A stretch of DNA of 64,000 nucleotides from an uncultured archaeon (GTDB lineage: Archaea; Asgardarchaeota; Lokiarchaeia; Sigyniarchaeales; SOKP01). The number at the start of each line of letters is the position of its first letter. Positions within the stretch are counted from its first letter, which is position 1. The notes beneath the pieces are model-generated. The model searched no databases. It saw only the letters and a list, made by a program, of their open reading frames with translations, and had not been told where the DNA came from. The position numbers were made by a program, and so were the translations under genes. The stretch spans positions 56,312 to 120,311 of the forward strand of contig CAZALK010000017.1 in the NCBI GenBank assembly GCA_964486045.1, written 5' to 3'. Shown in pieces: positions 1 through 64,000 of the stretch.

Positions 1-1
1 C

Positions 2-343
2 ACCAAGAGAAACAGTTTCACGTCCAGTTGTCCGAAAATATAATTCAATTTCCTCATCTGTTAGCTCTATTTCACCCAGAACCTGTTTTATTAATTCTTC
101 CGAATATACAACTTCTTCTTCTTTTTCTGCAAAGTCTTCAACCTCAAAATTGTCGATCTCTAAATTCATGTTAATGAAAACAGTCAATTTATGTTCTGGA
201 TCACCATGTATATTTTCCCTTTTTATAGGGAATTTCATGATATCTTGATATTCTTTAACTGTTATCGGAAATTTAATTTCTGTTAAACAGAATTTACACT
301 TAATCGGGACTTCAATTATTTCTTTGTCTTTAAATAGATACAT
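2..343 (-). CDS. Partial (runs off window) putative transcription regulator: N-terminal CxxC...H...H domain followed by start of a TrmB-like HTH
   Basis: Manual translation from ATG at 343, no stop to window edge: MYLFKDKEIIEVPIKCKFCLTEIKFPIT...IHGDPEHKLTVFIN...QVLGEIELTDEEIELYFRTTGRETVSLG. Not in the ORF track. Confidence 0.6.
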   Translation of the reverse strand, partial: MYLFKDKEIIEVPIKCKFCLTEIKFPITVKEYQDIMKFPIKRENIHGDPEHKLTVFINMNLEIDNFEVEDFAEKEEEVVYSEELIKQVLGEIELTDEEIELYFRTTGRETVSLG

Positions 344-372
344 TTAATTTTATCCTCTCACATTTTATAAAG

Positions 373-1626
373 CTAAAATTCTACCTTCTCAGGGTAGGTT
401 ATCTCTAACAAGCTCAGAGCTTTCTTAGCAATTTCATATGTAATTTCGCCATCATTATCTTGGTTCTTATAAGCAGTCCGAATCTTAGGAAGGAGGTATT
501 CTGGAAAAATTATTAAAGGCTTAATTTCTGTAAGTAGACAAATCCATTTTCGGTCATTTTTATCGATAATCTCAGTAATGATATTTAGGTCTTTCAAATC
601 ATCTAATAATAGCTCAGTAACTGCGAATTCTGAAAATATCTTTGGAATTTTGTCCAGTGGATAGTGATTATGTCGCATTAGTACAAAGAAATCGTAAGCA
701 TCAGGACTTAAGAGAAGTGAAGCTAGTTTCTTTATTTCATCTAGAGGTTGTGTATAGGGATCATAATTTGAAAAATAATCAATTACTTTTTGTCGATATA
801 TTGGATATAATTCATTTTCTGTATCCTTGAAATGATTTAATAAATTTTCATTTGGGATTCGAGCCATCATAATATCCTTTACTAAGAATAAATATTCTCC
901 TTGATGTTTTATTTCACCTGTTTTTCTATCTTTTTCCCCTTTTATCCAATCCCGTCTAATGATATTTAGTTCTAAAAAGGGTTGGAGAAGTATATCTACA
1001 TTAATAGAAACAGCCATACTTTCTATTATTTTTTTTAAATCCCCTTTAGAAATCGGATGTTCTCGTAAAACCTCTAAGATCTTCAATCGTTCATTACTAT
1101 TATAGATTAGAGCAATCTTCTGAAGTTTGTCTAAGTTAGATAATCTATCGACTTGAAAAATTGTAAATTTGATTTCATTTTTTAACCGGATATTAATATT
1201 TTCGATTAAAGAGATCTGCTTTGAGTTTTTTGCTCGAGTCAGTTTATCAAATATAGTATCTAACCGACTTCCCATATCATTAATAAGATCCTCGAAAATT
1301 TCAATTTCATCATCTAATTCAAAAATTGAAATTGCTAAATATTGTGTACCATCTGCTACTTGCTTAAAATATGAAATAACTTGATATGGGGTTTCCTTTA
1401 GTCTTCCTGTGTAAAAATTGGTATAACTATATTTTACCCCAAAGAGCCCGGTTGTATGTTGATAAAAGATAGCGAATATATCATTTTGGCTGAGTACCGC
1501 AGAGAAATTATCTTCGCCCAGGTTCTCATCTCTCAATATCAACTGAATTGGTTCAAATTCTGGCTCGATTTCCCCGGTCTCTTTCTGATTTATGTTGAAC
1601 TGAAATGTCAAAATACCTTGGATCAA
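373..1626 (-). CDS. Hypothetical Asgard protein; possible longin/uDENN-like N-terminus plus winged-helix domains
   Basis: 417-aa ORF; beta-beta-alpha-beta-beta-beta-alpha pattern at N-terminus; wHTH-like segment ERLKILEVLREHPISKGDLKK...LQPFLELNIIRR. Confidence 0.45.
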   Translation of the reverse strand: MIQGILTFQFNINQKETGEIEPEFEPIQLILRDENLGEDNFSAVLSQNDIFAIFYQHTTGLFGVKYSYTNFYTGRLKETPYQVISYFKQVADGTQYLAISIFELDDEIEIFEDLINDMGSRLDTIFDKLTRAKNSKQISLIENINIRLKNEIKFTIFQVDRLSNLDKLQKIALIYNSNERLKILEVLREHPISKGDLKKIIESMAVSINVDILLQPFLELNIIRRDWIKGEKDRKTGEIKHQGEYLFLVKDIMMARIPNENLLNHFKDTENELYPIYRQKVIDYFSNYDPYTQPLDEIKKLASLLLSPDAYDFFVLMRHNHYPLDKIPKIFSEFAVTELLLDDLKDLNIITEIIDKNDRKWICLLTEIKPLIIFPEYLLPKIRTAYKNQDNDGEITYEIAKKALSLLEITYPEKVEF

Positions 1627-2302
1627 ATTTAAATACCTCTAAAATTCTATAAATATCTTTTATAAGATAAAATAAATATAATTATTTCTTAAGTATTATG
1701 TATTATTATCATTTAAATAAAGTTTATTCAAATTAATACATAATAGTGTTTTTAGCTGAAAATTTCGGCTTGAATCATAATATTACCGTTTCCAAATACA
1801 GATGACTATTTGGATATTTCTTAAACACAAACATTTGAGATGATCATTCTAACCTTGAATTTTCACCACATTATTAATTATCATAAATCCTTCAGTTTGT
1901 TTAAATGGATATTTTATTGTTTTTCAGAGAGTTTAGAAGTATCCCAGAGTTATTAGAGAAGTGATGAAATATTAAAGAGTTCTTGATAGGAATACTGATT
2001 CAGAAGTATTTATTATGCTTTAAATACTCTTTTTCTGTTTTATTCAGACTTATCATTTTTAACTAAAAATATGATGTATAGGTCAAAAAATCCTCATAAC
2101 TTGTTTTATTAATACAAAGAGATTAATAACAAAATTACTTCCTCTTAAGATTATACTTATAATTGTTAAATATAAAAATTAGAGTAAGTTATATTAAAAT
2201 AAGTATTAGATTTCTTAATAAGAATAGAAATTAATTCAATTAATCATTTACCCAAATTTGAGGAACATTTAAATTTATTATAAAAATTGAGGTTTTAATA
2301 GA

Positions 2303-5300
2303 ATGAAGAATAAATTTTATAAAGCAAAACGGTTCTCATATTTTATTATCATCACATTCACCTTGTTAACCAATTTTTTCATAGTTAGTTTTTTCTTTAA
2401 ACAAAACAAAGTAGATTTTAATCAGAATAATGAACGGAATAGTAATAATTATTTAGCACTTAAGAGTCAAGGCATTATACAGGAATTGCATTCTGAAGAA
2501 TGGTTAGACAATCCTACTTTTGAAACTCCTATAGATCCATGGTATAATACAACTCAAGGAGATGCTACAGATGTTAATTTTTCAACAAGTCAAGATCAAG
2601 CCAATTATATCATTAATGGTGAAGAATTGAAAAAAGAAGTTATCCTAAATAGTACCACTCAATCAGAATGGAGAGCTTTTAATAGAACCGAACTAGTTAT
2701 TTTACCTAATCAGGGTTATGGTGATGGTGATGGATGTTATTTAGGGCATGATTGGAATGAAGATGGTGGAGGTCAACCTTATAATACACCTCGAATGCAT
2801 TGGAGAACAAATGTTAGTATGCCAGATATGTCTGATTATATAATTACTTCAGCTTCTTTTAATGCAATAATAAATGCTACTGTTAATCAAGATGTTGACA
2901 CTCCAGGTGATACTCAGGCTCGTTGGGGTCCTGATAGAACTTTGAATCAATGGGTGATTTATGATTATGCTCAATTTTATGTAGAAATAAGTGATTTAGA
3001 CATTAATGAATTAAATACATATAGAATTGCATTTAATCAAACCAGAAACTTAGGAAATGAGGGTCCACCCACAAATTATGAAATGGAAGGTTTCATTGAT
3101 ACTAAAACTGTACAAGCAATAATAGATGCCATAAATAATGTTTTAGCAGTTGATCCGGGTCATAATAATTTTACAATTGTTTTAGGAATATATATATATT
3201 CTGAAGATAATAATGCCAACACTGATCGTGATCAATGGGAGGATTTACGTTTCAAATCTCTTAACTTAACTTTTACTTATGAAAAAAAAATTGATGTGAA
3301 TACAGCAGCGTCTTGGAATCAAGTAGGAAATAAAATTTCAGGGAGTAATATTGATATAATAAATACTACTTTGAATTTTAAATACAAAATCGATAAGAAT
3401 TGGACAACAACTTCTCCCAATTCAGAATTTAGAATATATATAAATAATAGAGTTCATACAGAAACTGTCAAATTGAGTAATGCGAATACGTCATTTCAAG
3501 ATATAAAAGTTGGGGGATTTGATGTCTCTAATTTAATTTTAAAAGATGTTAATATAAGTCTCTCTATTCAAGTCTACATAGCAGATACTTTTGCTTTAAA
3601 TCAAACATTTGTGTTATCAATCGATAATGCAAGCTTATTAATCTCTTATACTGAAACTATAATAGAAACAGAAACAAAATTAGATCTATTCTTAGAAAGT
3701 ATAAATAAAACATTAGAAAAATCTATTGAAATTACCATGGGTAAAACTGTTAATATCACGGCCAAATATAAAGATCTAGCGAATACTTTCATACAAAATG
3801 CTACAGTGCAATTAGGAGGATTGGGAGTACCGAGGGATTTGACGGAAAATGATTCTTTGGAACATTATAATGTTAGTATTCATACATCGGAATTACAGAT
3901 TGGTAATAATTTCTTAACTATTTCTGCTTCCAAAACATATTATGAGTCAATTCAAATTCTGATAAATATTGAAGTAATTGAAAGAGCAACCGATTTGCAA
4001 CTTTTTTTAGATAGAAATAACCAGACTCTAGATAAATCTATCCAAATGATATATGGAAATAGTGGGAACATAACAATAACGTATAAAGACATAGAATTGG
4101 ATCCTAGTATCCATATTAGCGGCGCGATTGTTAATTTAACAGGATTAAGCACTCCAGAGATTCTAGGTGAAGATTTAATATTTGAACAGTATACTTATAT
4201 TATCGATACAACTGAATTAGGTTTAGGAAATACATTTTTAACAGTTGATGCTCAAAAAGAAAATTATACTGCTCAATCCATTCGATTTAAAATTGAGGTT
4301 CAAGAAAGAACTTCTTATATTGATAAGATATTCCTAAATCAAACAGATTCTATAGCAATAGAAATTCCATGGAATGAAACTTTAAACATCGCGATAACAT
4401 ACAATGATAGTGCTACTGATCTTTTTATTGACCTTGCTCTTGTACAACTTACAGGTATAGGAATTTCTGAAAACTTCACTGAAAATAACCCGTTCAACTA
4501 TTCACTAGACTTTAATTCTAACAACTTAGAATTAGGAGTTAATTTCTTGACAATTTCTGCCCAAAAAGAAAACTATACATTAGCATCTAGGATTATTACA
4601 ATTACCGTTTTAGAAAGGACTACTTATTTTGATATTTATATCAATAACTCAAAGTACTTGACAACTCAATTTTACAATAGTTCTGTCGGAGAATTTTTGA
4701 ATATAACAGTGTTCTATAAAGACTCTAAAACCAATGCCTTAATTGACTCCGCTGTAGTCCGACTAATTGAATCAGGAAATATCTATAATTTAACTGAGAA
4801 TTTATTATTTAATTTATATGAAGTATCACTAGAAATGGAACCAATAGGAGCAGGAGTTAAGTTCTTGACGGTATCTGCTAAAAAAGACAATTATACACTC
4901 TTTTCAGAAGTAATATCACTAATTATTAGAGAAAAACAAACTAAAATCCAATTATTTTTAAACGGTACTCAATATTTCGATGGTGATACAATAGAGCTTG
5001 AAGTAACAGATACATTAAACATTACAGCAAAATATCTTGATAATATTACAGATACATATCTTACTGGGGCAACAATCGATCTAATTGATAGTGGGCAATT
5101 CAGTGAAAATCCAATCCAAGAATATTATAATATAACTATAGCTGTATTGGTTTTAGGAGAAACACTTAATAGATTATCTGTAATTGCGCAGTTAGAAAAT
5201 TATCAAACAGCACTGATAGAATTCTTTATTCAAGTAATTGAAAGAAAATCTGAGGGTACGTTGATATTAAATGAAGTAAACAAAACAGCTGATCCATACT

Positions 5301-6268
5301 TAGAGCTTCCTATTGGTAGACTTTTAAATATAACTGTAAACTTTTTTGATAGTAAGACAGGAAACCACATCCCTGGAGCAACCGTGCAATTAGATGGAGA
5401 GTTTAAGGACATTTTAATTGAAAATTCTACTTTCGAACAATATTCTCTCATTATTAACACAAATCAATTAAGTTTGGGATTAAATATATTTACTATTATT
5501 GCTGAAAGAGCCAATTTTCAGTTATTCACAGTTCAGAAAATGTATATTAATATTAGGCGAATTAGTACCAATGTAACAACTAGGTCTGGAGAAACTACGA
5601 TATCAAAAAAACCAGGTGACTTTGCAATAATAGAAGTAATACTATATAATCTAGATTTTGGTGGTACAATTAAAGGAGCATCTGTAACTTATATATGGCA
5701 ATTTGAAGGAGGAAATTTAACAGATTCGGATAACGATGGTGTGTATGAAGCTACAATTAGTAATTTACGAGAAGGTACTTATATAGTAACAATATATGCT
5801 TTTCTGGGTGAGAATTATAATTTTGAACCCATTGAGATAGTTCTGAGTGTAGTTAGAGAACCAACAGGAGACTCAGGAGTATTATTAGGGCTGTTAATTG
5901 TTGTGTCTATAGGAGCTGCAATTTTAGTAGGATATATTATTGCTTATCAACGCATCTTCAAATTTCCAAAAGCTGTTAGAAAAGTCCGAAAATATAGAAA
6001 ATCGCTGAGACGTAAATCAGCCCCTAGTATACATATTATAGGGAGAGAAGATGCCTTCAAATCGCATTATAATGAAAATTTAGGTAAATTTACCAGCGAC
6101 CTAAAATTGAAACACCATCTCGGAATGGTAAAACCTTTGGAACAAAAATTTATTCTTGATAAGTCATTAGAACAAAAAATAGAACCAGATCAACTAACTG
6201 AGAAAGCTGTTGAGAAAAAAGTTGAACTTGACAAACTGATTGATGAATCAGAAAAGGGATCACCATAA
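2303..6268 (+). CDS. Large membrane-anchored cell-surface glycoprotein with ~7 Ig-like repeats
   Basis: N-terminal TM; ~100-aa repeats (LQLFLN..NKT...LNIT.KY.D....I.GA.V.L...LG.N.LTI.A.K.NY); many NxS/T sequons; C-terminal TM then YQRIFKFPKAVRKVRKYRK. Confidence 0.8.
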   Translation: MKNKFYKAKRFSYFIIITFTLLTNFFIVSFFFKQNKVDFNQNNERNSNNYLALKSQGIIQELHSEEWLDNPTFETPIDPWYNTTQGDATDVNFSTSQDQANYIINGEELKKEVILNSTTQSEWRAFNRTELVILPNQGYGDGDGCYLGHDWNEDGGGQPYNTPRMHWRTNVSMPDMSDYIITSASFNAIINATVNQDVDTPGDTQARWGPDRTLNQWVIYDYAQFYVEISDLDINELNTYRIAFNQTRNLGNEGPPTNYEMEGFIDTKTVQAIIDAINNVLAVDPGHNNFTIVLGIYIYSEDNNANTDRDQWEDLRFKSLNLTFTYEKKIDVNTAASWNQVGNKISGSNIDIINTTLNFKYKIDKNWTTTSPNSEFRIYINNRVHTETVKLSNANTSFQDIKVGGFDVSNLILKDVNISLSIQVYIADTFALNQTFVLSIDNASLLISYTETIIETETKLDLFLESINKTLEKSIEITMGKTVNITAKYKDLANTFIQNATVQLGGLGVPRDLTENDSLEHYNVSIHTSELQIGNNFLTISASKTYYESIQILINIEVIERATDLQLFLDRNNQTLDKSIQMIYGNSGNITITYKDIELDPSIHISGAIVNLTGLSTPEILGEDLIFEQYTYIIDTTELGLGNTFLTVDAQKENYTAQSIRFKIEVQERTSYIDKIFLNQTDSIAIEIPWNETLNIAITYNDSATDLFIDLALVQLTGIGISENFTENNPFNYSLDFNSNNLELGVNFLTISAQKENYTLASRIITITVLERTTYFDIYINNSKYLTTQFYNSSVGEFLNITVFYKDSKTNALIDSAVVRLIESGNIYNLTENLLFNLYEVSLEMEPIGAGVKFLTVSAKKDNYTLFSEVISLIIREKQTKIQLFLNGTQYFDGDTIELEVTDTLNITAKYLDNITDTYLTGATIDLIDSGQFSENPIQEYYNITIAVLVLGETLNRLSVIAQLENYQTALIEFFIQVIERKSEGTLILNEVNKTADPYLELPIGRLLNITVNFFDSKTGNHIPGATVQLDGEFKDILIENSTFEQYSLIINTNQLSLGLNIFTIIAERANFQLFTVQKMYINIRRISTNVTTRSGETTISKKPGDFAIIEVILYNLDFGGTIKGASVTYIWQFEGGNLTDSDNDGVYEATISNLREGTYIVTIYAFLGENYNFEPIEIVLSVVREPTGDSGVLLGLLIVVSIGAAILVGYIIAYQRIFKFPKAVRKVRKYRKSLRRKSAPSIHIIGREDAFKSHYNENLGKFTSDLKLKHHLGMVKPLEQKFILDKSLEQKIEPDQLTEKAVEKKVELDKLIDESEKGSP

Positions 6269-6694
6269 TCATCTGAACATTAGAAAAAATAAATATAAAC
6301 AGAGATTCATTCGTTTTAAGACTTATCGATTTCTATTAACTCCTAATAATGAAAGGAGTGTAATAATCGTATCGTAATGGAATTTCAATAAAAAGTTTAA
6401 ATACCGTAGTAACCAATGTTACTTATTTAATTGTATTTAGCCATCATATTTTTTTTGGTATAAAAAATTGTCGGTAAAAACAAAATACCTTAGGAAAAGC
6501 ATCTCAATTATAGTACTAATCATTTTATCATAAGAAAACTGTAATTTAATTTATATATTATGATTTCCTAATGAATTTCATATAGGAATATCTTTCAAAT
6601 ATATTTAAGGCAAAGTGGCAAATTATTTATTAAATAATTTGGTATATAACCTTAAACACAAGTTTTTAATTAAAAGCTCAATGAAAACCCAATT

Positions 6695-9600
6695 ATGATT
6701 CTGAGAGATTTTAAAAAGAAAAATATTTTAATCTTTAGCATTGTAATTGTTATTTTATCATCTTCTATTTTCTTTTTTTCTTTTAAAAATAATTGGAATG
6801 ATTATTTTGAAGGAACAAAATTTAACCACCCTAAACTACCTCAATTAGCTGCTCAAGAGACGCTAACAGTTGTATGGCTTGAAAATCCTAATTTCAATGA
6901 TCCTATAGAACCTACATGGTATCCTGAATTAGCTGGAGATATCGATGATGTTGATGCAACTGTAGGTTCAGGGCAGGTTAATCTTGAAGTATTAGGAGAT
7001 GTAAGAACATTCAACGACATTTATGGTACTCCCCAAGCTCAAGATTGGACAGAGTTTAATCATTCCATTCGACCTCTACCTCTTACTCACGAAATTAATC
7101 AATACGGTTTCAATGTTTCACATGTATATTACGAAGGCTCAGGTGGTGATCAAACCGCAAATCTTGCAGGAGTTTTATGGAAAAGAAATATAACGATGCC
7201 CGTTGATATGTCAGATTACAACATAACTTCGGCTTTTGTAAGTGCTATTGTTAATGGATCAGCAGACCAAGATATTGAAACTATTAATGATCTTCCAATT
7301 ATTGGAGGATATGCATCGCTTTTTGATCATTCTTTCTTTTATGTCGTAATTTCAGACTTAAACAATGTAGAATATGAAGAAATAGCATCATTCAGGACTG
7401 ATATTTTGGGAGAGGGTAGAGTAGGACGAACTTACGCGAATTACTCTTCAAGAGACTTTCTTAACGATACTTTCATGGATCCGATTAGCGAAAGCGATAT
7501 AATTTTTACATTAAATCAAATTTTCGAACTAAATCCCTATAATTTTACAATAACAATGGGTATAGAGATTGATTGTGAAGATAATTATGGAGGATATGAG
7601 CTTGATAAATGGTATTCTCTCCTCATTAAATCCTTAAATTTCACATTTTCTTATGAAAAGAAAATAGATCAATTTACTACTGCTTCATGGAATCAAGATG
7701 GCGATCAAATCAGTGATCTCGGTGGTGATACTATTATTATAAATGAAGCAAAACTTAATTTTAAATATAAAATCAATGAAACTTGGCCGGGATCGTCCCC
7801 AAATTCGGAAATTAGAGCTTATATTAATAATATTAAAATCTCAGAAACAATAAAACTTAGTAAGGCAAATTCTACTTTCCAATTTGCAAAATCAGGAGGA
7901 ATTGAAGTCACTTCTTTAATTCCATACAATTCTAAAATAAATTTCTCAATTCAAGTTTATATTGCTGACGAATTTAATCTGGATAAAAAGATTTCTCTCT
8001 CCATTGATGATGTTTATCTCAATATTACTTATACGGTTACATTTCCAAATATACAGACAAATTTACAAATATTTTTTAATGGAGATAATAAGACCCTAAA
8101 TCCTATTTATGAACATCCAGTAAATCAAAATTTAAACATCACTATTAAGTATCCAGATAATTTAGGCATACATATTCCAGGAGCGGTAGTGCAATTATTT
8201 GGTAACCTTACGGGAGTTTTAACTGAAAATAGTACCTTAGGCCAATACACTATTATCATTAATGCAATTGATTTGATCCTGGGAGAATTCTTTTTCGATG
8301 TAATTGCTCATAGAATTAATTATGAGGCACGAATTATTGTGCCAATCTTGATTGTTACTGAGGTAACTACAGATAATTTACAACTTTTCTTAAATGGAGA
8401 AAATAAAACTTCTGATAAGAGTATTGATATTGCACTTAATAAATTACTTAATATCACAGTAAAATACAATGATATATTTGGAACACATGTTCCTGGTGCT
8501 ACCGTAGAATTAACGGGTGAAGGGGTTTTTGAAACTTTAAATGAAAACTTATCCTTAAGACAATATTCAATTATCTTAAATACAACAGTAAAATTGAGCT
8601 TAGGAACTAATCTTTTAACGATTAATGCCCAAGCATCAGATTATTCAAAAAGTATTATTAATCCTCGAATTTCGATTAGACAAATTTATGCCAAAATAAC
8701 CCCTTTATCTGGATCTAATACAATAAGGATTTCTCCAGGAGGTTATGCTTTTGTCAGAATTTATATTAATAATACAGATTTTAATATAAACATCACAGGT
8801 GCCATTGTCACTTATACATGGGATTATGATGATGGTATTCTTACCGATTTAGACCAAGACGGAATCTATGAAGGAGAATTTAATAATGTACCAGAAGGAA
8901 CACATTCAGTAATCATCAACGCATTTGGAAGCGATATATATAATTTTGAAAGTTATGAGATAATAATCGCAGCAGTAAGGCTAGAAGGTAATGCATTACT
9001 ATTTCAAATATTAACCATAATTGCAATTGTAAGTGCTATAATGATAGGGGGTTATCTTTATGCATACCAAAAAGTATTAAAATTTCCAAAAGCCGTCAGA
9101 AAAGTTCGAAAATACCGAAAAAGACTTAAAAGAAAAAACCCACCAAAAATATCTATCAAAGAACGTAAAACAATTTTTAAATCAGTTTACCAAAAGGAAA
9201 TTAGTAAAACTTCTAAATTTCTGAAAGGAAAACCACGTGTTGAAAAATCCATAATTGAAAAACCGTTTGTAAAACAAAATGTTGTCTCCAAAACTAAAAT
9301 TGGAAGCAAAGAAAAAAAGATAATACCTGAAAACAGCAACTTGGACAAAACACCTGATAAGCAGTTATTCGAACAAAAAAATTTTAAAAATAAATTGGGG
9401 AATATGATAAAAAAATATAGGAAATCAATAAAAACATTCAATAATAGATTTGGGACTTTTTTTAAAGTAATTCTCCTGATCATTTTAATATTAGGTATGC
9501 CATTAATCATGCAATTATCTAATAGAATGATAAGAAATTTAGCAGAAAATTCTACATTTTCAAAAAATAGCAATGAAATTAATAACTTAGGATTAGCTGC

Positions 9601-12163
9601 TCAAGATTCCTTTACAACTCAATGGTTAAACAATACGACTTTTGATGATCCCATACAACCAGTTTGGTTTCCAATATTAGGAGTCTTGGGAGATGATACT
9701 GATGTGAATGCAACTACGAGTCTGGGTCAAGCGAATTTTGAAGTTTTAGGAAACTATACAACCTTTAATAATGTCTCGGGAGTTCCTCAACCTGGGGATG
9801 GATGGAGTCCGTATAATAATTCATATTTCATTACACCAGACTATTATGAAATTAATGATATTACTGGAGTTATGGCTAATCACACTTACGATGAAAATAT
9901 TGATCAATCAAGAAATAGACCAAGTATACATTGGAGGTTAAATGTTAGTATGCCAGTTAATATGTCTGAATACATTATTACATCAGTGAATTTAAGTGCG
10001 ATTGTCAATGGAAGTGCAGATACTAACGTTGAAACCCCTCTGGATGATTTAAGTACTGGAGGAACTAGTGCTTGGTCTTACACTTATCATGATTATGCTA
10101 GATTCTATGTAAAAATTTCAAATTTAAATTATGAAGATCTTAATGAAGTGGCTTATTATCAAACTGTTAACTTAGGAGAGGGTGATCAGTTACATGATGG
10201 TAGTGGCACTCTAGCTCCCACCTTAGATGATACTTTCATGAATTTAATAGAGAAATCTAGGATAATTTATTATTTAACTAGAGCATTAGAATATGATAAT
10301 TTTAATTTTGGAATTACCTTAGGAATTGATATCTATACTGAAGATAATTATAATGATTTGGATTTGGATACATTTCACTCATTACTTATCAAATCCTTTA
10401 ATTTAACATTTTCTTATGAAAAAAGGATGGATATATTTACTTCTGTTTCATGGAATCAAAATGCAGACAAAATCAGTGGTCTTAGTAATGATACAGTAAT
10501 AGTAGATGAAGCATTACTTAATTTCAACTATACAATCGATCAGGATTGGGTTAGTTCATCTCCAAATTCTGAACTCAGAATATTAATTAATGATAACCAA
10601 CACTTTGAAACAGTAAAATTAAGTACTGCTAACACATCGTTTCAATTAGCAAAATCAGGCGGATTTGATATCACTTCCCTAATAACTGATGATGTAAATG
10701 TTTCTATTCAACTCTATTTAGCAGATAATTTTGGATTAAATCGCACTATAACAGTTTCAATTGATGATGTGACCCTAAATATTTCTTATACAATAATTTT
10801 TCCAGATATAGAGACTAATTATCAGCTGATATTAAATAATGAAAATAGAACTCTGACTCCTAATTTTGAACTTATTGTGGGGCAACAACTTAACATAACG
10901 ATAAAATATCTAAACATGACAGGTAATCATGTACCTAATGCCACAGTATTATTAGCAGGGAATTTTACAGGAACTTTAACTGAAAATGAAACCTTAGGGC
11001 AATATTCCTTTATCATTAACACAAATGTTTCTAATATTGGGACTAATTTTTTAACCATTACAGCACAAGCGGTGGATCATCAATTGCAAAAAATAACCCC
11101 AACAATTACAGTTAATAAAATAGGTACAAATGATCTTCAAGTATTCCTGAATAAAGAAGATATGACTCTAGATCCTAGTATAGAATCAATAGTTGGGGAG
11201 GAGTTAAACGTAACCATAAAATATCTCGATTTAATGGGTATACATGTCCCTAATGGTACAGTTAGATTGATATCTGTAGGTATTACTAAAGATTTAAACG
11301 AAAGCTTAATTTTTGAGCAATATACTGTGCTTGTGAATACTTCAGATAGGATGAAAATTGGAAGTAATTTATTAACAATTGAAGCTCAAACATCGTTGCT
11401 TGAAACTAAATACGCTTTTATAAGCTTATACGTTAGAAAGATTAATGTAGATATTGTTACGTTATCAGGATCGAATACCATAGTTACAAGTGTTGGGAAG
11501 GATATCACTCTCCAAATAAAATTGAATAATACTGATCTTGGAGGATTGATTAAAGGTTCCATTGTTACATTTAGCTGGGAACAGGCGAGTGGAATTCTCG
11601 CAGATCCTAATAATGATGGAATATATGAAATTACTATCCCAAATCTACCCTTAGGAGATTTTACATTTACTATTTCGGGATTTGCTGGTGATGATTATGA
11701 TATACAAGATTTTGACATTTTCGTTATTTCTGTGGCACAAGAAGTAGAAGATCCAACATTATTCATAGCCTTGTTTATCCTTGCTATAATTTTAGTTTCT
11801 GGACTTATAAGTTATCTAGTTATATACCAAAGGTATTTAAAATATCCAAAACCAGTTAGAAAAGTCCGAAAATATAAAAAATCTTTAAGAAAGAAAAATG
11901 TTCCTTCCATATATATAAGAGGGCGAGAATCGTCTTTTAAATCACTCTATAATGAAAACATCGGCACTTTTTCAAAAGATCTAAAACTAAAACACCATTC
12001 CGAGCTAATTAAACCTTTAACCCAAAAGGGAACTCCTGACATGGTGACCACAAATTCATTAGAAACAAAAATAGAGCAAGAACAATTAACTAAGAAAGTT
12101 ATCGAGAAAAAGTATGAATTAGACGATTTAATCAAAGATTTTTCAAAAGACTCTTCAAAATAA
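6695..12163 (+). CDS. Tandem fusion of two paralogous surface glycoprotein units (4 TM segments)
   Basis: Two copies of TM-WLxNxxF-...-SPNSE-...-Ig repeats-TM-PKxVRKVRKY architecture, paralogous to 2303..6268. Confidence 0.8.
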   Translation: MILRDFKKKNILIFSIVIVILSSSIFFFSFKNNWNDYFEGTKFNHPKLPQLAAQETLTVVWLENPNFNDPIEPTWYPELAGDIDDVDATVGSGQVNLEVLGDVRTFNDIYGTPQAQDWTEFNHSIRPLPLTHEINQYGFNVSHVYYEGSGGDQTANLAGVLWKRNITMPVDMSDYNITSAFVSAIVNGSADQDIETINDLPIIGGYASLFDHSFFYVVISDLNNVEYEEIASFRTDILGEGRVGRTYANYSSRDFLNDTFMDPISESDIIFTLNQIFELNPYNFTITMGIEIDCEDNYGGYELDKWYSLLIKSLNFTFSYEKKIDQFTTASWNQDGDQISDLGGDTIIINEAKLNFKYKINETWPGSSPNSEIRAYINNIKISETIKLSKANSTFQFAKSGGIEVTSLIPYNSKINFSIQVYIADEFNLDKKISLSIDDVYLNITYTVTFPNIQTNLQIFFNGDNKTLNPIYEHPVNQNLNITIKYPDNLGIHIPGAVVQLFGNLTGVLTENSTLGQYTIIINAIDLILGEFFFDVIAHRINYEARIIVPILIVTEVTTDNLQLFLNGENKTSDKSIDIALNKLLNITVKYNDIFGTHVPGATVELTGEGVFETLNENLSLRQYSIILNTTVKLSLGTNLLTINAQASDYSKSIINPRISIRQIYAKITPLSGSNTIRISPGGYAFVRIYINNTDFNINITGAIVTYTWDYDDGILTDLDQDGIYEGEFNNVPEGTHSVIINAFGSDIYNFESYEIIIAAVRLEGNALLFQILTIIAIVSAIMIGGYLYAYQKVLKFPKAVRKVRKYRKRLKRKNPPKISIKERKTIFKSVYQKEISKTSKFLKGKPRVEKSIIEKPFVKQNVVSKTKIGSKEKKIIPENSNLDKTPDKQLFEQKNFKNKLGNMIKKYRKSIKTFNNRFGTFFKVILLIILILGMPLIMQLSNRMIRNLAENSTFSKNSNEINNLGLAAQDSFTTQWLNNTTFDDPIQPVWFPILGVLGDDTDVNATTSLGQANFEVLGNYTTFNNVSGVPQPGDGWSPYNNSYFITPDYYEINDITGVMANHTYDENIDQSRNRPSIHWRLNVSMPVNMSEYIITSVNLSAIVNGSADTNVETPLDDLSTGGTSAWSYTYHDYARFYVKISNLNYEDLNEVAYYQTVNLGEGDQLHDGSGTLAPTLDDTFMNLIEKSRIIYYLTRALEYDNFNFGITLGIDIYTEDNYNDLDLDTFHSLLIKSFNLTFSYEKRMDIFTSVSWNQNADKISGLSNDTVIVDEALLNFNYTIDQDWVSSSPNSELRILINDNQHFETVKLSTANTSFQLAKSGGFDITSLITDDVNVSIQLYLADNFGLNRTITVSIDDVTLNISYTIIFPDIETNYQLILNNENRTLTPNFELIVGQQLNITIKYLNMTGNHVPNATVLLAGNFTGTLTENETLGQYSFIINTNVSNIGTNFLTITAQAVDHQLQKITPTITVNKIGTNDLQVFLNKEDMTLDPSIESIVGEELNVTIKYLDLMGIHVPNGTVRLISVGITKDLNESLIFEQYTVLVNTSDRMKIGSNLLTIEAQTSLLETKYAFISLYVRKINVDIVTLSGSNTIVTSVGKDITLQIKLNNTDLGGLIKGSIVTFSWEQASGILADPNNDGIYEITIPNLPLGDFTFTISGFAGDDYDIQDFDIFVISVAQEVEDPTLFIALFILAIILVSGLISYLVIYQRYLKYPKPVRKVRKYKKSLRKKNVPSIYIRGRESSFKSLYNENIGTFSKDLKLKHHSELIKPLTQKGTPDMVTTNSLETKIEQEQLTKKVIEKKYELDDLIKDFSKDSSK

Positions 12164-12170
12164 ACTAAAA

Positions 12171-12749
12171 TTAAATATTAGATTTTATTAACGAATCTTT
12201 TTGACTTTTTAAGCAAGCTAACACTAGGGCATCATAAAAAACCCCATGAAAATTCAAATATTGCTTTAAAATCCCTTCTTTTTTAAATCCACATTTTTTA
12301 AAAAGATGGGTGGAGCTTTCATTATTAATATCAATATGAGTTTCGAGACGATTTAATTTTAGATGATGAAAACCAATATTTTTAATTAAATTCAAGGCTC
12401 TTTCACCAAATCCTTTATTCCAGCAAGATGGGATGATCCAAATGCCAATTTCTCCTCTATTATGTCTCCAATTTAGATTCCAAAGATTAACAGAACCGAT
12501 ACGTTTTACACTCGATTCTCGTAATTCAATTACATAATTATATTGAGCGTAATTGTCCCAAAATTTTAAATATTTTCTAATTAAGATTTTAGAATCTAGG
12601 TAAGTTGCTAAAGGTCCCAATGATAAATAAGCAATTAAATCTTTTTCATTCAAACTAGTAAAGAAAAATTTAGCATCACTTTTTTTTACTTTTCTTAAGA
12701 AAAAAGACTTATCATTAATTTCCTCAACAATGTCAAGATCAAAATACAT
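12171..12749 (-). CDS. GNAT N-acetyltransferase, RimJ/RimL family
   Basis: GEIGIWIIPSCWNKGFG, N.SS..LFKKCGFKKEG motifs. Confidence 0.85.
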   Translation of the reverse strand: MYFDLDIVEEINDKSFFLRKVKKSDAKFFFTSLNEKDLIAYLSLGPLATYLDSKILIRKYLKFWDNYAQYNYVIELRESSVKRIGSVNLWNLNWRHNRGEIGIWIIPSCWNKGFGERALNLIKNIGFHHLKLNRLETHIDINNESSTHLFKKCGFKKEGILKQYLNFHGVFYDALVLACLKSQKDSLIKSNI

Positions 12750-12831
12750 TTCGTTAAAACCTTTAGGGATTATTACTTTTGTAATAATTAAAATTTATTA
12801 AAAAAAAAAGAAAAACTGAAAAAAGGATAAA

Positions 12832-13662
12832 CTACATCCCTCCAGTAAATTTAGGATTCCTTTTTTGTAAAAATGCCCCAATTCCTTCGCTAACATCTTT
12901 TGATGCGGAATTTATGCCGAAAGCAAGCATCTCTAGCGCATTTCCTACATTTAAAGATGCTTGTGTTCCGAATTTTACAGCTTTCTTGATACAGAATAAA
13001 CCCGTAGTAGCAGAACTTCCTAAAAATGATGCTTTTTCATGAATAAGGGTTTCAAACTCATCTCCGTCATTACATAAAAAGCTGACATACCCCCATTCAT
13101 GCATAGTTTCAGCAGATTCGCGTTCGCCGAAATAACACATTTTCAAAGCTCTTGCTTGTCCCACGTGTCTTGCCATTCTTTGAGTACCACCATTTCCTGG
13201 AAAAATTCCGCGTGCTATTTCAGGAAAACCGAAAAATGATCTTTTCGTAGCAATTATAATATCACAAACAAGAGTTAATTCACATCCACCGCCAAAAGCA
13301 TATCCATCTACCGCAGCAATAACAGGTTTTGGAAATTCTTCAATTAAAGTGTAATATTTATGTTTCTGTTGCATAGCTAATACCATGTGAGCAGGAATAG
13401 TCGGATTTAAACCCTTTCCCATACCCGCGGATAAATCGGCACCCGAAGAAAATGCAGCTTTCTTTGTAATATTTTTTGTTCCTCGAAGAACTATACATCT
13501 GATGCTACTGTCGATTTCAAATTGTTCCATAGCTTCATAGATCTCTCTTAATGTGTCAGTTGTAAGAGCATTCAATTTATCTGGTCTATTTATTGAAATA
13601 ACAACATAATTCCCATCTTCCACTCTTTCTACTAAAACATCTTTAAATTTTTTTTCTGACAT
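12832..13662 (-). CDS. Enoyl-CoA hydratase/isomerase (crotonase family)
   Basis: NRPDKLNAL, FSSGADL, AFGGGCEL, FPE..GIFPGNGGTQR. Confidence 0.92.
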   Translation of the reverse strand: MSEKKFKDVLVERVEDGNYVVISINRPDKLNALTTDTLREIYEAMEQFEIDSSIRCIVLRGTKNITKKAAFSSGADLSAGMGKGLNPTIPAHMVLAMQQKHKYYTLIEEFPKPVIAAVDGYAFGGGCELTLVCDIIIATKRSFFGFPEIARGIFPGNGGTQRMARHVGQARALKMCYFGERESAETMHEWGYVSFLCNDGDEFETLIHEKASFLGSSATTGLFCIKKAVKFGTQASLNVGNALEMLAFGINSASKDVSEGIGAFLQKRNPKFTGGM

Positions 13663-13813
13663 TTTTTTTGACTCTTTCCATATTGGTTTCTTCTTTTTTT
13701 TTTTATTCTTAAACTTTATTACTTAAAGACTATAACTATTACTTTTTTTTAATTAAAAACTATCAATCCGAAACTAAAATATAAGAAAAAAATAGGAAGT
13801 TAATATATAATAA

Positions 13814-14986
13814 TCACGTATATTCAACCCATTTTCCACTTCTTAACAGTTCACAGGGTTTAAAGTATTCTTTTCCTGTTAATTCTACGAGTTCTTCTAA
13901 AACTTCGATTTGTCGCTGCCAGGTTTTTTGATTTGCCGCCATCGGACCTGGCATATTCATTCCCGCCACTAATGTATCATCTATTATTTTCCAGCTTGTT
14001 GTGATTCCATCTTCTATTACACGACAGGCTTCATTCAACATAATGGCAAGTGGATATTTGAGTTTATATAGTTTAGCTTTTCCCGCGGATTTATCAGGTT
14101 GTGGTCTTCCCTTAGTCCAATCTCGAAATCCTTGACCCGTCTTAGCCCCTAATTTTCCCTCATTAAACAGTTGAGATATAATTTTGCCAGGAATAAAGTC
14201 TGGAGAGAGAGTTTGAGAGTAATATGTCTGTCCATGGTATAACACGTCAATACCTATATAATCGGCAAAAATTGTCATCGGCATAGGCCCTCCTAAACCA
14301 TCGTTGTCTAACTGATCCCACGAAAATCCTTCAGCAGCAGCTTTATCAAAAATATAATTTTGATAAATTTGAACGGGAGCAGTAACTCGATTGCAAATAA
14401 ACCCAGGTTTGTCTTTTAGCACCTTTGGAACATACCTCTTTCCTCTAAGGCAAGGGATGCTTTCTGCAAATTCAATACCCTTATTTACACTTTCATCAGT
14501 GGAATGGTCGCTATAAATAACTTCAATTAGTTTCATTAAAGGTACAGGATTAAAAAAATGCATTCCTATACATTTATCAGGTCTTCCTGATTCTTTTCCA
14601 ATATCTGTAATACTCATTGTTGATGTGTTTGATGCAAGAATACAATGGGCTGGTGAATTTTCACCAACAGTTTTGAAAACTTGTTTCTTGATATCCATTC
14701 TCTCAACAACTGCTTCGATCATAATATCAGCATCTTTAACCGCCAAAGCCACATCGGTCGATTTTTTACAATTTGCCATTAAACCCGCAGCAGTAGCACC
14801 TTCAGGTAAGCTACCCTTAGTTTCAAGTTTTTTCATTCCTCCATCAATTTTACTCCATCCTTTATTCACAAATTCCTCGTTTATATCCACAAGTGTAACA
14901 TTATAACCCGCTAATAATGACATTTGAGCTATTCCATGACCCATTTGGCCGGCGCCAACTACTACAACATTTTTAATATCAACCAT
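13814..14986 (-). CDS. 3-hydroxyacyl-CoA dehydrogenase
   Basis: GAGQMGHGIA Rossmann motif, EAVVE, SNTST, GMHFFNP. ATG at 14986 preferred over the track's TTG at 15013. Confidence 0.92.
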   Translation of the reverse strand: MVDIKNVVVVGAGQMGHGIAQMSLLAGYNVTLVDINEEFVNKGWSKIDGGMKKLETKGSLPEGATAAGLMANCKKSTDVALAVKDADIMIEAVVERMDIKKQVFKTVGENSPAHCILASNTSTMSITDIGKESGRPDKCIGMHFFNPVPLMKLIEVIYSDHSTDESVNKGIEFAESIPCLRGKRYVPKVLKDKPGFICNRVTAPVQIYQNYIFDKAAAEGFSWDQLDNDGLGGPMPMTIFADYIGIDVLYHGQTYYSQTLSPDFIPGKIISQLFNEGKLGAKTGQGFRDWTKGRPQPDKSAGKAKLYKLKYPLAIMLNEACRVIEDGITTSWKIIDDTLVAGMNMPGPMAANQKTWQRQIEVLEELVELTGKEYFKPCELLRSGKWVEYT

Positions 14987-15236
14987 ATTTTTTTCACAAA
15001 TTTTTAAGTCCAAAATTATGTTTGTTATGATAATTTTAATGTTACTAATGATATATTTTTTTTAAATTTTTAGACATATTGTTCTTTTTAAAAGTTCATC
15101 TCTGTGATGCAAATAGATCAAAAATAGTTTGAAACAATCAAGAGTAAAAAATGAAAAAATTAGAATTCTTTTCTTATAAATTCATTCCAAAAAAACTATC
15201 GAATTTTACCTTAATAACAAAAGTGTGAGATTAATG

Positions 15237-15716
15237 CTAAGATTTATTTAATCTAATAATCTTTTTGATAGCCCTCTCTACATTTTCGTCGATGATTACT
15301 AGAACTTTTTCATACGTTCTATTTGTAGTATAATACGGATCAATAATATCTATCTCATCTGTTTCTTCGTTAAATTCTCTTAATGTAAAGGTTTTCTTGG
15401 GAATATCTTTAATATTGCTATAGTTTTGAATAATTTCGGTAGAATGTGAGTGCTCCATTGTTAGGATTAAATCTTGATTTTCTAATAATTTTCGAGTTAT
15501 TAATTGAGGTCTAAAACCAGAGTAATCAATCCCTTTTAAATCTAAATACTTTCGAGATGTTGGTTGAATAGAAGAAAAAGCATTTATAAAACCTGCACTT
15601 TCAATAATTAAATCACCACCAAACTCTTCATTATAATACCTGGCTAAATATTCAGCAACGGGTGATCTCGCTGTATTACCCAAACAAACCATAAGAATTC
15701 GTTTTATTTTTTTCAT
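15237..15716 (-). CDS. Low-molecular-weight protein-tyrosine phosphatase family
   Basis: P-loop CLGNTARS, SAG, DIIDPY. Confidence 0.88.
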   Translation of the reverse strand: MKKIKRILMVCLGNTARSPVAEYLARYYNEEFGGDLIIESAGFINAFSSIQPTSRKYLDLKGIDYSGFRPQLITRKLLENQDLILTMEHSHSTEIIQNYSNIKDIPKKTFTLREFNEETDEIDIIDPYYTTNRTYEKVLVIIDENVERAIKKIIRLNKS

Positions 15717-15837
15717 TTTCTAACGTTTTTTTCTGATTCATGTAAGATTTAAAGTAGAATTAAGTCTTTGTATTTAAGAAATGAAATATAAATTAAAACA
15801 AAAATTTATAGAATTATAAATTTAAACAGTATGACGC

Positions 15838-18246
15838 ATGGAAGATGAAATAGATTTTATAGAATATGAGGAAAGTATTGAATTATTATTTCCTCCTGAA
15901 TTTAGATATACGTTTTTAGTTGGCGCAGGAGTTTCTATGGACTTTCCAACGAATATTCCCTCTGCCAGAGAAGTAGTTAAATCTTTATTAGAAATTTGTG
16001 TTCCACCCGAAGAAGTTGAGTGCTTACTTTCACTTAATTTACTTAGATATGAGTTAGTAGTTGAGAAAATCCAAGTTGAAATTGATGAAGATTTAAGATT
16101 TTTAGATTACTTAGAGCTGGTTACCAACCCAAATATCATTCATTATTTTTTAGGTAATGCTATAACACGGGGAAATCATGTTGTCACGACAAATTTTGAT
16201 TATATGATTGAGCATGCTCTTATGCGGATCCTTGACAAGGAATCGCATAAAGATATTATTCCCGTAATAACTAAAGAAGACTTCATATTTTATCAAGATC
16301 CTACAATTTTCATGGAAGTGGGAAAGTATCTTTTATATAAAATTCATGGATCAAAGCAAAATATTATTACTGGTATTGAAACTAAGGAATCTCTTATCAC
16401 CACTATTAGTGCTTTAGGAAGGGAAAGAGAAGAGGGTAAAACATTTGCAATTGAGCCATATAAAAAAGATGCTGTGTATAAACTTATGAAACATAGGACT
16501 TTAGTAACTATGGGATATTCTGGAAGTGATGATTTTGATATTAGCCCTACATTAAAAGAACTTCCTTTTCTAAAAAGACTCATTTGGATTGAACATACTC
16601 AAAGCAATAATTTAGAAATAATTCATATTAACCAAATTAAAAATCTTCAAGATAAAGAAAAGATTTCTGATTTAGAAAATAAACTATTAGAGATTAGCAT
16701 AAAAGGGGAGTTTGAAGTAATATTAATTAGAACGGACACTAACCATTTTATCAAAACAAAACTCTGGGGAATTTTTTTACCTCATGTTCAAATTCAAGAA
16801 ATGAATCTACTAGAGTCAGAACTAGAGGTCCCAAAATTCTCAAGTTGGATAAAAGAAATATATGGAAATATTGCTCAATTACAGAAATATAAATTAGCAA
16901 TTCAATTATATTATTTTCTAAAACAAACAGAAGCGTCAAAACGGTGTTCTGAAAAAGGATTAAAATTATCTGATGAAACTAACGATCTGAAAGCAAAATC
17001 TTATTTTCTTAATTTTTTAGGCCTTATTGATCAAATTACGGGGAAATATAACAGTGCAATTACCTATTATGAGGAAGGTTTAAGGATAGATGAATTAACA
17101 AATGACATTCCTGGGACGGCTTCAGCTCTTGGTAATATTGGTGCAATCTACTTGATAAGAGGGAGATACGATTTAGCTTTAGAAAATTATAAAAAAGCGT
17201 TAGATATCTCAGAAAAATCAGGGGACTTATATGGAATGGTAACCAACCTCAATAACATAGGAAGAATAAATGAAATTCATGGAGATTTAGAAATTGCTTT
17301 AAGTCGGTATAAGGAGGCCATGAAATTAACTGATAGAATAGGAGATCTTAATAGAAAAGCAGCACTCCTAAACAATATTGGAATGGTACATGGAACTCAG
17401 AATAGGTATGATTTAGCTCTTCAAAATTACGAGGTTGCAATAAAAATAGTTGATAATTTAGGAGATTTATATGGAAAGATTATTCTTTTAAATAATATCG
17501 GAAGAGTTTATGATGAATATAGTAATTATGAGAAAGCACTTGAAAAATATAAAGAAACAATAACAATTGCTGAGAAATTAGGAGATCTATCGAAAAAAGC
17601 AGGTAGTCTTAATAATATAGGTTCAATTCATTTGGCTCAAGGAAATGACGATTTGGCTTTAGAAAAATACCAAGAAGCATTGAATATAGAAGAAAGGTTA
17701 GGAAATCCTTTAATGAAACTAATCTATCTAAATAACATTGGCATGGTTTATAATAATCGCAAGGAGTATAACTTAGCTTTAAAAACCTACACGGATGCCT
17801 TAGAAATTGCTAAAATGATAGGGGACCTCTCAAAAAAAGGATTAATACTTACAAAAATTGGCGCAATCTATATGATTCAAGATAAAATTGCTGCTGCACT
17901 TGAAAGTTATGAAACATCACTTCTGATTTTTGGAGAAACTGGGGAATTATCTAATAAGGCAGCTAGTTTAAGTAATATAGGTAAAATTTATGAAAAATTT
18001 GAAGAACATCATGAAGCAATAAAGGTTTATGAAGAAGCACTTCAAATTGACACTAAATTAGAAGATTTAATGGGTAAAGCAAGTGATTTATACAACTTAG
18101 GGAGAGTATATGAAATACATGGAGAGTTGCGTAAAGCGTTAAGCCAATATGAAGAAAGTTTAAATATTTTTAGTCAATTAAATCAAGACCAGTATGTAAA
18201 TACTATACAACAGAACATTATTAACCTAAGAAAAAAAATAGGGTAA
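15838..18246 (+). CDS. SIR2-like (SIR2_2) domain plus ~10 TPR repeats
   Basis: LVGAGVS, TTNFD, KIHGS, GYSGSD; 40-aa repeats LNNIG.......AL..Y..AL.I. Confidence 0.85.
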   Translation: MEDEIDFIEYEESIELLFPPEFRYTFLVGAGVSMDFPTNIPSAREVVKSLLEICVPPEEVECLLSLNLLRYELVVEKIQVEIDEDLRFLDYLELVTNPNIIHYFLGNAITRGNHVVTTNFDYMIEHALMRILDKESHKDIIPVITKEDFIFYQDPTIFMEVGKYLLYKIHGSKQNIITGIETKESLITTISALGREREEGKTFAIEPYKKDAVYKLMKHRTLVTMGYSGSDDFDISPTLKELPFLKRLIWIEHTQSNNLEIIHINQIKNLQDKEKISDLENKLLEISIKGEFEVILIRTDTNHFIKTKLWGIFLPHVQIQEMNLLESELEVPKFSSWIKEIYGNIAQLQKYKLAIQLYYFLKQTEASKRCSEKGLKLSDETNDLKAKSYFLNFLGLIDQITGKYNSAITYYEEGLRIDELTNDIPGTASALGNIGAIYLIRGRYDLALENYKKALDISEKSGDLYGMVTNLNNIGRINEIHGDLEIALSRYKEAMKLTDRIGDLNRKAALLNNIGMVHGTQNRYDLALQNYEVAIKIVDNLGDLYGKIILLNNIGRVYDEYSNYEKALEKYKETITIAEKLGDLSKKAGSLNNIGSIHLAQGNDDLALEKYQEALNIEERLGNPLMKLIYLNNIGMVYNNRKEYNLALKTYTDALEIAKMIGDLSKKGLILTKIGAIYMIQDKIAAALESYETSLLIFGETGELSNKAASLSNIGKIYEKFEEHHEAIKVYEEALQIDTKLEDLMGKASDLYNLGRVYEIHGELRKALSQYEESLNIFSQLNQDQYVNTIQQNIINLRKKIG

Positions 18247-18378
18247 AAAACCTAGAATAAATGCTTCTTTCCCCTTAAAGAATGAATTATTTACTTAATA
18301 AAGTAATAAAATTTTAATTTCATTATCGGTATTTTATAATAACTTCTAATTAAAATCGAGAAAAAACAAAACCTTCTA

Positions 18379-19950
18379 TTGAAGTTTAAAACGGATTTCT
18401 TAATTATCGGAAGTGGAATTTCCGGACTCTCTCTGACACTTTACTTATCTAAATTAGTTCCAAATAATAAAATATTTTTAATCACTAAAGAAGATTTACA
18501 GGATAGTTCAACTTTCCATGCTCAAGGAGGTATCGCTTGTGTTTGGGATGATAATGACACATTTGAGAAACATATTAAGGATACTATAATAGCTGGAGAT
18601 GGCTTATGTGATGAAGATATAGTTAGGAAAATTATAACCCAGGCCCCAGACCGAATAAATGATTTAATTGAGTTAGGTTTGGAATTTACAGCAAATGAAA
18701 ATGGTGATTATAACCTTGGTAAGGAAGGAGGTCATACTGAAAGAAGAATTCTTCATGTAAATGACCAAACAGGGCAGTCAATTGAGCAAACATTGATTGA
18801 GAATGTAAAAAAATTGAAGAATGTTGAAATTAAAGAATATTGGTGCGCCGTTAACTTATACGCAGAAAATTTCAAATGTTACGGAGCTTATGTTCTGGAT
18901 CAAGAAAATGATGAAATTCGTAATATTACGGCTAAAGCCACAATCTTAGCTACAGGAGGTGCTGGTAAAATTTACTTGTACACTACAAATCCAGATATTG
19001 CTTCAGGAGACGGTATTGCTATGGCATACAGAGCAGGAGTTATAATTGCAAATATGGAATTTTATCAATTTCACCCCACATGTCTATATCATCCTTACGC
19101 AAAATCATTCTTAATAACAGAAGCATTGCGTGGTGAGGGTGCTGTTCTAAAAAATTTAAATGGAAATGAATTCATGCAAAAATACCACCCTTCTAAAGAA
19201 TTAGCTCCACGTGATATAGTATCAAGAGCAATAGATGTTGAGTTGAAGAAATCTGGAGACGATCATGTACTATTGGATATTGCTTCAAAAAAAGATCCTA
19301 ACTTTATAAAAAGTCACTTTCCTGGGATATATGAAAATTGCTTAAAATTTAATATTGATATAACTAGAGAACCTATTCCTGTTGTACCATCTGCACATTA
19401 CAGTGTAGGAGGATGTTTAACTAAGATTGATGGTTCTACAAAAGTAAAAAATCTTTACGTCATTGGGGAATCAGCGTGCACTGGTTTACATGGAGCGAAT
19501 CGATTAGCTAGTAATTCTTTATTAGAAGGTTTAGTTTGCAGTTATGAATGTGCTAAAACTTTAGGTAATAATATAAATGATATAAAACTTAATGAATTTA
19601 AAGAGTGGGAACCAGGGAATGCTGTACCCTCAACAGAGGCCGTAATTATTTCTCAAAACTGGGATGAAATTAGAAGATTTATGTGGAATTTTGTTGGAAT
19701 CGTCAGAACCGATTTGCGTCTTCAAAGAGCTAAAAAAAGGATTAATTTATTGCTTGATGAAATAAACCAGTATTATTGGGACTTCAAAATTGAAAAGAAT
19801 CTTGTAGAATTGAGAAATTTGGCTACAGTTGCAAAATTAATCATCGTTAGTGCAATTTCTAGAAAAGAAAGTCGAGGGATTCATTACAACTTAGATTATC
19901 CTGAAAAATCCGAAATGAGTAGACTAACCACTCTCAGAAGACCTTGGTAA
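18379..19950 (+). CDS. nadB: L-aspartate oxidase
   Basis: GSGISG, AQGGI, EGGH..RRILH, QFHPT, TEALRGEG, ELAPRD, LHGANRLASNSLLEG. Confidence 0.95.
   Translation: MKFKTDFLIIGSGISGLSLTLYLSKLVPNNKIFLITKEDLQDSSTFHAQGGIACVWDDNDTFEKHIKDTIIAGDGLCDEDIVRKIITQAPDRINDLIELGLEFTANENGDYNLGKEGGHTERRILHVNDQTGQSIEQTLIENVKKLKNVEIKEYWCAVNLYAENFKCYGAYVLDQENDEIRNITAKATILATGGAGKIYLYTTNPDIASGDGIAMAYRAGVIIANMEFYQFHPTCLYHPYAKSFLITEALRGEGAVLKNLNGNEFMQKYHPSKELAPRDIVSRAIDVELKKSGDDHVLLDIASKKDPNFIKSHFPGIYENCLKFNIDITREPIPVVPSAHYSVGGCLTKIDGSTKVKNLYVIGESACTGLHGANRLASNSLLEGLVCSYECAKTLGNNINDIKLNEFKEWEPGNAVPSTEAVIISQNWDEIRRFMWNFVGIVRTDLRLQRAKKRINLLLDEINQYYWDFKIEKNLVELRNLATVAKLIIVSAISRKESRGIHYNLDYPEKSEMSRLTTLRRPW
19891..19950 (+). 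repeat. nadB 3' end, copy 1 of a 60-bp direct repeat
   Basis: 50/60 identical to 22728..22787. Confidence 0.85.
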
Positions 19951-20261
19951 TTATATTTTTTTCGAATGCAATTTTCACAGAATAATTGGTAATTTCTTGC
20001 TATATTACTACTCCCTATACTGAAGAGAATGATTTGGTCAAAATCCAATTATCCTTGACTTTTAAAATGAATAAATCTTTCCAAATCTCTTCTCCATACT
20101 TCTCTTCTTGTTTCTGTTAATATGTATCGAATTCCCGTATATGACGATATTAGTGTGTAAAAAGCGCTGAAAGTTTGATTTTATTTTAAAATAGATTTAT
20201 AAAATACTATTATTATCATTGGAATATAATAATTTCCAAAGTTTTAATTCAAATTTTCTGG

Positions 20262-22604
20262 GTGGAATCTTACATGAAAAACGTCAAAATAAAAAAAACC
20301 TTTATGTTTCTCTTTTTAGTATCACCAATTTTATTATATTTTATTAGCTCATCTGTTGCGGAATCTAACAATCTATCTAATTTACCTGTTGATTTTACGA
20401 CGTGGGATGAGGGAATGGATGCTCCAGGGCATGATGATCCCACAATATGGGTTAATAGTCATTATATGCAAAATTTTACACCGTTAGCATATCAGACGAT
20501 TAAGAGTAAAATTGAAGGGGATATATTATATACTCATTATTCTTTTGGCAATAAATTTATTGGACCAATTGCTACGTTCAATATTTCTGAAATTACATCT
20601 GGAAATTTAATGGGTGAACCAAAAATTACAAGTATTTGGAAAGTCATTGAAGGAATGATAGGAACTGGAGTTTCGGATTTTGATGTTTTGAACGGACATC
20701 TTGTTGCACCATATTTTAAAAGTCCCGACTGGAATATTGAATTTTTTGAAAAACAAGGAGCTCAACTCATTTCTGTAGCAAATTTAACAAAGGGTGGTCC
20801 CACAAACCCCAGTGGTCCTTGGGCAGATGCAACTTGGGCTCCAGAAACAATTTTAATTAATGGAGATGCAGTATACACAATCGATTTATTGGAATGGAAA
20901 TTTTATACAATAAATGCATCAAATTGGGATAATCCAACCTTCCATTCAAATTTTACAATGACCGGAAATCTCGAGATAAGTCTAGAAATGCAAAAGTATT
21001 ATTACAGATATTTTCAGAAATCAGGTAATTTAGGAATATTATTTAATGGTTTAGATAAAATCAAACTTTTTGATTTTACAGACATGTGGAATGTTAGTGA
21101 AATAACGCCCTCTTTTAATATATCTTCTCAAGTTTTTGATGCAGTTCTAAAGGATGATAGATTATATATCGCAGCGGGTCAAGATGGAGTGTTTACTTAT
21201 AATATTAGTGATCCTACTAATATTACCTTGTTAAATCATTATAATAAAGATAATTCCGTTACAATAGATATATCTTCTGTTAGTGCCTATAATGACACTT
21301 CAATATTTATTGGAGATTTAAGCGGTAAAGTTTCTTTAATTGATATTCCTGATTTAGGTTTAGTGAAAGAAATCTCTGAATTAAATGGTTATTCGTCCAT
21401 CTCTTTAACACAAGATAAATTAAACGATCTATTATTTGTTGGAACTGATGGATATGGTGAATTTATCTATAATATATCTAATGTACACAATCTAGCGTAT
21501 ATTACACGAACAATGGAAACTGACGAAGGTATAGCAGATAGTAAGGAATTTCAAGAGTTTACTGCAGATTGGGCTATGTGGGGAGGAAGTGATCCTACTC
21601 GAACCAATGTTCCATTTTTAGATTTCATCATTCACTTTAATTCACTTGATACTGAAAATAGTACTCGTAATTTTAGAGCTAACATAAAACCTGTTTATTT
21701 CTTACTATATAATGACACAAACTTTGATAATAGATTAACTATAAATGTAACACAGGATAAAAATATTCCTTCCTTAGTTCGTGAAACAACTTTAGTTGAT
21801 GAGATATTTGCAATTCCCAATGGAAAATGTGGAAATTTCAATTATACAGACCCATTATTACTGAATGTCAACGGGATTCCAACAATGTACTCTTCATTCA
21901 CCATATATAATTATACTCTTAGTGCATTACAACAAGACTCATGGAATACTGTTGATGAAATAATAATGCCCAAACCAATAAATTGGGTAAATAATATTTC
22001 AAAAAATATAACTTTTGATTTAGCATTTGGAATGTGGTTAAGTTATTCCGAAGGCAATTACTTACTAAAAATTGATTATAATTTTACTAATTGGGACACA
22101 TCATCATTTAGTTCCTTGCCGTCTCGATTGAAATTGTTTTCAGGAATGAGTTCTGCAATGCAAATTAGTATGATGGAGGGTGCCTATCCTCCAATATATT
22201 CTAAAGTAACAAATGATTCAGCATCCCAAGAATTTGAATGGGGAGGTAGTTTAGTATTGGTTTCAGAAATGGCAGAAGAATATGAAAAAATCAATGCAAC
22301 TGGAAAACAAATTCTACAAGCTGATAGAACGGCAATCCCTGCATATTTTGAACCAGGATCTCAAAAAATTATGGGAGATTCTCAACATATTTATAAGTGG
22401 GTATTAGGAGCAAGTTTTGATATTGATAATTCAACCACGAGTATTATTTATGATCCAGAGACGACATTTATTACAAAAATCTCTCATCATGTTAATAATA
22501 CTGATAATTTAGAAATTCCTGGATACAATATATTATTACTTTTAGGGATGGTATCAACTATTACTGTAATAATCATCAAAAAAAGGTTAAATAGTTTACA
22601 TTAA
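20262..22604 (+). CDS. Secreted beta-propeller (LVIVD-like) surface protein with C-terminal IPGY-TM-KK sorting signal (Loki-CTERM/PGF-CTERM-like)
   Basis: Signal peptide; repeats such as LYIAAGQDGVFTYNISDP; ends EIPGYNILLLLGMVSTITVIIIKKR. Confidence 0.7.
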   Translation: MESYMKNVKIKKTFMFLFLVSPILLYFISSSVAESNNLSNLPVDFTTWDEGMDAPGHDDPTIWVNSHYMQNFTPLAYQTIKSKIEGDILYTHYSFGNKFIGPIATFNISEITSGNLMGEPKITSIWKVIEGMIGTGVSDFDVLNGHLVAPYFKSPDWNIEFFEKQGAQLISVANLTKGGPTNPSGPWADATWAPETILINGDAVYTIDLLEWKFYTINASNWDNPTFHSNFTMTGNLEISLEMQKYYYRYFQKSGNLGILFNGLDKIKLFDFTDMWNVSEITPSFNISSQVFDAVLKDDRLYIAAGQDGVFTYNISDPTNITLLNHYNKDNSVTIDISSVSAYNDTSIFIGDLSGKVSLIDIPDLGLVKEISELNGYSSISLTQDKLNDLLFVGTDGYGEFIYNISNVHNLAYITRTMETDEGIADSKEFQEFTADWAMWGGSDPTRTNVPFLDFIIHFNSLDTENSTRNFRANIKPVYFLLYNDTNFDNRLTINVTQDKNIPSLVRETTLVDEIFAIPNGKCGNFNYTDPLLLNVNGIPTMYSSFTIYNYTLSALQQDSWNTVDEIIMPKPINWVNNISKNITFDLAFGMWLSYSEGNYLLKIDYNFTNWDTSSFSSLPSRLKLFSGMSSAMQISMMEGAYPPIYSKVTNDSASQEFEWGGSLVLVSEMAEEYEKINATGKQILQADRTAIPAYFEPGSQKIMGDSQHIYKWVLGASFDIDNSTTSIIYDPETTFITKISHHVNNTDNLEIPGYNILLLLGMVSTITVIIIKKRLNSLH

Positions 22605-22727
22605 AACATTTTTGCTATATCCCTTCACTTTTGAATAGTATCCACACGAAAATTACAGTGAGTTTTTTCATCTTATCAATCGTTAAAAATCCAACCACAT
22701 ATATTTTTGGCTAATGTACTTTTTAAT

Positions 22728-22787
22728 TTAGATTATCCTAATAAATCTGATATGAGCAGACTAACTACTACCAGAAGACCCCGGTAA
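22728..22787 (+). repeat. Diverged duplicate of the nadB 3' end (copy 2)
   Basis: Translates LDYPNKSDMSRLTTTRRPR* versus nadB LDYPEKSEMSRLTTLRRPW*. Confidence 0.85.
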
Positions 22788-22951
22788 ATATTACTGTAAA
22801 AGTTCACAGGTAGCAAAAAACCTTTCAAAAAGGAAAAAAATTGTCCAATTTTCTAGTTCAAATCTTTTTCTTAATTTTATGAAAAAAAATTATAGATTAG
22901 AATAAATTTTTATGTGATAATGAACAGTCTAATCTTAAATTAAATGCCAGA

Positions 22952-23764
22952 TTGAATTTTACCTTGAGTATTGGAAAAAGCATTAGAATTGAACGTTTTT
23001 TTGATCGGAAAACCAAAAGAACAATCATGATACCTATGGATCATGGTTTAACGGTTGGAACAATTAAAGGTTTAGAAGATATCGCCGATATGGTAGATAA
23101 AGTTGCCTTAGGAGGTGCTAATGCAGTATTAATGCATTCTGGTATGGTAGGTACGGGTCATAGACAATATGGGAAGGATATCGGGTTAATTATACATTTA
23201 TCTGCCGCTACTGATTTAGCACCAGATCCGAATCGAAAAGTATTAGTTTGTTCTGTCGAAAGAGCTTTAAAATTAGGGGCAGATGGTGTTTCAATTCATA
23301 TCAATATTGGTGCTGATGAAGAACCTGAGATGCTTCAAGATGCAAGTATGGTTGTAGAGGCATCTAGGAAATGGGGTGTTCCGTTAATAGCAATGATGTA
23401 CCCCAGGGGTAAAAAGATCAAAGATGAAAACGATCCTGAAGTAGTCAATATTGCTGCCAGGGCTGGTGCAGAACTTGGAGCGGATATAGTTAAGACAAAC
23501 TACACAGGAGATATTGATTCATTTAAAGAAATTATAAAAGGTGTATATATTCCAGTCATAATCGCAGGAGGGCCAAAAATGAATACTATTCCGGAAGTAT
23601 TAGAGATGGTTTATGATTCTATCCAAGCTGGTGGTTCTGGTGTCGCTTTCGGAAGGAATGTTTTTCAATCTGATGATCCAACCAAAACTGTTATTGCCAT
23701 TTCTAAAATAGTACATAAAAACTATACTGTTGAAGAAGTATTAAAAGAACACGAGTTTAATTAA
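22952..23764 (+). CDS. 2-amino-3,7-dideoxy-D-threo-hept-6-ulosonate synthase / DhnA-type class I aldolase
   Basis: [36 protein letters not shown]; true start may be TTG at 22964. Confidence 0.85.
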
Positions 23765-23786
23765 AAATAAATGAAATTTAAATAAC

Positions 23787-25037
23787 ATGAATTTCAAAAA
23801 AATTTATCCACTTTTTCTAAACCTTATAGAAAATCAGAATGAGAAATCTCCGAAAAAAAAGAAAGAGTTCAGAACAATAATCTCTTTTAAAAACATATCA
23901 CAAAGGAATAAATTCATTTCAAAAAACAAAACTCTTAAGATTCTAAATAAATTTGATTTTATCCCTGCTTTTTCTGCATATTTAAAAAAGGAACAAATCC
24001 TAAAGTTCGATAAAGAGGATTCAATAAAACAAATCGAAGGAGATCAAAGACTTTTCTTATCTCTATTAGAAGTAAATGAAATTTTAGAGTTAGATAAATA
24101 TAAAAAATCTCAAATCTCATATACAGGTAAAAATGTTAAAGTCGGTATTATCGATAATGGAATTAATAACAATTTTCAATCAATTTCTAATGTGTCAAGA
24201 CTCCAGATTAGTAATGGTGTTAGTATTAATAACGAAATCACTCACGGAACATTAATGGCAGGTATAATAGCAAATCAATTTAAAAATATTGAAAACAATT
24301 TTATTGGGATTGCTCCAGATGTAACATTTATAGATTTTGATATATCTAGCTCTACAAAAGATTATTATATTTCTCAAATTTTAGAGGTTTTTGATTCGAT
24401 TACTAATGAAAATATCCATATTGACGTTCTTTTAATATCCTTAACTACTTCGGATCCATCTGATGGTAATGATATCCTATCATTAGCGTGTAATACGTTA
24501 GTTGATCACGGAATTACGATTGTGAGCCCAGTTGGTAATTATGGTCCAGAACCTTGCACTATCGGGAGTCCAAGTGCAGCTAGTAAAGTTATCTCTTTTG
24601 GTGCTGTTACCAAAGATTTTTTGATAAATCAGTTTAGCGGAAAAGGTCCCACAATCGATGATCGATTGAAACCAGATTTTAGTTTACCTGGTTCTGATGT
24701 TAAAATTCCTTTATCAGATGATTTAGCGGTAGTAGTTACGGGTACTAGCGTCGCTGCTGCAATTGGGACAGGTTTAATAGCAATAATTAAAGAATTTAAT
24801 ACTGATTATACCTATAATGCGTTATTTGAAATCTTAAAAAACTCCTGTAGAGATCTAAACTTGGATAAGTTTTCCCAAGGATACGGTATGCCAAACATAG
24901 TAGAAATCTTTAAGAAGATGAATCTTTTTCATGAAAAGATACTACCTTATAATTTTTTAGTTAAAAAATCAGTAAAGATTGCAATAGAATTTACAGTCAT
25001 ATTCATTGTTATATATTTACTTTTCTTACTTTTTTAG
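23787..25037 (+). CDS. S8 subtilisin-like serine protease with I9-like prodomain and C-terminal TM
   Basis: Triad motifs IIDNG, THGT, GTSVAA; KPDF; hydrophobic C-terminus. Confidence 0.8.
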   Translation: MNFKKIYPLFLNLIENQNEKSPKKKKEFRTIISFKNISQRNKFISKNKTLKILNKFDFIPAFSAYLKKEQILKFDKEDSIKQIEGDQRLFLSLLEVNEILELDKYKKSQISYTGKNVKVGIIDNGINNNFQSISNVSRLQISNGVSINNEITHGTLMAGIIANQFKNIENNFIGIAPDVTFIDFDISSSTKDYYISQILEVFDSITNENIHIDVLLISLTTSDPSDGNDILSLACNTLVDHGITIVSPVGNYGPEPCTIGSPSAASKVISFGAVTKDFLINQFSGKGPTIDDRLKPDFSLPGSDVKIPLSDDLAVVVTGTSVAAAIGTGLIAIIKEFNTDYTYNALFEILKNSCRDLNLDKFSQGYGMPNIVEIFKKMNLFHEKILPYNFLVKKSVKIAIEFTVIFIVIYLLFLLF

Positions 25038-25218
25038 AATTTTACAAATTAATTTTACGAATGTCCCATGAAACTAAATAAACAAACTCATATAAGAATA
25101 GATCATAGAGGGAATTGATATTTTCTTAATATTCCATGTAGCTTTACCTTTAATTTTTTCTGAGATACCTTCAATTAAGAAAACCCTTAGAAGCAAAATC
25201 TTAATTATCATTGGTGCA

Positions 25219-25635
25219 TTGTTACCAGACTTAATTGATAAACCATTATTCCTTCTTGGATTAGGTACGGGAAGACTCCTTTCTCATAATTTATTTTTCC
25301 TACTCATTTCTTTTTTGATTCTTTTTATATCTTCGAAAAAGAACCTTGAGATTTCAATTTCATTGTTAATCGGGATGGTTTTTCATTTAATTTTAGATTT
25401 ACCAGAGGTCCCCTTATTTTATCCTTTCGTTTCTTACAATTTTGGGATTACAGAAGAACCCCTATTCTATTGGATTAATAAATACTTTACCGATCCAGTT
25501 GTCCTTTTAACTGAAATTACGGGGATAGGAATTTTAATATACATCTTCGTAACAAACAAGTTATATCATCGATCAAAATTTAAAGAATACTTAAAAGGTA
25601 ACTTTAAACCCACCACCATAATTATAAAAGAATGA
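25219..25635 (+). CDS. Membrane metal-dependent hydrolase (YdjM-like); frame is open further upstream to ~25102
   Basis: LLPDLIDKP, SHNL, HLILD; upstream in-frame IFLIFHVALPL has no ATG/GTG/TTG start. Confidence 0.7.
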   Translation: MLPDLIDKPLFLLGLGTGRLLSHNLFFLLISFLILFISSKKNLEISISLLIGMVFHLILDLPEVPLFYPFVSYNFGITEEPLFYWINKYFTDPVVLLTEITGIGILIYIFVTNKLYHRSKFKEYLKGNFKPTTIIIKE

Positions 25636-25723
25636 TTTTTTTGTTTATAAAGCCTAAAATTGTCAATTTAATAAATTTGATGAGATATATTTTAAAAATA
25701 GGTAATTATTTTTCAATTGAATA

Positions 25724-26464
25724 ATGAGTAAAAATAAACTAATCCATGTAATAATTGATCACAGAGAAAACAAGCTCAAATCAATCTTAGATAAAAAAAA
25801 GGATAAGATAACCTATGAATCAAAACAACTAGATATAGCTGATATAGTTATATCGAGTGAAGTTGCTATTGAAAGGAAAGAGGGTTTCGACTTCGTAAGT
25901 TCAATTATGGATAACCGATTATTTGAACAATTATTACGTTTAAAAGACACTTATCAATATCCGATTTTAATCTTAGAAGGCTTAAACGATAATGTTTTTG
26001 AAAACACTGGTATGAAGATCTCATCAATATACGGGGCTCTTTCCTTTATTTCATATAAGTTAGGAATTTCAGTTATCCCCACTAGAAATTTGGAGGATAC
26101 TGCAATTGTAATTGAGCGAATAGCATACAGAGAGCAAGTCAAAGATAATATGCCCTTATTAAGTAGAAAGGCACCTAAAGAATTGTCAAAAAAAGAGAGG
26201 AGAACTTTTATTATTGAGGGTTTAGTTGATATAGGACCGAAAAAGGCTAAAGTTTTAATTGATAAATATAAAACCCCGCATCTCGTGTTTAAATCAATAA
26301 AACATACTGAAATTATTTATACTAAGACTGGAAATCCTAAGGGAATTCAAGGCCCCCTAGGTGATCTCACTGGATTTGGATGGAAATTTGTAGAAAAAAA
26401 TAAAAAAATTATCTTTGGAAAAAAAAAGAAAGGTCCGCAGAAAAAAATTATTGATGAATACTAA
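25724..26464 (+). CDS. ERCC4-domain (XPF-like) structure-specific nuclease with HhH
   Basis: IDHRE, ADIV...IERK..D...SIMDNRLFEQ, IGPKKA. Confidence 0.88.
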   Translation: MSKNKLIHVIIDHRENKLKSILDKKKDKITYESKQLDIADIVISSEVAIERKEGFDFVSSIMDNRLFEQLLRLKDTYQYPILILEGLNDNVFENTGMKISSIYGALSFISYKLGISVIPTRNLEDTAIVIERIAYREQVKDNMPLLSRKAPKELSKKERRTFIIEGLVDIGPKKAKVLIDKYKTPHLVFKSIKHTEIIYTKTGNPKGIQGPLGDLTGFGWKFVEKNKKIIFGKKKKGPQKKIIDEY

Positions 26465-26515
26465 AATATATTTTTATCCTAAATAATGTATAATCATCTA
26501 TTATTACATTAAAAA

Positions 26516-27376
26516 CTATGAATGAGAGTCTAACCACGATATAACGTCTTGAATCACTTTATCTCTGTTTAATTCATTAAAGAGTTCATGTCGACTTTCA
26601 GGATAAGTTTTGAGAGTAATATCTTTTATTCCAACATTTTGGTAACGTTCAACTAGAGCTGTTGCTCCTTCCTTACCTCCAACAGAGTCATCATTGCCTA
26701 CAAAGACATATACTTTTAATTCTTTAGGAATTTTTTCGTCATTTTTTGTATCTAAAAGTTTTTCCCATGAATCTCCTAGAATCTGTAATATACTAGGAGG
26801 AAGGGGGAATCCACATTGTGCATCGTCAATATATTTCTGAACCTCATTCTCATCTCGTGTTAGCCAATCAAATGGAGTTTTTGGGTTTTTTACTGTAAAA
26901 TTTAAGCCTAATCCCTCAGCCCCTACATCAGTTTCTGGAAATGGTGATCCTGTAGTTCCAGTTAAAAGAACACCTTGAAGTTTATCACCCCATTGTTGAA
27001 TATAATCTTGGCTTAAAAATGATCCCCAGCTATGACCTAATAAGAACACTGGAGCTCCAGCTTGTTCCTTTTTAATGATATCCGTCAAGGTAACTAATGC
27101 ATCAACTGTACCATTCCATCCTCTTGGACCAAGTTCGCCTAATTCTCCACATTTTTCCCCAGTTTTCCCATGTCCTCTATGATCATCAGCGTATACCACA
27201 TACCCTGCCTTAGTAAGGGCTTCAGCAAGATGAGTATATCGCTTTGCGTGTTCTGCCAATCCATGAGCAATTTGAACTACAGCCTTTGGATCCTCTTCCG
27301 GTAGCCATCTATAGACGAAAATATCAACCTCATCTTTATCTTTATACCAAAAAGTTTCGCTTTTCATATTCATCAC
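26516..27376 (-). CDS. Alpha/beta hydrolase (lysophospholipase-like)
   Basis: HGLAEH..RY, DHRGHG, GHSWG, RHELFNE. Confidence 0.9.
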   Translation of the reverse strand: MMNMKSETFWYKDKDEVDIFVYRWLPEEDPKAVVQIAHGLAEHAKRYTHLAEALTKAGYVVYADDHRGHGKTGEKCGELGELGPRGWNGTVDALVTLTDIIKKEQAGAPVFLLGHSWGSFLSQDYIQQWGDKLQGVLLTGTTGSPFPETDVGAEGLGLNFTVKNPKTPFDWLTRDENEVQKYIDDAQCGFPLPPSILQILGDSWEKLLDTKNDEKIPKELKVYVFVGNDDSVGGKEGATALVERYQNVGIKDITLKTYPESRHELFNELNRDKVIQDVISWLDSHS

Positions 27377-27414
27377 AACTAATTTGACATCTTCTCTAAT
27401 AAATAAGAAAGAAC

Positions 27415-28077
27415 TTAATTTATCGTTTTATTGTTATTTTTATATCGTCCAGGATATTCTGCTGCCCAAGTTTGCATTATTTCTTGATGGGGGGCGTCAT
27501 TATAAACACCGCGATCTTTAATATATTCAACAAACGGTTTTCCATCCATATTTGTAGCAGCAAAAAGTCCATCACGCTTTCCATCAAAATTAACAGCCGG
27601 AAAATTTTTTCTAAGACAAAGATCTTTATCAAAAGCACAGTTAGCCTCGACCCAACGACCATCCAAAAATAATTCTACAAATCCATGGAAAATAAAAAGG
27701 CTACTCCCCATATCTTTTTTAAGCCGTTCTGAAGTCATATGGTTAACGATATCAACAAAATGAAGTCTAGATGGTATCCCAACAGCTCTAGCTAATGATG
27801 CTAAAAGTATTGCTTTAGGAATGCAGAACGCGAAACCTGTTTCAAGAGTTAAGCTTGACTTCCAATTTTCTTTATTATAGGATTCACGAGTATTTCTTAC
27901 TGAATACCTTATCTGATCTCGCACAAAATAAAATAATTTTACAGCTTTACCAATATCATCATCTTCAGGTATGCCTTCAATTAATTCTTTTGCTTTCTTC
28001 TGAATTATCGGATGCTTAAAATCCAAGAAGAAAGTGGGTTTTAAGGTTTCCTCAAATTTACTGCTTTGACTTGTCAT
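27415..28077 (-). CDS. Transglutaminase-like protein
   Basis: FCIPKAILLASLARAVGIPSRL, HGFVE, W. Confidence 0.85.
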   Translation of the reverse strand: MTSQSSKFEETLKPTFFLDFKHPIIQKKAKELIEGIPEDDDIGKAVKLFYFVRDQIRYSVRNTRESYNKENWKSSLTLETGFAFCIPKAILLASLARAVGIPSRLHFVDIVNHMTSERLKKDMGSSLFIFHGFVELFLDGRWVEANCAFDKDLCLRKNFPAVNFDGKRDGLFAATNMDGKPFVEYIKDRGVYNDAPHQEIMQTWAAEYPGRYKNNNKTIN

Positions 28078-28223
28078 AATGTTGTTAAAGTTTGTTTTTT
28101 GTGTTGAGCTAAATAAATAACATTATTAATTTTATCATAAATTTATAAAAAATTTAAAAGTAACCTAGTTTTAAACCTTCCTAAATATTGTTACAAATCT
28201 CGTTTGGATATCCATGGGAATAT

Positions 28224-28571
28224 TTATTCTTCCTGTTTATAAGATTCAAAATCATAAGACCATTTTATGGAAGAATCACCCTCCTCTTTCTTAGATGCTT
28301 CAAGACCTTGATAAAATTCTCCATTATGATCTCGTAAATGAAATTTATGTCCACAATCTACACAGGTCGTGACTGTTTTTCTTAGCCAATACTGAGGGCT
28401 AGAGAAATCAAGCACCACCTTAACGATTTTATTTTCCTTTGTTTCTAAATAAGATTCGAAAGGTATCCGAAATCTTACAGAGTCACTACCACATTTAGGG
28501 CAATGACCGATTGAGGCTATGTATTTTACTTGTCTCATATCGATGCCGACTTTTTCTTTATTTTTTGTCAT
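28224..28571 (-). CDS. Zn-ribbon hypothetical protein
   Basis: CPKC...CVDC; ATG at 28571 avoids overlap with the upstream gene. Confidence 0.6.
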   Translation of the reverse strand: MTKNKEKVGIDMRQVKYIASIGHCPKCGSDSVRFRIPFESYLETKENKIVKVVLDFSSPQYWLRKTVTTCVDCGHKFHLRDHNGEFYQGLEASKKEEGDSSIKWSYDFESYKQEE

Positions 28572-28602
28572 TTTAATCACTCTAGGATTTTCATCTTGAA
28601 TT

Positions 28603-29847
28603 TTATAGATCTGTTGAATATTTTCTAAGAGAATTTTGAATGATAAGTAATTGTATATTTCTCGCTCCCCCAATTACTTCTTCGATTTTACTCGTATCCA
28701 TAAATTCATCGATAGGAGTATTATCAGTCACGGAAATTCCCCCCATTTGTTGTTGAACCTCATAACAAATCTCATTTGTTAATTTTGAAAGGAAATATTT
28801 ACCTTGGGAAGATACTCCTGCAGTCCATTTTTCAGCTTCCTTATTGGGTTTCTCAGCAAACAAGATTTTATCATCATAAATAGTTGCTGCTTGCAAAGCT
28901 AAAGAAGTAGCTGCTGATGTTTTCGATAATAAATCTGCCAAGCTAAACCCAACTCCTTGATATTTTATAATTGGCTGCCCAAATTGCTTACGTAAATTGC
29001 AATATATAATTCCATATGCAAGAGCCCCCCAACAAATCCCCAATCCACTCCCCATAATTCCTAAGCGTTCAGGAACAAGTCCCTCAAAGAGATTGTTATA
29101 TCCTTTACCATCATCTCCTAAGATATATTCAAAGGGCACTTTTACGTTGTTTAAAAATGTATGACTGATTTCGACACGGGGAACTGCATTAATTTTTAAT
29201 CTTTTAGTTTTTACACCCATATCTCTTTTTATCATTGCTTGGACCATTGTCCCCCTCGGATTTGATACTGAATACACACCATAACACACAAAATAATCAG
29301 CTACAGCTCCGTTAGTTGTATAAACTTTCTCTCCGTTAAATATAATTCCATCATCTACTTTGGTGCATGTTGTCTCCAGATTTACCGCATCAGATCCTCT
29401 TTCAGGTTCTGTTATCCCAATGCACCCTACTGCCTGTCCACTCATTAATTCATCTTGAACTTTAAGTATCTCTTCAGTTTCACCATGTCGAAAAGTTGGA
29501 TTTCCACACAAAATACCACTAGCTACTCTCGCTAAGTCTAATTGAGGGTCGCAACAACTCATTATAGAAGCAAGAAGTACTTCTTTTTTCATTCCATAAG
29601 GGATAAAATCTTTCCATTTATTAATTCTCTGCATATATCCATTTTTTCCTAACTCTGGAAAGAGAACATAAACATCTTTTGATTTATCTATTTTGGGGTG
29701 CAGATCAATACAAAAATCTTCAAGCTTTTCACAATACTCACGCTCTTCATCACTCAACATTGGAAAAACATTGGCATTAAATATCTTATACACATTTTCT
29801 AAACTCATTTTTTCCAAAATATCATCGTTAATAATTTTTTCTTGCAT
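28603..29847 (-). CDS. Acyl-CoA dehydrogenase
   Basis: ITEPERGSD, GEKVYTTNG, RKQFGQPI, QMGG. Confidence 0.9.
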   Translation of the reverse strand: MQEKIINDDILEKMSLENVYKIFNANVFPMLSDEEREYCEKLEDFCIDLHPKIDKSKDVYVLFPELGKNGYMQRINKWKDFIPYGMKKEVLLASIMSCCDPQLDLARVASGILCGNPTFRHGETEEILKVQDELMSGQAVGCIGITEPERGSDAVNLETTCTKVDDGIIFNGEKVYTTNGAVADYFVCYGVYSVSNPRGTMVQAMIKRDMGVKTKRLKINAVPRVEISHTFLNNVKVPFEYILGDDGKGYNNLFEGLVPERLGIMGSGLGICWGALAYGIIYCNLRKQFGQPIIKYQGVGFSLADLLSKTSAATSLALQAATIYDDKILFAEKPNKEAEKWTAGVSSQGKYFLSKLTNEICYEVQQQMGGISVTDNTPIDEFMDTSKIEEVIGGARNIQLLIIQNSLRKYSTDL

Positions 29848-29982
29848 GCTGAATCTCGTTAAGAGGTTTTAATTTAATTGAATGCTCAATTGTAATTAAA
29901 TTTTAAAGATTGATTCAATAAATTCTATTTTTTCGATAAAAATCTTATAAATTCATATATAAAAATTAAGAATTTAATAAAA

Positions 29983-30747
29983 TTAGTTATTAGTGATTAT
30001 TGACTCGATAATTTTACCATCTCGCATTTTCAACAATCTTTCAGCGAGGGCTCCAACCATGGGGTCATGTGTGACCATTAAGATTGTTTGATTAAGCTCT
30101 TTATTAAGGTCTCGTAATAATTTAATTATTTCCATACCTCGAGCCGTATCCAACTCTCCTGTAGGTTCGTCGGCAATTAAAATGGATGGTTCATTGGATA
30201 ATGAACGGGCAATAGCAACTCTCTGTTGCTCACCACCTGAAAGTTCTGAAGGTAGATGGTTTTTTTTTTCATTTAAACCAACAAGATCAAGAAGTCTATT
30301 AACAGTGTCTGCTCTTTCCTTATCTGATTTTCCTGCAAATAGCATTGGTAATTCTACATTTTCATAAGCAGAGAGAACTGGTACTAAATTATAAAATTGA
30401 AAAATAAATCCTATCTCCTTAAGCCTTAAATTAGTTCGTTGTTCATCATTCATATGAGCAACGTTGGTTCTATTGATATACACAGCACCACTCGTAGGAT
30501 TATCTAATGCTCCTATCATATTTAAAAGTGTTGTTTTTCCGGACCCTGATGGACCCATTACGGAAACAAATTCTCCTTTCTTAACATCCAAACTTACTCC
30601 ATTTAAGGCTTTAACTTCAATTCCTTCAGTTATGTTATATACTTTTTTTAAATCAAATACTTGAATCATTGCATCTTGATCCAGATTATAATCCTTCATT
30701 TCCTGCGAAATTAGCTCTTGTTTCTTGCTTTTTTTACTTTTTCTCAT
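29983..30747 (-). CDS. ABC ATP-binding protein (LolD/MacB type)
   Basis: GPSGSGKT, LSGGEQQR, ADEPTG. Confidence 0.93.
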   Translation of the reverse strand: MRKSKKSKKQELISQEMKDYNLDQDAMIQVFDLKKVYNITEGIEVKALNGVSLDVKKGEFVSVMGPSGSGKTTLLNMIGALDNPTSGAVYINRTNVAHMNDEQRTNLRLKEIGFIFQFYNLVPVLSAYENVELPMLFAGKSDKERADTVNRLLDLVGLNEKKNHLPSELSGGEQQRVAIARSLSNEPSILIADEPTGELDTARGMEIIKLLRDLNKELNQTILMVTHDPMVGALAERLLKMRDGKIIESIITNN

Positions 30748-30763
30748 TTTTCCACCATCTCTG

Positions 30764-31579
30764 TTAGAATTTGTTTATTTCTTCAAGTGTTTTTCCACCA
30801 ACGACTTCACCTGTAAACACTCCATCTGTTAAAGTGATGATTCTATCAGCGATCTCTGCGATTCTCTTATTATGGGTAACCATTAAGATTGACTCTCCAG
30901 CGTTCTTAAGATCAAGAAATATCTTGAGAATATTAGTCGTTGTTTCAGTATCTAATTCACCGGTAGGTTCATCTGCTAGAATGATAAGGGGTTCATTGAC
31001 AAGAGCTCTCGCTATAGTAACTCTTTGTTGCTCTCCACCCGACATCTGAGTTGGTAGGTGTGCCATTCTTTCTTCGAGTCCAATTCTCTTTAAAAGCCCT
31101 TTAACTCTTATTTCCCTTACTTTGGCATCCTTTTTGTCAATCACCATGGGGAGTTCGACATTTTCATAGGCTGTTAGGATTGGAAATAAGTTATAGAACT
31201 GAAAGATTAGCCCAATCTTTCTTAATCGCATTTTTTTGTGCTGCTTGTTGGTCATTTGTGTTACATCAAGTCCCATTCCCTTATTATCTACATTATATAT
31301 TATCTTCCCTGAATCAGGAAAGTCAAGAGCACCTAAACAATTTATTAATGTTGTCTTTCCTGAACCTGATGGGCCTACTATCGCAATTAATTCACCCTTT
31401 TTAATTGTTAGGCTTACTTTATTAAGTGCTGTGACAGTAGAATTACCCACAGTATATGTTTTTACAAGGTCATGCACATCAAGAACAATATTGGGATCTA
31501 GTCTAACTGCTCTTGCAGTAGACCTCTGTTCTTTGTTCATTCTCACTTTTTTCTTTTTTACTGAAATCTTTACCACCAA
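30764..31579 (-). CDS. ABC ATP-binding protein (LolD/MacB type)
   Basis: GPSGSGKT, MSGGEQQR, ADEPTG. Confidence 0.93.
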   Translation of the reverse strand: MVVKISVKKKKVRMNKEQRSTARAVRLDPNIVLDVHDLVKTYTVGNSTVTALNKVSLTIKKGELIAIVGPSGSGKTTLINCLGALDFPDSGKIIYNVDNKGMGLDVTQMTNKQHKKMRLRKIGLIFQFYNLFPILTAYENVELPMVIDKKDAKVREIRVKGLLKRIGLEERMAHLPTQMSGGEQQRVTIARALVNEPLIILADEPTGELDTETTTNILKIFLDLKNAGESILMVTHNKRIAEIADRIITLTDGVFTGEVVGGKTLEEINKF

Positions 31580-31598
31580 ATTTTGAAGTTATTATCAT

Positions 31599-34500
31599 TC
31601 ATCTGGTTCTGACTGCGTCTATAATATTTAGATTTGCAGCCCATTTAGCAGGATATCGCGAACTTAGAATTACAGTTATCAAAACTATTGAAACTAGGAG
31701 GATAATTGTTAACCATGGAATCGTCCAAGTGACTGTAAGAAACCCTCCCGCTGGCATTGAACTAACCATTAAAGAACCCATAATTAAACCAGAAAAAATA
31801 CCTGTGAATACACCTAAAAGTGCCAGGATTAATGTTTCCCCTGAAATTGTACGAACTATACCAGATTTATTTAACCCTATTGATCTAAGCATCCCAATTT
31901 CTCTCCTACGAGCCATCGTTGAAAGAAGACTATGGAGTGTTAAACCGATCATTGCAATTATAATAGCAAAAATCAACAATCCATTTGTTATAAAAGTAAT
32001 TAAATTAATTATTGTTCTGAATGTGGAACTCATAAATGATATCGTAAATGCAAAGATTATGAGATAGCTCCTATCTTCAATATAAGCAACTATCCCTTCT
32101 AACACATCTTCATCTTTATACCCGCTTTCCACCCATGAAAACCAATCGTACACATTGGTCCTTATTTCAAGAATAAAGCTTTTTAAGTCAATTATTGACC
32201 AATATCCACCAGCCCCAAATAAGAGATCCTGTAGGAGATCATTTTTATAGATTGAAAGATTTTCTGGAGTATCGACATGAACTAATACTGAGCTCACTTT
32301 ATCATTAAAATAATCTGATCCTCTATAATCTATATATACATCATCCCTTGCTTTATCATAACTGATGTAAACAGAGTCTCCACTAATATCAGCGCCTGTT
32401 TCAAATCCTGCATACCAGTTATATCTTTCTGTATTATTTAAGGTAGGTGCTTCAATTATTCCAATAATTTCAAATTGTGGCCAAGTTGCCGGGATCATTA
32501 TATTATGAGTTGATTGCGCTACGCCAAATTTTAAGCTATCTATAGTTAAATTATAATTACTATTATATGTAGAATTATGACCTCTTATCCTTAATATCAA
32601 ATTTCCAGTTACCATATCAATGTACGTATGATCTGAATTGAATAAAAAAGTGTTATTAAGCTCAACTGTGTTATTAATTGAACCCAATTCTTCAAATTCG
32701 TTAGTGTAGATGTTAAACGCTTCCAATGCAAGTTGATCAACAGAGGAATTTAATGAAGTTTCAATCGTAACATTGATCGCTTTGTATAAATTTGGAGTTA
32801 GAAAACTTGTAGTAATATTAAATTCAAGCCACTCTTGATTACTTACAAAAGAAAGATTTACATTATCAGAAAGACTTAGATTTACTGTATTACCTGAAAT
32901 TGAGGTATAATTATTTATATATGGAGTAACCAAGGCAGGGTATGGAAAAATACCAACAGTAACCGTAGTTAAGATGAATTCTTGGGGGAAAATAGTAATA
33001 TTAGTGCCAATTCCCGAACCAGGATGATTTTTAATATATAATTCATCGACAACACAGACAAATTCCGTTGTATTTAGAAGCTCTTCCATTGTAGTACCTA
33101 AAGATCCGTTTTTTTGATCAATTAAAATGTTATTTCCAAAAAGAGAGTCTGATTTTAATTTGCCACTTGAGTTTGTATGAATGCCTATCACAGAGGTCAC
33201 ATTAGTTGATAACACATCATCTGTTAGTGTAAAATAATCCATTCGGGTTGTATAGTAGTCAATTCCACCAATTCCGTTTAATATTGCTTCCACATTAGAG
33301 AAATTAAACCAATTTGGTTGAACCATATCTACCAATGGATTTCCGGTATTAGAAAGCTGCCTAAAAACCAAATCAGTTCCTCCACCAGGAAGGTTCTTAA
33401 TCGCAATTTCTTCATATGTTTCCCATGAGATAAATATATTATAACTCACTCCTGAACTTGACCCACCTAGGAGATTTAATGAAGAAAAACCTTGCATATC
33501 ACTGACTATTGCTATAACACTCATGTTAATTACATAAATATCTTCGTATGCATTATAATTATCACCTTCTAGCAATGCACTCAGATTAGCATAAGTTGTT
33601 CCTAAAGAAAACTTTACAGGTAAATTTTCACCTACTATTATATCATTATCATCAGCAAATTCTTTCTCTATAACAATATTATTCCCCGCTTTTAATTGAT
33701 CCATTACATCTGCAAGTGACATTGCTGTAGGGGAGATTATTGTTGTACTGGTCATATGTTCCTTTATTTTTTCTGTATCGACAATGTTTACAGCAATAGA
33801 TTCATTCCAATCATCATCAAGTAAACTGTGACCAATCCAATCACCATTTATATTAATTTGTGCATTTTGATGACTGACACCCATCACATCAGCTACTCCA
33901 GTTTGATTAAGGAGGCCAGTTTCGAATGATCGGGGTGTGTTAATCGTATACACTCTAATATTTGCTCCCATGAAATTATTCACGGTGGTATCAATACCAG
34001 CTCGCATTGAATCCATCATAACACTCATCCCTATTAGAAAGCTTGTGGTTAGTGCAATCATAACATATGTTAGAGTTGTCCGTTTTCTATGCCTTAACAT
34101 GTTCCTTTCGGTTAATAATTTAGTTCTCTTGAGATATGGTGAAAATAACCATATAAATGCTTTATTAAGCGGTTTGATGCTGAGCGACATTAACCAAATG
34201 ATTCCAAACAATATAAATATTGGAGCCAACATCCCTATAGCCATTCCCGAAGGCATTCCTGCATCCGGAGAAAAACTTCCAGTGCTTTCAGGTGCAGTCC
34301 ACATGAGCCAAAAACCCATGAAAATTATCAATCCACCTAAAATAAATAGTATTATCCTCCTCCAATAGTGTTTTCGCTCCCGTTTCGACTTTTCTTCAAT
34401 TGGATTTAAACACTCAATAATTGGTTTTCTACTTGCTTTCCAACTTGGATAAAGTGCTGCCACAATACAAGAAATTATCCCTACAATAAAAGTTAGAATT

Positions 34501-35780
34501 ATGGTTGAGGGATAAGCAATTATATCAAATCCCGAAAGCGAAAAACCTCCCATTTGCGTTGTAAGGCTTTGAATAGTCTGATAAGTTACAGAAAATATTA
34601 CAAAAGAAATTACATAAGAAAATATTGTTCCTATTGTAGCCCCGATTACCCCCATAACCGTACCCTGAGTTAAAAATAATTTAAATGTTTCAGATTTAGA
34701 GGCTCCAATTGCTTGGAACATACCTGTCTCATATTCTTGTTCCTTTTTTATTATGTTGAAAATATTCATCATTAAAACTATTGATAATATCAATGATATT
34801 AAGCCAAACATTAAGAAAACAGTCTCGAATATACCCATTGTAGTATTGACCATCCCTAAACTATCTGTTTTTAAATCGTTTACCCTCCAATCTCTTTCGT
34901 CATCAATACTTGCTAAACTGGTTTCAAGATTTTTAGTTACCGAAGATACACTATAAATATTGGGAGTGCCAACAACACAAAGGTTAAACTCATTAGTATG
35001 ATTTTCCGTACCATCAACAAGTTCATGAGTATTATTAATATTAGCGAAAATACCAACACCTTGTCCCCCACCACCCCCTCCTCCGAAAAACGACGCCTCT
35101 GAAGGATTCTCAGGATCAAAATCACGTGCTTCACCACTATCCCTTATTATTGCTACAACAGTATATTCTAACCATGTTCCCGTATCTAAAGTGTTGTAAC
35201 CGAGTAGTTCCCCTTCATTTGGTAGTATCCATAAACTATCTCCCACTTCAAAATCTTTTCCAAGCTGAATTTTTAATGATTCAGAGATGACTACAACTTT
35301 ATTTCCATTATTTACATCAATATATTCAAGGAGTTTTTCTACCGATTTTTCAGGGCTAATTGAATCTATTATATATGGTTGTGCCCCCAAATTTTGCTCA
35401 TTAACATCTTGTGGATCAAGACCATTCACCCCTGTTCTTGTGCTATTATCTACCTGATTTCCACTATTGGTAGGGCTTGCATAGACATTAAAACCTGTAA
35501 TTCTATAAGAGACGTAATCAACATTGCTTACACCATTAATCTCAGCATCAATCTCAGAGGAGTTAAACCATCCTCCTGTGCTATTAACTGGTTTAATTAA
35601 TATATCTGCTGTGCCCATTTGTTCATCAATACTTCCTAACATCATTACATTGAAAGAATCAGAAACAATCATAACCCCCCCAAACAATGCTACACTTATA
35701 ATCAGCGTAATGATTGTAAGGATATACCTGACTTTCCTTCGTTTCATATTCCGGAGCGCAAGCTTTATTATTAAACCCAT
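31599..35780 (-). CDS. FtsX/MacB-family ABC permease (double module, large extracellular domains)
   Basis: ALRNMKRRKVR, YETGMFQAIGA, RRREIGMLRSIG, ends IIDAVR. Confidence 0.88.
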   Translation of the reverse strand: MGLIIKLALRNMKRRKVRYILTIITLIISVALFGGVMIVSDSFNVMMLGSIDEQMGTADILIKPVNSTGGWFNSSEIDAEINGVSNVDYVSYRITGFNVYASPTNSGNQVDNSTRTGVNGLDPQDVNEQNLGAQPYIIDSISPEKSVEKLLEYIDVNNGNKVVVISESLKIQLGKDFEVGDSLWILPNEGELLGYNTLDTGTWLEYTVVAIIRDSGEARDFDPENPSEASFFGGGGGGGQGVGIFANINNTHELVDGTENHTNEFNLCVVGTPNIYSVSSVTKNLETSLASIDDERDWRVNDLKTDSLGMVNTTMGIFETVFLMFGLISLILSIVLMMNIFNIIKKEQEYETGMFQAIGASKSETFKLFLTQGTVMGVIGATIGTIFSYVISFVIFSVTYQTIQSLTTQMGGFSLSGFDIIAYPSTIILTFIVGIISCIVAALYPSWKASRKPIIECLNPIEEKSKRERKHYWRRIILFILGGLIIFMGFWLMWTAPESTGSFSPDAGMPSGMAIGMLAPIFILFGIIWLMSLSIKPLNKAFIWLFSPYLKRTKLLTERNMLRHRKRTTLTYVMIALTTSFLIGMSVMMDSMRAGIDTTVNNFMGANIRVYTINTPRSFETGLLNQTGVADVMGVSHQNAQININGDWIGHSLLDDDWNESIAVNIVDTEKIKEHMTSTTIISPTAMSLADVMDQLKAGNNIVIEKEFADDNDIIVGENLPVKFSLGTTYANLSALLEGDNYNAYEDIYVINMSVIAIVSDMQGFSSLNLLGGSSSGVSYNIFISWETYEEIAIKNLPGGGTDLVFRQLSNTGNPLVDMVQPNWFNFSNVEAILNGIGGIDYYTTRMDYFTLTDDVLSTNVTSVIGIHTNSSGKLKSDSLFGNNILIDQKNGSLGTTMEELLNTTEFVCVVDELYIKNHPGSGIGTNITIFPQEFILTTVTVGIFPYPALVTPYINNYTSISGNTVNLSLSDNVNLSFVSNQEWLEFNITTSFLTPNLYKAINVTIETSLNSSVDQLALEAFNIYTNEFEELGSINNTVELNNTFLFNSDHTYIDMVTGNLILRIRGHNSTYNSNYNLTIDSLKFGVAQSTHNIMIPATWPQFEIIGIIEAPTLNNTERYNWYAGFETGADISGDSVYISYDKARDDVYIDYRGSDYFNDKVSSVLVHVDTPENLSIYKNDLLQDLLFGAGGYWSIIDLKSFILEIRTNVYDWFSWVESGYKDEDVLEGIVAYIEDRSYLIIFAFTISFMSSTFRTIINLITFITNGLLIFAIIIAMIGLTLHSLLSTMARRREIGMLRSIGLNKSGIVRTISGETLILALLGVFTGIFSGLIMGSLMVSSMPAGGFLTVTWTIPWLTIILLVSIVLITVILSSRYPAKWAANLNIIDAVRTR

Positions 35781-35927
35781 GTCTTCAATACTCCCTTTTT
35801 TTGTGTAAAATGTTTTTTTATAGAAATGTTATCAAGTCTTTTTTATTTAAACCTAAGTTAAAACAAAATTCGATTTTTTAAACACTGCTAGATTAAAAAA
35901 TAACATCATTGATGCTTAATAAAATTA

Positions 35928-35942
35928 TCGAACACTGTTCGA
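35928..35942. promoter_or_regulatory. Palindromic operator TCGAACA-C-TGTTCGA between the divergent permease operon and tetR
   Basis: Perfect 7-1-7 inverted repeat; degenerate copy TAAACACTGCTAGA at ~35879-35892. Confidence 0.65.
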
Positions 35943-36014
35943 CAGATTTAAATAGTTTTAGATCTATATTTTAAATAGGATTTATAATTCAAATAATAAT
36001 TTATTATATGTAAA

Positions 36015-36602
36015 ATGCCCGTTATTGAAACCAAGGACAAGATTCTTAAAGTCGCAAAAAAATTGATAGTTAAAAATGGGTATAGTGCTATAAGCTCAAG
36101 AAGAATTGCGAAAGAATCAAAAATAAGCGTTTCAACGTTATTTTACCATTTTCCTAAAGGTAAATTATCAATCTTATATGAAATAATACTTTCTTTTGGT
36201 AATAAATTCATAGAAAACTTTGATATTACTAAAGTCGGTGAGTTGAATAATCCAGAAGTCGGTAAGGCTTATCTATTTAATTATTTGAAAATGCACCGCC
36301 AATTTGCACCATTAATCAATGGATTTGAAATAGAGTTACTTACAAACAAAAATGCTTTAAAAGATCTTGAAAAGTTAATGCAAACCGGAAAAAATCGTCT
36401 AGATACTTTCTTAAAAAACATTTTTTTAAGGTTTTACCCAAACATCAAAGAACCAGAGAAAACTTTCCTAATCATTGGGAGAATTTGTACAAGCCTTATT
36501 CATACTCACGTCATTTTAGATAATTTTTATGGAACTGATAAGGAATTTGTAGACATATTGTATAGAATGATTAGTGGTTTATCGACAAATAATTCGGATT
36601 AA
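36015..36602 (+). CDS. TetR/AcrR family regulator
   Basis: KILKVAKKLIVKNGYSAISSRRIAKESKISVSTLFYHFPKGK. Confidence 0.9.
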   Translation: MPVIETKDKILKVAKKLIVKNGYSAISSRRIAKESKISVSTLFYHFPKGKLSILYEIILSFGNKFIENFDITKVGELNNPEVGKAYLFNYLKMHRQFAPLINGFEIELLTNKNALKDLEKLMQTGKNRLDTFLKNIFLRFYPNIKEPEKTFLIIGRICTSLIHTHVILDNFYGTDKEFVDILYRMISGLSTNNSD

Positions 36603-36636
36603 ATTTTACATTATTTACTTAGAATATGTATAAAAT

Positions 36637-38379
36637 TTATTTAAAATTCTTCTCAATAAAGTTCATAACTCTTTGAATCTCTTCTAAATGTGTTTCCTTC
36701 TTGCCAAAAATATAGAACCTAATATCTGGACCTGTCCCACTTGGTCTAAAATACAAAGTAGAATCTTCACTTTTTAATTGATATATATCGATTTTTTCAG
36801 TATTATCTGATAAAACTTTCACATTATAGTTTTTACCATTGATTCGGATAAGTTGCTTGTCATTTATTAAAAAGTTTTTCATTAAACGAACTTTTTCCCT
36901 ATCTATGGCATGTATAGTACGATTTATTCCTTTTATCGACCAATCTATTGAATCAGAAATATTATATCCTCTGCAAATTAATTCTGTTATTAATATTAAA
37001 GCGGGTACGGGGTATTTATCTGCAATTAAAGGTAGTTCAGTTTCAAATTTATAATTATCTCCCTCTTTTGACACCTTTAAAATGCTTAAAGTATGTCCCC
37101 CTGATTCCTCCCACATCACAACAATAAATTCTTCCTCCTCCAATCCACGCTCATTCATCAAACTAATTATTCTTTCCTTTAAAGGAGTAGATTTATTTAT
37201 TTTGATCAAATTTCCATCTTTATTTTCAATATAGAGAATTGCTACATCTATCTTTGATTGATCCACTCCTATTCCGAATAGAAAATATAAAATTACACCT
37301 AAGTGTTTATATCCTACTCCTGTAAGAATGTTTAAGAAACTTGTATGATCTCCTCTTAAATCACTTGGGATGGTTCTAACATTTAAAATTTTCTTTTTAA
37401 ATTCTTTAGCTAGAATATTGTGCATTGCAGAATAAATCTCATTTGGTATATATGTAAAATATTGCCCATTTTGCTTTATATATAATGCGATTCGATCTCT
37501 GTCAGCATCAAGAAGTAAAGCTATGCTAGATTTTACCTGTTCCATTACTTCTTGTAACTTTTCTTCCCGAATTATTTTTATGGGGTTAGGAGGATTGATC
37601 TCTTCATCTATTAGGGTAACATTTGCTCCGTATTCTTTAAATAAGCTAACAATCCCTCTTGCTTTACCTAAATACGGCCAAATAACAATATTTTTACCTC
37701 TTAAGCTTTTAATTTCTATAACTTTAGACACTAACTTTTTAGTATATTCATTATTTTTCTTTTCAGCATCAGTTAAAGAGGGATTAAAAGGTTTAAAGGA
37801 AATAGTTTTATATTCTAAAGCTCTTTTAGAAATATCTTTAAAAATTTCGCCTGAAAGAGGTATAGGATAATCAATATAAGCTTTTATACCATTCCATGAT
37901 AAATCATTATGGCTTGCAGTTAGTACTATAACCAGATTAATATCATCATATAATACTACCGATGCCGCTCCATAGGGAGATGAAATTCTTGACTTCCCTA
38001 CGTCATCCTTCTGATATAAAATTTCATATCCATTATAAGAAAATATCTGAGAACAATAATCTAATAACAAATCTTTAGTTGGTCTATTATCTGTGAATAT
38101 GAGTATCTTAAGGTTTTCATTTTTCTTCATATCTTTAAATTTCTGACTAATAGCCTTAAAAACTCGAAAAAATAGAAATAACTTTCTATTCGTCAATATA
38201 TATTTTTTATTATCTCTATCGTCTTTTTTATCCAGTAATTGAATCCTTAAGCCAGAGGTTGGAGGAACAATGGGGTTAATTATGTTTCTTTCCTCTTGAG
38301 TTAAATCTGGTAAATTTAGTATTTTAATTCCATCTTTTAATGTTTTTAAGTGAATATTTTCTTTTTCAAATTCAATCAT
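36637..38379 (-). CDS. Phosphohexomutase (PGM/PMM) family protein
   Basis: TASHN, DADRDR, WEESGG, RPSGT. Confidence 0.8.
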   Translation of the reverse strand: MIEFEKENIHLKTLKDGIKILNLPDLTQEERNIINPIVPPTSGLRIQLLDKKDDRDNKKYILTNRKLFLFFRVFKAISQKFKDMKKNENLKILIFTDNRPTKDLLLDYCSQIFSYNGYEILYQKDDVGKSRISSPYGAASVVLYDDINLVIVLTASHNDLSWNGIKAYIDYPIPLSGEIFKDISKRALEYKTISFKPFNPSLTDAEKKNNEYTKKLVSKVIEIKSLRGKNIVIWPYLGKARGIVSLFKEYGANVTLIDEEINPPNPIKIIREEKLQEVMEQVKSSIALLLDADRDRIALYIKQNGQYFTYIPNEIYSAMHNILAKEFKKKILNVRTIPSDLRGDHTSFLNILTGVGYKHLGVILYFLFGIGVDQSKIDVAILYIENKDGNLIKINKSTPLKERIISLMNERGLEEEEFIVVMWEESGGHTLSILKVSKEGDNYKFETELPLIADKYPVPALILITELICRGYNISDSIDWSIKGINRTIHAIDREKVRLMKNFLINDKQLIRINGKNYNVKVLSDNTEKIDIYQLKSEDSTLYFRPSGTGPDIRFYIFGKKETHLEEIQRVMNFIEKNFK

Positions 38380-38387
38380 ATTTTAAC

Positions 38388-39278
38388 CTATGACTTTTTA
38401 TCAGGAATTTCTTTTATCGCTTCCCTTATAATTGCTAATATTTTTTCCCTATACATTGGTTCAATGGAGATCATACCATGTGTTTTTATAACTCGCTTCT
38501 CACTTGATAGAATTCTTTCGCAAAACTCAGGTGTAAGCCGATTGGGTAAATCTTGTTTATTAGCAATGCCAATTATGAATTTATCCTGAAAAAACTTATC
38601 CAATATATCATGAATAATTTCTTTTGATCCATTGATATTTTCAAAAGTTGAATCAGTAACCAAGATCGTAATGTCTGTACCCTCAAGTAGACTTCTCCAT
38701 AAAGACCTAAATTGTGCCTGACCTGCAAAATCCCACAGCGTTAATCTCCTGCCTAATTCATCTCCTTCGTATTCAGCAATATCAGCCGTAATTGTGGGGA
38801 CATATTCAAGGTCTACATCCTTTCCGCAGATAAGGCGAGTTAATGTAGTTTTACCTACACCTCCGAAACCGATAATGGATATTTTAATCGCTCCCAAAAT
38901 AATGTTATCTAACTCTTTCTCAAATTCGAGAAAAATAGAGCGATTTCCTGCCCATTTGTTTGATTTGATAAGTTTTCCATATTTTTCTAAAAATTTTGAC
39001 CTGATACTTAGGATTTTTGAGTTTACTAATGCATCATCATCTTCTAAGTCACTGCATGCTACGATGATTATTGTATCAATTATTGTATAAAAATATTTAA
39101 AATCTTCCGTTTGAGTGCTTTTAATATCACTTTGGCTGATTTCTTTCATAAATCCTGAGAATGCGCTTAGAAAACCAGCTAATAAATCTCTATCTACCTC
39201 GGATGTTCCGTAGTTTCTAAAAAGTAATGATTTCCCGTCTTTAGTAAGAATATTTACGTATTGAATCAACTTTTCCAC
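38388..39278 (-). CDS. Longin/roadblock-fused Arf/Rag-like small GTPase (Asgard type)
   Basis: N-terminal DGKSLL..DLLAGFLSAFSGFMKE; GFGGVGKT, PTI, WDFAGQ, NKQD. Confidence 0.85.
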   Translation of the reverse strand: MEKLIQYVNILTKDGKSLLFRNYGTSEVDRDLLAGFLSAFSGFMKEISQSDIKSTQTEDFKYFYTIIDTIIIVACSDLEDDDALVNSKILSIRSKFLEKYGKLIKSNKWAGNRSIFLEFEKELDNIILGAIKISIIGFGGVGKTTLTRLICGKDVDLEYVPTITADIAEYEGDELGRRLTLWDFAGQAQFRSLWRSLLEGTDITILVTDSTFENINGSKEIIHDILDKFFQDKFIIGIANKQDLPNRLTPEFCERILSSEKRVIKTHGMISIEPMYREKILAIIREAIKEIPDKKS

Positions 39279-39442
39279 TTAAGATGTTCTTTATTATCGT
39301 ATTTTATTATAGCATTATATTAAACATAGCAATTATATTATTATTATTAAATTATAAAATTCAATTAAAAAATAAATTTTGTAAAGGACTTATTTTAAAT
39401 TGATAAATAAGTTTTTTAATCGATTTAAAGGGAGAAACTTTC

Positions 39443-40045
39443 ATGATTAATAAGGAAAATGAAGAGATACCTGATTTCATCAAAGAAACTAGTGAAACAA
39501 TTGAAAAATTTGCAAATATACTCGAAAAATTCGGACTTGATATAATAACTAAAATTGGACAAACAAACTTTAAAATCAACATTCTAACAGATAAAATTGA
39601 CGAATTAAGTAAGGCAACAATAGATGTTAAAGCACTATTACCACAATTGACAAATGTTATTGAAAACCAAAAAATTTTAGAGGAAGAACTTGATTTAATT
39701 AGAACTCTCATTCAAAGATCTGAAATAACAATTCATTCAATAGAAGCTGAACGGGAAGCTGTAGAAAGAGATGTATCTGCTACTGATAAAAAACAGGCGA
39801 TTATTGATCAATTCAAAAGGTTAGAGAAATATATTGAAGAAAATGATGATCCACTCCCAGTAATAGAAGATTTAGATAAACTTAAAGAGGATATTTTTAT
39901 ATTCACCGGGGGACATAGAATCCTCCGGGAAATAGGGCTGTTCAGCAGTAAGCTAAGTGGTATGGAATCCCTAAATGAAGGAATAAAAGAGGTTCTTAAA
40001 GAAAAAATCATATTTTGGATAAACAAACTTACTGTTAAAGGTTAA
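39443..40045 (+). CDS. Coiled-coil plus helical-bundle hypothetical protein
   Basis: 200-aa ORF with heptad-like pattern, between two GTPase genes. Confidence 0.65.
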   Translation: MINKENEEIPDFIKETSETIEKFANILEKFGLDIITKIGQTNFKINILTDKIDELSKATIDVKALLPQLTNVIENQKILEEELDLIRTLIQRSEITIHSIEAEREAVERDVSATDKKQAIIDQFKRLEKYIEENDDPLPVIEDLDKLKEDIFIFTGGHRILREIGLFSSKLSGMESLNEGIKEVLKEKIIFWINKLTVKG

Positions 40046-40066
40046 AAATATAGATTAAAATTATTA

Positions 40067-40678
40067 TTAATCTTGTAATTTAGAAAGAAGCGTCAGCTCC
40101 GCGATTTTGTGGAAAATGCTAGAAACATTTTCACCGGTCAATGCCGATGTCTCAAAAAGAGGGGCATTTAATTTTTGGGATAAATGTTCTGCCATAGGTA
40201 ATATAATCTTTTTCTCATCCGTCAAATCTATTTTATTTCCTATCAAAACTCGTGGAATTCCACTCAATCCATACTTTACAGAGGTGCTATACCAATTATT
40301 TACATTAGAAAATGAGCTAGAACGCGTTGTATCATAAACCAATATCATTCCATCTGCTCCGTTGAAGTATGGACGATGTAACATGTAAAATTGAGGCTGT
40401 CCAGCTATATCCCAAATCATCAAGGAGACTTCGGTTTCCTTACCCATGTCATTATTAACCATAACTTTCTCTTTAGTGATATTCACACCAACGGTAGGGA
40501 TATATTCAAATTGAAACTTTTCAGCACTGAAGTTCTTGAGTAAGGATGACTTCCCTACAGCGGGGTCTCCGATTACGATGATTGTTTTCTAGATTTGATA
40601 AATTCAAATATACTTGAAAATCATCTCGGTCCGCTCGTGAAATATTAGATCTTCATCAGAATTATTATTTTGGGTCAT
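40067..40678 (-). CDS. Rab-like small GTPase, split by a 30-nt BHB intron: join(40614..40678,40067..40583), 193 aa
   Basis: Spliced: MTQNNNSDEDLIFHERTEMIFK|IIVIGDPAVGKS...YIPTVG...WDIAGQ...NKID...TSAL. The track ORF 40067..40486 lacks G1/G2. Confidence 0.88.
40584..40613 (-). other. Putative bulge-helix-bulge (tRNA-type) mRNA intron, 30 nt
   Basis: GAUGAU-UUUC-AA^G-UAUAUUUGA-auuua-UCAAAUCUA-GAAA-AC^A-AUCAUC; contains in-frame TGA and TAG. Confidence 0.85.
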
Positions 40679-40753
40679 AAAGTATTGACACTTATTTGAT
40701 TATTTTCAATTTTTAATTAAATAAATAATGAAATTCCGATATAAAAATGTTAA

Positions 40754-41299
40754 TCATTCGTTTTTAAATTGAAATTGTTTTGAGATTTTAAATTTTGAAG
40801 TTTTACTTTCTTCGCGGGAGATGAAGTAAATTTTATTAAGGAGAAATTTGATTTCTTCCCATTTTGCTTGTAAATCAGTTATTATCTTTTGTAATTTTTT
40901 CTTTCCTTTGATTTGACCGGCACTAAGATGTGGTTTGAATCCATTTTTATACTGATTCACGTCATTACAATCAGGGACGATGTTAAGGATTTCTTCTTGA
41001 AGTTCTATAATTGAGTTATTCGGTATTGGATTTATCCAGAGGGTAAAATTTTGATGTGTGTGCTTAAAAAAACTAAAATTCTTAAGTAAAACCTCAAAGG
41101 GCTTAAATTTTTTACACGTTTCTGAAAAATATTTCCTAATATCTTCATATTGATTTCTAGGTCTAAATGGATATAACAACGTAATATGCGGCATCCATTT
41201 ATTTATGTTACGGTCAAAAACTTTACGAATTTCTTGAATTGATGCCCATTTTTCTTTTGGTGGGATTATTACAACCGCAGAAGAATAAACTTTACCCAT
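40754..41299 (-). CDS. 2H phosphoesterase (2'-5' RNA ligase / 2',3'-cyclic phosphodiesterase family)
   Basis: Two HxT/S motifs: PHITL and PHLSA. Confidence 0.85.
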   Translation of the reverse strand: MGKVYSSAVVIIPPKEKWASIQEIRKVFDRNINKWMPHITLLYPFRPRNQYEDIRKYFSETCKKFKPFEVLLKNFSFFKHTHQNFTLWINPIPNNSIIELQEEILNIVPDCNDVNQYKNGFKPHLSAGQIKGKKKLQKIITDLQAKWEEIKFLLNKIYFISREESKTSKFKISKQFQFKNE

Positions 41300-41396
41300 T
41301 GAATTTAAAATATTATTTCTTTAAGTGATTTACTTAACTTAATGAAAATTAATTAAAAGATTTTTATAAGAGAAAAATCTAATTTTAAATTGAGAA

Positions 41397-41903
41397 ATGA
41401 AAATAAAGCAACGGCATTTTATTCGTAAATCAGAATTAAAACCTCTTAAAGAGGAAATCTTAAAACGCTATGACCAAAAGTTTATCGACCAAATATTTCC
41501 TAAGAAAAGTAATGTAGAAGTTATACAAACAGAGTCGGGAGATACTTTGTATGCAGTGAATAATGAATTAAAAATTTGGAAATCAAAGGATGGATATATT
41601 CCTGTATTAACACTACTTCTAAACAATAGAGTTGATTTAAAAACTATCACAGTAGATTTTGGGGCAATTCGTCATGTTGCTAACGGAGCAGATGTTATGC
41701 GCCCAGGAATAACTAAAATTGATCCATCAATCATGAAGGGAGATATTGTAAAAATTGAAGAAGAAACACATCACAAGGCGTTAGCTGTAGGAAAAGCATT
41801 GTTTGATGCTACAGAAATGGAATCCAAAGATTCTGGAAAAGTTATTAAGAACATCCATACAATTCAAGATCCTATTTGGCAATTTGAAAAAAAATTTAAA
41901 TAA
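41397..41903 (+). CDS. PUA-domain RNA-binding protein (DUF1947/MCT-1-like)
   Basis: VDFGAIRHVANGADVMRPGI, ALAVG, G..IKNIH..D.IW. Confidence 0.88.
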   Translation: MKIKQRHFIRKSELKPLKEEILKRYDQKFIDQIFPKKSNVEVIQTESGDTLYAVNNELKIWKSKDGYIPVLTLLLNNRVDLKTITVDFGAIRHVANGADVMRPGITKIDPSIMKGDIVKIEEETHHKALAVGKALFDATEMESKDSGKVIKNIHTIQDPIWQFEKKFK

Positions 41904-42195
41904 ACTCTGCCTTTAAAATTGAATCCAATTTATTTTTATCTGATTCTATTAATTCGTCAACTGAATAACTTTCTGATTTATAAGAATCTTGTAAATAGCC
42001 ACAGTCTCTAAATTTACACAAGTTGAGTATAATTTTTAATCCATCTTCCAGAACAGATTTGTTTTCTTCCCCAATCGATGCTTTCATGAGTTTTATGATC
42101 GAAGTTGACTTCCATATTTCATTATCTTGAACATCTTCTTCTGAACAAACAAATTCTTCAAAAATTTCATTAAAAAACTCAATTTCTGCAGTCAT
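41896..42195 (-). CDS. Hypothetical protein
   Basis: 99-aa acidic ORF with ATG start. Confidence 0.6.
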   Translation of the reverse strand: MTAEIEFFNEIFEEFVCSEEDVQDNEIWKSTSIIKLMKASIGEENKSVLEDGLKIILNLCKFRDCGYLQDSYKSESYSVDELIESDKNKLDSILKAEFI

Positions 42196-42550
42196 ATTTA
42201 GCTTAAACCACCTTAATCCTTATATTTATGCAAAATCAATATCCCCAAATATTGACTAGTTAATATTTATGATAGGTTTAATTTTAAACAGATTTATTTT
42301 TACTATTTTACGTTATGCTATTACACACAAGTTAATTTTTAAGAAATTTGTTTTTCACATCGGTTTCAGACAATAATTAAAAAATTTATCTCCACGGATT
42401 CTTAACAGAAGCGTTAAACTCATATTAAAGGAACATTTATGGTTTTCCACTTGAAATTAAATTACATTAACCCTAAGTAATAAATTTATAGTAGATAGTT
42501 CTACGTATTTTACCTTGTTATTTATAAGTAAATTTGAAATATTAATTTCT

Positions 42551-42705
42551 TGTGTAGTGTAATGTTAAAGTCTTGTAATATTTGTGTGATATTGTGTTCC
42601 ATGCATATTACACGATGTTATAATTTGACTTTATTTTATAATACATAGAGCTATATAACGATGATATTATCGAGTGTACTATCACGAATATCTCGATGAC
42701 TCATC
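42551..42705 (+). ncRNA. Putative structured RNA (long hairpin plus second hairpin): ncRNA or 5' leader
   Basis: ~37-bp stem 42551-42647 with at least 6 G-U pairs; second stem 42660-42705; TTTATAAG at 42521-42528. Confidence 0.5.
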
Positions 42706-42729
42706 TTTAAAAACAATAAAAAAGAGGTT

Positions 42730-43041
42730 GTGTGGAAAAAAATGTCAATGTATAGATCGTATTTATTAAAAAATAACTTTTGGGCAAAAAAAGGGAATGA
42801 AAAAAATCCCAATGCAGAGAAGGTCTTTATTAAACATGATACTGAAGTAGGGGGGATATATGCCATAATTTTAAATGATAAAAAAGGATTAAAAATGATG
42901 GTAGAAGGAAAGGAATATTATTTTAATAACTTCGATAAAATAGATTCTTTTTTAACTCGTCTTCAGCAGAGAAAAGATAACTTCATGAAAATACTTAGAA
43001 GGAAAAATATTTCCCAGAAGTTAAGATTGTTAGATATATAA
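42730..43041 (+). CDS. Hypothetical basic protein (start may be ATG 42742)
   Basis: ORF with GAGG upstream; follows the structured RNA. Confidence 0.55.
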   Translation: MWKKMSMYRSYLLKNNFWAKKGNEKNPNAEKVFIKHDTEVGGIYAIILNDKKGLKMMVEGKEYYFNNFDKIDSFLTRLQQRKDNFMKILRRKNISQKLRLLDI

Positions 43042-43075
43042 GGAAATTTTATATATGCTATTATAAGAATTTTTG

Positions 43076-44683
43076 TTACTTATAAACAGGTTCGAGTCCT
43101 GATTGAAAGTGTCTAAGTCGTAATCCTGCTCCTCGAGATATTTTTACTTTTGGAATAATTTCTTTATTATTATATAACTCAGATATAGCAGCAACCACAT
43201 AATCAATATGGGAAATATTATAAGCATTCCAGGGTAATGCAAATCTCACTAGGTTCAATATTCCCTTCCTCTCCTCTGGTGTTTTATTATCCCATTCAAA
43301 AGCAAAGGGTCCTAATTCACATGCTCTAATCCCATAATGCTTTAGGAGTTCAATTGTAAACCCGGCGCCACCAAAATCGTCAATCTTCATGTCTATCCCC
43401 TCAAAAAACTTATCCATGTCAATGTAAACAGCATGACCGCCTGCGGGGAGAATTACTGGAACACCCTTCTCAGCTAGCTTTCTCGCAAATTCTCTTACTA
43501 GGAAAATTCTTTTTTTCAAAGCGTTTAAGTCGACAACCTCATAAAGGCTCGAAGCTAATGCCATAATATCTCTACCACTCATTCCCCCATAGGAATCATT
43601 TCCAAAAGTTAATATTTGCTTTTCTTTTAATGTAACACCGATGTCTCGTTTTATTGAAAAAAGTTTATGAAACCTACCTTGATCTCTGAAAAATAGCCCC
43701 CCTCCAATATTAGCTATACCTTTTTTAAAACTGATAGTGAATCCATCAACATAGGAAAACATCTCTTGAATGATACTAAGTATAGAATGATTTTGATAAT
43801 TTTCTTCAAATTCTTTAATGAAAAATGTATTCTCTGGAAATCTACACGCATCAAAAAATACCGGAATGTCATATTTCTTTGCTATATCAGACACACCTTT
43901 AATATTTGTCATTGAAACTGGTTGACCAGCTACGGTATTATTAGTAATCGTAATATAAATTAAAGGTACTGATTCTGCACCTTTTTCTTGTATAAATTCT
44001 TCTAAACTATTTAAATTCATATTACCTTTGAAAGGATTTCTTGTATTCATTTGATCAAAAGGAAATTCCTCCATAAGATTGTCGGAGAAAAAATTCACTG
44101 GATGAAGGTTGTTAGCTGCTATATTTGCTTCAGTAGTATCGAAATGACCATTGTTAAGGATATAATAATCAATTGAAGAATTCTTTTGTTTTAATATAGG
44201 GGCAATGGTTGAAAAAAGGAGATATTCTGCGCAGCGTCCTTGTGGCACTAGAAAAGCGTTCGGACGAATTAATTGAAATTTACCTCCATTTACAAAACCT
44301 CCTTCAATGGTAGTAAGATAGAGTTCTTTCATTAACTTATTTGTGTTTGTTTCTCCAGAAAGAACTAAATTAATTACCCTTTTTGGGTTGTCTCCCCTCT
44401 CAAAAATATCTCTAATTGCATCTAATAGAACATAATATCCCGTATTCCGACCATACGATTCATCTCCATGAAAAAGAGCGGCCCATTGAAAATCTGTCAT
44501 TGTTCCCGAACCGGAATCTGATAAAAAATCAAGAAATAATAATTCTGCAGGAAAAGAGAACAAGTTATACTCAGTTTTTTTTAATGCGTATTCACGCTGT
44601 TCTTTTGTCACCATTTTAATTTTTCTAACAACTATTGGTTTGTAACTTGGAATTGGAACCCCTAATTCATTCTGCGATTTCAA
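43076..44683 (-). CDS. Tryptophanase / tyrosine phenol-lyase family PLP beta-eliminating lyase
   Basis: DFLSDSG, GDESY, QGR.AE, HFDTT, GQPVS, SFKK, LRHF. Confidence 0.85.
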   Translation of the reverse strand: MKSQNELGVPIPSYKPIVVRKIKMVTKEQREYALKKTEYNLFSFPAELLFLDFLSDSGSGTMTDFQWAALFHGDESYGRNTGYYVLLDAIRDIFERGDNPKRVINLVLSGETNTNKLMKELYLTTIEGGFVNGGKFQLIRPNAFLVPQGRCAEYLLFSTIAPILKQKNSSIDYYILNNGHFDTTEANIAANNLHPVNFFSDNLMEEFPFDQMNTRNPFKGNMNLNSLEEFIQEKGAESVPLIYITITNNTVAGQPVSMTNIKGVSDIAKKYDIPVFFDACRFPENTFFIKEFEENYQNHSILSIIQEMFSYVDGFTISFKKGIANIGGGLFFRDQGRFHKLFSIKRDIGVTLKEKQILTFGNDSYGGMSGRDIMALASSLYEVVDLNALKKRIFLVREFARKLAEKGVPVILPAGGHAVYIDMDKFFEGIDMKIDDFGGAGFTIELLKHYGIRACELGPFAFEWDNKTPEERKGILNLVRFALPWNAYNISHIDYVVAAISELYNNKEIIPKVKISRGAGLRLRHFQSGLEPVYK

Positions 44684-44805
44684 ATAGCTTCAACAATGAT
44701 GAGTTTATCAAAATAACTAGTATTTTACTTAAATTCTTCAAGATTTAATAATTTATATCAAACCATTCTTCTAAATAAAAAGAAATCTTTTACTAAACTG
44801 AAATA

Positions 44806-45042
44806 TTATTTTTTTAGGTTTTCAGCCCATTTCTTCCAATTTTTCCATGCATCCTTATGCTTAAGCCATTTTAAAAGTTCCGTAGAAAGTTCTCGTGCTG
44901 CATTATTAACTTCTTCTTCTGTAGCATTTCGAATTTTTTTAAGAAGAACTTCTTCTTCGAATTCAATCAATTCTTCGTCAGAAGCAAGTAAGCCGTTTTT
45001 CAGAAGCCTTCCTTTTTCAAAATTTATTTGAATTGATACCAT
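44806..45042 (-). CDS. Hypothetical protein
   Basis: 78-aa ORF with ATG start. Confidence 0.5.
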   Translation of the reverse strand: MVSIQINFEKGRLLKNGLLASDEELIEFEEEVLLKKIRNATEEEVNNAARELSTELLKWLKHKDAWKNWKKWAENLKK

Positions 45043-45159
45043 ATGAAAAAATATAAAGATTTATTAAAAAATATTGCTCACATTTTTAAAATTTCAAAAA
45101 GGATTTTATTTGTGATTAACAAATATAGAAAACAATTTTGCTTCCACATTATTTTCATT

Positions 45160-45510
45160 TCATCTTTTCTTTTTTTGATATTTTCTCCCAGATAATTTTA
45201 AAACAGAATCTTCTCGATATCCTTCTTTACCATTATAACTCTCGGGAGCATAGTGAGAAAGGGGATTAATTTTCTTTGATTCATGCAGAATTTTTTGAAG
45301 TTTCTCAGGAAAGTCATTCACAATTTCTTGGCAAACAGCTTCAGAATCAATAGTTATTCGATATTTTTTAAAACTATTAATTAAATTATTCAAATCTATC
45401 ATTAATAATTCAATTTGCTCATTATGACGTCGTTGTCTAAATTCATCAAACTGACGTCTATTCTTTGCAAATTTAAAACCAATATCCTGATTGTATTCTT
45501 TCTTTACCAC
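45160..45510 (-). CDS. Hypothetical protein
   Basis: 116-aa ORF. Confidence 0.5.
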   Translation of the reverse strand: MVKKEYNQDIGFKFAKNRRQFDEFRQRRHNEQIELLMIDLNNLINSFKKYRITIDSEAVCQEIVNDFPEKLQKILHESKKINPLSHYAPESYNGKEGYREDSVLKLSGRKYQKKKR

Positions 45511-45878
45511 TTTTTAGTTTCACTCTTTTTTTTCGTTTTGGAGAAATATCTCTACAAAGTTGAAGAGAGTTTATAAAATGGATTTAAAAAATTAACAACT
45601 CCACAAAATTAAGTATTAATCTTTATAGAATCTTCATTTCTGAGAAGTTTTAACTTATCTCTAGTAAAAGAGCAAAACAAGGGAATAGATATTCCTTATA
45701 TAGTACCTATTGGTGTTTGTTCCATTTTCCAAAAACAAGCCTTTACTTTTCGAGTATCTATAATATAAACAAACACCTCCAATCTTTTTTAATCAATTAA
45801 TGATTTTGAAGTTATAAAGTTTGTCTCATTGCACCCTGAGTGAAGATTAAAAAATATGATAATTTAATTGAAAAAAAA

Positions 45879-46541
45879 TTAAATTAGAAATCCACCCCAT
45901 TCTACGACGGTAAAACCTGAACGAATGTGTGTCTTTATTAATGGCGTTTCTATTTCAACTGCATTCTGGTAAGGAGAAAATGTTAGCATAACCCTGATTA
46001 TTGTATCTGGTTTAGGATCTATAATTAATCCCATATTTAAGTCTAGATATTCTTTTGATAATAATTTTATTTCATAATAATTAGCTATTGGGAGAAAATC
46101 TAACCAAAAAACCTTAAAATCTTTACTTTCTTTTTCATTTAATCCAAGTTCTTTTAAGGTGTTATTCATCCATAATTCAAGATGTTCATATTCAACACAC
46201 CAACCTTCCTCAGGTGTTTTTAAAAAGTTTAATCGCGCTTCATAAAATAAGTAATCATAGCTATTTTCAATATTGCCTCCTGGTTCTACTGTTACATCCC
46301 ATCCATTATTATATTCTGGCTCACTTATTGTAATTTCACCATTAATTGAAAGAGAAACTTTAATCTTCAATGTTTCTTGTGGATATAAGTAAATAGCAGG
46401 TTTACGGGCTACAGCATCTTCAGGATAACCAGTAAATAAAGAAAAAATAGCGATTATTCCTATGGATGAAATAATAATAATTGCTATTATCGAAAATATT
46501 GCTATAATGATTTTAGATTTTGAATACCTACTGTCACTCAT
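45879..46541 (-). CDS. Membrane-anchored protein of the uncharacterised KP.IYLYP...EWGG family
   Basis: N-terminal TM; KPAIYLYP, YLFYE, GFTVVEWGG. Confidence 0.7.
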   Translation of the reverse strand: MSDSRYSKSKIIIAIFSIIAIIIISSIGIIAIFSLFTGYPEDAVARKPAIYLYPQETLKIKVSLSINGEITISEPEYNNGWDVTVEPGGNIENSYDYLFYEARLNFLKTPEEGWCVEYEHLELWMNNTLKELGLNEKESKDFKVFWLDFLPIANYYEIKLLSKEYLDLNMGLIIDPKPDTIIRVMLTFSPYQNAVEIETPLIKTHIRSGFTVVEWGGFLI

Positions 46542-46703
46542 TTTGTTTATTTTCTTAATTTATTAGTATTGGACTAAATTATAATACACCACTTTCCTAT
46601 TTAAAACACATGGTCATTACCTTTATTATGGTTCCGATTTAAATGGATTCTATGAAACTGTATTTGTACTAACCCTTGACGATAACGGAGACGACGCTTT
46701 TGT

Positions 46704-47159
46704 TTAATTATACGCATTCCGTTTGGGTGTGCGTGGTCTGACACTTATTATCTCTCTTAAAAGTTTTTCTAAAAGACTGTTCTTTAGTTCCTTATCCATA
46801 CTCCATAAATTATTAAGCTCATCTGAATCATTTTTCAAATCAAAAATATCACCAATATCTTCGTAGCCGTCATAAAGAGTCAATCGGTGTTGTTCGGTAA
46901 TTAATGTTCGAAGTCTAAATACTGTATCCTGAGCAATTTCTTCATCATGTTCTATTAATATTTGTCGCCTAACTTTATTTTTTGGGACTGTTAATATGCT
47001 TGATATATCATATCCTTGTAAGTTTTCAGGTATTAATTTTTTTCTAACATTTAATAAGTTTAAAATTGTCTTTGGTAAATCAACTGTATAATAGGTTTTG
47101 TTTTTTTGTCTTATATCTTTAATGAATTCTTTTATAATGATAGTATTTTTTATAGTCAA
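46704..47159 (-). CDS. Hypothetical protein
   Basis: 151-aa ORF. Confidence 0.5.
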   Translation of the reverse strand: MTIKNTIIIKEFIKDIRQKNKTYYTVDLPKTILNLLNVRKKLIPENLQGYDISSILTVPKNKVRRQILIEHDEEIAQDTVFRLRTLITEQHRLTLYDGYEDIGDIFDLKNDSDELNNLWSMDKELKNSLLEKLLREIISVRPRTPKRNAYN

Positions 47160-47255
47160 TGATTATTAATATTTATACAATAATTTTCTCTACTTAAAAT
47201 AGAAAGGAAAATTTTCTGGAGTTTTCTTGAGTAAAAGATTTGAAACATAAATTAT

Positions 47256-49628
47256 GTGATTGTAAAATTGAATGAACGTATTACAAAATTACGCAAACAA
47301 AGTCGAAGTGCAGTTCCTTACCTTTCCTTAGAACGGGCAATCTTAATGACTGAGTTCTTTAAAACAGGTGCTGCCCATAAATATTCTGCGCCCGTAGCCA
47401 GAGCTAAAGCTCTTAAATATCTCTTTAAAAATAAAAAGATCTGTATTAATGAAGGGGAGCTAATTGTTGGTGAGCGTGGTCCGGAGCCAAAAGCAACCTC
47501 CTCCTACCCAGAAGTTTGTTGTCATAGTTTACGGGATTTGGAAATCTTAAACACAAGAAAAAAAACATCATTCAGGGTATCTGAAGAGGCGAGAAATCAA
47601 ACTAAAGAAATTATAATACCCTTTTGGAAAGGAAGGTCCATTCGGGAAAAGATTTTTTCCCAGATGGACCCAGTATGGTTAGAAGCATACGAAGCAGGAG
47701 TTTTTACGGAATTCATGGAACAAAGAGCCCCTGGGCATACAGTTGGAGGAACAAATATTTGGAAAAAAGGATTCTTAGATTTTAAAAAAGAAATAAGAGA
47801 TAATATTCAAAAATTAGATTTTTATGAGGATCCAGATGCTTACGACAAAAGAGAACAATTAGAAGCGATGGATATAGCTGCTGATGCAATAATAGCCTAT
47901 GCAGAAAGACATTCTCAAGAAGCTCTACGACTGTCTGAAATTGAATCTGATCCAAAGAGAAAGCAAGAATTGAAAAAGATTGCAGAAATATGTACTAGAG
48001 TTCCTGCACATGCTCCAGAAACTTTTTGGGAAGCCCTTCAGCATTATTGGTTCATTCATTTAGGTGTTATAACAGAATATAATACATGGGATTCATTTAA
48101 CCCAGGAAGATTAGATCAGCATCTATTCTATTTTTATAAAAATGATTTTGAAAAGAATCTAATGACTAAAGGGGAAGCAATAGAACTCTTACAAGCTTTT
48201 TGGATAAAGTTTAATAATCAGCCTGCACCTCCAAAAGTGGGTATTACAGCTGAAGAGAGTAACACCTATACCGATTTCTGCAATATCAACCTTGGTGGGT
48301 TAAAAGAGGATGGATCTGATGGAGTTAATGAAATATCCTATATATTATTGGATGTAATTGAAGAAATGAGGATAGTGCAACCAAGTAGTAATGTTCAAAT
48401 TAGTTCTAAAACTCCTCCAAAATTCTTAGAACGAGCCCTTGAAATTGTTAAAACGGGTTTTGGACAGCCTTCAATATTCAACTGTGATGCTATATATCAA
48501 GAGTTAACAAGACAAGGGAAATCAGCTAAAGATGCTCGAAATGGGGGTGCGAGTGGATGTGTTGAATCTGGTGCTTTCGGTAAGGAAGCCTTTATCCTCA
48601 CAGGATATTTTAATTTAGTAAAAATTCTGGAAATTACTCTTCATAACGGGATTGATCCTTTAACTGGAAAAAAGATTGGACTGATAACAGGAGATCCTAG
48701 AAATTTCTCTAGTTTTACTGAGTTTTATCACGCTTTTTCTAAACAAGTTAAACACTTCGCAGATATTAAAATTAAGGGTAATCAAATAATTGAGCGAATT
48801 TGGGCAAAAAATCCGGCTCCTTTCTTATCAATATTGATTGAAGATTGCATAAAGAATGGTAAGGATTATAATGATGGTGGAGCAAGATACAACACCTCCT
48901 ATATACAAGTTGTAGGTATGGGTTCTATTACAGATTGTTTAACTTCTATAAAGTATAATGTGTTTGAGAAGGAAATTGTATCAATGGGAGAATTGCTAAA
49001 GGTTTTAGATGATAATTTTAATAAGTATGATATAATTCAACAGAAGTTAATTAATAAAACTCCAAAATACGGAAATGACGATGATTATGCTGATTCAATT
49101 ACAAGTGAAGTTTTTGAAATGGTTTACGATGCTATTAATAATCGTCCTAATACAAGAGGGGGTGTTCATCGTATTAATTTATTACCTACAACCGTTCATG
49201 TTTATTTTGGTCAAGTAACAGGAGCCACTCCAGATGGGCGTTGTGCATACACTCCTTTATCAGAAGGCATCTCACCTGTTCAGGGAATGGACATTAATGG
49301 TCCGACTGCCGTTATCAAATCAGCTGCAAAAATTGACCATTTGAAGACGGGAGGAACGTTATTGAACCAGAAATTTACTCCACTTTTTTTTACAGATGAA
49401 AATAAAATCAAACAATTAGCTAATTTAATTAGAGCATACTTTAAAATGGATGGTCATCACATGCAATTCAACGTTATTTCAGTAGAAACTTTACGAGCGG
49501 CACAGAGAAATCCAGAAAAATATAGAAACTTAATTGTACGGGTAGCAGGATATAGTGATTATTTCAATCATCTGGTACCAGATTTACAAGATGAAATTAT
49601 TCGAAGAACTGAGCACGCACTAATCTAG
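47256..49628 (+). CDS. hypD: Glycyl radical enzyme, trans-4-hydroxy-L-proline dehydratase (HypD)-like
   Basis: EQRAPGHT, WDSFNPGRLDQ, TYTDF, SGCVE, LTGY, LPTT, RVAGY match remembered HypD motifs. Confidence 0.75.
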   Translation: MIVKLNERITKLRKQSRSAVPYLSLERAILMTEFFKTGAAHKYSAPVARAKALKYLFKNKKICINEGELIVGERGPEPKATSSYPEVCCHSLRDLEILNTRKKTSFRVSEEARNQTKEIIIPFWKGRSIREKIFSQMDPVWLEAYEAGVFTEFMEQRAPGHTVGGTNIWKKGFLDFKKEIRDNIQKLDFYEDPDAYDKREQLEAMDIAADAIIAYAERHSQEALRLSEIESDPKRKQELKKIAEICTRVPAHAPETFWEALQHYWFIHLGVITEYNTWDSFNPGRLDQHLFYFYKNDFEKNLMTKGEAIELLQAFWIKFNNQPAPPKVGITAEESNTYTDFCNINLGGLKEDGSDGVNEISYILLDVIEEMRIVQPSSNVQISSKTPPKFLERALEIVKTGFGQPSIFNCDAIYQELTRQGKSAKDARNGGASGCVESGAFGKEAFILTGYFNLVKILEITLHNGIDPLTGKKIGLITGDPRNFSSFTEFYHAFSKQVKHFADIKIKGNQIIERIWAKNPAPFLSILIEDCIKNGKDYNDGGARYNTSYIQVVGMGSITDCLTSIKYNVFEKEIVSMGELLKVLDDNFNKYDIIQQKLINKTPKYGNDDDYADSITSEVFEMVYDAINNRPNTRGGVHRINLLPTTVHVYFGQVTGATPDGRCAYTPLSEGISPVQGMDINGPTAVIKSAAKIDHLKTGGTLLNQKFTPLFFTDENKIKQLANLIRAYFKMDGHHMQFNVISVETLRAAQRNPEKYRNLIVRVAGYSDYFNHLVPDLQDEIIRRTEHALI

Positions 49629-49672
49629 TCTGCAACTAATTCATTGTTTGAAAGACGATTTTAAAGTTGTTA

Positions 49673-49746
49673 GATTGTGTACACAAACAGTACATATATT
49701 TATATATGATAATTCATATTTTGATTATGTACACAATCAGTACATA
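49673..49746. promoter_or_regulatory. Two TGTAC-N7-GTACA palindromic operators 50 bp apart flanking a TATA-like tract
   Basis: gattgtgtacacaaacagtacata (49673-49696) versus gattatgtacacaatcagtacata (49723-49746). Confidence 0.7.
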
Positions 49747-49767
49747 GAGAAATTTGAGGTTGAAAAA

Positions 49768-49941
49768 ATGGCTCAAATGTTAATGAAAAAGCCAGAAAAA
49801 GAAAACATCAACATAACCAATAGTGTTATTATCAAAAGATCTAATAGAGGACTAAAAATTTTATTAAAAGAAGCAATTGAAAGCTCTAGATTTGAAATGA
49901 TTTTTAATTATAGATGTGGAAGGTGTAAAATTAATGTCTGA
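49768..49941 (+). CDS. Small hypothetical protein with C-terminal CxxC
   Basis: ATG at 49768 lies just after the operators; stop overlaps the start of the next gene. Confidence 0.35.
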   Translation: MAQMLMKKPEKENINITNSVIIKRSNRGLKILLKEAIESSRFEMIFNYRCGRCKINV

Positions 49942-51205
49942 CAAACCGAAATTAAGGCTAGAGGAAGCCGAAGTATTAAGAGAATTAGAATATTTGATAG
50001 GGAAGCCGATTCCTCGAATAGAAGACATAAATTCAACCTTTGGAGTTAAAATAGATGGCGATCATATAATCCGTTTAAGGTTGAATGGTAAGGTATTTCG
50101 AAAACGGGGTATGAAAAAATTAAAAACACTTCCAGAATCGATTGGGAACCTTACATCACTTAGATCGCTTTCTTTACGTGATAATAATCTAATAACTATC
50201 CCTGACTCGATTGGGAATCTGACGTCGCTTGAATATATTAATTTTAGGTCTAATAGATTAGAGACAATTCCAGAATCAATAGGAAATTTAAAATTTCTTA
50301 AATATCTTGTTTTAAGGAATAATCCACTAAAGAGTATCCCTGATTCAATCGGTAATTTATCATTACTTATGGAATTATATTTGGCGGGAATAAAGTTACC
50401 AGTACTTCCTAAGTGGATTGGAAACCTTTCCTCATTAAAATATCTAAATCTAGAAAATAATCAACTTACTACTCTTCCAGTATCAATAGGAAATCTTTCA
50501 TTACTTAATATCTTACTGTTGGGTGAAAATCGATTAAAAATGCTTCCAGAAACAATTGGAAATTTAAAATCTCTTAGGGTGCTTGTATTAAGTGGCAACG
50601 ATATCACAAGTATTCCTGGATCTTTCAAAAATTTAACATCACTAAAATCTCTCTTACTGCAGCGAAACAAATTAAAGAAGCTCCCGTATTCAATAATTCG
50701 CCTTAAGTCGCTTCATTCGCTCCAAACCCTGCGGTGGGACGATCCAAAAGCACTAATAACAGATAAAACTTCAGTTGAAGGATCTCCTATAAATCTTAGA
50801 TCTAGCATTATGGGTGAATTAAAGAAAGAAGTTATTCCTGCTCACAGAAATGGAACATTTTTACAAAAACTCGATGAAGATACTTTAAAGACACGAGAAA
50901 TTAAAAGATTCGAGCGTCTTGACCAATTAAAAGAAGTAGAAATAGAATTGAAAAAGACTCAACAAGTCAAATTTTTGGTAAGTATACCTGAATTAGATAA
51001 TATTAAATACTTTGCACAAATTGCTCACCAATCGCAATCTGAATTTATACGTTCAGCAATAAGAGACAAAATCAGACTATTACAAGAGCAATCAAAGGAC
51101 AAGCCATTAGAAGAACATCAGGAAGTCCTTGAAAACAGGCTAAGTTTAAAAGAATTAAAAATGATTCGAAATCTATTAGAGAGATTTGAAAAAAAAGAAA
51201 AGTGA
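49916..51205 (+). CDS. Leucine-rich repeat protein (9 x 23 aa) with C-terminal ribbon-helix-helix domain
   Basis: LP.SIGNL.SL repeats; QQVKFLVSIPELDNIKYFAQIAHQSQSEFIRSAIRDKI; start probably ATG 49934. Confidence 0.8.
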   Translation: MEGVKLMSDKPKLRLEEAEVLRELEYLIGKPIPRIEDINSTFGVKIDGDHIIRLRLNGKVFRKRGMKKLKTLPESIGNLTSLRSLSLRDNNLITIPDSIGNLTSLEYINFRSNRLETIPESIGNLKFLKYLVLRNNPLKSIPDSIGNLSLLMELYLAGIKLPVLPKWIGNLSSLKYLNLENNQLTTLPVSIGNLSLLNILLLGENRLKMLPETIGNLKSLRVLVLSGNDITSIPGSFKNLTSLKSLLLQRNKLKKLPYSIIRLKSLHSLQTLRWDDPKALITDKTSVEGSPINLRSSIMGELKKEVIPAHRNGTFLQKLDEDTLKTREIKRFERLDQLKEVEIELKKTQQVKFLVSIPELDNIKYFAQIAHQSQSEFIRSAIRDKIRLLQEQSKDKPLEEHQEVLENRLSLKELKMIRNLLERFEKKEK

Positions 51206-51341
51206 TTTTATTCATTTTTAATTAATAATCGGCTTTTTCTATTTGATAAGATATAAATTGAAAAATTCTTATTAGGAGTTGTAAGAATAGACCAATTTTC
51301 CTTAGATTTAGTGGTTAAAGTTTTACTAAAGAATTTAAAAG

Positions 51342-52379
51342 GTGTACATAATAGAAAGCATTCCTGTCGACGACAAATCGTATTCCGCGCTCATTACTCT
51401 ACTTAGGCTTAAGACAGGTTTAAACTTTGAGTATTACAACAAACAATTTATTGAGAAAAGAATAAAATCTAGAATGATTCGAGTTAAAGTTTATACTCTC
51501 GATGACTATTATAGATATATATCATCAACACAGGAAGAAGTCAAAAAATTTGTTGATGGATTTACAGTAAATTATACTTTCTTTTTTCGAGATTATGATG
51601 TATTTGAAACACTTCAAGATTTATTCATTCATGGATTAAGAGTAAGTAGAAAAGATATAAAGAGTGATATAAGACCAGATACAGCTAAGTTAAAAAATTT
51701 TCGTACAAAATCCAATGCTGTGAAAAATGCAATCAAGATTAGTAAATATAACTATCGCCCAGAGCGGTTTTATGTTGATATATTTATTTTTCTAAATCAA
51801 CTTTCATACTTTCAAAAAATGAAGAAACCTAGAAGTGCGCAAAATTGTATTAATATATGGTCTTGCCCATGTGCTACTGGAGAAGAACCTTATTCGATTG
51901 CAATGATATTAGATAATTTAGAAACTCAAGTTCCACGTTTCCCTAAGAATAGGATAGTTGCATCTGATATAGCTCATGAAGCAATTGCAAAAGCAAAAAT
52001 AGGGAATTATACAAATGATTCGATGAAAGAAATCTCAGATTATTACGAAACCAAGTATTTTTCGAGACAAAAAACCCATTTTGGTCATACTAATCTAATC
52101 AAAGAAGAGATCAAGCAAAAGATTGAATTTGTTGAAGAGGATGTTACTCAAGGTCATAGTCTGCCATACTATTATGATATAATTTTCTGTAGATATCTTC
52201 TTATTTATTTTAACAGAGAAAATAGGCATAGATTTTTAAAAATCCTTGAAAACCGTTTAGTGGAAAATGGAATCTTGATCTTGGGAAAAACTGAAACTTT
52301 ATTTGATTCCTGGGGTTCGTTAAAACTAATCGATTCGAGAAATCGTATTTATATTAAGTCTCAATCTAAACTTTATTAA
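51342..52379 (+). CDS. cheR: CheR-type protein-glutamate O-methyltransferase (orphan)
   Basis: TVNYTFFFRD, WSCPCATGEEPYSIAM, DIIFCRYLLIYF, LILGKTE. Confidence 0.85.
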   Translation: MYIIESIPVDDKSYSALITLLRLKTGLNFEYYNKQFIEKRIKSRMIRVKVYTLDDYYRYISSTQEEVKKFVDGFTVNYTFFFRDYDVFETLQDLFIHGLRVSRKDIKSDIRPDTAKLKNFRTKSNAVKNAIKISKYNYRPERFYVDIFIFLNQLSYFQKMKKPRSAQNCINIWSCPCATGEEPYSIAMILDNLETQVPRFPKNRIVASDIAHEAIAKAKIGNYTNDSMKEISDYYETKYFSRQKTHFGHTNLIKEEIKQKIEFVEEDVTQGHSLPYYYDIIFCRYLLIYFNRENRHRFLKILENRLVENGILILGKTETLFDSWGSLKLIDSRNRIYIKSQSKLY

Positions 52380-52397
52380 AATTAAATTCAATCTTGT

Positions 52398-53165
52398 TCA
52401 GTAAATAAAGGGAATAAAGGCTTTACGATCCTGTGGATAATTCACAAAAGTTTCTTTATACCATTTGTGATTAGAACGTGCTCTAGGCGCTAAATTCGCA
52501 AAAGTCCATAGCGCAAAAATCAGTCCAGGAAAACTTCAAGTCATTATAGCCCATCCCGTCCATTCAGTAATCTCACCAAAATAGCTAGGAGAACTTATAT
52601 AGCGAAACATACCCCCATAAGGTATATTATATCCAGTTTCACCGGGTTTTCGTAAATTACGAATTATATAATCTGACTGGAGATTTATAACAAAACCAGA
52701 AAAGAAAATAATAACCCCTAAGATAAATAAGGGGTTGAAAAGCCAGCTTACCGTATAACTGGGAGAAAAAGTATATATCCATCTAGCTTGAATATAAGCA
52801 TTAATACCATTAAACGTAATTCCCATCAATACAATAATAATAGGTATTACTTGTTTTCCACGAATTAAAAAAGAAAAGACAAATGTTCGTTGACAATAAT
52901 GCACCATCCATATTATCATTAATACTAAGGGGACTAATTCAGCCTTTCGATTTCCTACAAGGAAATAGAACAAATAAATAATAACCGTTGGTATTTCCAT
53001 TAAGAACCAACCTAGCTTGTTGTTTATTGTTGCACCCCACTTTTTATTTAAATATTTTCCGTAGCCAGCAAGAATAAATAGTAAAATAATGAAGAAGAAG
53101 ATTGACGAAAATCCGAAACTTAGTAATATAAGATTAAATATAAAGAACTCATTCAAACGCTTCAC
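52398..53165 (-). pseudogene. Steroid 5-alpha-reductase-like (SRD5A/DUF1295) gene with an in-frame TGA at 52536-52538
   Basis: GWFLMEIP, HYCQR, YFGEITEWTG; frame continues past the stop: SFPGLIFALWTFANLAPRARSNHKWYKETFVNYPQDRKAFIPFIY*. Confidence 0.75.
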
Positions 53166-53166
53166 T

Positions 53167-54582
53167 TTATTTATTATGTTTTGGCCTTAGTAATACAGCT
53201 CGTTTTTCTAAGATCAATGAGATTACTTTTTTATCTTTCTGATACCATTTAACGCTTAATACCCATAAAATAATTCCTGGTAGAGAGAAAATTCCGATGA
53301 TTAAAGCAACGAGTTGGTAATTATTTCCAGAGGCTTGAATAAAAAAACCTGTAATTAAAGGCCCAGATCCCCAACCAATACTTTCTAATAATCGATTTAA
53401 AGAAACAACCTGTCCTTGAGCTTCTGGTAAATTTATTTGTTGCAAAACTGGGGGTTGGTTAATTTCGTATAATGAAGAAATTGATGAGGAAACAGACTCA
53501 ATTGTTCCTATCAACCAAATTATGGGAAATGAAAAAAAAAGAGCAAGGTTTTTTCCTTCTTCTACAGTAAAATGGGGTAGAGGTACATAAAAAATCAATA
53601 CAAAGGTTGACGTACCCGCAACTAACGAGATTATAATAAAATAAATTCTTCTAATGTCTTTATTCTTAGATAGCTTGTCTGATAATTTAGCAAGAATTAG
53701 TTTCATAATTAATCCAATAGTTAATCCAAAGAATGCTAAAAATGCACCCGTGACGAATGGAGAAAAGTTGTGAGGTTCTGTTTGTAAATAAGGCAAGAAT
53801 AAAATAGTTAAGCTACCCATGAATACACTTGTAAATATTCCCTCAACTAAAGCTACGATATTAGTTTTGCTAAATATCGTTTTCCTCATCATTTTTATAT
53901 CTAATTGAAAATCATATGATACTTTATCATCCTTGAGAACCTCTGAAAGTTCTTTGCGTAAAATACCTCTCTTTGGCTCTTTAATTGTTAAAAACATTAA
54001 AAAACCAATAAATATCATTCCAATTCCAACAAAAATAAAAAAAACTCGCCATACTCCTATCAATACTAAAAATCCGGTTAATAAGAATCCAGTTAAACTA
54101 AAAGCAGATCGAATAATATTCCTTATACCAAAAAAACGAGATCTGGAGTTCAATGGGACTAAATCATTTGAAAGAGATGCTATTGATGAATAATTGCCAC
54201 CAGCAGAGATTCCAATAATAAAAGTAAAAGTGTAAAAATACAACCATGAATTTATTCCTAATCCAATAACAGTAAAGCCTAACAGTATCATACAAATCCC
54301 CCGAATAATTGAGATCATCAATAAAATTTTTGTCCGGCTGAATTTATCAATAAGTCGTCCAAATAAAAGACCAGCGAGAGAATTTGCCCAAAACATTGAA
54401 GTAATCATAAATCCCATTTCAAGGGCATGGTATGGCTCACTAGGCCAAAACAAAGAAGATAAGGGTACAACTAATATAATAATCCCACTAAACGCAAGTG
54501 AGAAAAATCCTGCTAATGAGTATAAAGCCCAAAAGGATTTGAGGAGATAGACATTAGAATATTCTGAATCTGTTTCTATCAT
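53167..54582 (-). CDS. MFS transporter
   Basis: FGRLIDKFSR motif, ~12 TM segments, WR..F. Confidence 0.88.
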   Translation of the reverse strand: MIETDSEYSNVYLLKSFWALYSLAGFFSLAFSGIIILVVPLSSLFWPSEPYHALEMGFMITSMFWANSLAGLLFGRLIDKFSRTKILLMISIIRGICMILLGFTVIGLGINSWLYFYTFTFIIGISAGGNYSSIASLSNDLVPLNSRSRFFGIRNIIRSAFSLTGFLLTGFLVLIGVWRVFFIFVGIGMIFIGFLMFLTIKEPKRGILRKELSEVLKDDKVSYDFQLDIKMMRKTIFSKTNIVALVEGIFTSVFMGSLTILFLPYLQTEPHNFSPFVTGAFLAFFGLTIGLIMKLILAKLSDKLSKNKDIRRIYFIIISLVAGTSTFVLIFYVPLPHFTVEEGKNLALFFSFPIIWLIGTIESVSSSISSLYEINQPPVLQQINLPEAQGQVVSLNRLLESIGWGSGPLITGFFIQASGNNYQLVALIIGIFSLPGIILWVLSVKWYQKDKKVISLILEKRAVLLRPKHNK

Positions 54583-54795
54583 TATAGTTTAAATTTTACC
54601 TAATTAGATAGTTAAATTCATTTTGAGTTTTTAATTTGTTCATTCTCTTTGTCTTTAAAATGAAGGTATGAGATATTCAGCAAGCCATACTAGTTATTAA
54701 TTTAACTTTAAAACATAATAATCATTTTAAGTTATAATTTCTCGACTAATCGTCCTTTTATGAAAAATTTAAAAGAATTATGATAATGCTAAATT

Positions 54796-55482
54796 ATGAT
54801 TAATAAATTTATTCAGAGAAATCTACCGTACATTTTGAGTATTATTGGGTGTTTACAATTTGGTGTACTAACAAGTATTGCAATGATTTTTTACATGGGA
54901 GGAACCTATATCGATTCTTCTCCTTTAGGTTATATATTCTGGATGAATTATTTTAGTGACCTTGGCCGAACTGTGGCTCATTCTGGAATTCCAAATACAA
55001 TATCTTTTGTACTTTTTACCATAGCTTTGAGTTTATGGGGTATAACTCAAATTCCGTTTTACATTTCTTTCCCAACCTTTTTCAAAACTTATCCAAATTT
55101 AAGGAAGATTAGTATAAGTGGTTCTATTTTGGGAATTATTTCAGGAATATCCTTTGTAGGTATAGCTTTTACTCCTTCAGATATTACCAGCAGTTTCCAT
55201 GATCTTTTTGTGGTAATTTGTTTTTTTTTCGTTTATTTTAGTATTATATTATACTCCTATGTAATATTTAAAAATGAGAATTATCCGAATTTTTATGGTA
55301 TTATTCTTACCATCTCAGCCTTTATTTTAAACGTGTATTTTCTAATTCTTTTTGTTACATCCAATAGTCGAACTCCGGAAGGATTGCTAATTTCCGTGGT
55401 TGGGCAAAAGCTTATGATTTACACACTTCTTGTAAGTAATATTATTCAAGGATATGGGGCTTTGAAACAAAATTCTTCTTAA
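54796..55482 (+). CDS. DUF998-like membrane protein
   Basis: NYFSDLG, FH, QK; multiple TM segments. Confidence 0.65.
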   Translation: MINKFIQRNLPYILSIIGCLQFGVLTSIAMIFYMGGTYIDSSPLGYIFWMNYFSDLGRTVAHSGIPNTISFVLFTIALSLWGITQIPFYISFPTFFKTYPNLRKISISGSILGIISGISFVGIAFTPSDITSSFHDLFVVICFFFVYFSIILYSYVIFKNENYPNFYGIILTISAFILNVYFLILFVTSNSRTPEGLLISVVGQKLMIYTLLVSNIIQGYGALKQNSS

Positions 55483-55557
55483 ATTTATACTACAATAATT
55501 TTTAAAGCTTTTTCCCTTTTCTAAAATATTACGTAAATAGGAAAAAAACTTACAACG

Positions 55558-56286
55558 ATGAATAGAACCAATGAATTAAAAAATAGACTTGAATCTCATT
55601 CTCTTAAGGGTATAATTTTTGATTTTGACGGAACTCTACTTGATATAAGAGAAATACTCGAGAAATCGATTGAAGAAGTTCTGGTGGATCAAAATATTAA
55701 TATCGATATGGAAATAACGATTCAGGAGATTGGAGCTCTATTAGAGACAATTCAAGGATTCCCCTTGCCAAAAATACTACTTGAGTCTTATGAAATATTC
55801 AAGCATATAACTAGCTTGAACAATTTAAGTTATTTTAAACAACTAAGAATAGCTGTGAAGATTTTTACTAAATATCTTGTATATTCCAAAGCTGCCTCTT
55901 TCTTACCGGGAGTTAAACAACTGTTAAAAAAATTAGCGAAATCTTTTGATCTATTTATTGTGTCTCATAATAAAACAGAAACTATTATGGAACACCTAGA
56001 AAATGAAGATATTGATAAGATTTTCAAAGGTGTTTTTGGTAGTGATAGAATCCCTGTCCAAAAACCAGATCCTCTAGCGCTCCAACCTCCCTTAGAAACA
56101 TATGAAAAGCGAGTGAGGGATGATTTTTTAATGATAGGGGATATGCCATCCGACATTATCGCTGGGCGTGAAGCGGGGCTATGGACTATAGGTGTTGCAA
56201 GCGGAGTAAGTAAAAAAGAGATTTTACTTGAGTATCACCCAGACTTATTAATTAATTCATTAGATGAGTTATTAGAAATGTTATAA
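55558..56286 (+). CDS. HAD-family phosphatase
   Basis: FDFDGTL, KPDP, IGDMPSDI.AG. Confidence 0.9.
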   Translation: MNRTNELKNRLESHSLKGIIFDFDGTLLDIREILEKSIEEVLVDQNINIDMEITIQEIGALLETIQGFPLPKILLESYEIFKHITSLNNLSYFKQLRIAVKIFTKYLVYSKAASFLPGVKQLLKKLAKSFDLFIVSHNKTETIMEHLENEDIDKIFKGVFGSDRIPVQKPDPLALQPPLETYEKRVRDDFLMIGDMPSDIIAGREAGLWTIGVASGVSKKEILLEYHPDLLINSLDELLEML

Positions 56287-56546
56287 ATGCTTTTTTTGAA
56301 TTTAATTATAAAAATAATAAAATATGAAGAAAAGTTTAAATAAAAACTGTCATTTGAATCGTTCTTAACATAATATAGTACTCTGTTTTATTTGTTATCT
56401 GATTGTTAAGACGAAAACACACGCTTTTCAAATTTTTCAGTGTATTTCAATAACCAATAATTTTTTATATCAATATGTATTTAAGTAAAGATATAGTTCA
56501 GCTGAATAAATTGAGTTTTATTAAGATTTAATGCTTTTTTTAATAA

Positions 56547-58261
56547 TTGAAGGTGAAAATTATCGAGCTCGAAAAACCAGGCAAAAAAGGATTTGAAATC
56601 GCTGAGGAAATGGAGCGTAGAAAGTCCACCGAGGAGAAACTCCAAAAAGGGTTGAAATACGAGAAACGACATCAAGATTGGACCTATAAACTTATGAAAT
56701 TCAATCCTATCGATCCATTGAATGATTTATATCGTTTTATCGTTAAGCGATTAGACTTAAAGCAAATAGAAGGCCGGCTTCAATGGTGGAGTGCCTATTA
56801 CTCCTGGCTCAGTTAGAGCAGAGTGGGCAAATCTACATCAGATGGGCGGCACGTATTTTCTGGAACTTTAAGATAGAATACCCTAAAGGAAATATGTTTC
56901 CAGAATGGGGTCCAGGAATCCTTGTAGGCTCACATGAGAGCCATTTGGACCCGTTCTTCTACGGATCGGCTTGTCAAAGACGTATCCGCTACATGAGTAA
57001 GCTTGATAATTTTAAGACACCAATTGTAAAAACTCTCTTTAATAATCTCGGAGCTTTCAAAGTTGATCGTGAAAATCCCGAACGAGGGTGGCAAAAAGCA
57101 AAAGAAATATTGTTAGGCGGCGAATGTATAGGAATATTTCCAGAGGGTACACGTTCTAAGGATGGAACCATTGGAGAATTTAAGACAGGAGCGGTAAGAC
57201 TGGCAGTTGAGATGCAGGTTCCTATTATTCCCATGGCAGTTATCGGTTCGAGGAATGCATTACCTAAAGGTAATTTAGTAATGAAACCGACCCAAGTAAA
57301 AGTACGTGTTGGTGATCCTATTTCTTATTCTGATTATGATATCAATTCTGTTTCTTATAATGATATTAAACGGTTAACTGATGAATTAAGGAATAATGTC
57401 TGGGAATTACGTGAGGGAGTTTATGGTAAAGAAGAGGATAAAGAACTTTCAATCGGCTCACCTGAAGAATTTCCAAAAGAATCCAAATTTAATATCATGC
57501 GTTATTTGAAAGATCAAGCTATAGGTGCTGTAACACTCATTGATGATATCTGGTATGGGCTTTTAAGAAGTCTAGAAGAGTTTGGAGCACGCGAAATATT
57601 ACAAAAACCTATGCAGGCGTTATCAGGGGAAGTGGTTTGTGGTTGGTCAGATCTCATGATGCCATATAAAGTTATAAATTTTAGAAAATATATCCCTCAA
57701 GAAGGCGCAGCTCTTATATGTCCAAGTCATAATTCTGAATGGGACGTACTTTTACTGGCAGCAAGCATAATCCATCACCCACCAAGACGCGTTGCGTACC
57801 AAATGGCAAAGCAATCACTTTTTAAGATTCCTCTCGTAAACGCTTGGGTAAGAAATCATCATGCTTTTCCATTAAAACGAGGGATGCATGATGTAGGTTC
57901 ATTTAATTACGCGAGGGAACTTCTTGAGCAAGGGAAGATAGTTATTACTTATCCAGAGGGTACTACTAATACAGGGAATGGTCAATTATTAGAAGGACAT
58001 ACTGGCCCAATGCGCTTGGCAATCCAGGCACAGGTGCCTATTATTCCTCTAGGCATAACGGGAAGCGAGAACATATACGCCAAACACGCAAAAATGCTCA
58101 CTTTTTATAAAGGGTGTGTCTTAAAAGCTGGGGAACCGTTTTTGGAGCATCAACAATATTGGGGCAAACGAGTGCCTGATTATGATGAACTTAAGAGATT
58201 GACAGTTAATATGATGAGTCGGATAAGAAAATTATTATTGTATGATACACCGGATGCCTAA
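56547..58261 (+). CDS. Tandem two-domain PlsC-type lysophospholipid acyltransferase, probably join(56547..56798,56831..58261), ~560 aa
   Basis: SHESHLD/FPEGTRS and SHNSEWD/YPEGT; track ORFs 56547..56816 and 56783..58261 join after removal of a BHB-bounded insert. Confidence 0.75.
56799..56830 (+). other. Putative BHB/BHL-type mRNA intron, 32 nt (register uncertain)
   Basis: GCCU/GGGC central helix, AUU and AAA bulges, ACUC/GAGU and GCUC/GAGC inner stems, outer UGGUG.AG/CU.CAUCA. Confidence 0.6.
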
Positions 58262-58274
58262 TAGCAAAGATTAT

Positions 58275-58622
58275 TTAAACATTATATTTCATTAGACTAT
58301 ATCGTAAACGATTATATAATAAGATAGAAAACTCATCCATTAAAGAATAATCTATTTTTACTTCACTGAATCCCAATTTTTCATTAGTAATTTCATGTTC
58401 TCTTACTTGAATAACATCTTCAACTATTAATTCATTTATTTTATCTGTTAGATATCTTGGTTCTTTTTCAACAAGCTTACTTAACAGACCAGTAACCCAG
58501 TGTCTAAACTCTCCAATATAATCCCCGTCTTTTTCAAAAAACTCTTTACCAAATTCAATTATCAGTTCAAAGAAATTAATTTTGGGATGCTCTATTAAAA
58601 ATATTAAGTCCCGCGTACTCAA
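58275..58622 (-). CDS. Hypothetical protein
   Basis: 115-aa ORF. Confidence 0.5.
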   Translation of the reverse strand: MSTRDLIFLIEHPKINFFELIIEFGKEFFEKDGDYIGEFRHWVTGLLSKLVEKEPRYLTDKINELIVEDVIQVREHEITNEKLGFSEVKIDYSLMDEFSILLYNRLRYSLMKYNV

Positions 58623-58699
58623 GTATTTATCCTTAAAAGAGTAAATTAAACCTAGAGTCTTCTTATTTAATAAATACTCATTACTTTTTACATCCTCTA

Positions 58700-58890
58700 T
58701 TAACCAGGAAGAAGGGTGTTTCCTTTCAAATCTATAGAAATGAATTCATTTCCTATAATCTTTTTAACTTTTTCCAGCTCTCCTACAGCGATAATTTTCT
58801 CATTTTCAATTCCAACCGCTTCAACTAGTGGTTGGTTTTCATCTATTGTTATAACTGGTCCATTAAAAAATAGTTTTTTTACAGGAATGT
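58700..58890 (-). pseudogene. Truncated N-terminal remnant of an amidohydrolase paralogous to 59035..60627
   Basis: KKLFFNGPVITIDENQPLVEAVGIENEKIIAVG...IDLKGNTLLPG* aligns with KKIFYNGPIITMEE...IDLEGKTLLPG. Confidence 0.8.
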
Positions 58891-59034
58891 CATTGTGCTT
58901 CTGATAAATTATTTCATTATGTTTTTAATATTATATTATCGATCAAATCCCTTAATATTTCTCATAATTTTCAATACTTAATCTTAGGCTTTTAGAAATA
59001 TAAGGTTTATAAGAAAAGTAGTATAAATATGAAA

Positions 59035-60627
59035 TCAATTCAATTCTTTACCTAAACTTTTATAAACTGATTTTCCTCTTATAATTGTTTCGATTACTTT
59101 AATGTTTTTGATATCTTCATCAATAACTTCAAGAGGATTTCTATCGAGAATAACCATATCTGCTAGTTTTCCAGCTTTTATACTTCCCTTGATATTTTCT
59201 TCGAATGCAGCATAAGCACCATTTATTGTATAAGTTTTTAAAGCTTCCTCCATAGTCAAGCATTCTTCAGGAATAAACCCATTTCGAGTGACTAACGCAT
59301 GGAGACCCAAAATTATATCTGGATCTTCAACGGGACAATCTGAACCTGATGCTAATGTAATTCCAGAATGAGTAACAGATCTAAACGGATAAATGTATTT
59401 ACATCGTTCTTTACCTAAACGTTTTTCTAACCAGGTGTATTCTGAATTAATAAAAGGGGGTTGGCTGGAAACAATTAACTTGTATTTTTGGATATCCCTA
59501 ATAACATCGGAAGTTAGCATCGATGCATGTTCAATTCGATGTCTATGATTTTCTCTTGGAGATTCTTCTAACAATCTCTTAAATAGATCAACGCAGATTC
59601 TATTACCTTTATCCCCAATAGTATGAATTGCGATTTGAAATCCATTCTCGTGTGCTTCTTTCATTTGATTGTACATATCAGCTTCATCGGTCACGCAAAA
59701 TCCACTCATATCAGGTGCGTCAGAAAAGGGTTCGAACATGTATGCGGTTTTTGCACCTAAAGTACCATCAAGATATCCTTTCCAACCCCCGATCTTAAAT
59801 TTACTGTCTTCTTTCCCACCATCCAAGGGGGGTTTTTTTAACCGCCTTAATTTTTTTGGTTTTGGGGTATTAATTATCCCATACCAGTTCTGAAGTACCT
59901 CTTTTTGAATTAATCGGTATAATGGAGTCTCAACTTCTAAGGAAAAGATCCCATGAAGAGATGTAATTCCCTTTTGTGCTAGTAATAAAAATGCTTCTAT
60001 CGCTACTTCCTTGAGGATTTCAGGATTGGGCATTATCATTTTTATAATTTCAGGAAATATCTTGACTAGTGCGTTTTCGCCAATAACTCCTGTTAATTCT
60101 CCTTCTTCATTCTTCCGAATTTCACCAAAGTTAGAAACATCTGTTTCGGCGGTTATACCAACTAGCTCTAAGGCTTTTGTGTTACCAATCCCAATATGAC
60201 CATCATACCTGGAGATAAAAACAGGATTCTTAGGACAAACAGTATCTAAGTCCCATCGTGTAGGTAATATTGGATCATCAAACATTTCTTCGTTTAACTT
60301 TAAACCAATTATTAATTCCCCTTCTTGCTTTTTTTCAGCTGTTTCTTTTAACAGTTCTTGAAGTTCTTCTAAACTCTTAATCTTTGAGAGATCTAGGTTC
60401 AACAAGGAGAACATGAAAGCTGTTGGGTGTAAATGTGAATCTATAAAGCCAGGAAGGAGTGTTTTTCCTTCCAAGTCTATAAAATCATATTCATCACCAA
60501 GTTCCTTTTTAACATCATCTAACGTTCCTACAGCAATAATTTTTTCTCCTTCAATTCCCACAGCTTCAGCACTCAGCTGTTTTTCTTCCATTGTGATAAT
60601 CGGTCCATTATAGAATATTTTTTTCAA
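59035..60627 (-). CDS. Amidohydrolase 3 family (YtcJ-like)
   Basis: PGFIDSHLH, HTIGD, RIEHAS, GSDCPV, GKLAD. Confidence 0.9.
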   Translation of the reverse strand: MKKIFYNGPIITMEEKQLSAEAVGIEGEKIIAVGTLDDVKKELGDEYDFIDLEGKTLLPGFIDSHLHPTAFMFSLLNLDLSKIKSLEELQELLKETAEKKQEGELIIGLKLNEEMFDDPILPTRWDLDTVCPKNPVFISRYDGHIGIGNTKALELVGITAETDVSNFGEIRKNEEGELTGVIGENALVKIFPEIIKMIMPNPEILKEVAIEAFLLLAQKGITSLHGIFSLEVETPLYRLIQKEVLQNWYGIINTPKPKKLRRLKKPPLDGGKEDSKFKIGGWKGYLDGTLGAKTAYMFEPFSDAPDMSGFCVTDEADMYNQMKEAHENGFQIAIHTIGDKGNRICVDLFKRLLEESPRENHRHRIEHASMLTSDVIRDIQKYKLIVSSQPPFINSEYTWLEKRLGKERCKYIYPFRSVTHSGITLASGSDCPVEDPDIILGLHALVTRNGFIPEECLTMEEALKTYTINGAYAAFEENIKGSIKAGKLADMVILDRNPLEVIDEDIKNIKVIETIIRGKSVYKSLGKELN

Positions 60628-60755
60628 AGGTGTCTTACCTACCTATTTTCTTTATTTAATTCTTTTAGAGTTAGATATCTATACTTACATTTCGAAAGAT
60701 AAAAGGTTTATATAATTATTGTTATTATTATCCATAGGATATAATCAAAAGAGAT

Positions 60756-60914
60756 ATGAAAATGAAGCCATCTGTGCTAAAAAAATTGAATTTAATTATT
60801 GAAGAAGCTAATAGATTAAAAGATAAAACTAAATTTCAAAAAGCGATTGACAAATTCGAACAAGAATTTTTTAACTTTACTTCATTTGATCTATTATTTG
60901 ATCTAGAATTTTGA
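60756..60914 (+). pseudogene. Short ORF, possible TPR-protein N-terminal remnant
   Basis: MKMKPSVLKKLNLIIEEANRLKDKTKFQKAIDKFEQ... ending after 52 codons. Confidence 0.35.
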
Positions 60915-60942
60915 TAAGTGAAAGTCTTGAGGAACTAATATA

Positions 60943-62004
60943 ATGGGAACTGAGTTACGGTCAACCTCAAAAAAAATAAAAGTTGGAATTCCGCGAGCAC
61001 TTCATTTTTACAGATATTTTCCTTTTTGGAAAAAACTTCTTGAAGAATTGGATGTTGAACTCATATTAAGTACACCGACTAATAAGAAAACAGTCGAGGA
61101 GGGAGTAACTCATGGTTTTGGTGAGTTATGCATTCCGGTAAAAATATACTATGGTCATGTTCTTAAATTATTAAGAGAAAATCCAAATTTGGATTATATA
61201 TTTGTTCCTAGATATGTTGCTGAAGTAAAAGAATCATATTTCTGTCCTAAATTCTTATCCCTTCCTGATATCATAAAAATCTTGCCAGGAATTCCTAAAA
61301 TCCTAAATTTTGAGGTAAATGTTAAAGAATTTCCAATCGCAACATCTGCTATTGAGTTGGGAAAAGAGTTAGGGAAAACACAAAACCAAGCTCTAAATGC
61401 TTACAAAGAAGCACAAATCTATTTTGATGAATATCATAAGTTTTTACGAGATGGAGCCTCCGTAAATCATGCCCTAAAATTGGTTGAAAAAAATAGACCG
61501 TTCACCTTACCAAAAAGAAAACAGAAAGGAGATCTGAAATTTCTACTTTTAGGTCATGCTTATAACATTTTTGATACCTTTATAAATTTGGATTTTCAAA
61601 AGAAATTACAAGATCAGGGTGTTAAGGTTTTAACCATAGAAAATTTGCCCGAATCAATTTTCAAAAAACCAGTGATTATAAATAAAAGGCTTAGAAACTA
61701 CTGGAGACATGAAGAAGAAATAATGGCAGCAATTCGTTATTTTTTAACAAAAGGACGAGACGAAATCGATGGAGTGATTTTTCTTATCAGTTTTGCGTGT
61801 GGTCCTGATAGTCTTATTTCTGAACTTATTATGCGAGATATGAAAGTGGTAGGGTTACCCTTCTTAGAAATTACAATGGACGAGCATTCGGGAGAGGCTG
61901 GGCTTTTGACAAGAGTAGAAAGCTTTGTTGAGATGGTTCGGAGGAAGAAAAAGAAGTTATCAATTGATTCAGCAAAAAAAATGGATTCTTTAAAAGTCTC
62001 TTAA
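60943..62004 (+). CDS. Acyl-CoA dehydratase activase-related protein (DUF2229)
   Basis: VGIPRAL, C.PVK..GH, FCPKF, SFACGPD, DEHSGEAG..TR.E.F. Confidence 0.85.
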   Translation: MGTELRSTSKKIKVGIPRALHFYRYFPFWKKLLEELDVELILSTPTNKKTVEEGVTHGFGELCIPVKIYYGHVLKLLRENPNLDYIFVPRYVAEVKESYFCPKFLSLPDIIKILPGIPKILNFEVNVKEFPIATSAIELGKELGKTQNQALNAYKEAQIYFDEYHKFLRDGASVNHALKLVEKNRPFTLPKRKQKGDLKFLLLGHAYNIFDTFINLDFQKKLQDQGVKVLTIENLPESIFKKPVIINKRLRNYWRHEEEIMAAIRYFLTKGRDEIDGVIFLISFACGPDSLISELIMRDMKVVGLPFLEITMDEHSGEAGLLTRVESFVEMVRRKKKKLSIDSAKKMDSLKVS

Positions 62005-62044
62005 ATAGATTTTCGAAGAACTTGTTTAAGTTTAAACCCCTTTC

Positions 62045-62866
62045 TCATTTACTCTCTTTCTTTATAATATTCTTCATTTCTTCTAGAAACTCGATTAGCT
62101 CATTTATAATATCTTTATCGTTTTCTAAAATACCCTTCTTACTAGAAATGTGAAATAAAATTCTTTGAAGTAACACAAAAAATCTATAATCCAAAAAATC
62201 TTTTGATAAATTGTAAAGACGCGATTTTCCACTTTCCTTCATAATCTTTATTTTTTTAGCAATCTCGATTCCCATTTGAAAAAATTCGGGTATTGACAAA
62301 TACTCATCATCTTCATTAATTGAAGCATTTTCATCAAAATCAATTTCACCACACTTATTATAATCAAAAAAATTTTCACTAAGTTTTGAACATCTCAAAA
62401 TACAATCGAAAAGGATCATTTCTGCTGGATATTCTTCATCTACTTTATTAATCTGGTTTTTAAATTCAGACATAAATTGGTTTTTGAATTTAGATTCTCT
62501 TTTTAAGATATTTTTTAGCAAAGGATCTATGATATCTAAGAAATAGTTCTTATTATATCTTGAAACATAATCCATAGAATATAGTTCATAATTCAATTCA
62601 AAACCACCAAAATATTCTAGAAGAATTTCAAAAAGAGTGAATAATTCTGCTACAATATTCTCGCTTAATATAGATTGAAAGAAATTCAGTTTATCTTTTA
62701 AAATATCCCAAATTAAGAAATAGAATTCATGTTCTAATACATCAACTTGATACTCATAGAAATAGAGTAACCTTAAATCGTCTAATTTTATTTTTTTAGT
62801 GAAAGCGGTTTTTTTGTAACCACTATCTATATATTCTACATATTCCTCATATATATCTTCAAAAAA
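62045..62866 (-). pseudogene. Hypothetical gene lacking a start codon (frame open ~90 codons upstream of the track's TTG)
   Basis: In-frame EDIYEEYVEYIDSGYKKTAF...FGGFE continues into 62596; TAA immediately upstream. Confidence 0.5.
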
Positions 62867-62868
62867 TT

Positions 62869-63105
62869 AAATGTGGGTTGGAGATAACAAACAACCCTAT
62901 CTCACATCATAAAAAATATAATTGGAAAAAACTCTTCAGTCCAAGGTATGTAGGGTTCGTTCATCGAGATTGCCATGCTGCAGTTCATTCTACAAGAAGA
63001 GGGTATAAGAGAAGTTTAAGTTACTCCCAGATAAAACTGATCATAATGACGATTGCTGTCATTGTCCTCTTGACCATATTCGGTATAACATCTCTCTTTA
63101 ATTAA
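62869..63105 (+). pseudogene. 5'-truncated HNH/Zn-finger-like protein with C-terminal TM
   Basis: KCGLEITNNPISHHKKY...VHRDCHAAVH; first Cys of the CxxC and the start are missing. Confidence 0.4.
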
Positions 63106-63819
63106 TGATTGTCTTCTAATTCAGCTTTTACAAACTCAGCGAGAATTTTTTCGCCTTTTTTTTGATTTCTTTTGATATTCTTTTTTTACTAAAGTCTTGT
63201 ATTTTTCTTCTAAATCTGCACTTACCCTATTTAAATCTTGTCTCATCATTAAAGATGATAACTTATTTATTAACGTGGCCGCAATTCCAAAGTTATTTTT
63301 TTCTAAAAAAGAATTTATCAGTGTTTTAAAATCGAATCTAAATCAATTTTTTTTACTCTATAAGTGTCCCACATATTTTCAATTTTATCATAAGTGTATT
63401 TGGCAGCATAAACTTCATTTGCTTTTACTTGATTTTTAAAAATTTGAATTAGAGTTTCAGTTAATTTACTAGTAAGGTCGTTATCTAACATTATCAAATT
63501 CCAAATATCTTACCATTCATAAGTGATACATTCATGGTTAAATGATTGTGATTATAACGGACATCAGATTATTTAAATCCTTGCTCTGATATTAAAGAAA
63601 AGAAAGCATTATAATAAAATATTAGTTAGGTAAATATCATTGATTTTCTCCTGAAAGCAAAGTCTCCCAAATCTTCCTCATTGATTCTTGGATACTTGAA
63701 AAAGATAAAATTGCCTAAGTTTCTTATTATTAAATCCTATTTTTTTTCTCTATTTTTCTTTAAATAACTTCGACATTTTCTGAAGTAATACTTGATCATT
63801 AAAAACTAAGCGATTAAAA

Positions 63820-63954
63820 ATGACCGATAATCATAATCAAAGTTTTTTTGGGCAATCCACGGCAATGTTTGTTCAGAGCTCTTCTAAAAATGAACCTTTT
63901 ATTTTCATGAAGTTTATTAAGAAGAAAGGAGATGGTTCTTGGGAAAGATTTTAA
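63820..63954 (+). pseudogene. Short, probably truncated ORF
   Basis: MTDNHNQSFFGQSTAMFVQSSSKNEPFIFMKFIKKKGDGSWERF*; protein-like but only 44 aa. Confidence 0.4.
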
Positions 63955-64000
63955 AGGAAAGTAATAGCTCAAACCTTATAAGTCAGTGAATAATTGATTA

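What the first reader, a model, noticed from the sequence alone, without database searches (positions are those of the whole stretch)
40577..40625. Canonical bulge-helix-bulge intron interrupting a Rab-like GTPase mRNA just before the P-loop
Seen: the minus strand reads ATG ACC CAA...ATG ATT TTC AA|G TAT ATT TGA ATT TAT CAA ATC TAG AAA AC|A ATC ATC GTA ATC GGA GAC CCC GCT GTA GGG AAG. A 30-nt insert (40584-40613) with two in-frame stops splits the beta1 strand FK|IIVIG. The RNA folds as outer helix GAUGAU/AUCAUC, 4-bp central helix UUUC/GAAA, 3-nt bulges AAG and ACA on opposite strands, and inner hairpin UAUAUUUGA/UCAAAUCUA (one mismatch). Established: archaeal EndA cuts after the 2nd nucleotide of each bulge and RtcB ligates; BHB-type mRNA introns are mainly known from crenarchaeal cbf5. 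Cutting at exactly those positions gives TTC AAA ATC ATC and a 193-aa GTPase with G1-G5 intact; unspliced RNA encodes only a 24-aa peptide. Inference: this is a spliced mRNA intron in a eukaryotic-signature gene, possibly an on/off switch analogous to HAC1/XBP1 splicing.
Basis: partly seen in the sequence, partly recalled or inferred. Interest (0 to 1): 0.97.

Follow-up and report, generated by a model that had tools for sequence, protein, structure and literature searches.

The report
tRNA-type mini-intron splitting Asgard Rab-like GTPase
A 30-base insert shaped like the introns that archaea cut out of tRNAs interrupts a well-conserved Rab-like GTPase gene of an Asgard archaeon, so its messenger RNA almost certainly has to be spliced before the protein can be made. 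Published work documents this for only one other archaeal coding sequence (cbf5).

Summary
On the minus strand a 30-nt insert (40613..40584) with in-frame TGA and TAG sits between K22 and I23 of a Ras/Rab-family GTPase. It can fold as a strict bulge-helix-bulge (BHB) motif. Cutting at the BHB positions gives a 193-aa protein. Uninterrupted orthologs (95% identical, 193 aa) read ...TEMIFK|IIVIGDPAVGK across exactly that junction.

Three more distinct homologous inserts lie at the same site, on four contigs from independent metagenomes. One is 31 nt and frameshifting, and they carry compensatory changes in the central and inner helices. The intron-bearing genes are under strong purifying selection: synonymous sites are saturated and dN/dS is about 0.03-0.06.

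Other species carry 30-nt BHB inserts at two other sites of the same gene. The genome encodes two EndA-domain proteins and RtcB. A second gene (thiolase-like) has a comparatively verified 30-nt BHB intron.

Pseudogene, assembly artefact, readthrough and a repeated-element insertion are rejected. No RNA data could be obtained, so splicing is inferred. The HAC1/XBP1-like "switch" idea has no support.

I found no published report for Asgard protein-coding genes. Earlier findings of this scan describe similar mini-introns in other Asgard genomes.

The parts
40614..40678 (-). Exon 1: ATG plus 21 codons and the first two bases (AA) of the Lys22 codon. It encodes MTQNNNSDEDLIFHERTEMIF(K).
   Evidence: The N-terminal peptide is conserved in uninterrupted orthologs and in the other intron-bearing alleles.
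40584..40613 (-). 30-nt BHB mini-intron: G, then a 9-bp hairpin with a 5-nt loop, then GAAA, then AC. It carries in-frame TGA and TAG.
   Evidence: It appears as a clean 30-nt gap against the intronless relative L046. It is single-copy in the genome.
40067..40583 (-). Exon 2: the third base of the Lys22 codon, 171 codons (IIVIGDPAVGKSS...LLSKLQD) and the stop. G1-G5 motifs are intact.
   Evidence: Pfam Ras PF00071, E = 5.8e-43, starting at profile position 2.
40620..40625 (-). Outer helix, 5' strand (GAUGAU, exon 1).
   Evidence: pairs 13-17 with 56-60 are invariant in 4 sequences.
40616..40619 (-). Central 4-bp helix, 5' strand (UUUC, exon 1).
   Evidence: The C-G pair becomes U-A in L035, where exon TTC->TTT goes with intron GAAA->AAAA.
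40613..40615 (-). 5' bulge AAG. The predicted cut is after the second A (between 40614 and 40613).
   Evidence: The cut position follows the established EndA rule (knowledge) and restores the ortholog sequence.
40590..40612 (-). Inner hairpin UAUAUUUGA / AUUUA / UCAAAUCUA, with one U.C mismatch.
   Evidence: The mismatch is an A-U pair in L031, L035 and L036. One pair shows U-A, U-G and G-U.
40586..40589 (-). Central helix, 3' strand (GAAA, intron).
40583..40585 (-). 3' bulge ACA. The predicted cut is after C (between 40584 and 40583).
   Evidence: The bulge reads UUA, AUA and AUA in the other alleles; the last A is kept.
40577..40582 (-). Outer helix, 3' strand (AUCAUC, the Ile23-Ile24 codons of exon 2).
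   Evidence: Ile23 is ATC in 4 of 4 intron alleles and in 5 of 33 intronless ones.

Best explanation
The 30 nt at 40613..40584 are an archaeal bulge-helix-bulge (BHB) intron inside the coding sequence of a Rab-like small GTPase of an Asgard archaeon. Homologs of this gene are labelled Promethearchaeota or Lokiarchaeota. The genome is 5.2 Mb with 31% G+C.

In the transcript, exon 1 and exon 2 pair with each other (outer helix). Exon 1 also pairs with the 3' end of the intron (4-bp central helix). The rest of the intron forms a hairpin. This leaves two 3-nt bulges on opposite strands.

The cell's tRNA-splicing endonuclease cuts after the second base of each bulge. In this genome it is very probably an (alpha-beta)2 EndA made from the two EndA-domain genes. 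RtcB then joins the exons to give ...UUC AA|A AUC..., and the 30-nt intron is released, probably as a circle. Only the spliced mRNA encodes the 193-aa GTPase; unspliced RNA gives a 24-aa peptide.

Splicing is most likely constitutive and the intron selectively near-neutral. The intron is one of a population of such mini-introns in Asgard protein genes that are gained and lost. Shown here: the sequence anatomy, the ortholog junction, covariation, selection and the presence of the enzymes. Inferred: cleavage, ligation, the exact cut positions and the circular intron.
For: 1. Junction. Uninterrupted 193-aa orthologs (94-95% identical) read MTQNNNSDEDLVFHERTEMIFK|IIVIGDPAVGKSS, which is exactly the predicted spliced product. 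The Pfam Ras profile starts at position 2 at the first exon-2 residue.

2. Same-site homologs. Homologous inserts sit at the same site in contigs from other metagenomes: L031 (31 nt), L035 (30 nt), and L036 = L037 (30 nt). The 31-nt one shifts the frame, so only removal at the BHB cut sites restores the protein.

3. Structure conservation. 93.5% of cells are paired, against 28-53% when the partners are slid. There are two pairs with changes on both sides (26 of 500 shuffles reach this). One is in the central helix, where a synonymous exon change TTC->TTT is matched by intron GAAA->AAAA.

4. Selection. Among intron-bearing genes pS is 0.63-0.78 (saturated) but pN is 0.06-0.11, so dN/dS is about 0.03-0.06, the same as for intronless orthologs. 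Exon 1 is conserved too.

5. Real DNA. Contigs from two samples span the insert without an indel. Intronless relatives align with a clean 30- or 31-nt gap.

6. Other sites. The same ortholog carries 30-nt stop-containing inserts with BHB geometry at two other sites in five other species.

7. Enzymes. The genome has two roughly 200-aa EndA-domain genes and one RtcB. Asgard archaea are reported to have (alpha-beta)2 EndA with the broad-specificity loop (PMC5829648).

8. Second case in the genome. A thiolase-like gene has a 30-nt BHB insert. Its halves abut in the Pfam profile, and orthologs are uninterrupted across the junction.

9. Chance. A BHB of this quality occurs about 1e-5 per position at this length.
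Against: - There is no RNA-level evidence: no spliced read, circular intron or peptide.
- The MFE fold is not unusually stable (z = -1.46), and it prefers a register shifted by one base at the A-run.
- Covariation rests on only four distinct sequences.
- L036 has an A.A mismatch in the central helix. The site-c introns of L032 and L033 have only 3 of 4 central pairs. The enzyme would therefore have to accept relaxed motifs.
- Genome-wide, BHB-like motifs are mostly chance, and my ORF-joining screen was not enriched over random (8 observed, 8.3 expected). A 'widespread system' in this genome is not shown statistically.
Confidence: 0.88

Rival explanations
1. The intron is spliced by EndA and RtcB, but the splicing is regulated. 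It would act as an on/off switch for GTPase production, analogous to HAC1/XBP1 unconventional splicing.
For: Unspliced RNA yields only a 24-aa peptide, so splicing efficiency necessarily gates protein output. RtcB is also the XBP1 ligase in metazoans (knowledge). The intron sequence is conserved far above synonymous sites.
Against: Intron conservation is explained by the BHB requirement alone. Relatives 93-96% identical in protein, checked at DNA level, lack the intron, and at least four gain or loss events are needed on the tree. Other species carry introns at different sites of the same gene. This looks like neutral or selfish turnover, not a conserved regulatory device. No IRE1 RNase domain was found, but that search had no positive control. 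The RNA motif is BHB, not twin 7-nt loops.
Confidence: 0.07
2. Programmed translational bypassing: the ribosome hops over the hairpin-plus-stop insert, as in phage T4 gene 60. There is no RNA splicing.
For: A stop codon and a hairpin follow closely after a Lys codon, and a Lys codon (AAA) lies near the 3' end of the insert.
Against: Landing on that AAA would add residues (FK-T-IIV) that no ortholog has. The site-b and site-c inserts have no matched take-off and landing codons that would restore the conserved ...AGQPQF... or ...VGVNIT... sequences. The compensatory pair between exon 1 and the intron 3' end, and the exon-exon helix, are BHB features with no role in hopping.
Confidence: 0.02
3. 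The gene is inactivated by a small insertion (a pseudogene or dying allele), or exon 2 is expressed alone from a non-canonical start. The BHB shape would be fortuitous.
For: Gene callers see only truncated ORFs: 139 aa in this window and 158 aa for P0109. Intronless alleles exist in close relatives.
Against: Four diverged lineages keep the insert while both exons stay intact, with dN/dS about 0.03-0.06 and saturated synonymous sites. There is no ATG, GTG or TTG before the P-loop. In L031 the nearest usable start lies after the P-loop. The chance of a BHB at the exact junction is about 1e-5, and it recurs in independent inserts.
Confidence: 0.02
4. Assembly or sequencing artefact, or a repeated mobile element (MITE-like palindrome) inserted in the gene.
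For: The insert is short, AT-rich and palindromic.
Against: Two samples' contigs carry it without an indel. Independent metagenomes carry homologous inserts. The 30-mer has no other copy in the genome.
Confidence: 0.01

Closest known systems
BHB intron in the cbf5 (pseudouridine synthase) pre-mRNA of Crenarchaeota (Watanabe 2002; Yoshinari 2006; Yokobori 2009, PMC2738675)
   Same: A short intron inside a protein-coding sequence, bounded by a bulge-helix-bulge motif. It occurs in lineages with a hetero-oligomeric, broad-specificity EndA. The cbf5 intron is also lost in some lineages.
   Different: - Different host gene: a Rab-like GTPase, a eukaryotic-signature protein.
- Different phylum: Asgard.
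- The same gene carries introns at three different sites in different species.
- Presence and absence vary among relatives 93-96% identical in protein.
- cbf5 splicing was shown at the RNA level; here it is inferred.
Archaeal tRNA and rRNA BHB introns. Asgard tRNA genes are heavily interrupted (bioRxiv 10.64898/2026.10.13.758758).
   Same: Same motif (3-nt bulges, 4-bp helix), same predicted enzymes, and a similar length range. The preprint reports repeated gains at sites able to form a BHB. The exon codons here (E-M-I and I-I) are naturally complementary.
   Different: The host is an mRNA. Splicing must restore a reading frame, and it competes with translation.
BHB intron in the 5' UTR of Haloferax volcanii HVO_1309 (PMC7714728)
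   Same: An EndA substrate within an mRNA, confirmed there by circRNA-seq and in vitro.
   Different: That intron lies in the untranslated leader and does not interrupt the coding sequence.
HAC1/XBP1 unconventional splicing (IRE1 plus tRNA ligase or RtcB)
   Same: Protein-enzyme, spliceosome-independent mRNA splicing. Exon ligation by a tRNA ligase. A short intron whose removal changes the protein made.
   Different: The endonuclease is IRE1, which recognises twin stem-loops, not EndA on a BHB. That system is stress-regulated; there is no evidence of regulation here.

Membership tests
Archaeal BHB (EndA-type) intron | Two 3-nt bulges on opposite strands, separated by a 4-bp helix | tested here: met
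   UUUC/GAAA central helix with bulges AAG and ACA. The same geometry is found in L031 and L035. L036 has one central mismatch.
Archaeal BHB (EndA-type) intron | Flanking helices on both sides (strict hBHBh') | tested here: met
   Outer helix of 6 bp, plus CCGA/UCGG. Inner helix of 9 bp with one mismatch.
Archaeal BHB (EndA-type) intron | Cutting after the second bulge base on both sides restores the functional sequence | tested here: met
   The spliced product equals the uninterrupted orthologs across the junction. The 31-nt allele regains its frame only this way.
Archaeal BHB (EndA-type) intron | Structure maintained in evolution (covariation) | tested here: met
   93.5% of cells paired against 28-53% when slid. 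Two compensatory pairs. Only four distinct sequences.
Archaeal BHB (EndA-type) intron | Splicing endonuclease and RtcB ligase encoded by the organism | tested here: met
   Two PF01974 genes (102 and 67 bits) and one PF01139 gene (557 bits).
Archaeal BHB (EndA-type) intron | Cleavage and ligation observed in RNA (spliced junction, circular intron) | not testable with these tools
   No RNA run was listed for this DNA. The only runs that could be laid were DNA contigs.
Ras/Rab small GTPase family | G1-G5 motifs and a match to the family profile | tested here: met
   PF00071, E = 5.8e-43 over profile positions 2-158. GDPAVGKS, T in PTVGV, DIAGQ, NKID and ETSA are present.
IRE1-type (HAC1/XBP1) unconventional splicing | IRE1 kinase/RNase, with twin stem-loops carrying 7-nt loops at the splice sites | tested here: not met
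   The splice sites lie in 3-nt bulges of a BHB. PF06479 was not found in the 99%-complete genome, but that search had no positive control.
Programmed translational bypass (T4 gene 60 type) | Matched take-off and landing codons that give the conserved protein | tested here: not met
   No codon pair reproduces FK|II, GV|NI or GQ|PQ without adding or deleting residues.

The most novel reading that the evidence does not exclude
Promethearchaeia-type Asgard archaea carry a dynamic population of tRNA-type mini-introns of about 30 nt in ordinary protein-coding genes. One gene can hold such introns at several alternative sites in different species. The introns are gained and lost between relatives only 4-7% diverged in protein sequence. 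Protein-enzymatic mRNA splicing by EndA and RtcB would then be a routine step of gene expression in the closest prokaryotic relatives of eukaryotes, and standard annotation systematically miscalls the affected genes.
Probability: 0.6. Interest if true: 0.9.

Novelty: new member of a known kind. Interest (0 to 1): 0.8.

Why it matters
According to the papers I could search, only one archaeal coding sequence (cbf5) is documented to need EndA-type splicing (PMC7714728, PMC2738675).

Here a eukaryotic-signature gene of an Asgard archaeon needs it. The same gene shows three intron positions across species, with presence and absence varying among close relatives.

If RNA data confirm this, three things follow:
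- Interrupted genes and obligatory mRNA splicing exist in the lineage closest to eukaryotes.
- There is a tractable system for asking how such introns arise and disappear, through paired intron-plus and intron-minus alleles.
- Asgard gene catalogues, including counts of small GTPases, contain truncated or split calls that are really spliced genes.

Tried and rejected
- **RNA evidence.** No RNA holder was listed for the gene. The only runs that could be laid were DNA contigs.
- **Folding energy.** It is not informative (z = -1.46).
- **Genome-wide BHB scan.** Counts are flat across lengths and decay as chance predicts. The ORF-joining filter gave 714 observed against about 552 expected, and 8 against 8.3 for the stricter set. 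The scan cannot by itself count mRNA introns; individual candidates need ortholog checks.
- **Repeated element.** Rejected. There is only the self-hit in the window and in the genome. A fuzzy-regex search timed out first.
- **Rfam.** No family match in 40000-41000.
- **The 2'-5' RNA ligase/LigT-like gene directly upstream.** It looked suggestive, but the PUA - LigT-like - GTPase order is the same in intronless loci. I take it as coincidence.
- **Intron-associated homing endonuclease** (a lead from earlier scan notes). Neighbours are a LigT-like gene, a PUA gene and a 200-aa protein without a Pfam match. Synteny is unchanged without the intron.
- **IRE1 domain search.** No hit, but the control genomes cannot ring either.
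- **P0048.** The DNA of this 98%-identical called-intronless relative of L036 could not be fetched.
- **Literature.** Searches found no report of BHB introns in Asgard protein-coding genes.

Full report
**What is there.**
The minus strand of 40067-40678 holds a small-GTPase gene broken by 30 nt.
- Exon 1 (40678..40614) encodes MTQNNNSDEDLIFHERTEMIF plus the first two bases of a Lys codon.
- The insert (40613..40584) carries in-frame TGA and TAG.
- Exon 2 (40583..40067) continues with IIVIGDPAVGKSS... and has all G motifs. It matches Pfam Ras at E = 5.8e-43, starting at profile position 2.
- Unspliced, the first ORF is a 24-aa peptide, and no ATG, GTG or TTG lies between the last stop and the P-loop.

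The window is part of a 5.18-Mb, 31% G+C, 99%-complete genome. Homologs of this gene are labelled Promethearchaeota, Lokiarchaeota and other Asgard names.

**The RNA shape.**
- outer helix GAUGAU/AUCAUC, extended by CCGA/UCGG
- 4-bp central helix UUUC/GAAA
- 3-nt bulges AAG and ACA on opposite strands
- a 9-bp inner hairpin with one U.C mismatch and a 5-nt loop

This is the strand geometry of the canonical tRNA 37/38 intron: helix, central helix, bulge on each strand read 5' to 3' (established knowledge).

The fold is not unusually stable (z = -1.46). RNAfold prefers a register shifted by one base in the A-run. So the argument rests on geometry and comparison, not energy.

In this genome a relaxed BHB turns up about 4.4e-5 per position and length. 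The full-hairpin 30-nt form turns up about 1e-5 per position.

**The junction test.**
A search with exon 2 returned 979 relatives. The best are almost all 191-193 aa. The closest (94-95% identical) read MTQNNNSDEDLVFHERTEMIFK|IIVIGDPAVGKSS. That is exactly exon 1 joined to exon 2 at the BHB cut sites, giving 193 aa.

DNA of two intronless relatives (L046, L043) aligns to intron-bearing genes at about 86.5% identity. Each shows a clean 30- or 31-nt gap at TTCAA|...|AATCAT.

**The same intron elsewhere.**
A truncated gene call (P0109) led to a contig with a 31-nt insert at the same site (L031). A gapped pattern scan of metagenome contigs, which did not constrain the insert sequence, found three more contigs. 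These are L035 and the identical pair L036/L037 from two different projects.

The four distinct inserts are clearly homologous. The 31-nt one shifts the frame, so readthrough cannot rescue it. Removal at the BHB positions restores FK|IIVIGD.

On their alignment 93.5% of cells pair, against 28-53% when the partners are slid. Two pairs changed on both sides (26 of 500 shuffles reach this):
- C-G to U-A in the central helix. There a synonymous exon change TTC->TTT is matched by GAAA->AAAA in the intron.
- U-A to G-U in the inner helix.

The window's U.C mismatch is an A-U pair in the other three. Four sequences is a small sample.

**Alive or dead?**
Between intron-bearing genes, synonymous sites are saturated (pS 0.63-0.78). 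Non-synonymous change is 0.06-0.11, so dN/dS is about 0.03-0.06 where it can be computed. That is the same as among intronless orthologs. Exon 1 is conserved as well.

The genes have therefore been kept as full-length coding sequences for a long time with the insert in place. This excludes a pseudogene and a stand-alone exon 2.

Contigs from two samples span the region without an indel. The 30-mer has no second copy in the genome. That excludes an assembly artefact and a repeated-element insertion.

**More sites in the same gene.**
In 154 genomes of the order, 113 have the ortholog and six contain stops inside it. Besides this genome:
- G053 has a 30-nt insert between TVGV and NITKE (switch I).
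- G088, G048, G055 and G138 (another genus) have 30-nt inserts between AGQ and PQF (switch II).

Removing 30 nt restores the conserved sequence in every case. The quality of the BHB varies:
- G088 is a strict BHB.
- G138 and G053 have a perfect central helix but weaker outer helices.
- G048 and G055 have 3 of 4 central pairs.

On a tree of 151 orthologs the four site-a rows are scattered, each next to called-intronless rows at 93-98% identity. Intronless DNA was confirmed for L043 and L046 only. Well-supported branches force at least four gain or loss events. The tree used the quick method with 193 columns, so its resolution is limited.

**The machinery.**
The genome has two EndA-domain genes of about 200 aa. 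One keeps the Tyr/His/Lys pattern. The other lacks the His, as expected for a structural beta subunit; this is my reading. It also has one RtcB.

Asgard archaea are reported to have (alpha-beta)2 EndA with the loop that confers broad substrate range. Pre-mRNA splicing of cbf5 was linked to hetero-oligomeric EndA (PMC5829648).

ARAGORN finds only 31 tRNA genes, 20 of them with intron calls. This fits the report that Asgard tRNA genes are heavily interrupted.

**Other mRNA introns in this genome.**
The BHB scan plus an ORF-joining filter is not enriched overall, but it picked out two further 30-nt cases.
- The thiolase-like gene on contig C3 is convincing. Its halves match Thiolase_N profile positions 1-89 and 94-258. 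Orthologs at 92-93% identity have open frames of 392-409 aa against 302 here, and read ENYCASGM|DAFRNA straight through.
- An AIR-synthase-related gene on C5 is weaker.

**Mechanism and its limits.**
The best explanation is constitutive EndA/RtcB splicing of the pre-mRNA (confidence 0.88).
- The cut positions follow the EndA rule. Cutting one base further 3' on both sides would give the same protein, so sequence alone cannot fix them.
- A regulatory switch is possible in principle but unsupported. Patchy presence among close relatives and alternative sites in other species look like turnover of near-neutral introns.
- Translational bypassing fails because no take-off and landing pair reproduces the conserved residues at any of the three sites.

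**Novelty.**
Papers in the searchable library report BHB introns in coding sequence only for cbf5, plus one 5'-UTR case in Haloferax. Nothing was found for Asgard protein genes.

Earlier findings of this scan describe similar mini-introns in other Asgard genomes: EF-2, RNase Z, hypD, gatE, a mutase subunit and another GTPase. This is therefore a further, well-supported member of an emerging class rather than a one-off.

Its particular value is threefold: three alternative intron sites in one ortholog, paired intron-plus and intron-minus alleles, and an exon-intron compensatory change.

Noticed in passing
L041:476-505 (G000:C3:186175-186204, + strand): A second 30-nt BHB mini-intron in the same genome. 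It splits a thiolase-like gene right after the catalytic-Cys motif (ENYCASGM|DAFRNA). The Pfam profile coordinates abut across it, and orthologs are uninterrupted.
   Followed up: yes
L042:672-701 (G000:C5:195271-195300, + strand): A candidate third 30-nt BHB intron joining 166- and 300-codon frames of an AIR-synthase-related protein. Exon 2 starts at AIRS profile position 43, but exon 1 alone has no significant Pfam hit.
   Followed up: partly
window 56799-56830 (+ strand): A 32-nt insert between two frames of an acyltransferase-like gene. It has a 4/4 central helix, imperfect outer and inner helices, and the joined reading ...LQWWSAY|IYIRWAARIF....
   Followed up: partly
L022:1635-1698, L026:1808-1871, L032:730-793, L033:721-784, L034:712-775: In other species the same GTPase ortholog carries 30-nt stop-containing BHB inserts at two other sites. 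One is in switch I (TVGV|NITKE). The other is in switch II (AGQ|PQF), in four species of two genera.
   Followed up: yes
window 40754-41299 (- strand): A 2'-5' RNA ligase/LigT-like 2H phosphoesterase gene lies directly upstream of the intron-bearing GTPase. The PUA - LigT-like - GTPase order is conserved in intronless loci too, so a link to splicing is unlikely.
   Followed up: partly
window 38388-39278 (- strand): A 296-aa protein with an N-terminal extension and a C-terminal Arf/Roc/Ras-type GTPase domain lies two genes downstream of the Rab-like gene. This small-GTPase pair is conserved in related contigs.
   Followed up: no
G000 whole genome: ARAGORN finds only 31 tRNA genes in a 99%-complete 5.2-Mb genome, 20 of them with intron calls, several dubious. 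Many tRNA genes are probably missed because of multiple or non-canonical introns.
   Followed up: no
window 40577-40625 and orthologous sites in L003-L046: The exon codons around site a (E-M-I and I-I) are intrinsically complementary. Most intronless orthologs could already form 5-6 of the 6 outer-helix pairs. The site looks pre-adapted for a BHB.
   Followed up: partly

What the first reader, a model, noticed from the sequence alone, without database searches (positions are those of the whole stretch)
40067..58261. Possible widespread tRNA-endonuclease-dependent mRNA intron system in Asgard archaea
Two unrelated genes within ~18 kb carry short (30 and ~32 nt), sequence-unrelated hairpin inserts near their 5' ends, each with exon-intron junctions forming BHB geometry. 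Annotation pipelines would call these truncated or split genes, so they would be missed. Inference: if this density is typical, the genome could hold many such introns, which bears on the origin of eukaryotic mRNA splicing and non-conventional (IRE1/RtcB) splicing. I cannot confirm novelty against the literature.
Basis: inference. Interest (0 to 1): 0.9.

Follow-up and report, generated by a model that had tools for sequence, protein, structure and literature searches.

The report
tRNA-type mini-introns in Asgard protein genes
Two protein genes in this Asgard (Promethearchaeota) genome are each broken by a roughly 30-base hairpin with the exact shape and cut sites of an archaeal tRNA intron, and comparison with relatives points to dozens more, even in RNA polymerase and ribosomal protein genes, so these cells very probably splice many of their mRNAs.

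Summary
Observation confirmed. A Ras-like GTPase gene (minus strand) carries a 30-nt insert at 40584-40613. A tandem PlsC acyltransferase gene carries a 32-nt insert at 56799-56830.

19 and 22 same-genus orthologues lack these inserts. [quoted passage not shown] Excision restores the orthologue protein residue for residue.

A second strain's DNA holds both inserts. All 7 strain differences in the GTPase exons are synonymous.

The PlsC insert recurs at the same site in one other species, with a different interior and a compensatory change in the 4-bp helix.

Comparing 1.14 Mb of a congener with this genome gave 11 such inserts, about 16 per Mb. That is roughly 70 per genome and a lower bound. 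Hosts include RNA polymerase A', uL11 and adenylate kinase. Across the genus, uL11 has three intron sites.

Two EndA paralogues and RtcB are present.

Limits:
- No RNA data could be found, so splicing is inferred, not shown.
- Motif-only genome scans show no enrichment, but they are underpowered.

The scan has noted the same kind of intron before on other archaeal DNA. In the papers I could search, only cbf5 mRNA splicing is confirmed.

The parts
40614..40678 (-). Gene 1 (Ras/Rab-like small GTPase), exon 1: ATG at 40678. It encodes MTQNNNSDEDLIFHERTEMIFK, with the last Lys codon completed by exon 2.
   Evidence: Translation. 19 orthologues read ...(L/I)VFHERTEMIFK|IIVIGDPAVGK without interruption. 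Strain SNP 40637 is synonymous in this frame.
40584..40613 (-). Gene 1 intron, 30 nt, GUAUAUUUGAAUUUAUCAAAUCUAGAAAAC, with in-frame UGA and UAG. It forms a hairpin AUUUGA/UCAAAU.
   Evidence: Exact 30-nt gap against 19 orthologues. BHB at shift 0: h1 6/6, H 4/4, h2 5/6. No other copy in the genome.
40577..40625 (-). Gene 1 BHB motif. h1 is 40625-40620 with 40582-40577. H is 40619-40616 (UUUC) with 40589-40586 (GAAA). The 5' bulge is 40615-40613 (AA^G). The 3' bulge is 40585-40583 (AC^A).
   Evidence: Fold of 40555-40635, minimum free energy -19.3 kcal/mol, z = -2.85. The register was checked by script.
40067..40583 (-). Gene 1 exon 2: IIVIGDPAVGKSS... through the stop codon at 40069-40067.
   Evidence: Pfam Ras PF00071, E = 4e-43. 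Six strain SNPs, all synonymous. dN 0.12 against a congener, with dS saturated.
56553..56798 (+). Gene 2 (tandem PlsC-type acyltransferase), exon 1: GTG start, 82 codons, ending ...QWWSAY.
   Evidence: Orthologue ORFs of 556-577 aa contain this N-terminal part in one frame with the rest. pN 0.11 against pS 0.82 relative to G013.
56799..56830 (+). Gene 2 intron, 32 nt, UACUCCUGGCUCAGUUAGAGCAGAGUGGGCAA. It shifts the frame.
   Evidence: Exact 32-nt gap against 22 orthologues. The same site and length occur in G005, with a different interior.
56784..56840 (+). Gene 2 BHB motif. h1 is 56784-56791 with 56833-56840. There is a U56792.U56832 mismatch. H is 56793-56796 (GCCU) with 56825-56828 (GGGC). 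The 5' bulge is 56797-56799 (AU^U). The 3' bulge is 56829-56831 (AA^A). h2 is 56800-56803 with 56821-56824.
   Evidence: Script. G005 has H GCUU/GAGC, so the third pair changes from C-G to U-A.
56831..58261 (+). Gene 2 exon 2: IYIRWAARIFWNF... with two acyltransferase domains, through the stop codon.
   Evidence: Pfam PF01553, E = 1e-53, two stretches. The spliced product is 558 aa, matching orthologue length. dN/dS about 0.05-0.1.

Best explanation
These are archaeal bulge-helix-bulge (tRNA-type) introns inside protein-coding mRNAs.

Proposed mechanism:
1. The gene is transcribed with the roughly 30-nt insert.
2. Exon and intron bases fold into two 3-nt bulges on opposite strands, separated by a 4-bp helix.
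3. The splicing endonuclease EndA cuts after the second base of each bulge. This genome has two paralogous subunits, as expected for the broad-specificity (alpha-beta)2 type.
4. RtcB joins the exons. The small intron is released, probably as a circle.
5. Only the spliced mRNA encodes the full protein. Unspliced mRNA meets a stop codon or a frameshift within a few codons.

The two introns in the window belong to a complement of at least 13 found here in this genome, extrapolated to roughly 70. They are about 28-46 nt long and mostly 30-32 nt. They are unrelated in sequence and patchily distributed among congeners, which implies frequent gain and/or precise loss.

Shown here:
- The inserts exist in DNA.
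- The BHB geometry is present.
- The cut sites are exact.
- The structure is conserved.
- The interrupted genes are under selection.
- The enzymes are encoded.

Inferred: the cleavage and ligation themselves, and which enzymes perform them.
For: 1. Exact boundaries. In 14 frame-breaking inserts of 28-46 nt, excision at the BHB cut sites reproduces the orthologue peptide. Of these, 11 are in this genome and 3 in congener G002. Only excision positions that give the best-matching peptide were allowed (1-6 per site). Under that rule the 4-bp helix is fully paired in 11 of 14 cases in the correct handedness, against 1 of 14 in the mirror-handed control (details).

2. Gene 1. 19 orthologues are uninterrupted. 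A second strain carries the intron, and its 7 exon differences are all synonymous in the spliced frame, with none in the intron.

3. Gene 2. The same 32-nt site is occupied in G005, with a C-G to U-A compensatory change in the central helix and a different hairpin interior. Exon 1, upstream of the frameshift, is conserved as coding.

4. Essential single-copy hosts:
   - uL11 (28 nt, frameshifting)
   - adenylate kinase (29 nt)
   - RNA polymerase A' (30 nt, inside GHFGH|IEL)
   - RNase HII (30 nt, shared with G002)

5. uL11 across 30 congeners has three intron sites of 37, 35 and 28 nt, none a multiple of 3. One species carries all three. At site 3, in 9 species, 91.9% of cells are paired against 25-48% when the partner is slid, and 2 pairs show compensatory changes.

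6. Machinery. There are two EndA paralogues of about 200 aa with both Pfam domains, and one is closest to the crenarchaeal catalytic chains. RtcB is present. Asgard archaea are reported to have (alpha-beta)2 EndA with the L1 loop (PMC5829648).

7. The cut between the 2nd and 3rd bulge residue is the rule documented for cbf5 mRNA introns (PMC2738675).
Against: - There is no RNA evidence: no spliced junction reads and no circular intron.
- Motif-only genome scans show no excess of correct-handed BHBs, or of frame-restoring BHBs, over the mirror control.
- Several introns have a weak outer helix (h1), and two have only 3 of 4 central pairs, so they are relaxed substrates whose cleavage is assumed.
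- The genome is a metagenome-assembled genome with 7.8% estimated contamination.
- The G000 branch of the PlsC tree is longer than its neighbours (0.21 against a median of 0.08).
- How splicing would precede translation in a cell thought to couple transcription and translation is not addressed by any data here.
Confidence: 0.85

Rival explanations
1. Translational bypassing. The ribosome hops over the insert, as in phage T4 gene 60 or the mitochondrial 'byp' elements of Magnusiomyces, so the mRNA is never cut.
For: The size range (about 28-46 nt), the hairpin, and the stop codon soon after the interruption all resemble bypass elements (established knowledge of gene 60). The scattered, sequence-unrelated inserts resemble byps. 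No RNA data exclude it.
Against: Bypassing needs matching take-off and landing codons. In gene 1 the codon before the resume point is ACA, not AAG/AAA; landing on AAA would add a Thr that all 19 orthologues lack. In gene 2 the three bases before 56831 are CAA against the take-off codon UAU, and no stop follows the take-off codon for 6 codons. Bypassing does not predict two 3-nt bulges 4 bp apart in one handedness with cut sites that fit to the base. It also does not predict compensatory changes in the 4-bp helix.
Confidence: 0.04
2. The interrupted genes are pseudogenes or recently disrupted genes. The inserts are inert small insertions that happen to be hairpins.
For: Each insert introduces stops or a frameshift. 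Gene 1's intron is unique to this species among the 20 sampled. Asgard genomes hold many GTPase paralogues, so losing one would be tolerable (91 candidates).
Against: All 7 strain differences in gene 1 are synonymous. dN is far below dS in both exons. Hosts include single-copy uL11, adenylate kinase, RNA polymerase A' and RNase HII. The same frameshifting inserts persist across 4-9 species with the structure kept. BHB cut sites coincide with insert ends in 11 of 14 cases, against 1 of 14 in the control.
Confidence: 0.03
3. The introns are real and spliced but are a modest, lineage-restricted set (a few tens at most in one family), not a general Asgard mRNA intron system.
For: Density is uneven: 6 in the first 363 kb compared, 0 in the next 382 kb, and 5 in the last 392 kb. 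The uL11 and RNase HII introns were not seen in the sister families sampled, including three closed genomes. The congener G002 has about a third as many as G000. No motif-level enrichment was found.
Against: 13 introns are already in hand from about 13% of the genome, and shared introns are not counted. Earlier notes of this scan report the same kind of intron in other Asgard and non-Asgard archaea (unchecked here apart from RNase HII).
Confidence: 0.25

Closest known systems
BHB intron in the cbf5 (pseudouridine synthase) pre-mRNA of Crenarchaeota (Watanabe 2002; Yoshinari 2006; Yokobori 2009, PMC2738675)
   Same: An intron in a protein-coding mRNA with a BHB at the exon-intron junctions. The cut is predicted between the 2nd and 3rd bulge residue. 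Processing is by a hetero-oligomeric EndA. Gain and loss among relatives is patchy.
   Different: cbf5 is one gene family with one site. PMC2738675 states that no other gene has been confirmed. Here at least 12 unrelated genes in one genome are affected, with up to three sites in one gene (uL11). The lineage is Asgard, and intron length is tightly clustered near 30 nt. I did not examine cbf5 itself in this genome.
Archaeal tRNA and rRNA BHB introns, including the heavily interrupted tRNA genes of Asgard archaea (bioRxiv 10.64898/2026.10.13.758758; PMC5829648)
   Same: The motif, the presumed enzymes (EndA with the L1 loop, and RtcB), the small size, and the many apparently independent gains. 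This genome's tRNA genes are also intron-rich: ARAGORN calls introns in 20 of its 31 tRNA predictions.
   Different: The hosts here are open reading frames, so excision must be exact to the base to keep the frame. The introns carry stops or frameshifts. That preprint mentions protein-coding genes only as neighbours used for synteny.
Unconventional HAC1/XBP1 mRNA splicing (IRE1 nuclease plus Trl1 or RtcB ligase) and mRNA cleavage by eukaryotic TSEN
   Same: Protein-only, spliceosome-independent cutting at stem-loops of an mRNA, followed by tRNA-ligase joining. RtcB is the shared ligase in metazoa (established knowledge; PMC10485636 for TSEN).
   Different: IRE1 is unrelated to EndA and recognises twin 7-nt loops, not a BHB. 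That system acts on one regulated substrate, not on a genome-wide set. No homology claim is made here.
Programmed translational bypass elements (T4 gene 60; Magnusiomyces mitochondrial byps)
   Same: Short hairpin-containing inserts in coding sequence that annotation reads as breaks.
   Different: They need matched take-off and landing codons and no RNA cutting. That requirement is not met at either window intron.

Membership tests
Archaeal BHB (tRNA-type) intron | Two 3-nt bulges on opposite strands, each 3' of a shared 4-bp helix, flanked by an outer and an inner helix | tested here: met
   Gene 1 is fully canonical. Gene 2 has the 4-bp helix, both bulges and the inner helix, plus one U.U mismatch beside the 3' bulge. 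The helix is fully paired in 11 of 14 introns, against 1 of 14 for the mirror geometry.
Archaeal BHB (tRNA-type) intron | Cleavage after the 2nd base of each bulge yields the functional junction | tested here: met
   The junctions predicted this way equal the orthologue sequences: FK|IIVIG (19 orthologues) and SAY|IYI (22 orthologues). The rule itself comes from PMC2738675.
Archaeal BHB (tRNA-type) intron | Structure maintained in evolution (covariation) | tested here: met
   Gene 2: C-G to U-A in the central helix between G000 and G005, with the inner-helix pairs replaced. uL11 site 3: 91.9% paired against 25-48% when slid, with 2 compensatory pairs in 9 species. Gene 1's intron is in one species only, so covariation cannot be assessed there.
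Archaeal BHB (tRNA-type) intron | Splicing endonuclease able to take non-tRNA or relaxed substrates, and an RtcB ligase, encoded in the genome | tested here: met
   Two EndA paralogues (C7:36262-36864 and C10:136871-137470, each with PF02778 and PF01974) and RtcB at C1:512216-513523. The heterotetramer architecture and the L1 loop were not verified.
Archaeal BHB (tRNA-type) intron | Intron actually removed from the RNA (junction reads, circular intron, in vitro cleavage) | not testable with these tools
   No RNA run was listed for this DNA. Only DNA contigs could be laid.
cbf5-type pre-mRNA intron (same gene, same site) | Located in cbf5 at the catalytic Asp codon | not tested
   The hosts here are other genes. 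cbf5 of this genome was not examined.
Translational bypass element | Matching take-off and landing codons flanking the gap, with a stop right after take-off | tested here: not met
   Gene 1: the codon before the resume point is ACA, against take-off AAG. Gene 2: CAA against UAU, and there is no adjacent stop.

The most novel reading that the evidence does not exclude
In this family of Promethearchaeia, endonuclease-and-ligase splicing of mRNA would be a routine step of gene expression. It would affect on the order of 70-100 genes per genome, including RNA polymerase, ribosomal proteins and replication proteins.

The introns would also be actively gained. The same site in PlsC is occupied in two non-sister species by introns with unrelated interiors. 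uL11 has three sites in 45 codons. This would point to a site-directed insertion process, for example reversal of the EndA/RtcB reaction followed by reverse transcription and recombination. That would be an intron-gain mechanism in the closest prokaryotic relatives of eukaryotes.
Probability: 0.35. Interest if true: 0.95.

Novelty: new variant of a known kind. Interest (0 to 1): 0.85.

Why it matters
- **Scale.** If the inserts are spliced, protein-coding introns in archaea are not a one-gene curiosity (cbf5). In at least one Asgard lineage they would be a genome-wide feature that reaches core informational genes.
- **Annotation.** Current pipelines would truncate or split these genes. In this window they would call a 139-aa GTPase from an internal GTG, and a separate 89-aa ORF plus a 492-aa acyltransferase. 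Gene content, pseudogene counts and protein phylogenies of Asgard archaea would therefore be biased.
- **Intron turnover.** The system offers a way to study intron gain and loss through sites occupied in parallel and precise losses.
- **Splicing and translation.** It raises the question of how a cell without a nucleus keeps ribosomes off unspliced mRNA, a question central to ideas about why the nucleus arose.
- **Testability.** The predictions can be tested directly with RNA from sediments or enrichments that hold these organisms.

Tried and rejected
- **RNA evidence.** Two run searches listed no RNA holder, so nothing can be said about expression.
- **Motif-only census, first version.** I scanned both strands of the 5.18-Mb genome for BHBs with intron lengths of 12-120 nt. 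Correct-handed versus mirror-handed counts were 84,528 vs 84,949 at loose criteria, and 230 vs 231 at gene-1 quality. Adding an ORF-rescue criterion gave no excess either.
- **Motif-only census, tuned version.** A second version matched the real introns (length 24-50 nt, 4/4 central helix, strong inner helix). It also gave no excess: 133 vs 122 at the most favourable setting, where about 24 true hits were expected. The test is underpowered. It is not evidence of absence.
- **34-nt register in gene 2.** The UGCC/GGCA register pairs well but leaves the frame broken, so I rejected it in favour of the 32-nt register fixed by the orthologues.
- **Candidate inserts rejected as introns:**
  - C15:133912 (40 nt) is an indel in a 5' leader; the gene has its own ATG.
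  - C15:61776 (42 nt) is an ordinary in-frame protein indel.
  - C5:42902 (110 nt) is a decayed duplicate of the gene's 3' end; the unspliced reading ends like the orthologue.
  - C9:194762 and C12:50714 are gene ends.
- **Left open.** G002 C2:178196 is a 30-nt in-frame insert without a stop and with a 4/4 helix.
- **Mobile repeat family.** Each intron is unique in the genome, and the introns do not resemble one another.
- **Known RNAs in the window.** ARAGORN found no tRNA and Rfam found no family at gathering score.
- **Literature.** Six full-text searches found no report of BHB introns in Asgard protein-coding genes. The library is incomplete, so this is not proof of novelty.

Full report
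**What is in the window**

The window is G000:C17:56312-120311. G000 is a 5.18-Mb, 45-contig, roughly 30%-GC metagenome-assembled genome. Its relatives carry the names Promethearchaeota or Promethearchaeia, the Lokiarchaeia-type Asgard archaea. The DNA comes from marine sediment.

Gene 1, minus strand:
- The translation reads MTQNNNSDEDLIFHERTEMIFKYI*IYQI*KTIIVIGDPAVGKSS....
- This is a Ras-family GTPase (Pfam PF00071, E = 4e-43).
- Its beta-1 strand is broken by ten codons that hold TGA and TAG.

Gene 2, plus strand:
- An 89-codon ORF (56547-56816) overlaps, in another frame, a 492-aa protein with two acyltransferase domains (56783-58261).

**The inserts are defined independently of any structure**

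Gene 1:
- Nineteen same-genus orthologues of the GTPase are uninterrupted and read ...TEMIFK IIVIGDPAVGK.
- A nucleotide alignment shows one clean 30-nt gap against this genome.
- That gap places the insert at 40584-40613.

Gene 2:
- Twenty-two orthologues of the acyltransferase are single ORFs of 556-577 aa reading ...QWWAAY IYIKWA.
- This genome and one other species (G005) carry a 32-nt insert at the same place.
- Only removal of 56799-56830 gives ...QWWSAY IYIRWA, so the boundaries cannot slide.
- The spliced products are 193 aa and 558 aa.

**The structure fits to the base**

Gene 1 folds as follows:
- outer helix GAUGAU/AUCAUC
- central helix UUUC/GAAA
- bulges AAG and ACA on opposite strands
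- inner hairpin

Cutting after the second bulge base is the rule documented for cbf5 mRNA introns (PMC2738675). It removes exactly the 30 nt and joins UUC AA|A AUC, which encodes F-K-I.

Gene 2 pairs in two neighbouring registers:
- UGCC/GGCA would excise 34 nt and break the frame.
- GCCU/GGGC has bulges AU^U and AA^A and inner helix ACUC/GAGU. It excises exactly the 32 nt fixed by the orthologues, at the cost of one U.U mismatch beside the 3' bulge.

In G005 the central helix is GCUU/GAGC. Its third pair is U-A instead of C-G, a change on both sides. The inner hairpin has a wholly different sequence but still pairs, and the length is again 32 nt.

**Chance**

BHB-like motifs are abundant in this AT-rich genome:
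- 84,528 correct-handed against 84,949 mirror-handed at loose criteria.
- 230 against 231 at the quality of gene 1.

So "BHB geometry" alone means little. What matters is that position and length were fixed beforehand by the orthologues. The chance of a gene-1-quality motif at one given position and length is about 2e-7.

I also ran a fairer test over all frame-breaking inserts found (see "How many are there?"):
- I allowed only the excision positions that give the best-matching peptide (1-6 per site).
- The 4-bp helix is fully paired in 11 of 14 cases in the correct handedness.
- It is fully paired in 1 of 14 cases in the mirror control.

**The interrupted genes are alive**

- A 27,954-nt contig from a second sample spans 39500-58500 with 58 base differences and no gaps. 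Both inserts are therefore in the DNA of a second strain, and no insert-free variant was seen.
- The seven differences that fall in gene 1 exons are all synonymous in the spliced frame, including one in exon 1. None falls in the intron.
- Against congeners, dN is 0.10-0.15 while dS is saturated.
- In exon 1 of gene 2, which lies upstream of the frameshift, 11% of non-synonymous sites differ against 82% of synonymous sites.

**How many are there?**

I fetched 1.138 Mb of the congener G002 and aligned 903 ORF pairs at the DNA level. I then listed indels that lie inside an uninterrupted ORF of the other genome.

This genome has 11 frame-breaking or stop-carrying inserts of 28-46 nt whose BHB-defined excision restores the orthologue peptide (Pfam and copy number; table):

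| Host gene | Position in G000 | Length | Site in protein |
|---|---|---|---|
| Ras-like GTPase (window gene 1) | C17:96895-96924 | 30 | FK\|IIVIG |
| PlsC acyltransferase (window gene 2) | C17:113110-113141 | 32 | SAY\|IYI |
| AIR-synthase-related protein | C5:195271 | 30 | every pair formed |
| Adenylate kinase | C5:233440 | 29 | GPPGAG\|KGT |
| Ribosomal protein uL11 | C5:238662 | 28 | |
| SCP2 protein | C26:11207 | 46 | |
| RNA polymerase subunit A' | C13:44101 | 30 | GHFGH\|IEL |
| Prismane/CO-dehydrogenase-family protein | C22:24748 | 30 | |
| Same gene, second site | C22:24549 | 32 | |
| Thiolase | C3:186175 | 30 | |
| AAA ATPase | C3:187694 | 32 | DEIDKAD\|IE |

G002 has its own inserts in DnaG/Toprim, thioredoxin, one further gene, and uL11 at a different site.

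Density:
- The orthologue matches cover 678,629 bases of this genome.
- That gives 16 per Mb, or about 70 per genome if 85% is coding. The coding fraction is my assumption. The Poisson range is 36-128.

This is a lower bound, because introns shared by both genomes leave no gap. Two examples:
- RNase HII carries a 30-nt BHB intron at DEAGR|GPV in both genomes but not in three closed genomes of a sister family.
- A protein-level comparison with one of those genomes found another intron at C1:759271-759300. Together with uL11, that is two introns in 94 kb of aligned coding sequence.

Two introns in 18 kb is therefore denser than typical. The genome nevertheless holds many.

**uL11 as a test case**

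Across 30 congeners, the first 45 or so codons of this single-copy, essential gene hold three intron sites:

| Site | Length | Species carrying it |
|---|---|---|
| 1 | 37 nt | 4 |
| 2 | 35 nt | 5 |
| 3 | 28 nt | 9 |

- One species has all three and one has two.
- None of the lengths is a multiple of three.
- Each site has a BHB whose cut sites match the intron-free sequences.
- For site 3, 91.9% of cells pair, against 25-48% when the partner is slid. The central helix pairs in every species, and two inner pairs show compensatory changes.
- Site 3 also occurs in other genera of the family, but not in the other families sampled.

**Dynamics**

- The introns are unrelated in sequence and unique in the genome, so they are not a repeat family.
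- On a PlsC tree, the two intron carriers are not sisters in any of 200 bootstrap trees.
- The uL11 carriers are scattered on the same tree.
- The data therefore require either repeated precise loss or repeated gain at the same sites. They do not decide between the two.
- Many sites lie in highly conserved motifs. However, my detection needs conserved flanks, so this may be ascertainment bias.

**Machinery**

- Two EndA paralogues of about 200 aa each carry both endonuclease domains. One is closest to the catalytic chains of crenarchaeal heterotetramers.
- RtcB is present.
- An (alpha-beta)2 EndA with the specificity-broadening L1 loop has been reported for Asgard archaea (PMC5829648).
- I did not verify that architecture here.

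**Rivals**

- Pseudogenes are excluded for practical purposes by the selection data and by the essential hosts.
- Translational bypassing would explain hairpin inserts without RNA cutting. But the take-off and landing codons do not match at either window site. Bypassing also predicts neither the handed BHB geometry nor the compensatory changes.
- What remains open is scale and spread, and above all direct proof of splicing. No RNA run could be found.

**Known and new**

- In the papers I could search, cbf5 of Crenarchaeota is the only archaeal protein gene with confirmed mRNA splicing (PMC2738675).
- A 2026 preprint on Asgard tRNA introns does not treat coding genes.
- Six searches found no report of this phenomenon.
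- Earlier notes of this scan describe the same kind of intron in other archaea, including Lokiarchaeia-type genomes. Of those I re-tested only the RNase HII case.
- The mechanism is a known kind. Its scale, its hosts and its lineage are the new variant.

Noticed in passing
L088-L116 (uL11 loci of 29 congeners); G000 C5:238662-238689: The uL11 gene has three separate BHB intron sites (37, 35 and 28 nt) within its first 45 or so codons across the genus. One species (G005) carries all three.
   Followed up: yes
L016 (G018:C24, GTPase orthologue): The orthologue of gene 1 in another species lacks the window's intron. It has its own 30-nt BHB intron after PTVGV (H GCGU/GCGU, inner helix 6/6, in-frame TAG).
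   Followed up: yes
G000 C13:44101-44130: The single-copy RNA polymerase A' gene carries a 30-nt intron with TAA inside the conserved GHFGH|IEL motif.
   Followed up: partly
G000 intron sites generally: Many introns sit in catalytic or nucleotide-binding motifs: P-loops, Walker B, the thiolase Cys region, RNase HII DEAGR|GP, and just before thioredoxin WCGPC. The bulges are A-rich; AA^A is the 3' bulge in 6 of 11. This may be ascertainment bias, because detection needs conserved flanks.
   Followed up: no
whole genome G000: ARAGORN finds only 31 tRNA genes and calls introns in 20 of them. Several calls are odd (tRNA-Stop, tRNA-Pyl). This fits heavily interrupted tRNA genes that standard finders mis-read.
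   Followed up: no
window 56547-56570: The ATG start used by orthologues of gene 2 is ATC in this genome. A GTG three codons upstream (56553), also present in many orthologues, is the likely start.
   Followed up: partly
G000 C5:42792-43011 (minus strand), 3' end of the DnaG-like gene: A decayed duplicate of the last 15 or so codons follows the stop codon. It looked like a 110-nt insert in the alignment.
   Followed up: yes
G002:C2:178196 (L083): A 30-nt in-frame insert without a stop codon has a fully paired 4-bp helix and inner hairpin. It may be an intron that would go unnoticed as a protein indel.
   Followed up: no
window 42521-42705: A first-reader note (e1-5505647) reports a long G-U-rich hairpin here. 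Rfam finds no family in the window.
   Followed up: no

What the first reader, a model, noticed from the sequence alone, without database searches (positions are those of the whole stretch)
56784..56840. Second candidate BHB intron: a frameshifting insert in a tandem PlsC acyltransferase
Seen: ORF 56547..56816 (...EGRLQWWSAY) and ORF 56783..58261 (...IYIRWAARIFWNFKI) are in different frames and need 3n+2 nt removed. The joined N-terminal helix lines up with the protein's own second domain (QWWSAY..RWAARIFWNFKI versus QALSGEVVCGWSDLMMPYKV). The junction folds into outer helix UGGUG.AG/CU.CAUCA, a central helix around GCC/GGC, and inner stems ACUC/GAGU and GCUC-aguua-GAGC. Register B (bulges AUU and AAA, both starting with A as in the Rab intron, with a U-U mismatch closing the outer helix) excises 32 nt (56799-56830) and restores the frame (SAY|IYIRW). 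Register A (bulges UAU and AAU) excises 34 nt and does not. Inference: a second mRNA intron; the slippable register could be regulatory or need a relaxed-specificity endonuclease.
Basis: partly seen in the sequence, partly recalled or inferred. Interest (0 to 1): 0.88.

Follow-up and report, generated by a model that had tools for sequence, protein, structure and literature searches.

The report
tRNA-type mini-intron in Lokiarchaeal acyltransferase gene
A 32-base hairpin insert that breaks a lipid acyltransferase gene of a Loki-type Asgard archaeon is very probably a true intron cut out of the mRNA by the tRNA-splicing enzyme, a process the papers searched report inside a coding sequence only for one crenarchaeal gene (cbf5).

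Summary
The tandem PlsC acyltransferase gene is split at 56799-56830. About 120 Asgard homologues are continuous (550-560 aa), and removing exactly these 32 nt gives SAY|IYIRW with no gap.

It is not an assembly artefact. A contig from a second sample carries the insert. Fourteen distinct alleles from independent metagenomes and MAGs, including Lokiarchaeum GC14_75, have an insert at the same codon boundary (30, 31, 32, 33, 35 or 46 nt).

All fit the bulge-helix-bulge rule: a 4-bp central helix between two 3-nt bulges, cut after the second nucleotide of each bulge. In the 13 alleles aligned, 91% of pair cells pair, against 30-46% when the partners are slid. Ten of 20 pairs show double changes.

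The gene is under purifying selection (dN/dS 0.04-0.11; about 0.1 on the window's own branch). The genome encodes an alpha/beta-type EndA pair and RtcB.

No RNA run was available, so splicing itself is inferred.

It is slightly more stable in silico but is not conserved.

This scan has already found and followed up the same kind of intron in other Asgard genomes. I found no paper on it.

The parts
56553..56798 (+). Exon 1 of the tandem PlsC-type acyltransferase gene. It encodes the N-terminal ~82 aa, ending ...IEGRLQWWSAY. The start is probably GTG 56553; TTG 56547 is also possible.
   Evidence: Homologues have this region fused to the acyltransferase body. The database gene call from a near-identical strain, P0122, starts MKIIELEK.
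56799..56830 (+). 32-nt intron (phase 0) with an in-frame TAG at 56814-56816. It folds as inner helix 56800-56803/56821-56824, apical stem 56807-56810/56816-56819 and loop 56811-56815.
   Evidence: Length and position are fixed by gapless alignment to intronless homologues. Structure.
56831..58261 (+). Exon 2: IYIRWAAR... through two PF01553 acyltransferase domains (HX4D motifs HESHLD and HNSEWD) to the stop codon.
   Evidence: Pfam PF01553, E 1.2e-53, two stretches. 79-85% identity to 555-aa homologues over 97% of its length.
56793..56796 (+). 5' strand of the 4-bp central BHB helix (GCCU, exonic). It pairs with GGGC 56825-56828 (intronic); U56796-G56825 is a wobble pair.
   Evidence: Pairable in 13 of 13 aligned alleles, with a C-G to U-A double change.
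56797..56799 (+). 5' bulge AUU. The predicted cut is between 56798 and 56799.
   Evidence: The rule of cutting after bulge nucleotide 2 reproduces the homology-defined junction.
56825..56828 (+). 3' strand of the central helix (GGGC, intronic).
56829..56831 (+). 3' bulge AAA. The predicted cut is between 56830 and 56831.
   Evidence: The first two bulge bases are AA in 11 of the 13 aligned alleles (AU and AC in the other two).
56784..56791 (+). 5' strand of the outer (exon-exon) helix UGGUGGAG. It pairs with CUACAUCA 56833-56840 with one G-A mismatch. U56792 faces U56832 (mismatch).
   Evidence: helix 1: 92% of cells paired.
56833..56840 (+). 3' strand of the outer helix (in exon 2).

Best explanation
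The gene is one gene: a ~560-aa tandem PlsC-type acyltransferase interrupted in the DNA by a 32-nt archaeal bulge-helix-bulge (hBHBh') intron at 56799-56830. In the pre-mRNA, exon 1 bases GCCU pair with intron bases GGGC to form the 4-bp central helix, flanked by the 3-nt bulges AUU and AAA on opposite strands. An exon-exon outer helix and an intronic hairpin complete the motif. The organism's heteromeric splicing endonuclease (EndA alpha plus beta) cuts after the second nucleotide of each bulge, and RtcB joins the exons to give ...GCC UAU|AUC UAC... (SAY|IYIRW). What is shown: the insert is in the DNA; its exact length and site; the structure and its covariation; purifying selection on the exons; and the presence of EndA and RtcB. 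What is inferred: the cutting and joining themselves, and the choice of register B in this particular allele.
For: (1) About 120 homologues are continuous 550-560-aa proteins. The window matches them without a gap only if exactly 56799-56830 is removed.
(2) A 27,954-nt contig from a second sample (run X2, depth about 80) carries the insert with no indel.
(3) Fourteen distinct alleles have an insert of 30, 31, 32, 33, 35 or 46 nt at the same [Y/F]|[I/V] codon boundary. They include a second species of the genus (G005), Lokiarchaeum GC14_75 (annotated there as hypothetical protein Lokiarch_08790 plus a separate 492-aa gene) and JGI/ENA metagenomes. Removing each insert restores the frame.
(4) All alleles fit one rule. 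Exon bases -6..-3 pair with intron bases -6..-3 in 13 of 13 aligned alleles and in the 14th. The variants are GCCU/GGGC, GCUU/GAGC, GCUU/GGGU, GCCU/AGGU and GCCU/GGGU.
(5) Covariation: 91.1% of cells pair against 30-46% in the slid controls. Ten of 20 pairs have changes on both sides. None of 500 shuffles reaches the observed covariation score.
(6) dN/dS is 0.04-0.11 between intron-bearing alleles and about 0.1 on the window's terminal branch. The spliced frames are full length.
(7) The genome encodes two ~200-aa EndA paralogues, one matching the catalytic half and one the structural half of fused EndA, plus one RtcB. This agrees with the (alpha-beta)2 EndA with L1 loop reported for Asgard (PMC5829648).
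(8) Precedent: the cbf5 pre-mRNA BHB intron of Crenarchaeota (PMC2738675).
Against: There is no RNA evidence of any kind. In this allele the naked-RNA energies favour the out-of-frame register A (-18.8 kcal/mol) over register B (-17.2). Both lose to a hybrid MFE fold (-21.3) with a 5-bp helix and a 2-nt 3' bulge. The outer helix has a U-U mismatch next to the bulge and a G-A mismatch further out. The z-score of the local fold is modest (-1.5 to -2.0). The alleles are related, so the shuffle statistics overstate independence. A loosely defined BHB motif is common in this AT-rich genome, so the motif alone is weak evidence.
Confidence: 0.85

Rival explanations
1. The intron is real, but this particular allele is cut mostly in register A (34 nt), or in both registers. 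Much of the mRNA would then become out of frame, and the allele would be leaky, down-regulated or on its way to decay.
For: Register A has four Watson-Crick central pairs, a better outer closing pair and a 5-bp inner helix. It is about 1.6 kcal/mol (about 13-fold) more stable than register B in silico and scores higher by pair count.
Against: Omega is about 0.1 on the window's own terminal branch, and the same allele is present at high depth in two samples. Register A is impossible in the other alleles, so the enzyme-substrate system evolved around register B. In the MFE fold the 5' bulge is the register-B one. The enzyme, not free-RNA energy, selects the conformer.
Confidence: 0.1
2. These are two separately translated genes with no splicing. 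An 87-89-aa N-terminal peptide ends at the TAG in the insert. A 492-aa acyltransferase is made from ATG 56783, which lies in the overlap, and the two may assemble.
For: ATG 56783 is in frame with ORF2, and gene callers made this call here and in Lokiarchaeum GC14_75. Nine of the 13 aligned alleles have lengths of 3n+2, which would put that ATG in frame.
Against: The ATG is a by-product of the conserved CAA-TGG-TGG (QWW) codons and is also present in intronless genes. Alleles of 30, 31, 33 and 46 nt put it out of frame, and gene callers there fall back on starts that cut into the domain (422-455 aa). This model does not explain conservation and covariation of a BHB fold. The break lies inside a conserved hydrophobic segment that is continuous in 37 of the 39 genus genomes that carry the gene.
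Confidence: 0.04
3. The gene is a pseudogene, inactivated by a small hairpin insertion (a decaying gene or a miniature mobile element).
For: The reading frame is broken. The insert is a hairpin. Only 2 of the 39 species genomes of the genus that carry the gene have the insert.
Against: There is no further damage. dN/dS is 0.04-0.11, including on the window's branch. Fourteen alleles of different length sit at the identical site. The insert has no other copy in the genome and no target-site duplication.
Confidence: 0.03
4. The break is handled at translation by ribosomal bypassing (hopping) or programmed frameshifting, or it is an assembly or sequencing error.
For: A -1 shift or one missing base would also join the two frames in this allele.
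Against: Homologues show 32 extra bases, not one missing base. Insert lengths include 3n values with in-frame stops. The take-off and landing codons do not match. Independent samples and assemblies carry the insert.
Confidence: 0.01

Closest known systems
cbf5 pre-mRNA BHB intron of Crenarchaeota (Desulfurococcales and Sulfolobales; Watanabe 2002, Yoshinari 2006, Yokobori 2009 = PMC2738675)
   Same: A short intron inside a protein-coding sequence with a BHB-like exon-intron structure, which must be removed to make the protein. The host has a heteromeric EndA. Presence and absence are lineage-specific, and annotation pipelines mis-call the gene.
   Different: The gene here is a PlsC-type acyltransferase and the phylum is Asgard/Lokiarchaeia. 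Splicing was shown experimentally for cbf5 but only inferred here. The state is patchier and rarer here: 2 of the 39 species genomes of the genus that carry the gene have the insert, and the gene tree needs at least 6 changes of state. Many length variants sit at this one site.
Archaeal pre-tRNA and pre-rRNA BHB introns (hBHBh' motif; Marck and Grosjean 2003)
   Same: The same geometry: two 3-nt bulges on opposite strands, 4 bp apart, cut after bulge nucleotide 2. The central helix is made of 5' exon paired with the 3' end of the intron. The enzymes are the same (EndA, RtcB).
   Different: The substrate is an mRNA, so the junction must also keep the reading frame. The outer helix is built from codons (QWW... 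/ ...YI) rather than from a tRNA stem.
BHB element in the 5' UTR of Haloferax volcanii HVO_1309 mRNA (PMC7714728)
   Same: An mRNA substrate of the archaeal splicing endonuclease.
   Different: That element is in the untranslated leader. This one interrupts the coding sequence.
IRE1/RtcB splicing of XBP1/HAC1 mRNA in eukaryotes
   Same: Non-spliceosomal excision of a short frame-changing intron from an mRNA, followed by RtcB-type ligation.
   Different: The endonuclease (IRE1) and its recognition motif (twin stem-loops) differ. That system is stress-regulated, and no regulation is shown here.

Membership tests
Archaeal BHB (hBHBh') intron spliced by EndA and RtcB | Two 3-nt bulges on opposite strands separated by a 4-bp helix | tested here: met
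   GCCU/GGGC lies between AUU and AAA. One pair is a U-G wobble. The same geometry is found in 14 alleles. In this allele a competing register exists.
Archaeal BHB (hBHBh') intron spliced by EndA and RtcB | Flanking outer (h) and inner (h') helices | tested here: met
   The inner helix is 4 bp plus a 4-bp apical stem. The outer helix has 7 of 9 positions paired, with a U-U mismatch next to the bulge.
Archaeal BHB (hBHBh') intron spliced by EndA and RtcB | Cutting after the second bulge nucleotide on each side gives a functional mature RNA | tested here: met
   In silico only. The rule gives 56798|56831, which is exactly the gapless junction seen in intronless homologues. The same rule restores the frame in all alleles of 30-46 nt.
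Archaeal BHB (hBHBh') intron spliced by EndA and RtcB | Structure kept by compensatory changes among homologous introns | tested here: met
   91.1% of cells pair against 30-46% when slid. Ten of 20 pairs changed on both sides. The central helix pairs in 100% of cells.
Archaeal BHB (hBHBh') intron spliced by EndA and RtcB | The host encodes the splicing endonuclease and the RtcB ligase | tested here: met
   PF01974 hits at C7:36595 and C10:137165, each a ~200-aa ORF; one is alpha-like and one beta-like by NCBIfam. PF01139 hit at C1:512216.
Archaeal BHB (hBHBh') intron spliced by EndA and RtcB | Excision and exon ligation observed in RNA (spliced junction, free or circular intron) | not testable with these tools
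   No RNA run was listed for this DNA. The exact spliced junction was not found in metagenome contigs.
PlsC / lysophospholipid acyltransferase (PF01553) | Acyltransferase domain with the HX4D catalytic motif | tested here: met
   PF01553, E 1.2e-53, two stretches. TIGR00530, E 2.9e-47, on the homologue. HESHLD and HNSEWD are read. Activity was not tested.

The most novel reading that the evidence does not exclude
This intron is one locus of a lineage-wide, evolutionarily active population of tRNA-type mini-introns in Lokiarchaeial mRNAs that are gained, lost or exchanged between strains. At this one site the intron is polyphyletic on the exon tree. A near-identical intron (91%) sits in three lineages whose exons are only about 75% identical. 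A pair of 96%-identical genes differs by two introns at once. If true, Asgard archaea would have a working, dynamic protein-gene intron system that is independent of the spliceosome.
Probability: 0.4. Interest if true: 0.9.

Novelty: new member of a known kind. Interest (0 to 1): 0.78.

Why it matters
In the papers I could search, endonuclease-dependent splicing inside an archaeal coding sequence is documented only for cbf5 of Crenarchaeota (PMC2738675; PMC7714728 says so explicitly). Here an ordinary metabolic gene of an Asgard archaeon, the closest prokaryotic relatives of eukaryotes, needs the same processing.

The many natural alleles of this intron give a ready-made mutational series for testing how EndA chooses its cut sites on an mRNA.

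It also matters in practice. Public annotations split this gene into a "hypothetical protein" and a truncated acyltransferase (for example Lokiarch_08790), so gene inventories and lipid-pathway inferences for Asgard archaea are affected.

The presence/absence pattern bears on how introns are gained and lost without a spliceosome.

Tried and rejected
**RNA evidence.** No RNA holder was listed for the 1-kb stretch or for the gene. Only DNA contigs could be laid. An exact search for the window's spliced junction in metagenome contigs found nothing.

**Genome-wide census.** I scanned both strands of the 5.18-Mb genome for BHB geometry (1.2 million loose candidates). I then asked whether excision joins two open frames of at least 60 codons, with the 3' boundary shifted by 1 or 2 nt as a control. 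There was no excess of frame-restoring sites at any stringency, and no peak at 28-35 nt. I judge the scan insensitive rather than negative, for three reasons:
- Loose BHBs occur about once per 9 nt, so any ORF pair is "rescued" in every shift class.
- Adjacent same-strand genes dominate the hits.
- Introns near the 5' end, such as the Rab one with a 4-codon exon 1, are excluded by the 60-codon rule.

The scan gives no estimate of intron number.

**Ranking by pair count.** Ranking BHB candidates around the site by pair count was checked for six alleles before the script failed. In the five where the true site met the filter it ranked only 2nd to 24th; in G005 it did not meet the filter. The motif alone does not find the intron; homology does.

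**Mobility.** The intron has no second copy in the genome. A 16-nt match on C13 lies inside an RNA polymerase coding region and is chance. No recombination tract is visible around the junction between the window and alleles with similar introns.

**Frameshifting, bypassing and assembly error** are rejected (see rival explanations).

**Literature.** Six full-text searches found no paper on BHB introns in Asgard protein-coding genes.

Full report
**The observation.** The + strand at 56547-58261 holds two overlapping open frames. One is frame 0, ending at TAG 56814-56816. The other is frame 2, open from 56747 with an ATG at 56783. ORF2 carries two PF01553 acyltransferase domains (E 1.2e-53). ORF1 has no Pfam match. 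Removing 56799-56830 (32 nt) joins them as ...IEGRLQWWSAY|IYIRWAARIFWNFK.... Removing 34 nt gives stops.

**Homologues decide the length.** A search with ORF2 returned 404 relatives, and the best 120 are listed. Nearly all are 550-560 aa and cover 97% of ORF2 at 59-85% identity, with about 75 extra N-terminal residues. Their sequences read ...IEGRLQWW(A/G)A(Y/F)IYIKWAAR.... This is ORF1 plus ORF2 joined exactly as in "register B", with no gap. Sliding the 32-nt window by one to three bases gives a stop or replaces a conserved residue. The extra DNA is therefore 32 nt between the Y and I codons (phase 0).

**It is in the DNA and it is not unique.**
- A 27,954-nt contig from another sample of the same study covers the stretch with one SNP and no indel.
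- Among 54 species genomes of the genus, 39 have the gene. In 37 it is continuous, and in one further species (G005) it is split at the same codon.
- A search with ORF1 found 16 more short N-terminal ORFs that stop just after QWWxA(Y/F). One is Lokiarch_08790 of Lokiarchaeum GC14_75.
- Their contigs and a pattern scan give 14 distinct alleles.
- Their inserts are 30, 31, 32 (seven alleles), 33, 35 or 46 nt at the identical boundary. Sequences range from 34% to 94% pairwise identity.
- Lengths that are multiples of three carry in-frame stops.

**Structure.** I used established knowledge of the archaeal hBHBh' motif: two 3-nt bulges 4 bp apart, each cut after its second nucleotide, with the central helix formed by the 5' exon and the 3' end of the intron. 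From this I wrote the rule in coordinates counted from the homology-defined junctions.
- All 13 aligned alleles form the 4-bp central helix, and so does the 14th.
- One position switches C-G to U-A, and others switch between Watson-Crick and wobble pairs.
- On the MAFFT alignment, 91.1% of pair cells are standard pairs, against 30-46% when the partners are slid by 1-3 columns.
- Ten of 20 pairs changed on both sides, and none of 500 shuffles reaches the covariation score.
- The alleles are related, so these figures overstate independence. However, the inner and apical stems are almost completely re-written between allele classes while staying paired.
- The MFE fold of the GC14_75 allele comes closest to the textbook motif: two 3-nt bulges, but 3 central pairs, because C-G replaces the U-G wobble.

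**The gene is alive.**
- Spliced frames are full length in seven alleles.
- dN/dS is 0.04-0.11 between intron-bearing alleles.
- It is about 0.1 on the window's own terminal branch by three-taxon decomposition. dS is partly saturated.
- A pseudogene is therefore very unlikely, and the insert must be dealt with during expression.

**The machinery.**
- The genome has two EndA-family ORFs of 201 and 200 aa. One matches the catalytic half and the other the structural half of fused EndAs. It also has one RtcB.
- This is the (alpha-beta)2 architecture reported for Asgard archaea and linked to broad substrate range (PMC5829648).
- ARAGORN finds only 31 tRNA genes, 20 of them with predicted introns. 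The enzyme is therefore heavily used, as a 2026 preprint describes for some Asgard archaea (10.64898/2026.10.13.758758).

**The register question.**
- In this allele only, the base before the central helix is U (Ser codon AGU). This allows a second BHB one step outward (UGCC/GGCA) that would excise 34 nt and break the frame.
- ViennaRNA gives -18.8 kcal/mol for that conformer, -17.2 for the in-frame one and -21.3 for a hybrid MFE fold.
- The other alleles have A or G at that base and cannot form register A.
- Register B is therefore the conserved, functional one, and a regulatory role for slippage has no comparative support.
- Which bonds EndA cuts in this allele remains open. I give about 10% to substantial mis-splicing.

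**Evolution.**
- On an exon-only DNA tree (29 rows, all with at least 230 codons; shorter fragments left out), intron presence needs at least 6 changes.
- A single clade of intron-bearers is rejected (AU p 7.5e-60).
- The window's intron is 91% identical to those of GC14_75 and L041, although the exons are only about 75% identical to GC14_75 (dS saturated) and comparably divergent from L041, and the three are not a clade (AU p 3e-5). I named that group after seeing the tree.
- L037 and the intronless gene of G015 are 96% identical, yet L037 has this intron and a second one 150 nt downstream.
- This pattern points to repeated precise loss, to lateral exchange, or to both. I could not separate these.

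**Comparison and novelty.**
- The closest known case is the cbf5 pre-mRNA intron of Crenarchaeota.
- A 2020 study states that this was the only coding example known (PMC7714728).
- My six literature searches found nothing on Asgard mRNAs.
- Earlier follow-ups in this scan reached the same reading for other genes in other Asgard genomes. One cites an RNA-derived contig lacking exactly its intron. I did not test those reports.
- I therefore file this as a new member of a known kind. It is well supported by comparative evidence but not yet shown in RNA.

Noticed in passing
window 40584-40613 (- strand): A Rab-like small GTPase gene is interrupted after its 4th codon by a 30-nt insert with two in-frame stops. 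Removing it gives MIFK|IIVIGDPAVGKSS, a normal strand-beta1/P-loop start.
   Followed up: partly
L037:696-725: The allele from GCA_975963255.1 has a second, 30-nt insert right after the HX4D motif (HESHIDP|FFYG). It has a 10-bp hairpin and an in-frame TAA. Its MFE fold has only a 3-bp central helix (CCC/GGG) between bulges AUA and CAU, so the strict cut rule would remove 29 nt, not 30. It is a relaxed or unexplained variant. The 96%-identical gene of G015 lacks both inserts.
   Followed up: partly
L043:493-538: The 46-nt allele looks like the L033-type intron with its hairpin partly duplicated (GCUUCGGCUUAGAAGCC followed by AUUUCGGCUUAGAU). This hints at how length variants arise.
   Followed up: no
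window 56799-56830 compared with L031:2738-2769 and L041:1358-1389: The intron sequence is 91% identical between lineages whose exons are only about 75% identical, with synonymous sites saturated. Meanwhile the window's nearest exon relatives carry quite different introns (54-69% identity). The cause could be sequence-level constraint or lateral exchange of the intron; it is unexplained.
   Followed up: partly
G000 whole genome: ARAGORN finds only 31 tRNA genes in a 99%-complete genome. Twenty have predicted introns of 6-964 nt, and several are mis-typed as Pyl or Stop. This fits heavily interrupted tRNA genes that standard tools miss.
   Followed up: no
window 56796-56948, run X8: A 489-nt contig of a diverged relative from another marine-sediment study replaces 151 nt of the window by 119 nt, that is 32 nt fewer. 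This is consistent with an intronless relative.
   Followed up: no
L031:2501-4200 (GCA_000986845.1, JYIM01000081.1): The public annotation of Lokiarchaeum GC14_75 splits this gene into hypothetical protein Lokiarch_08790 (84 aa) and a separate 492-aa acyltransferase. This is an annotation error caused by the intron.
   Followed up: yes
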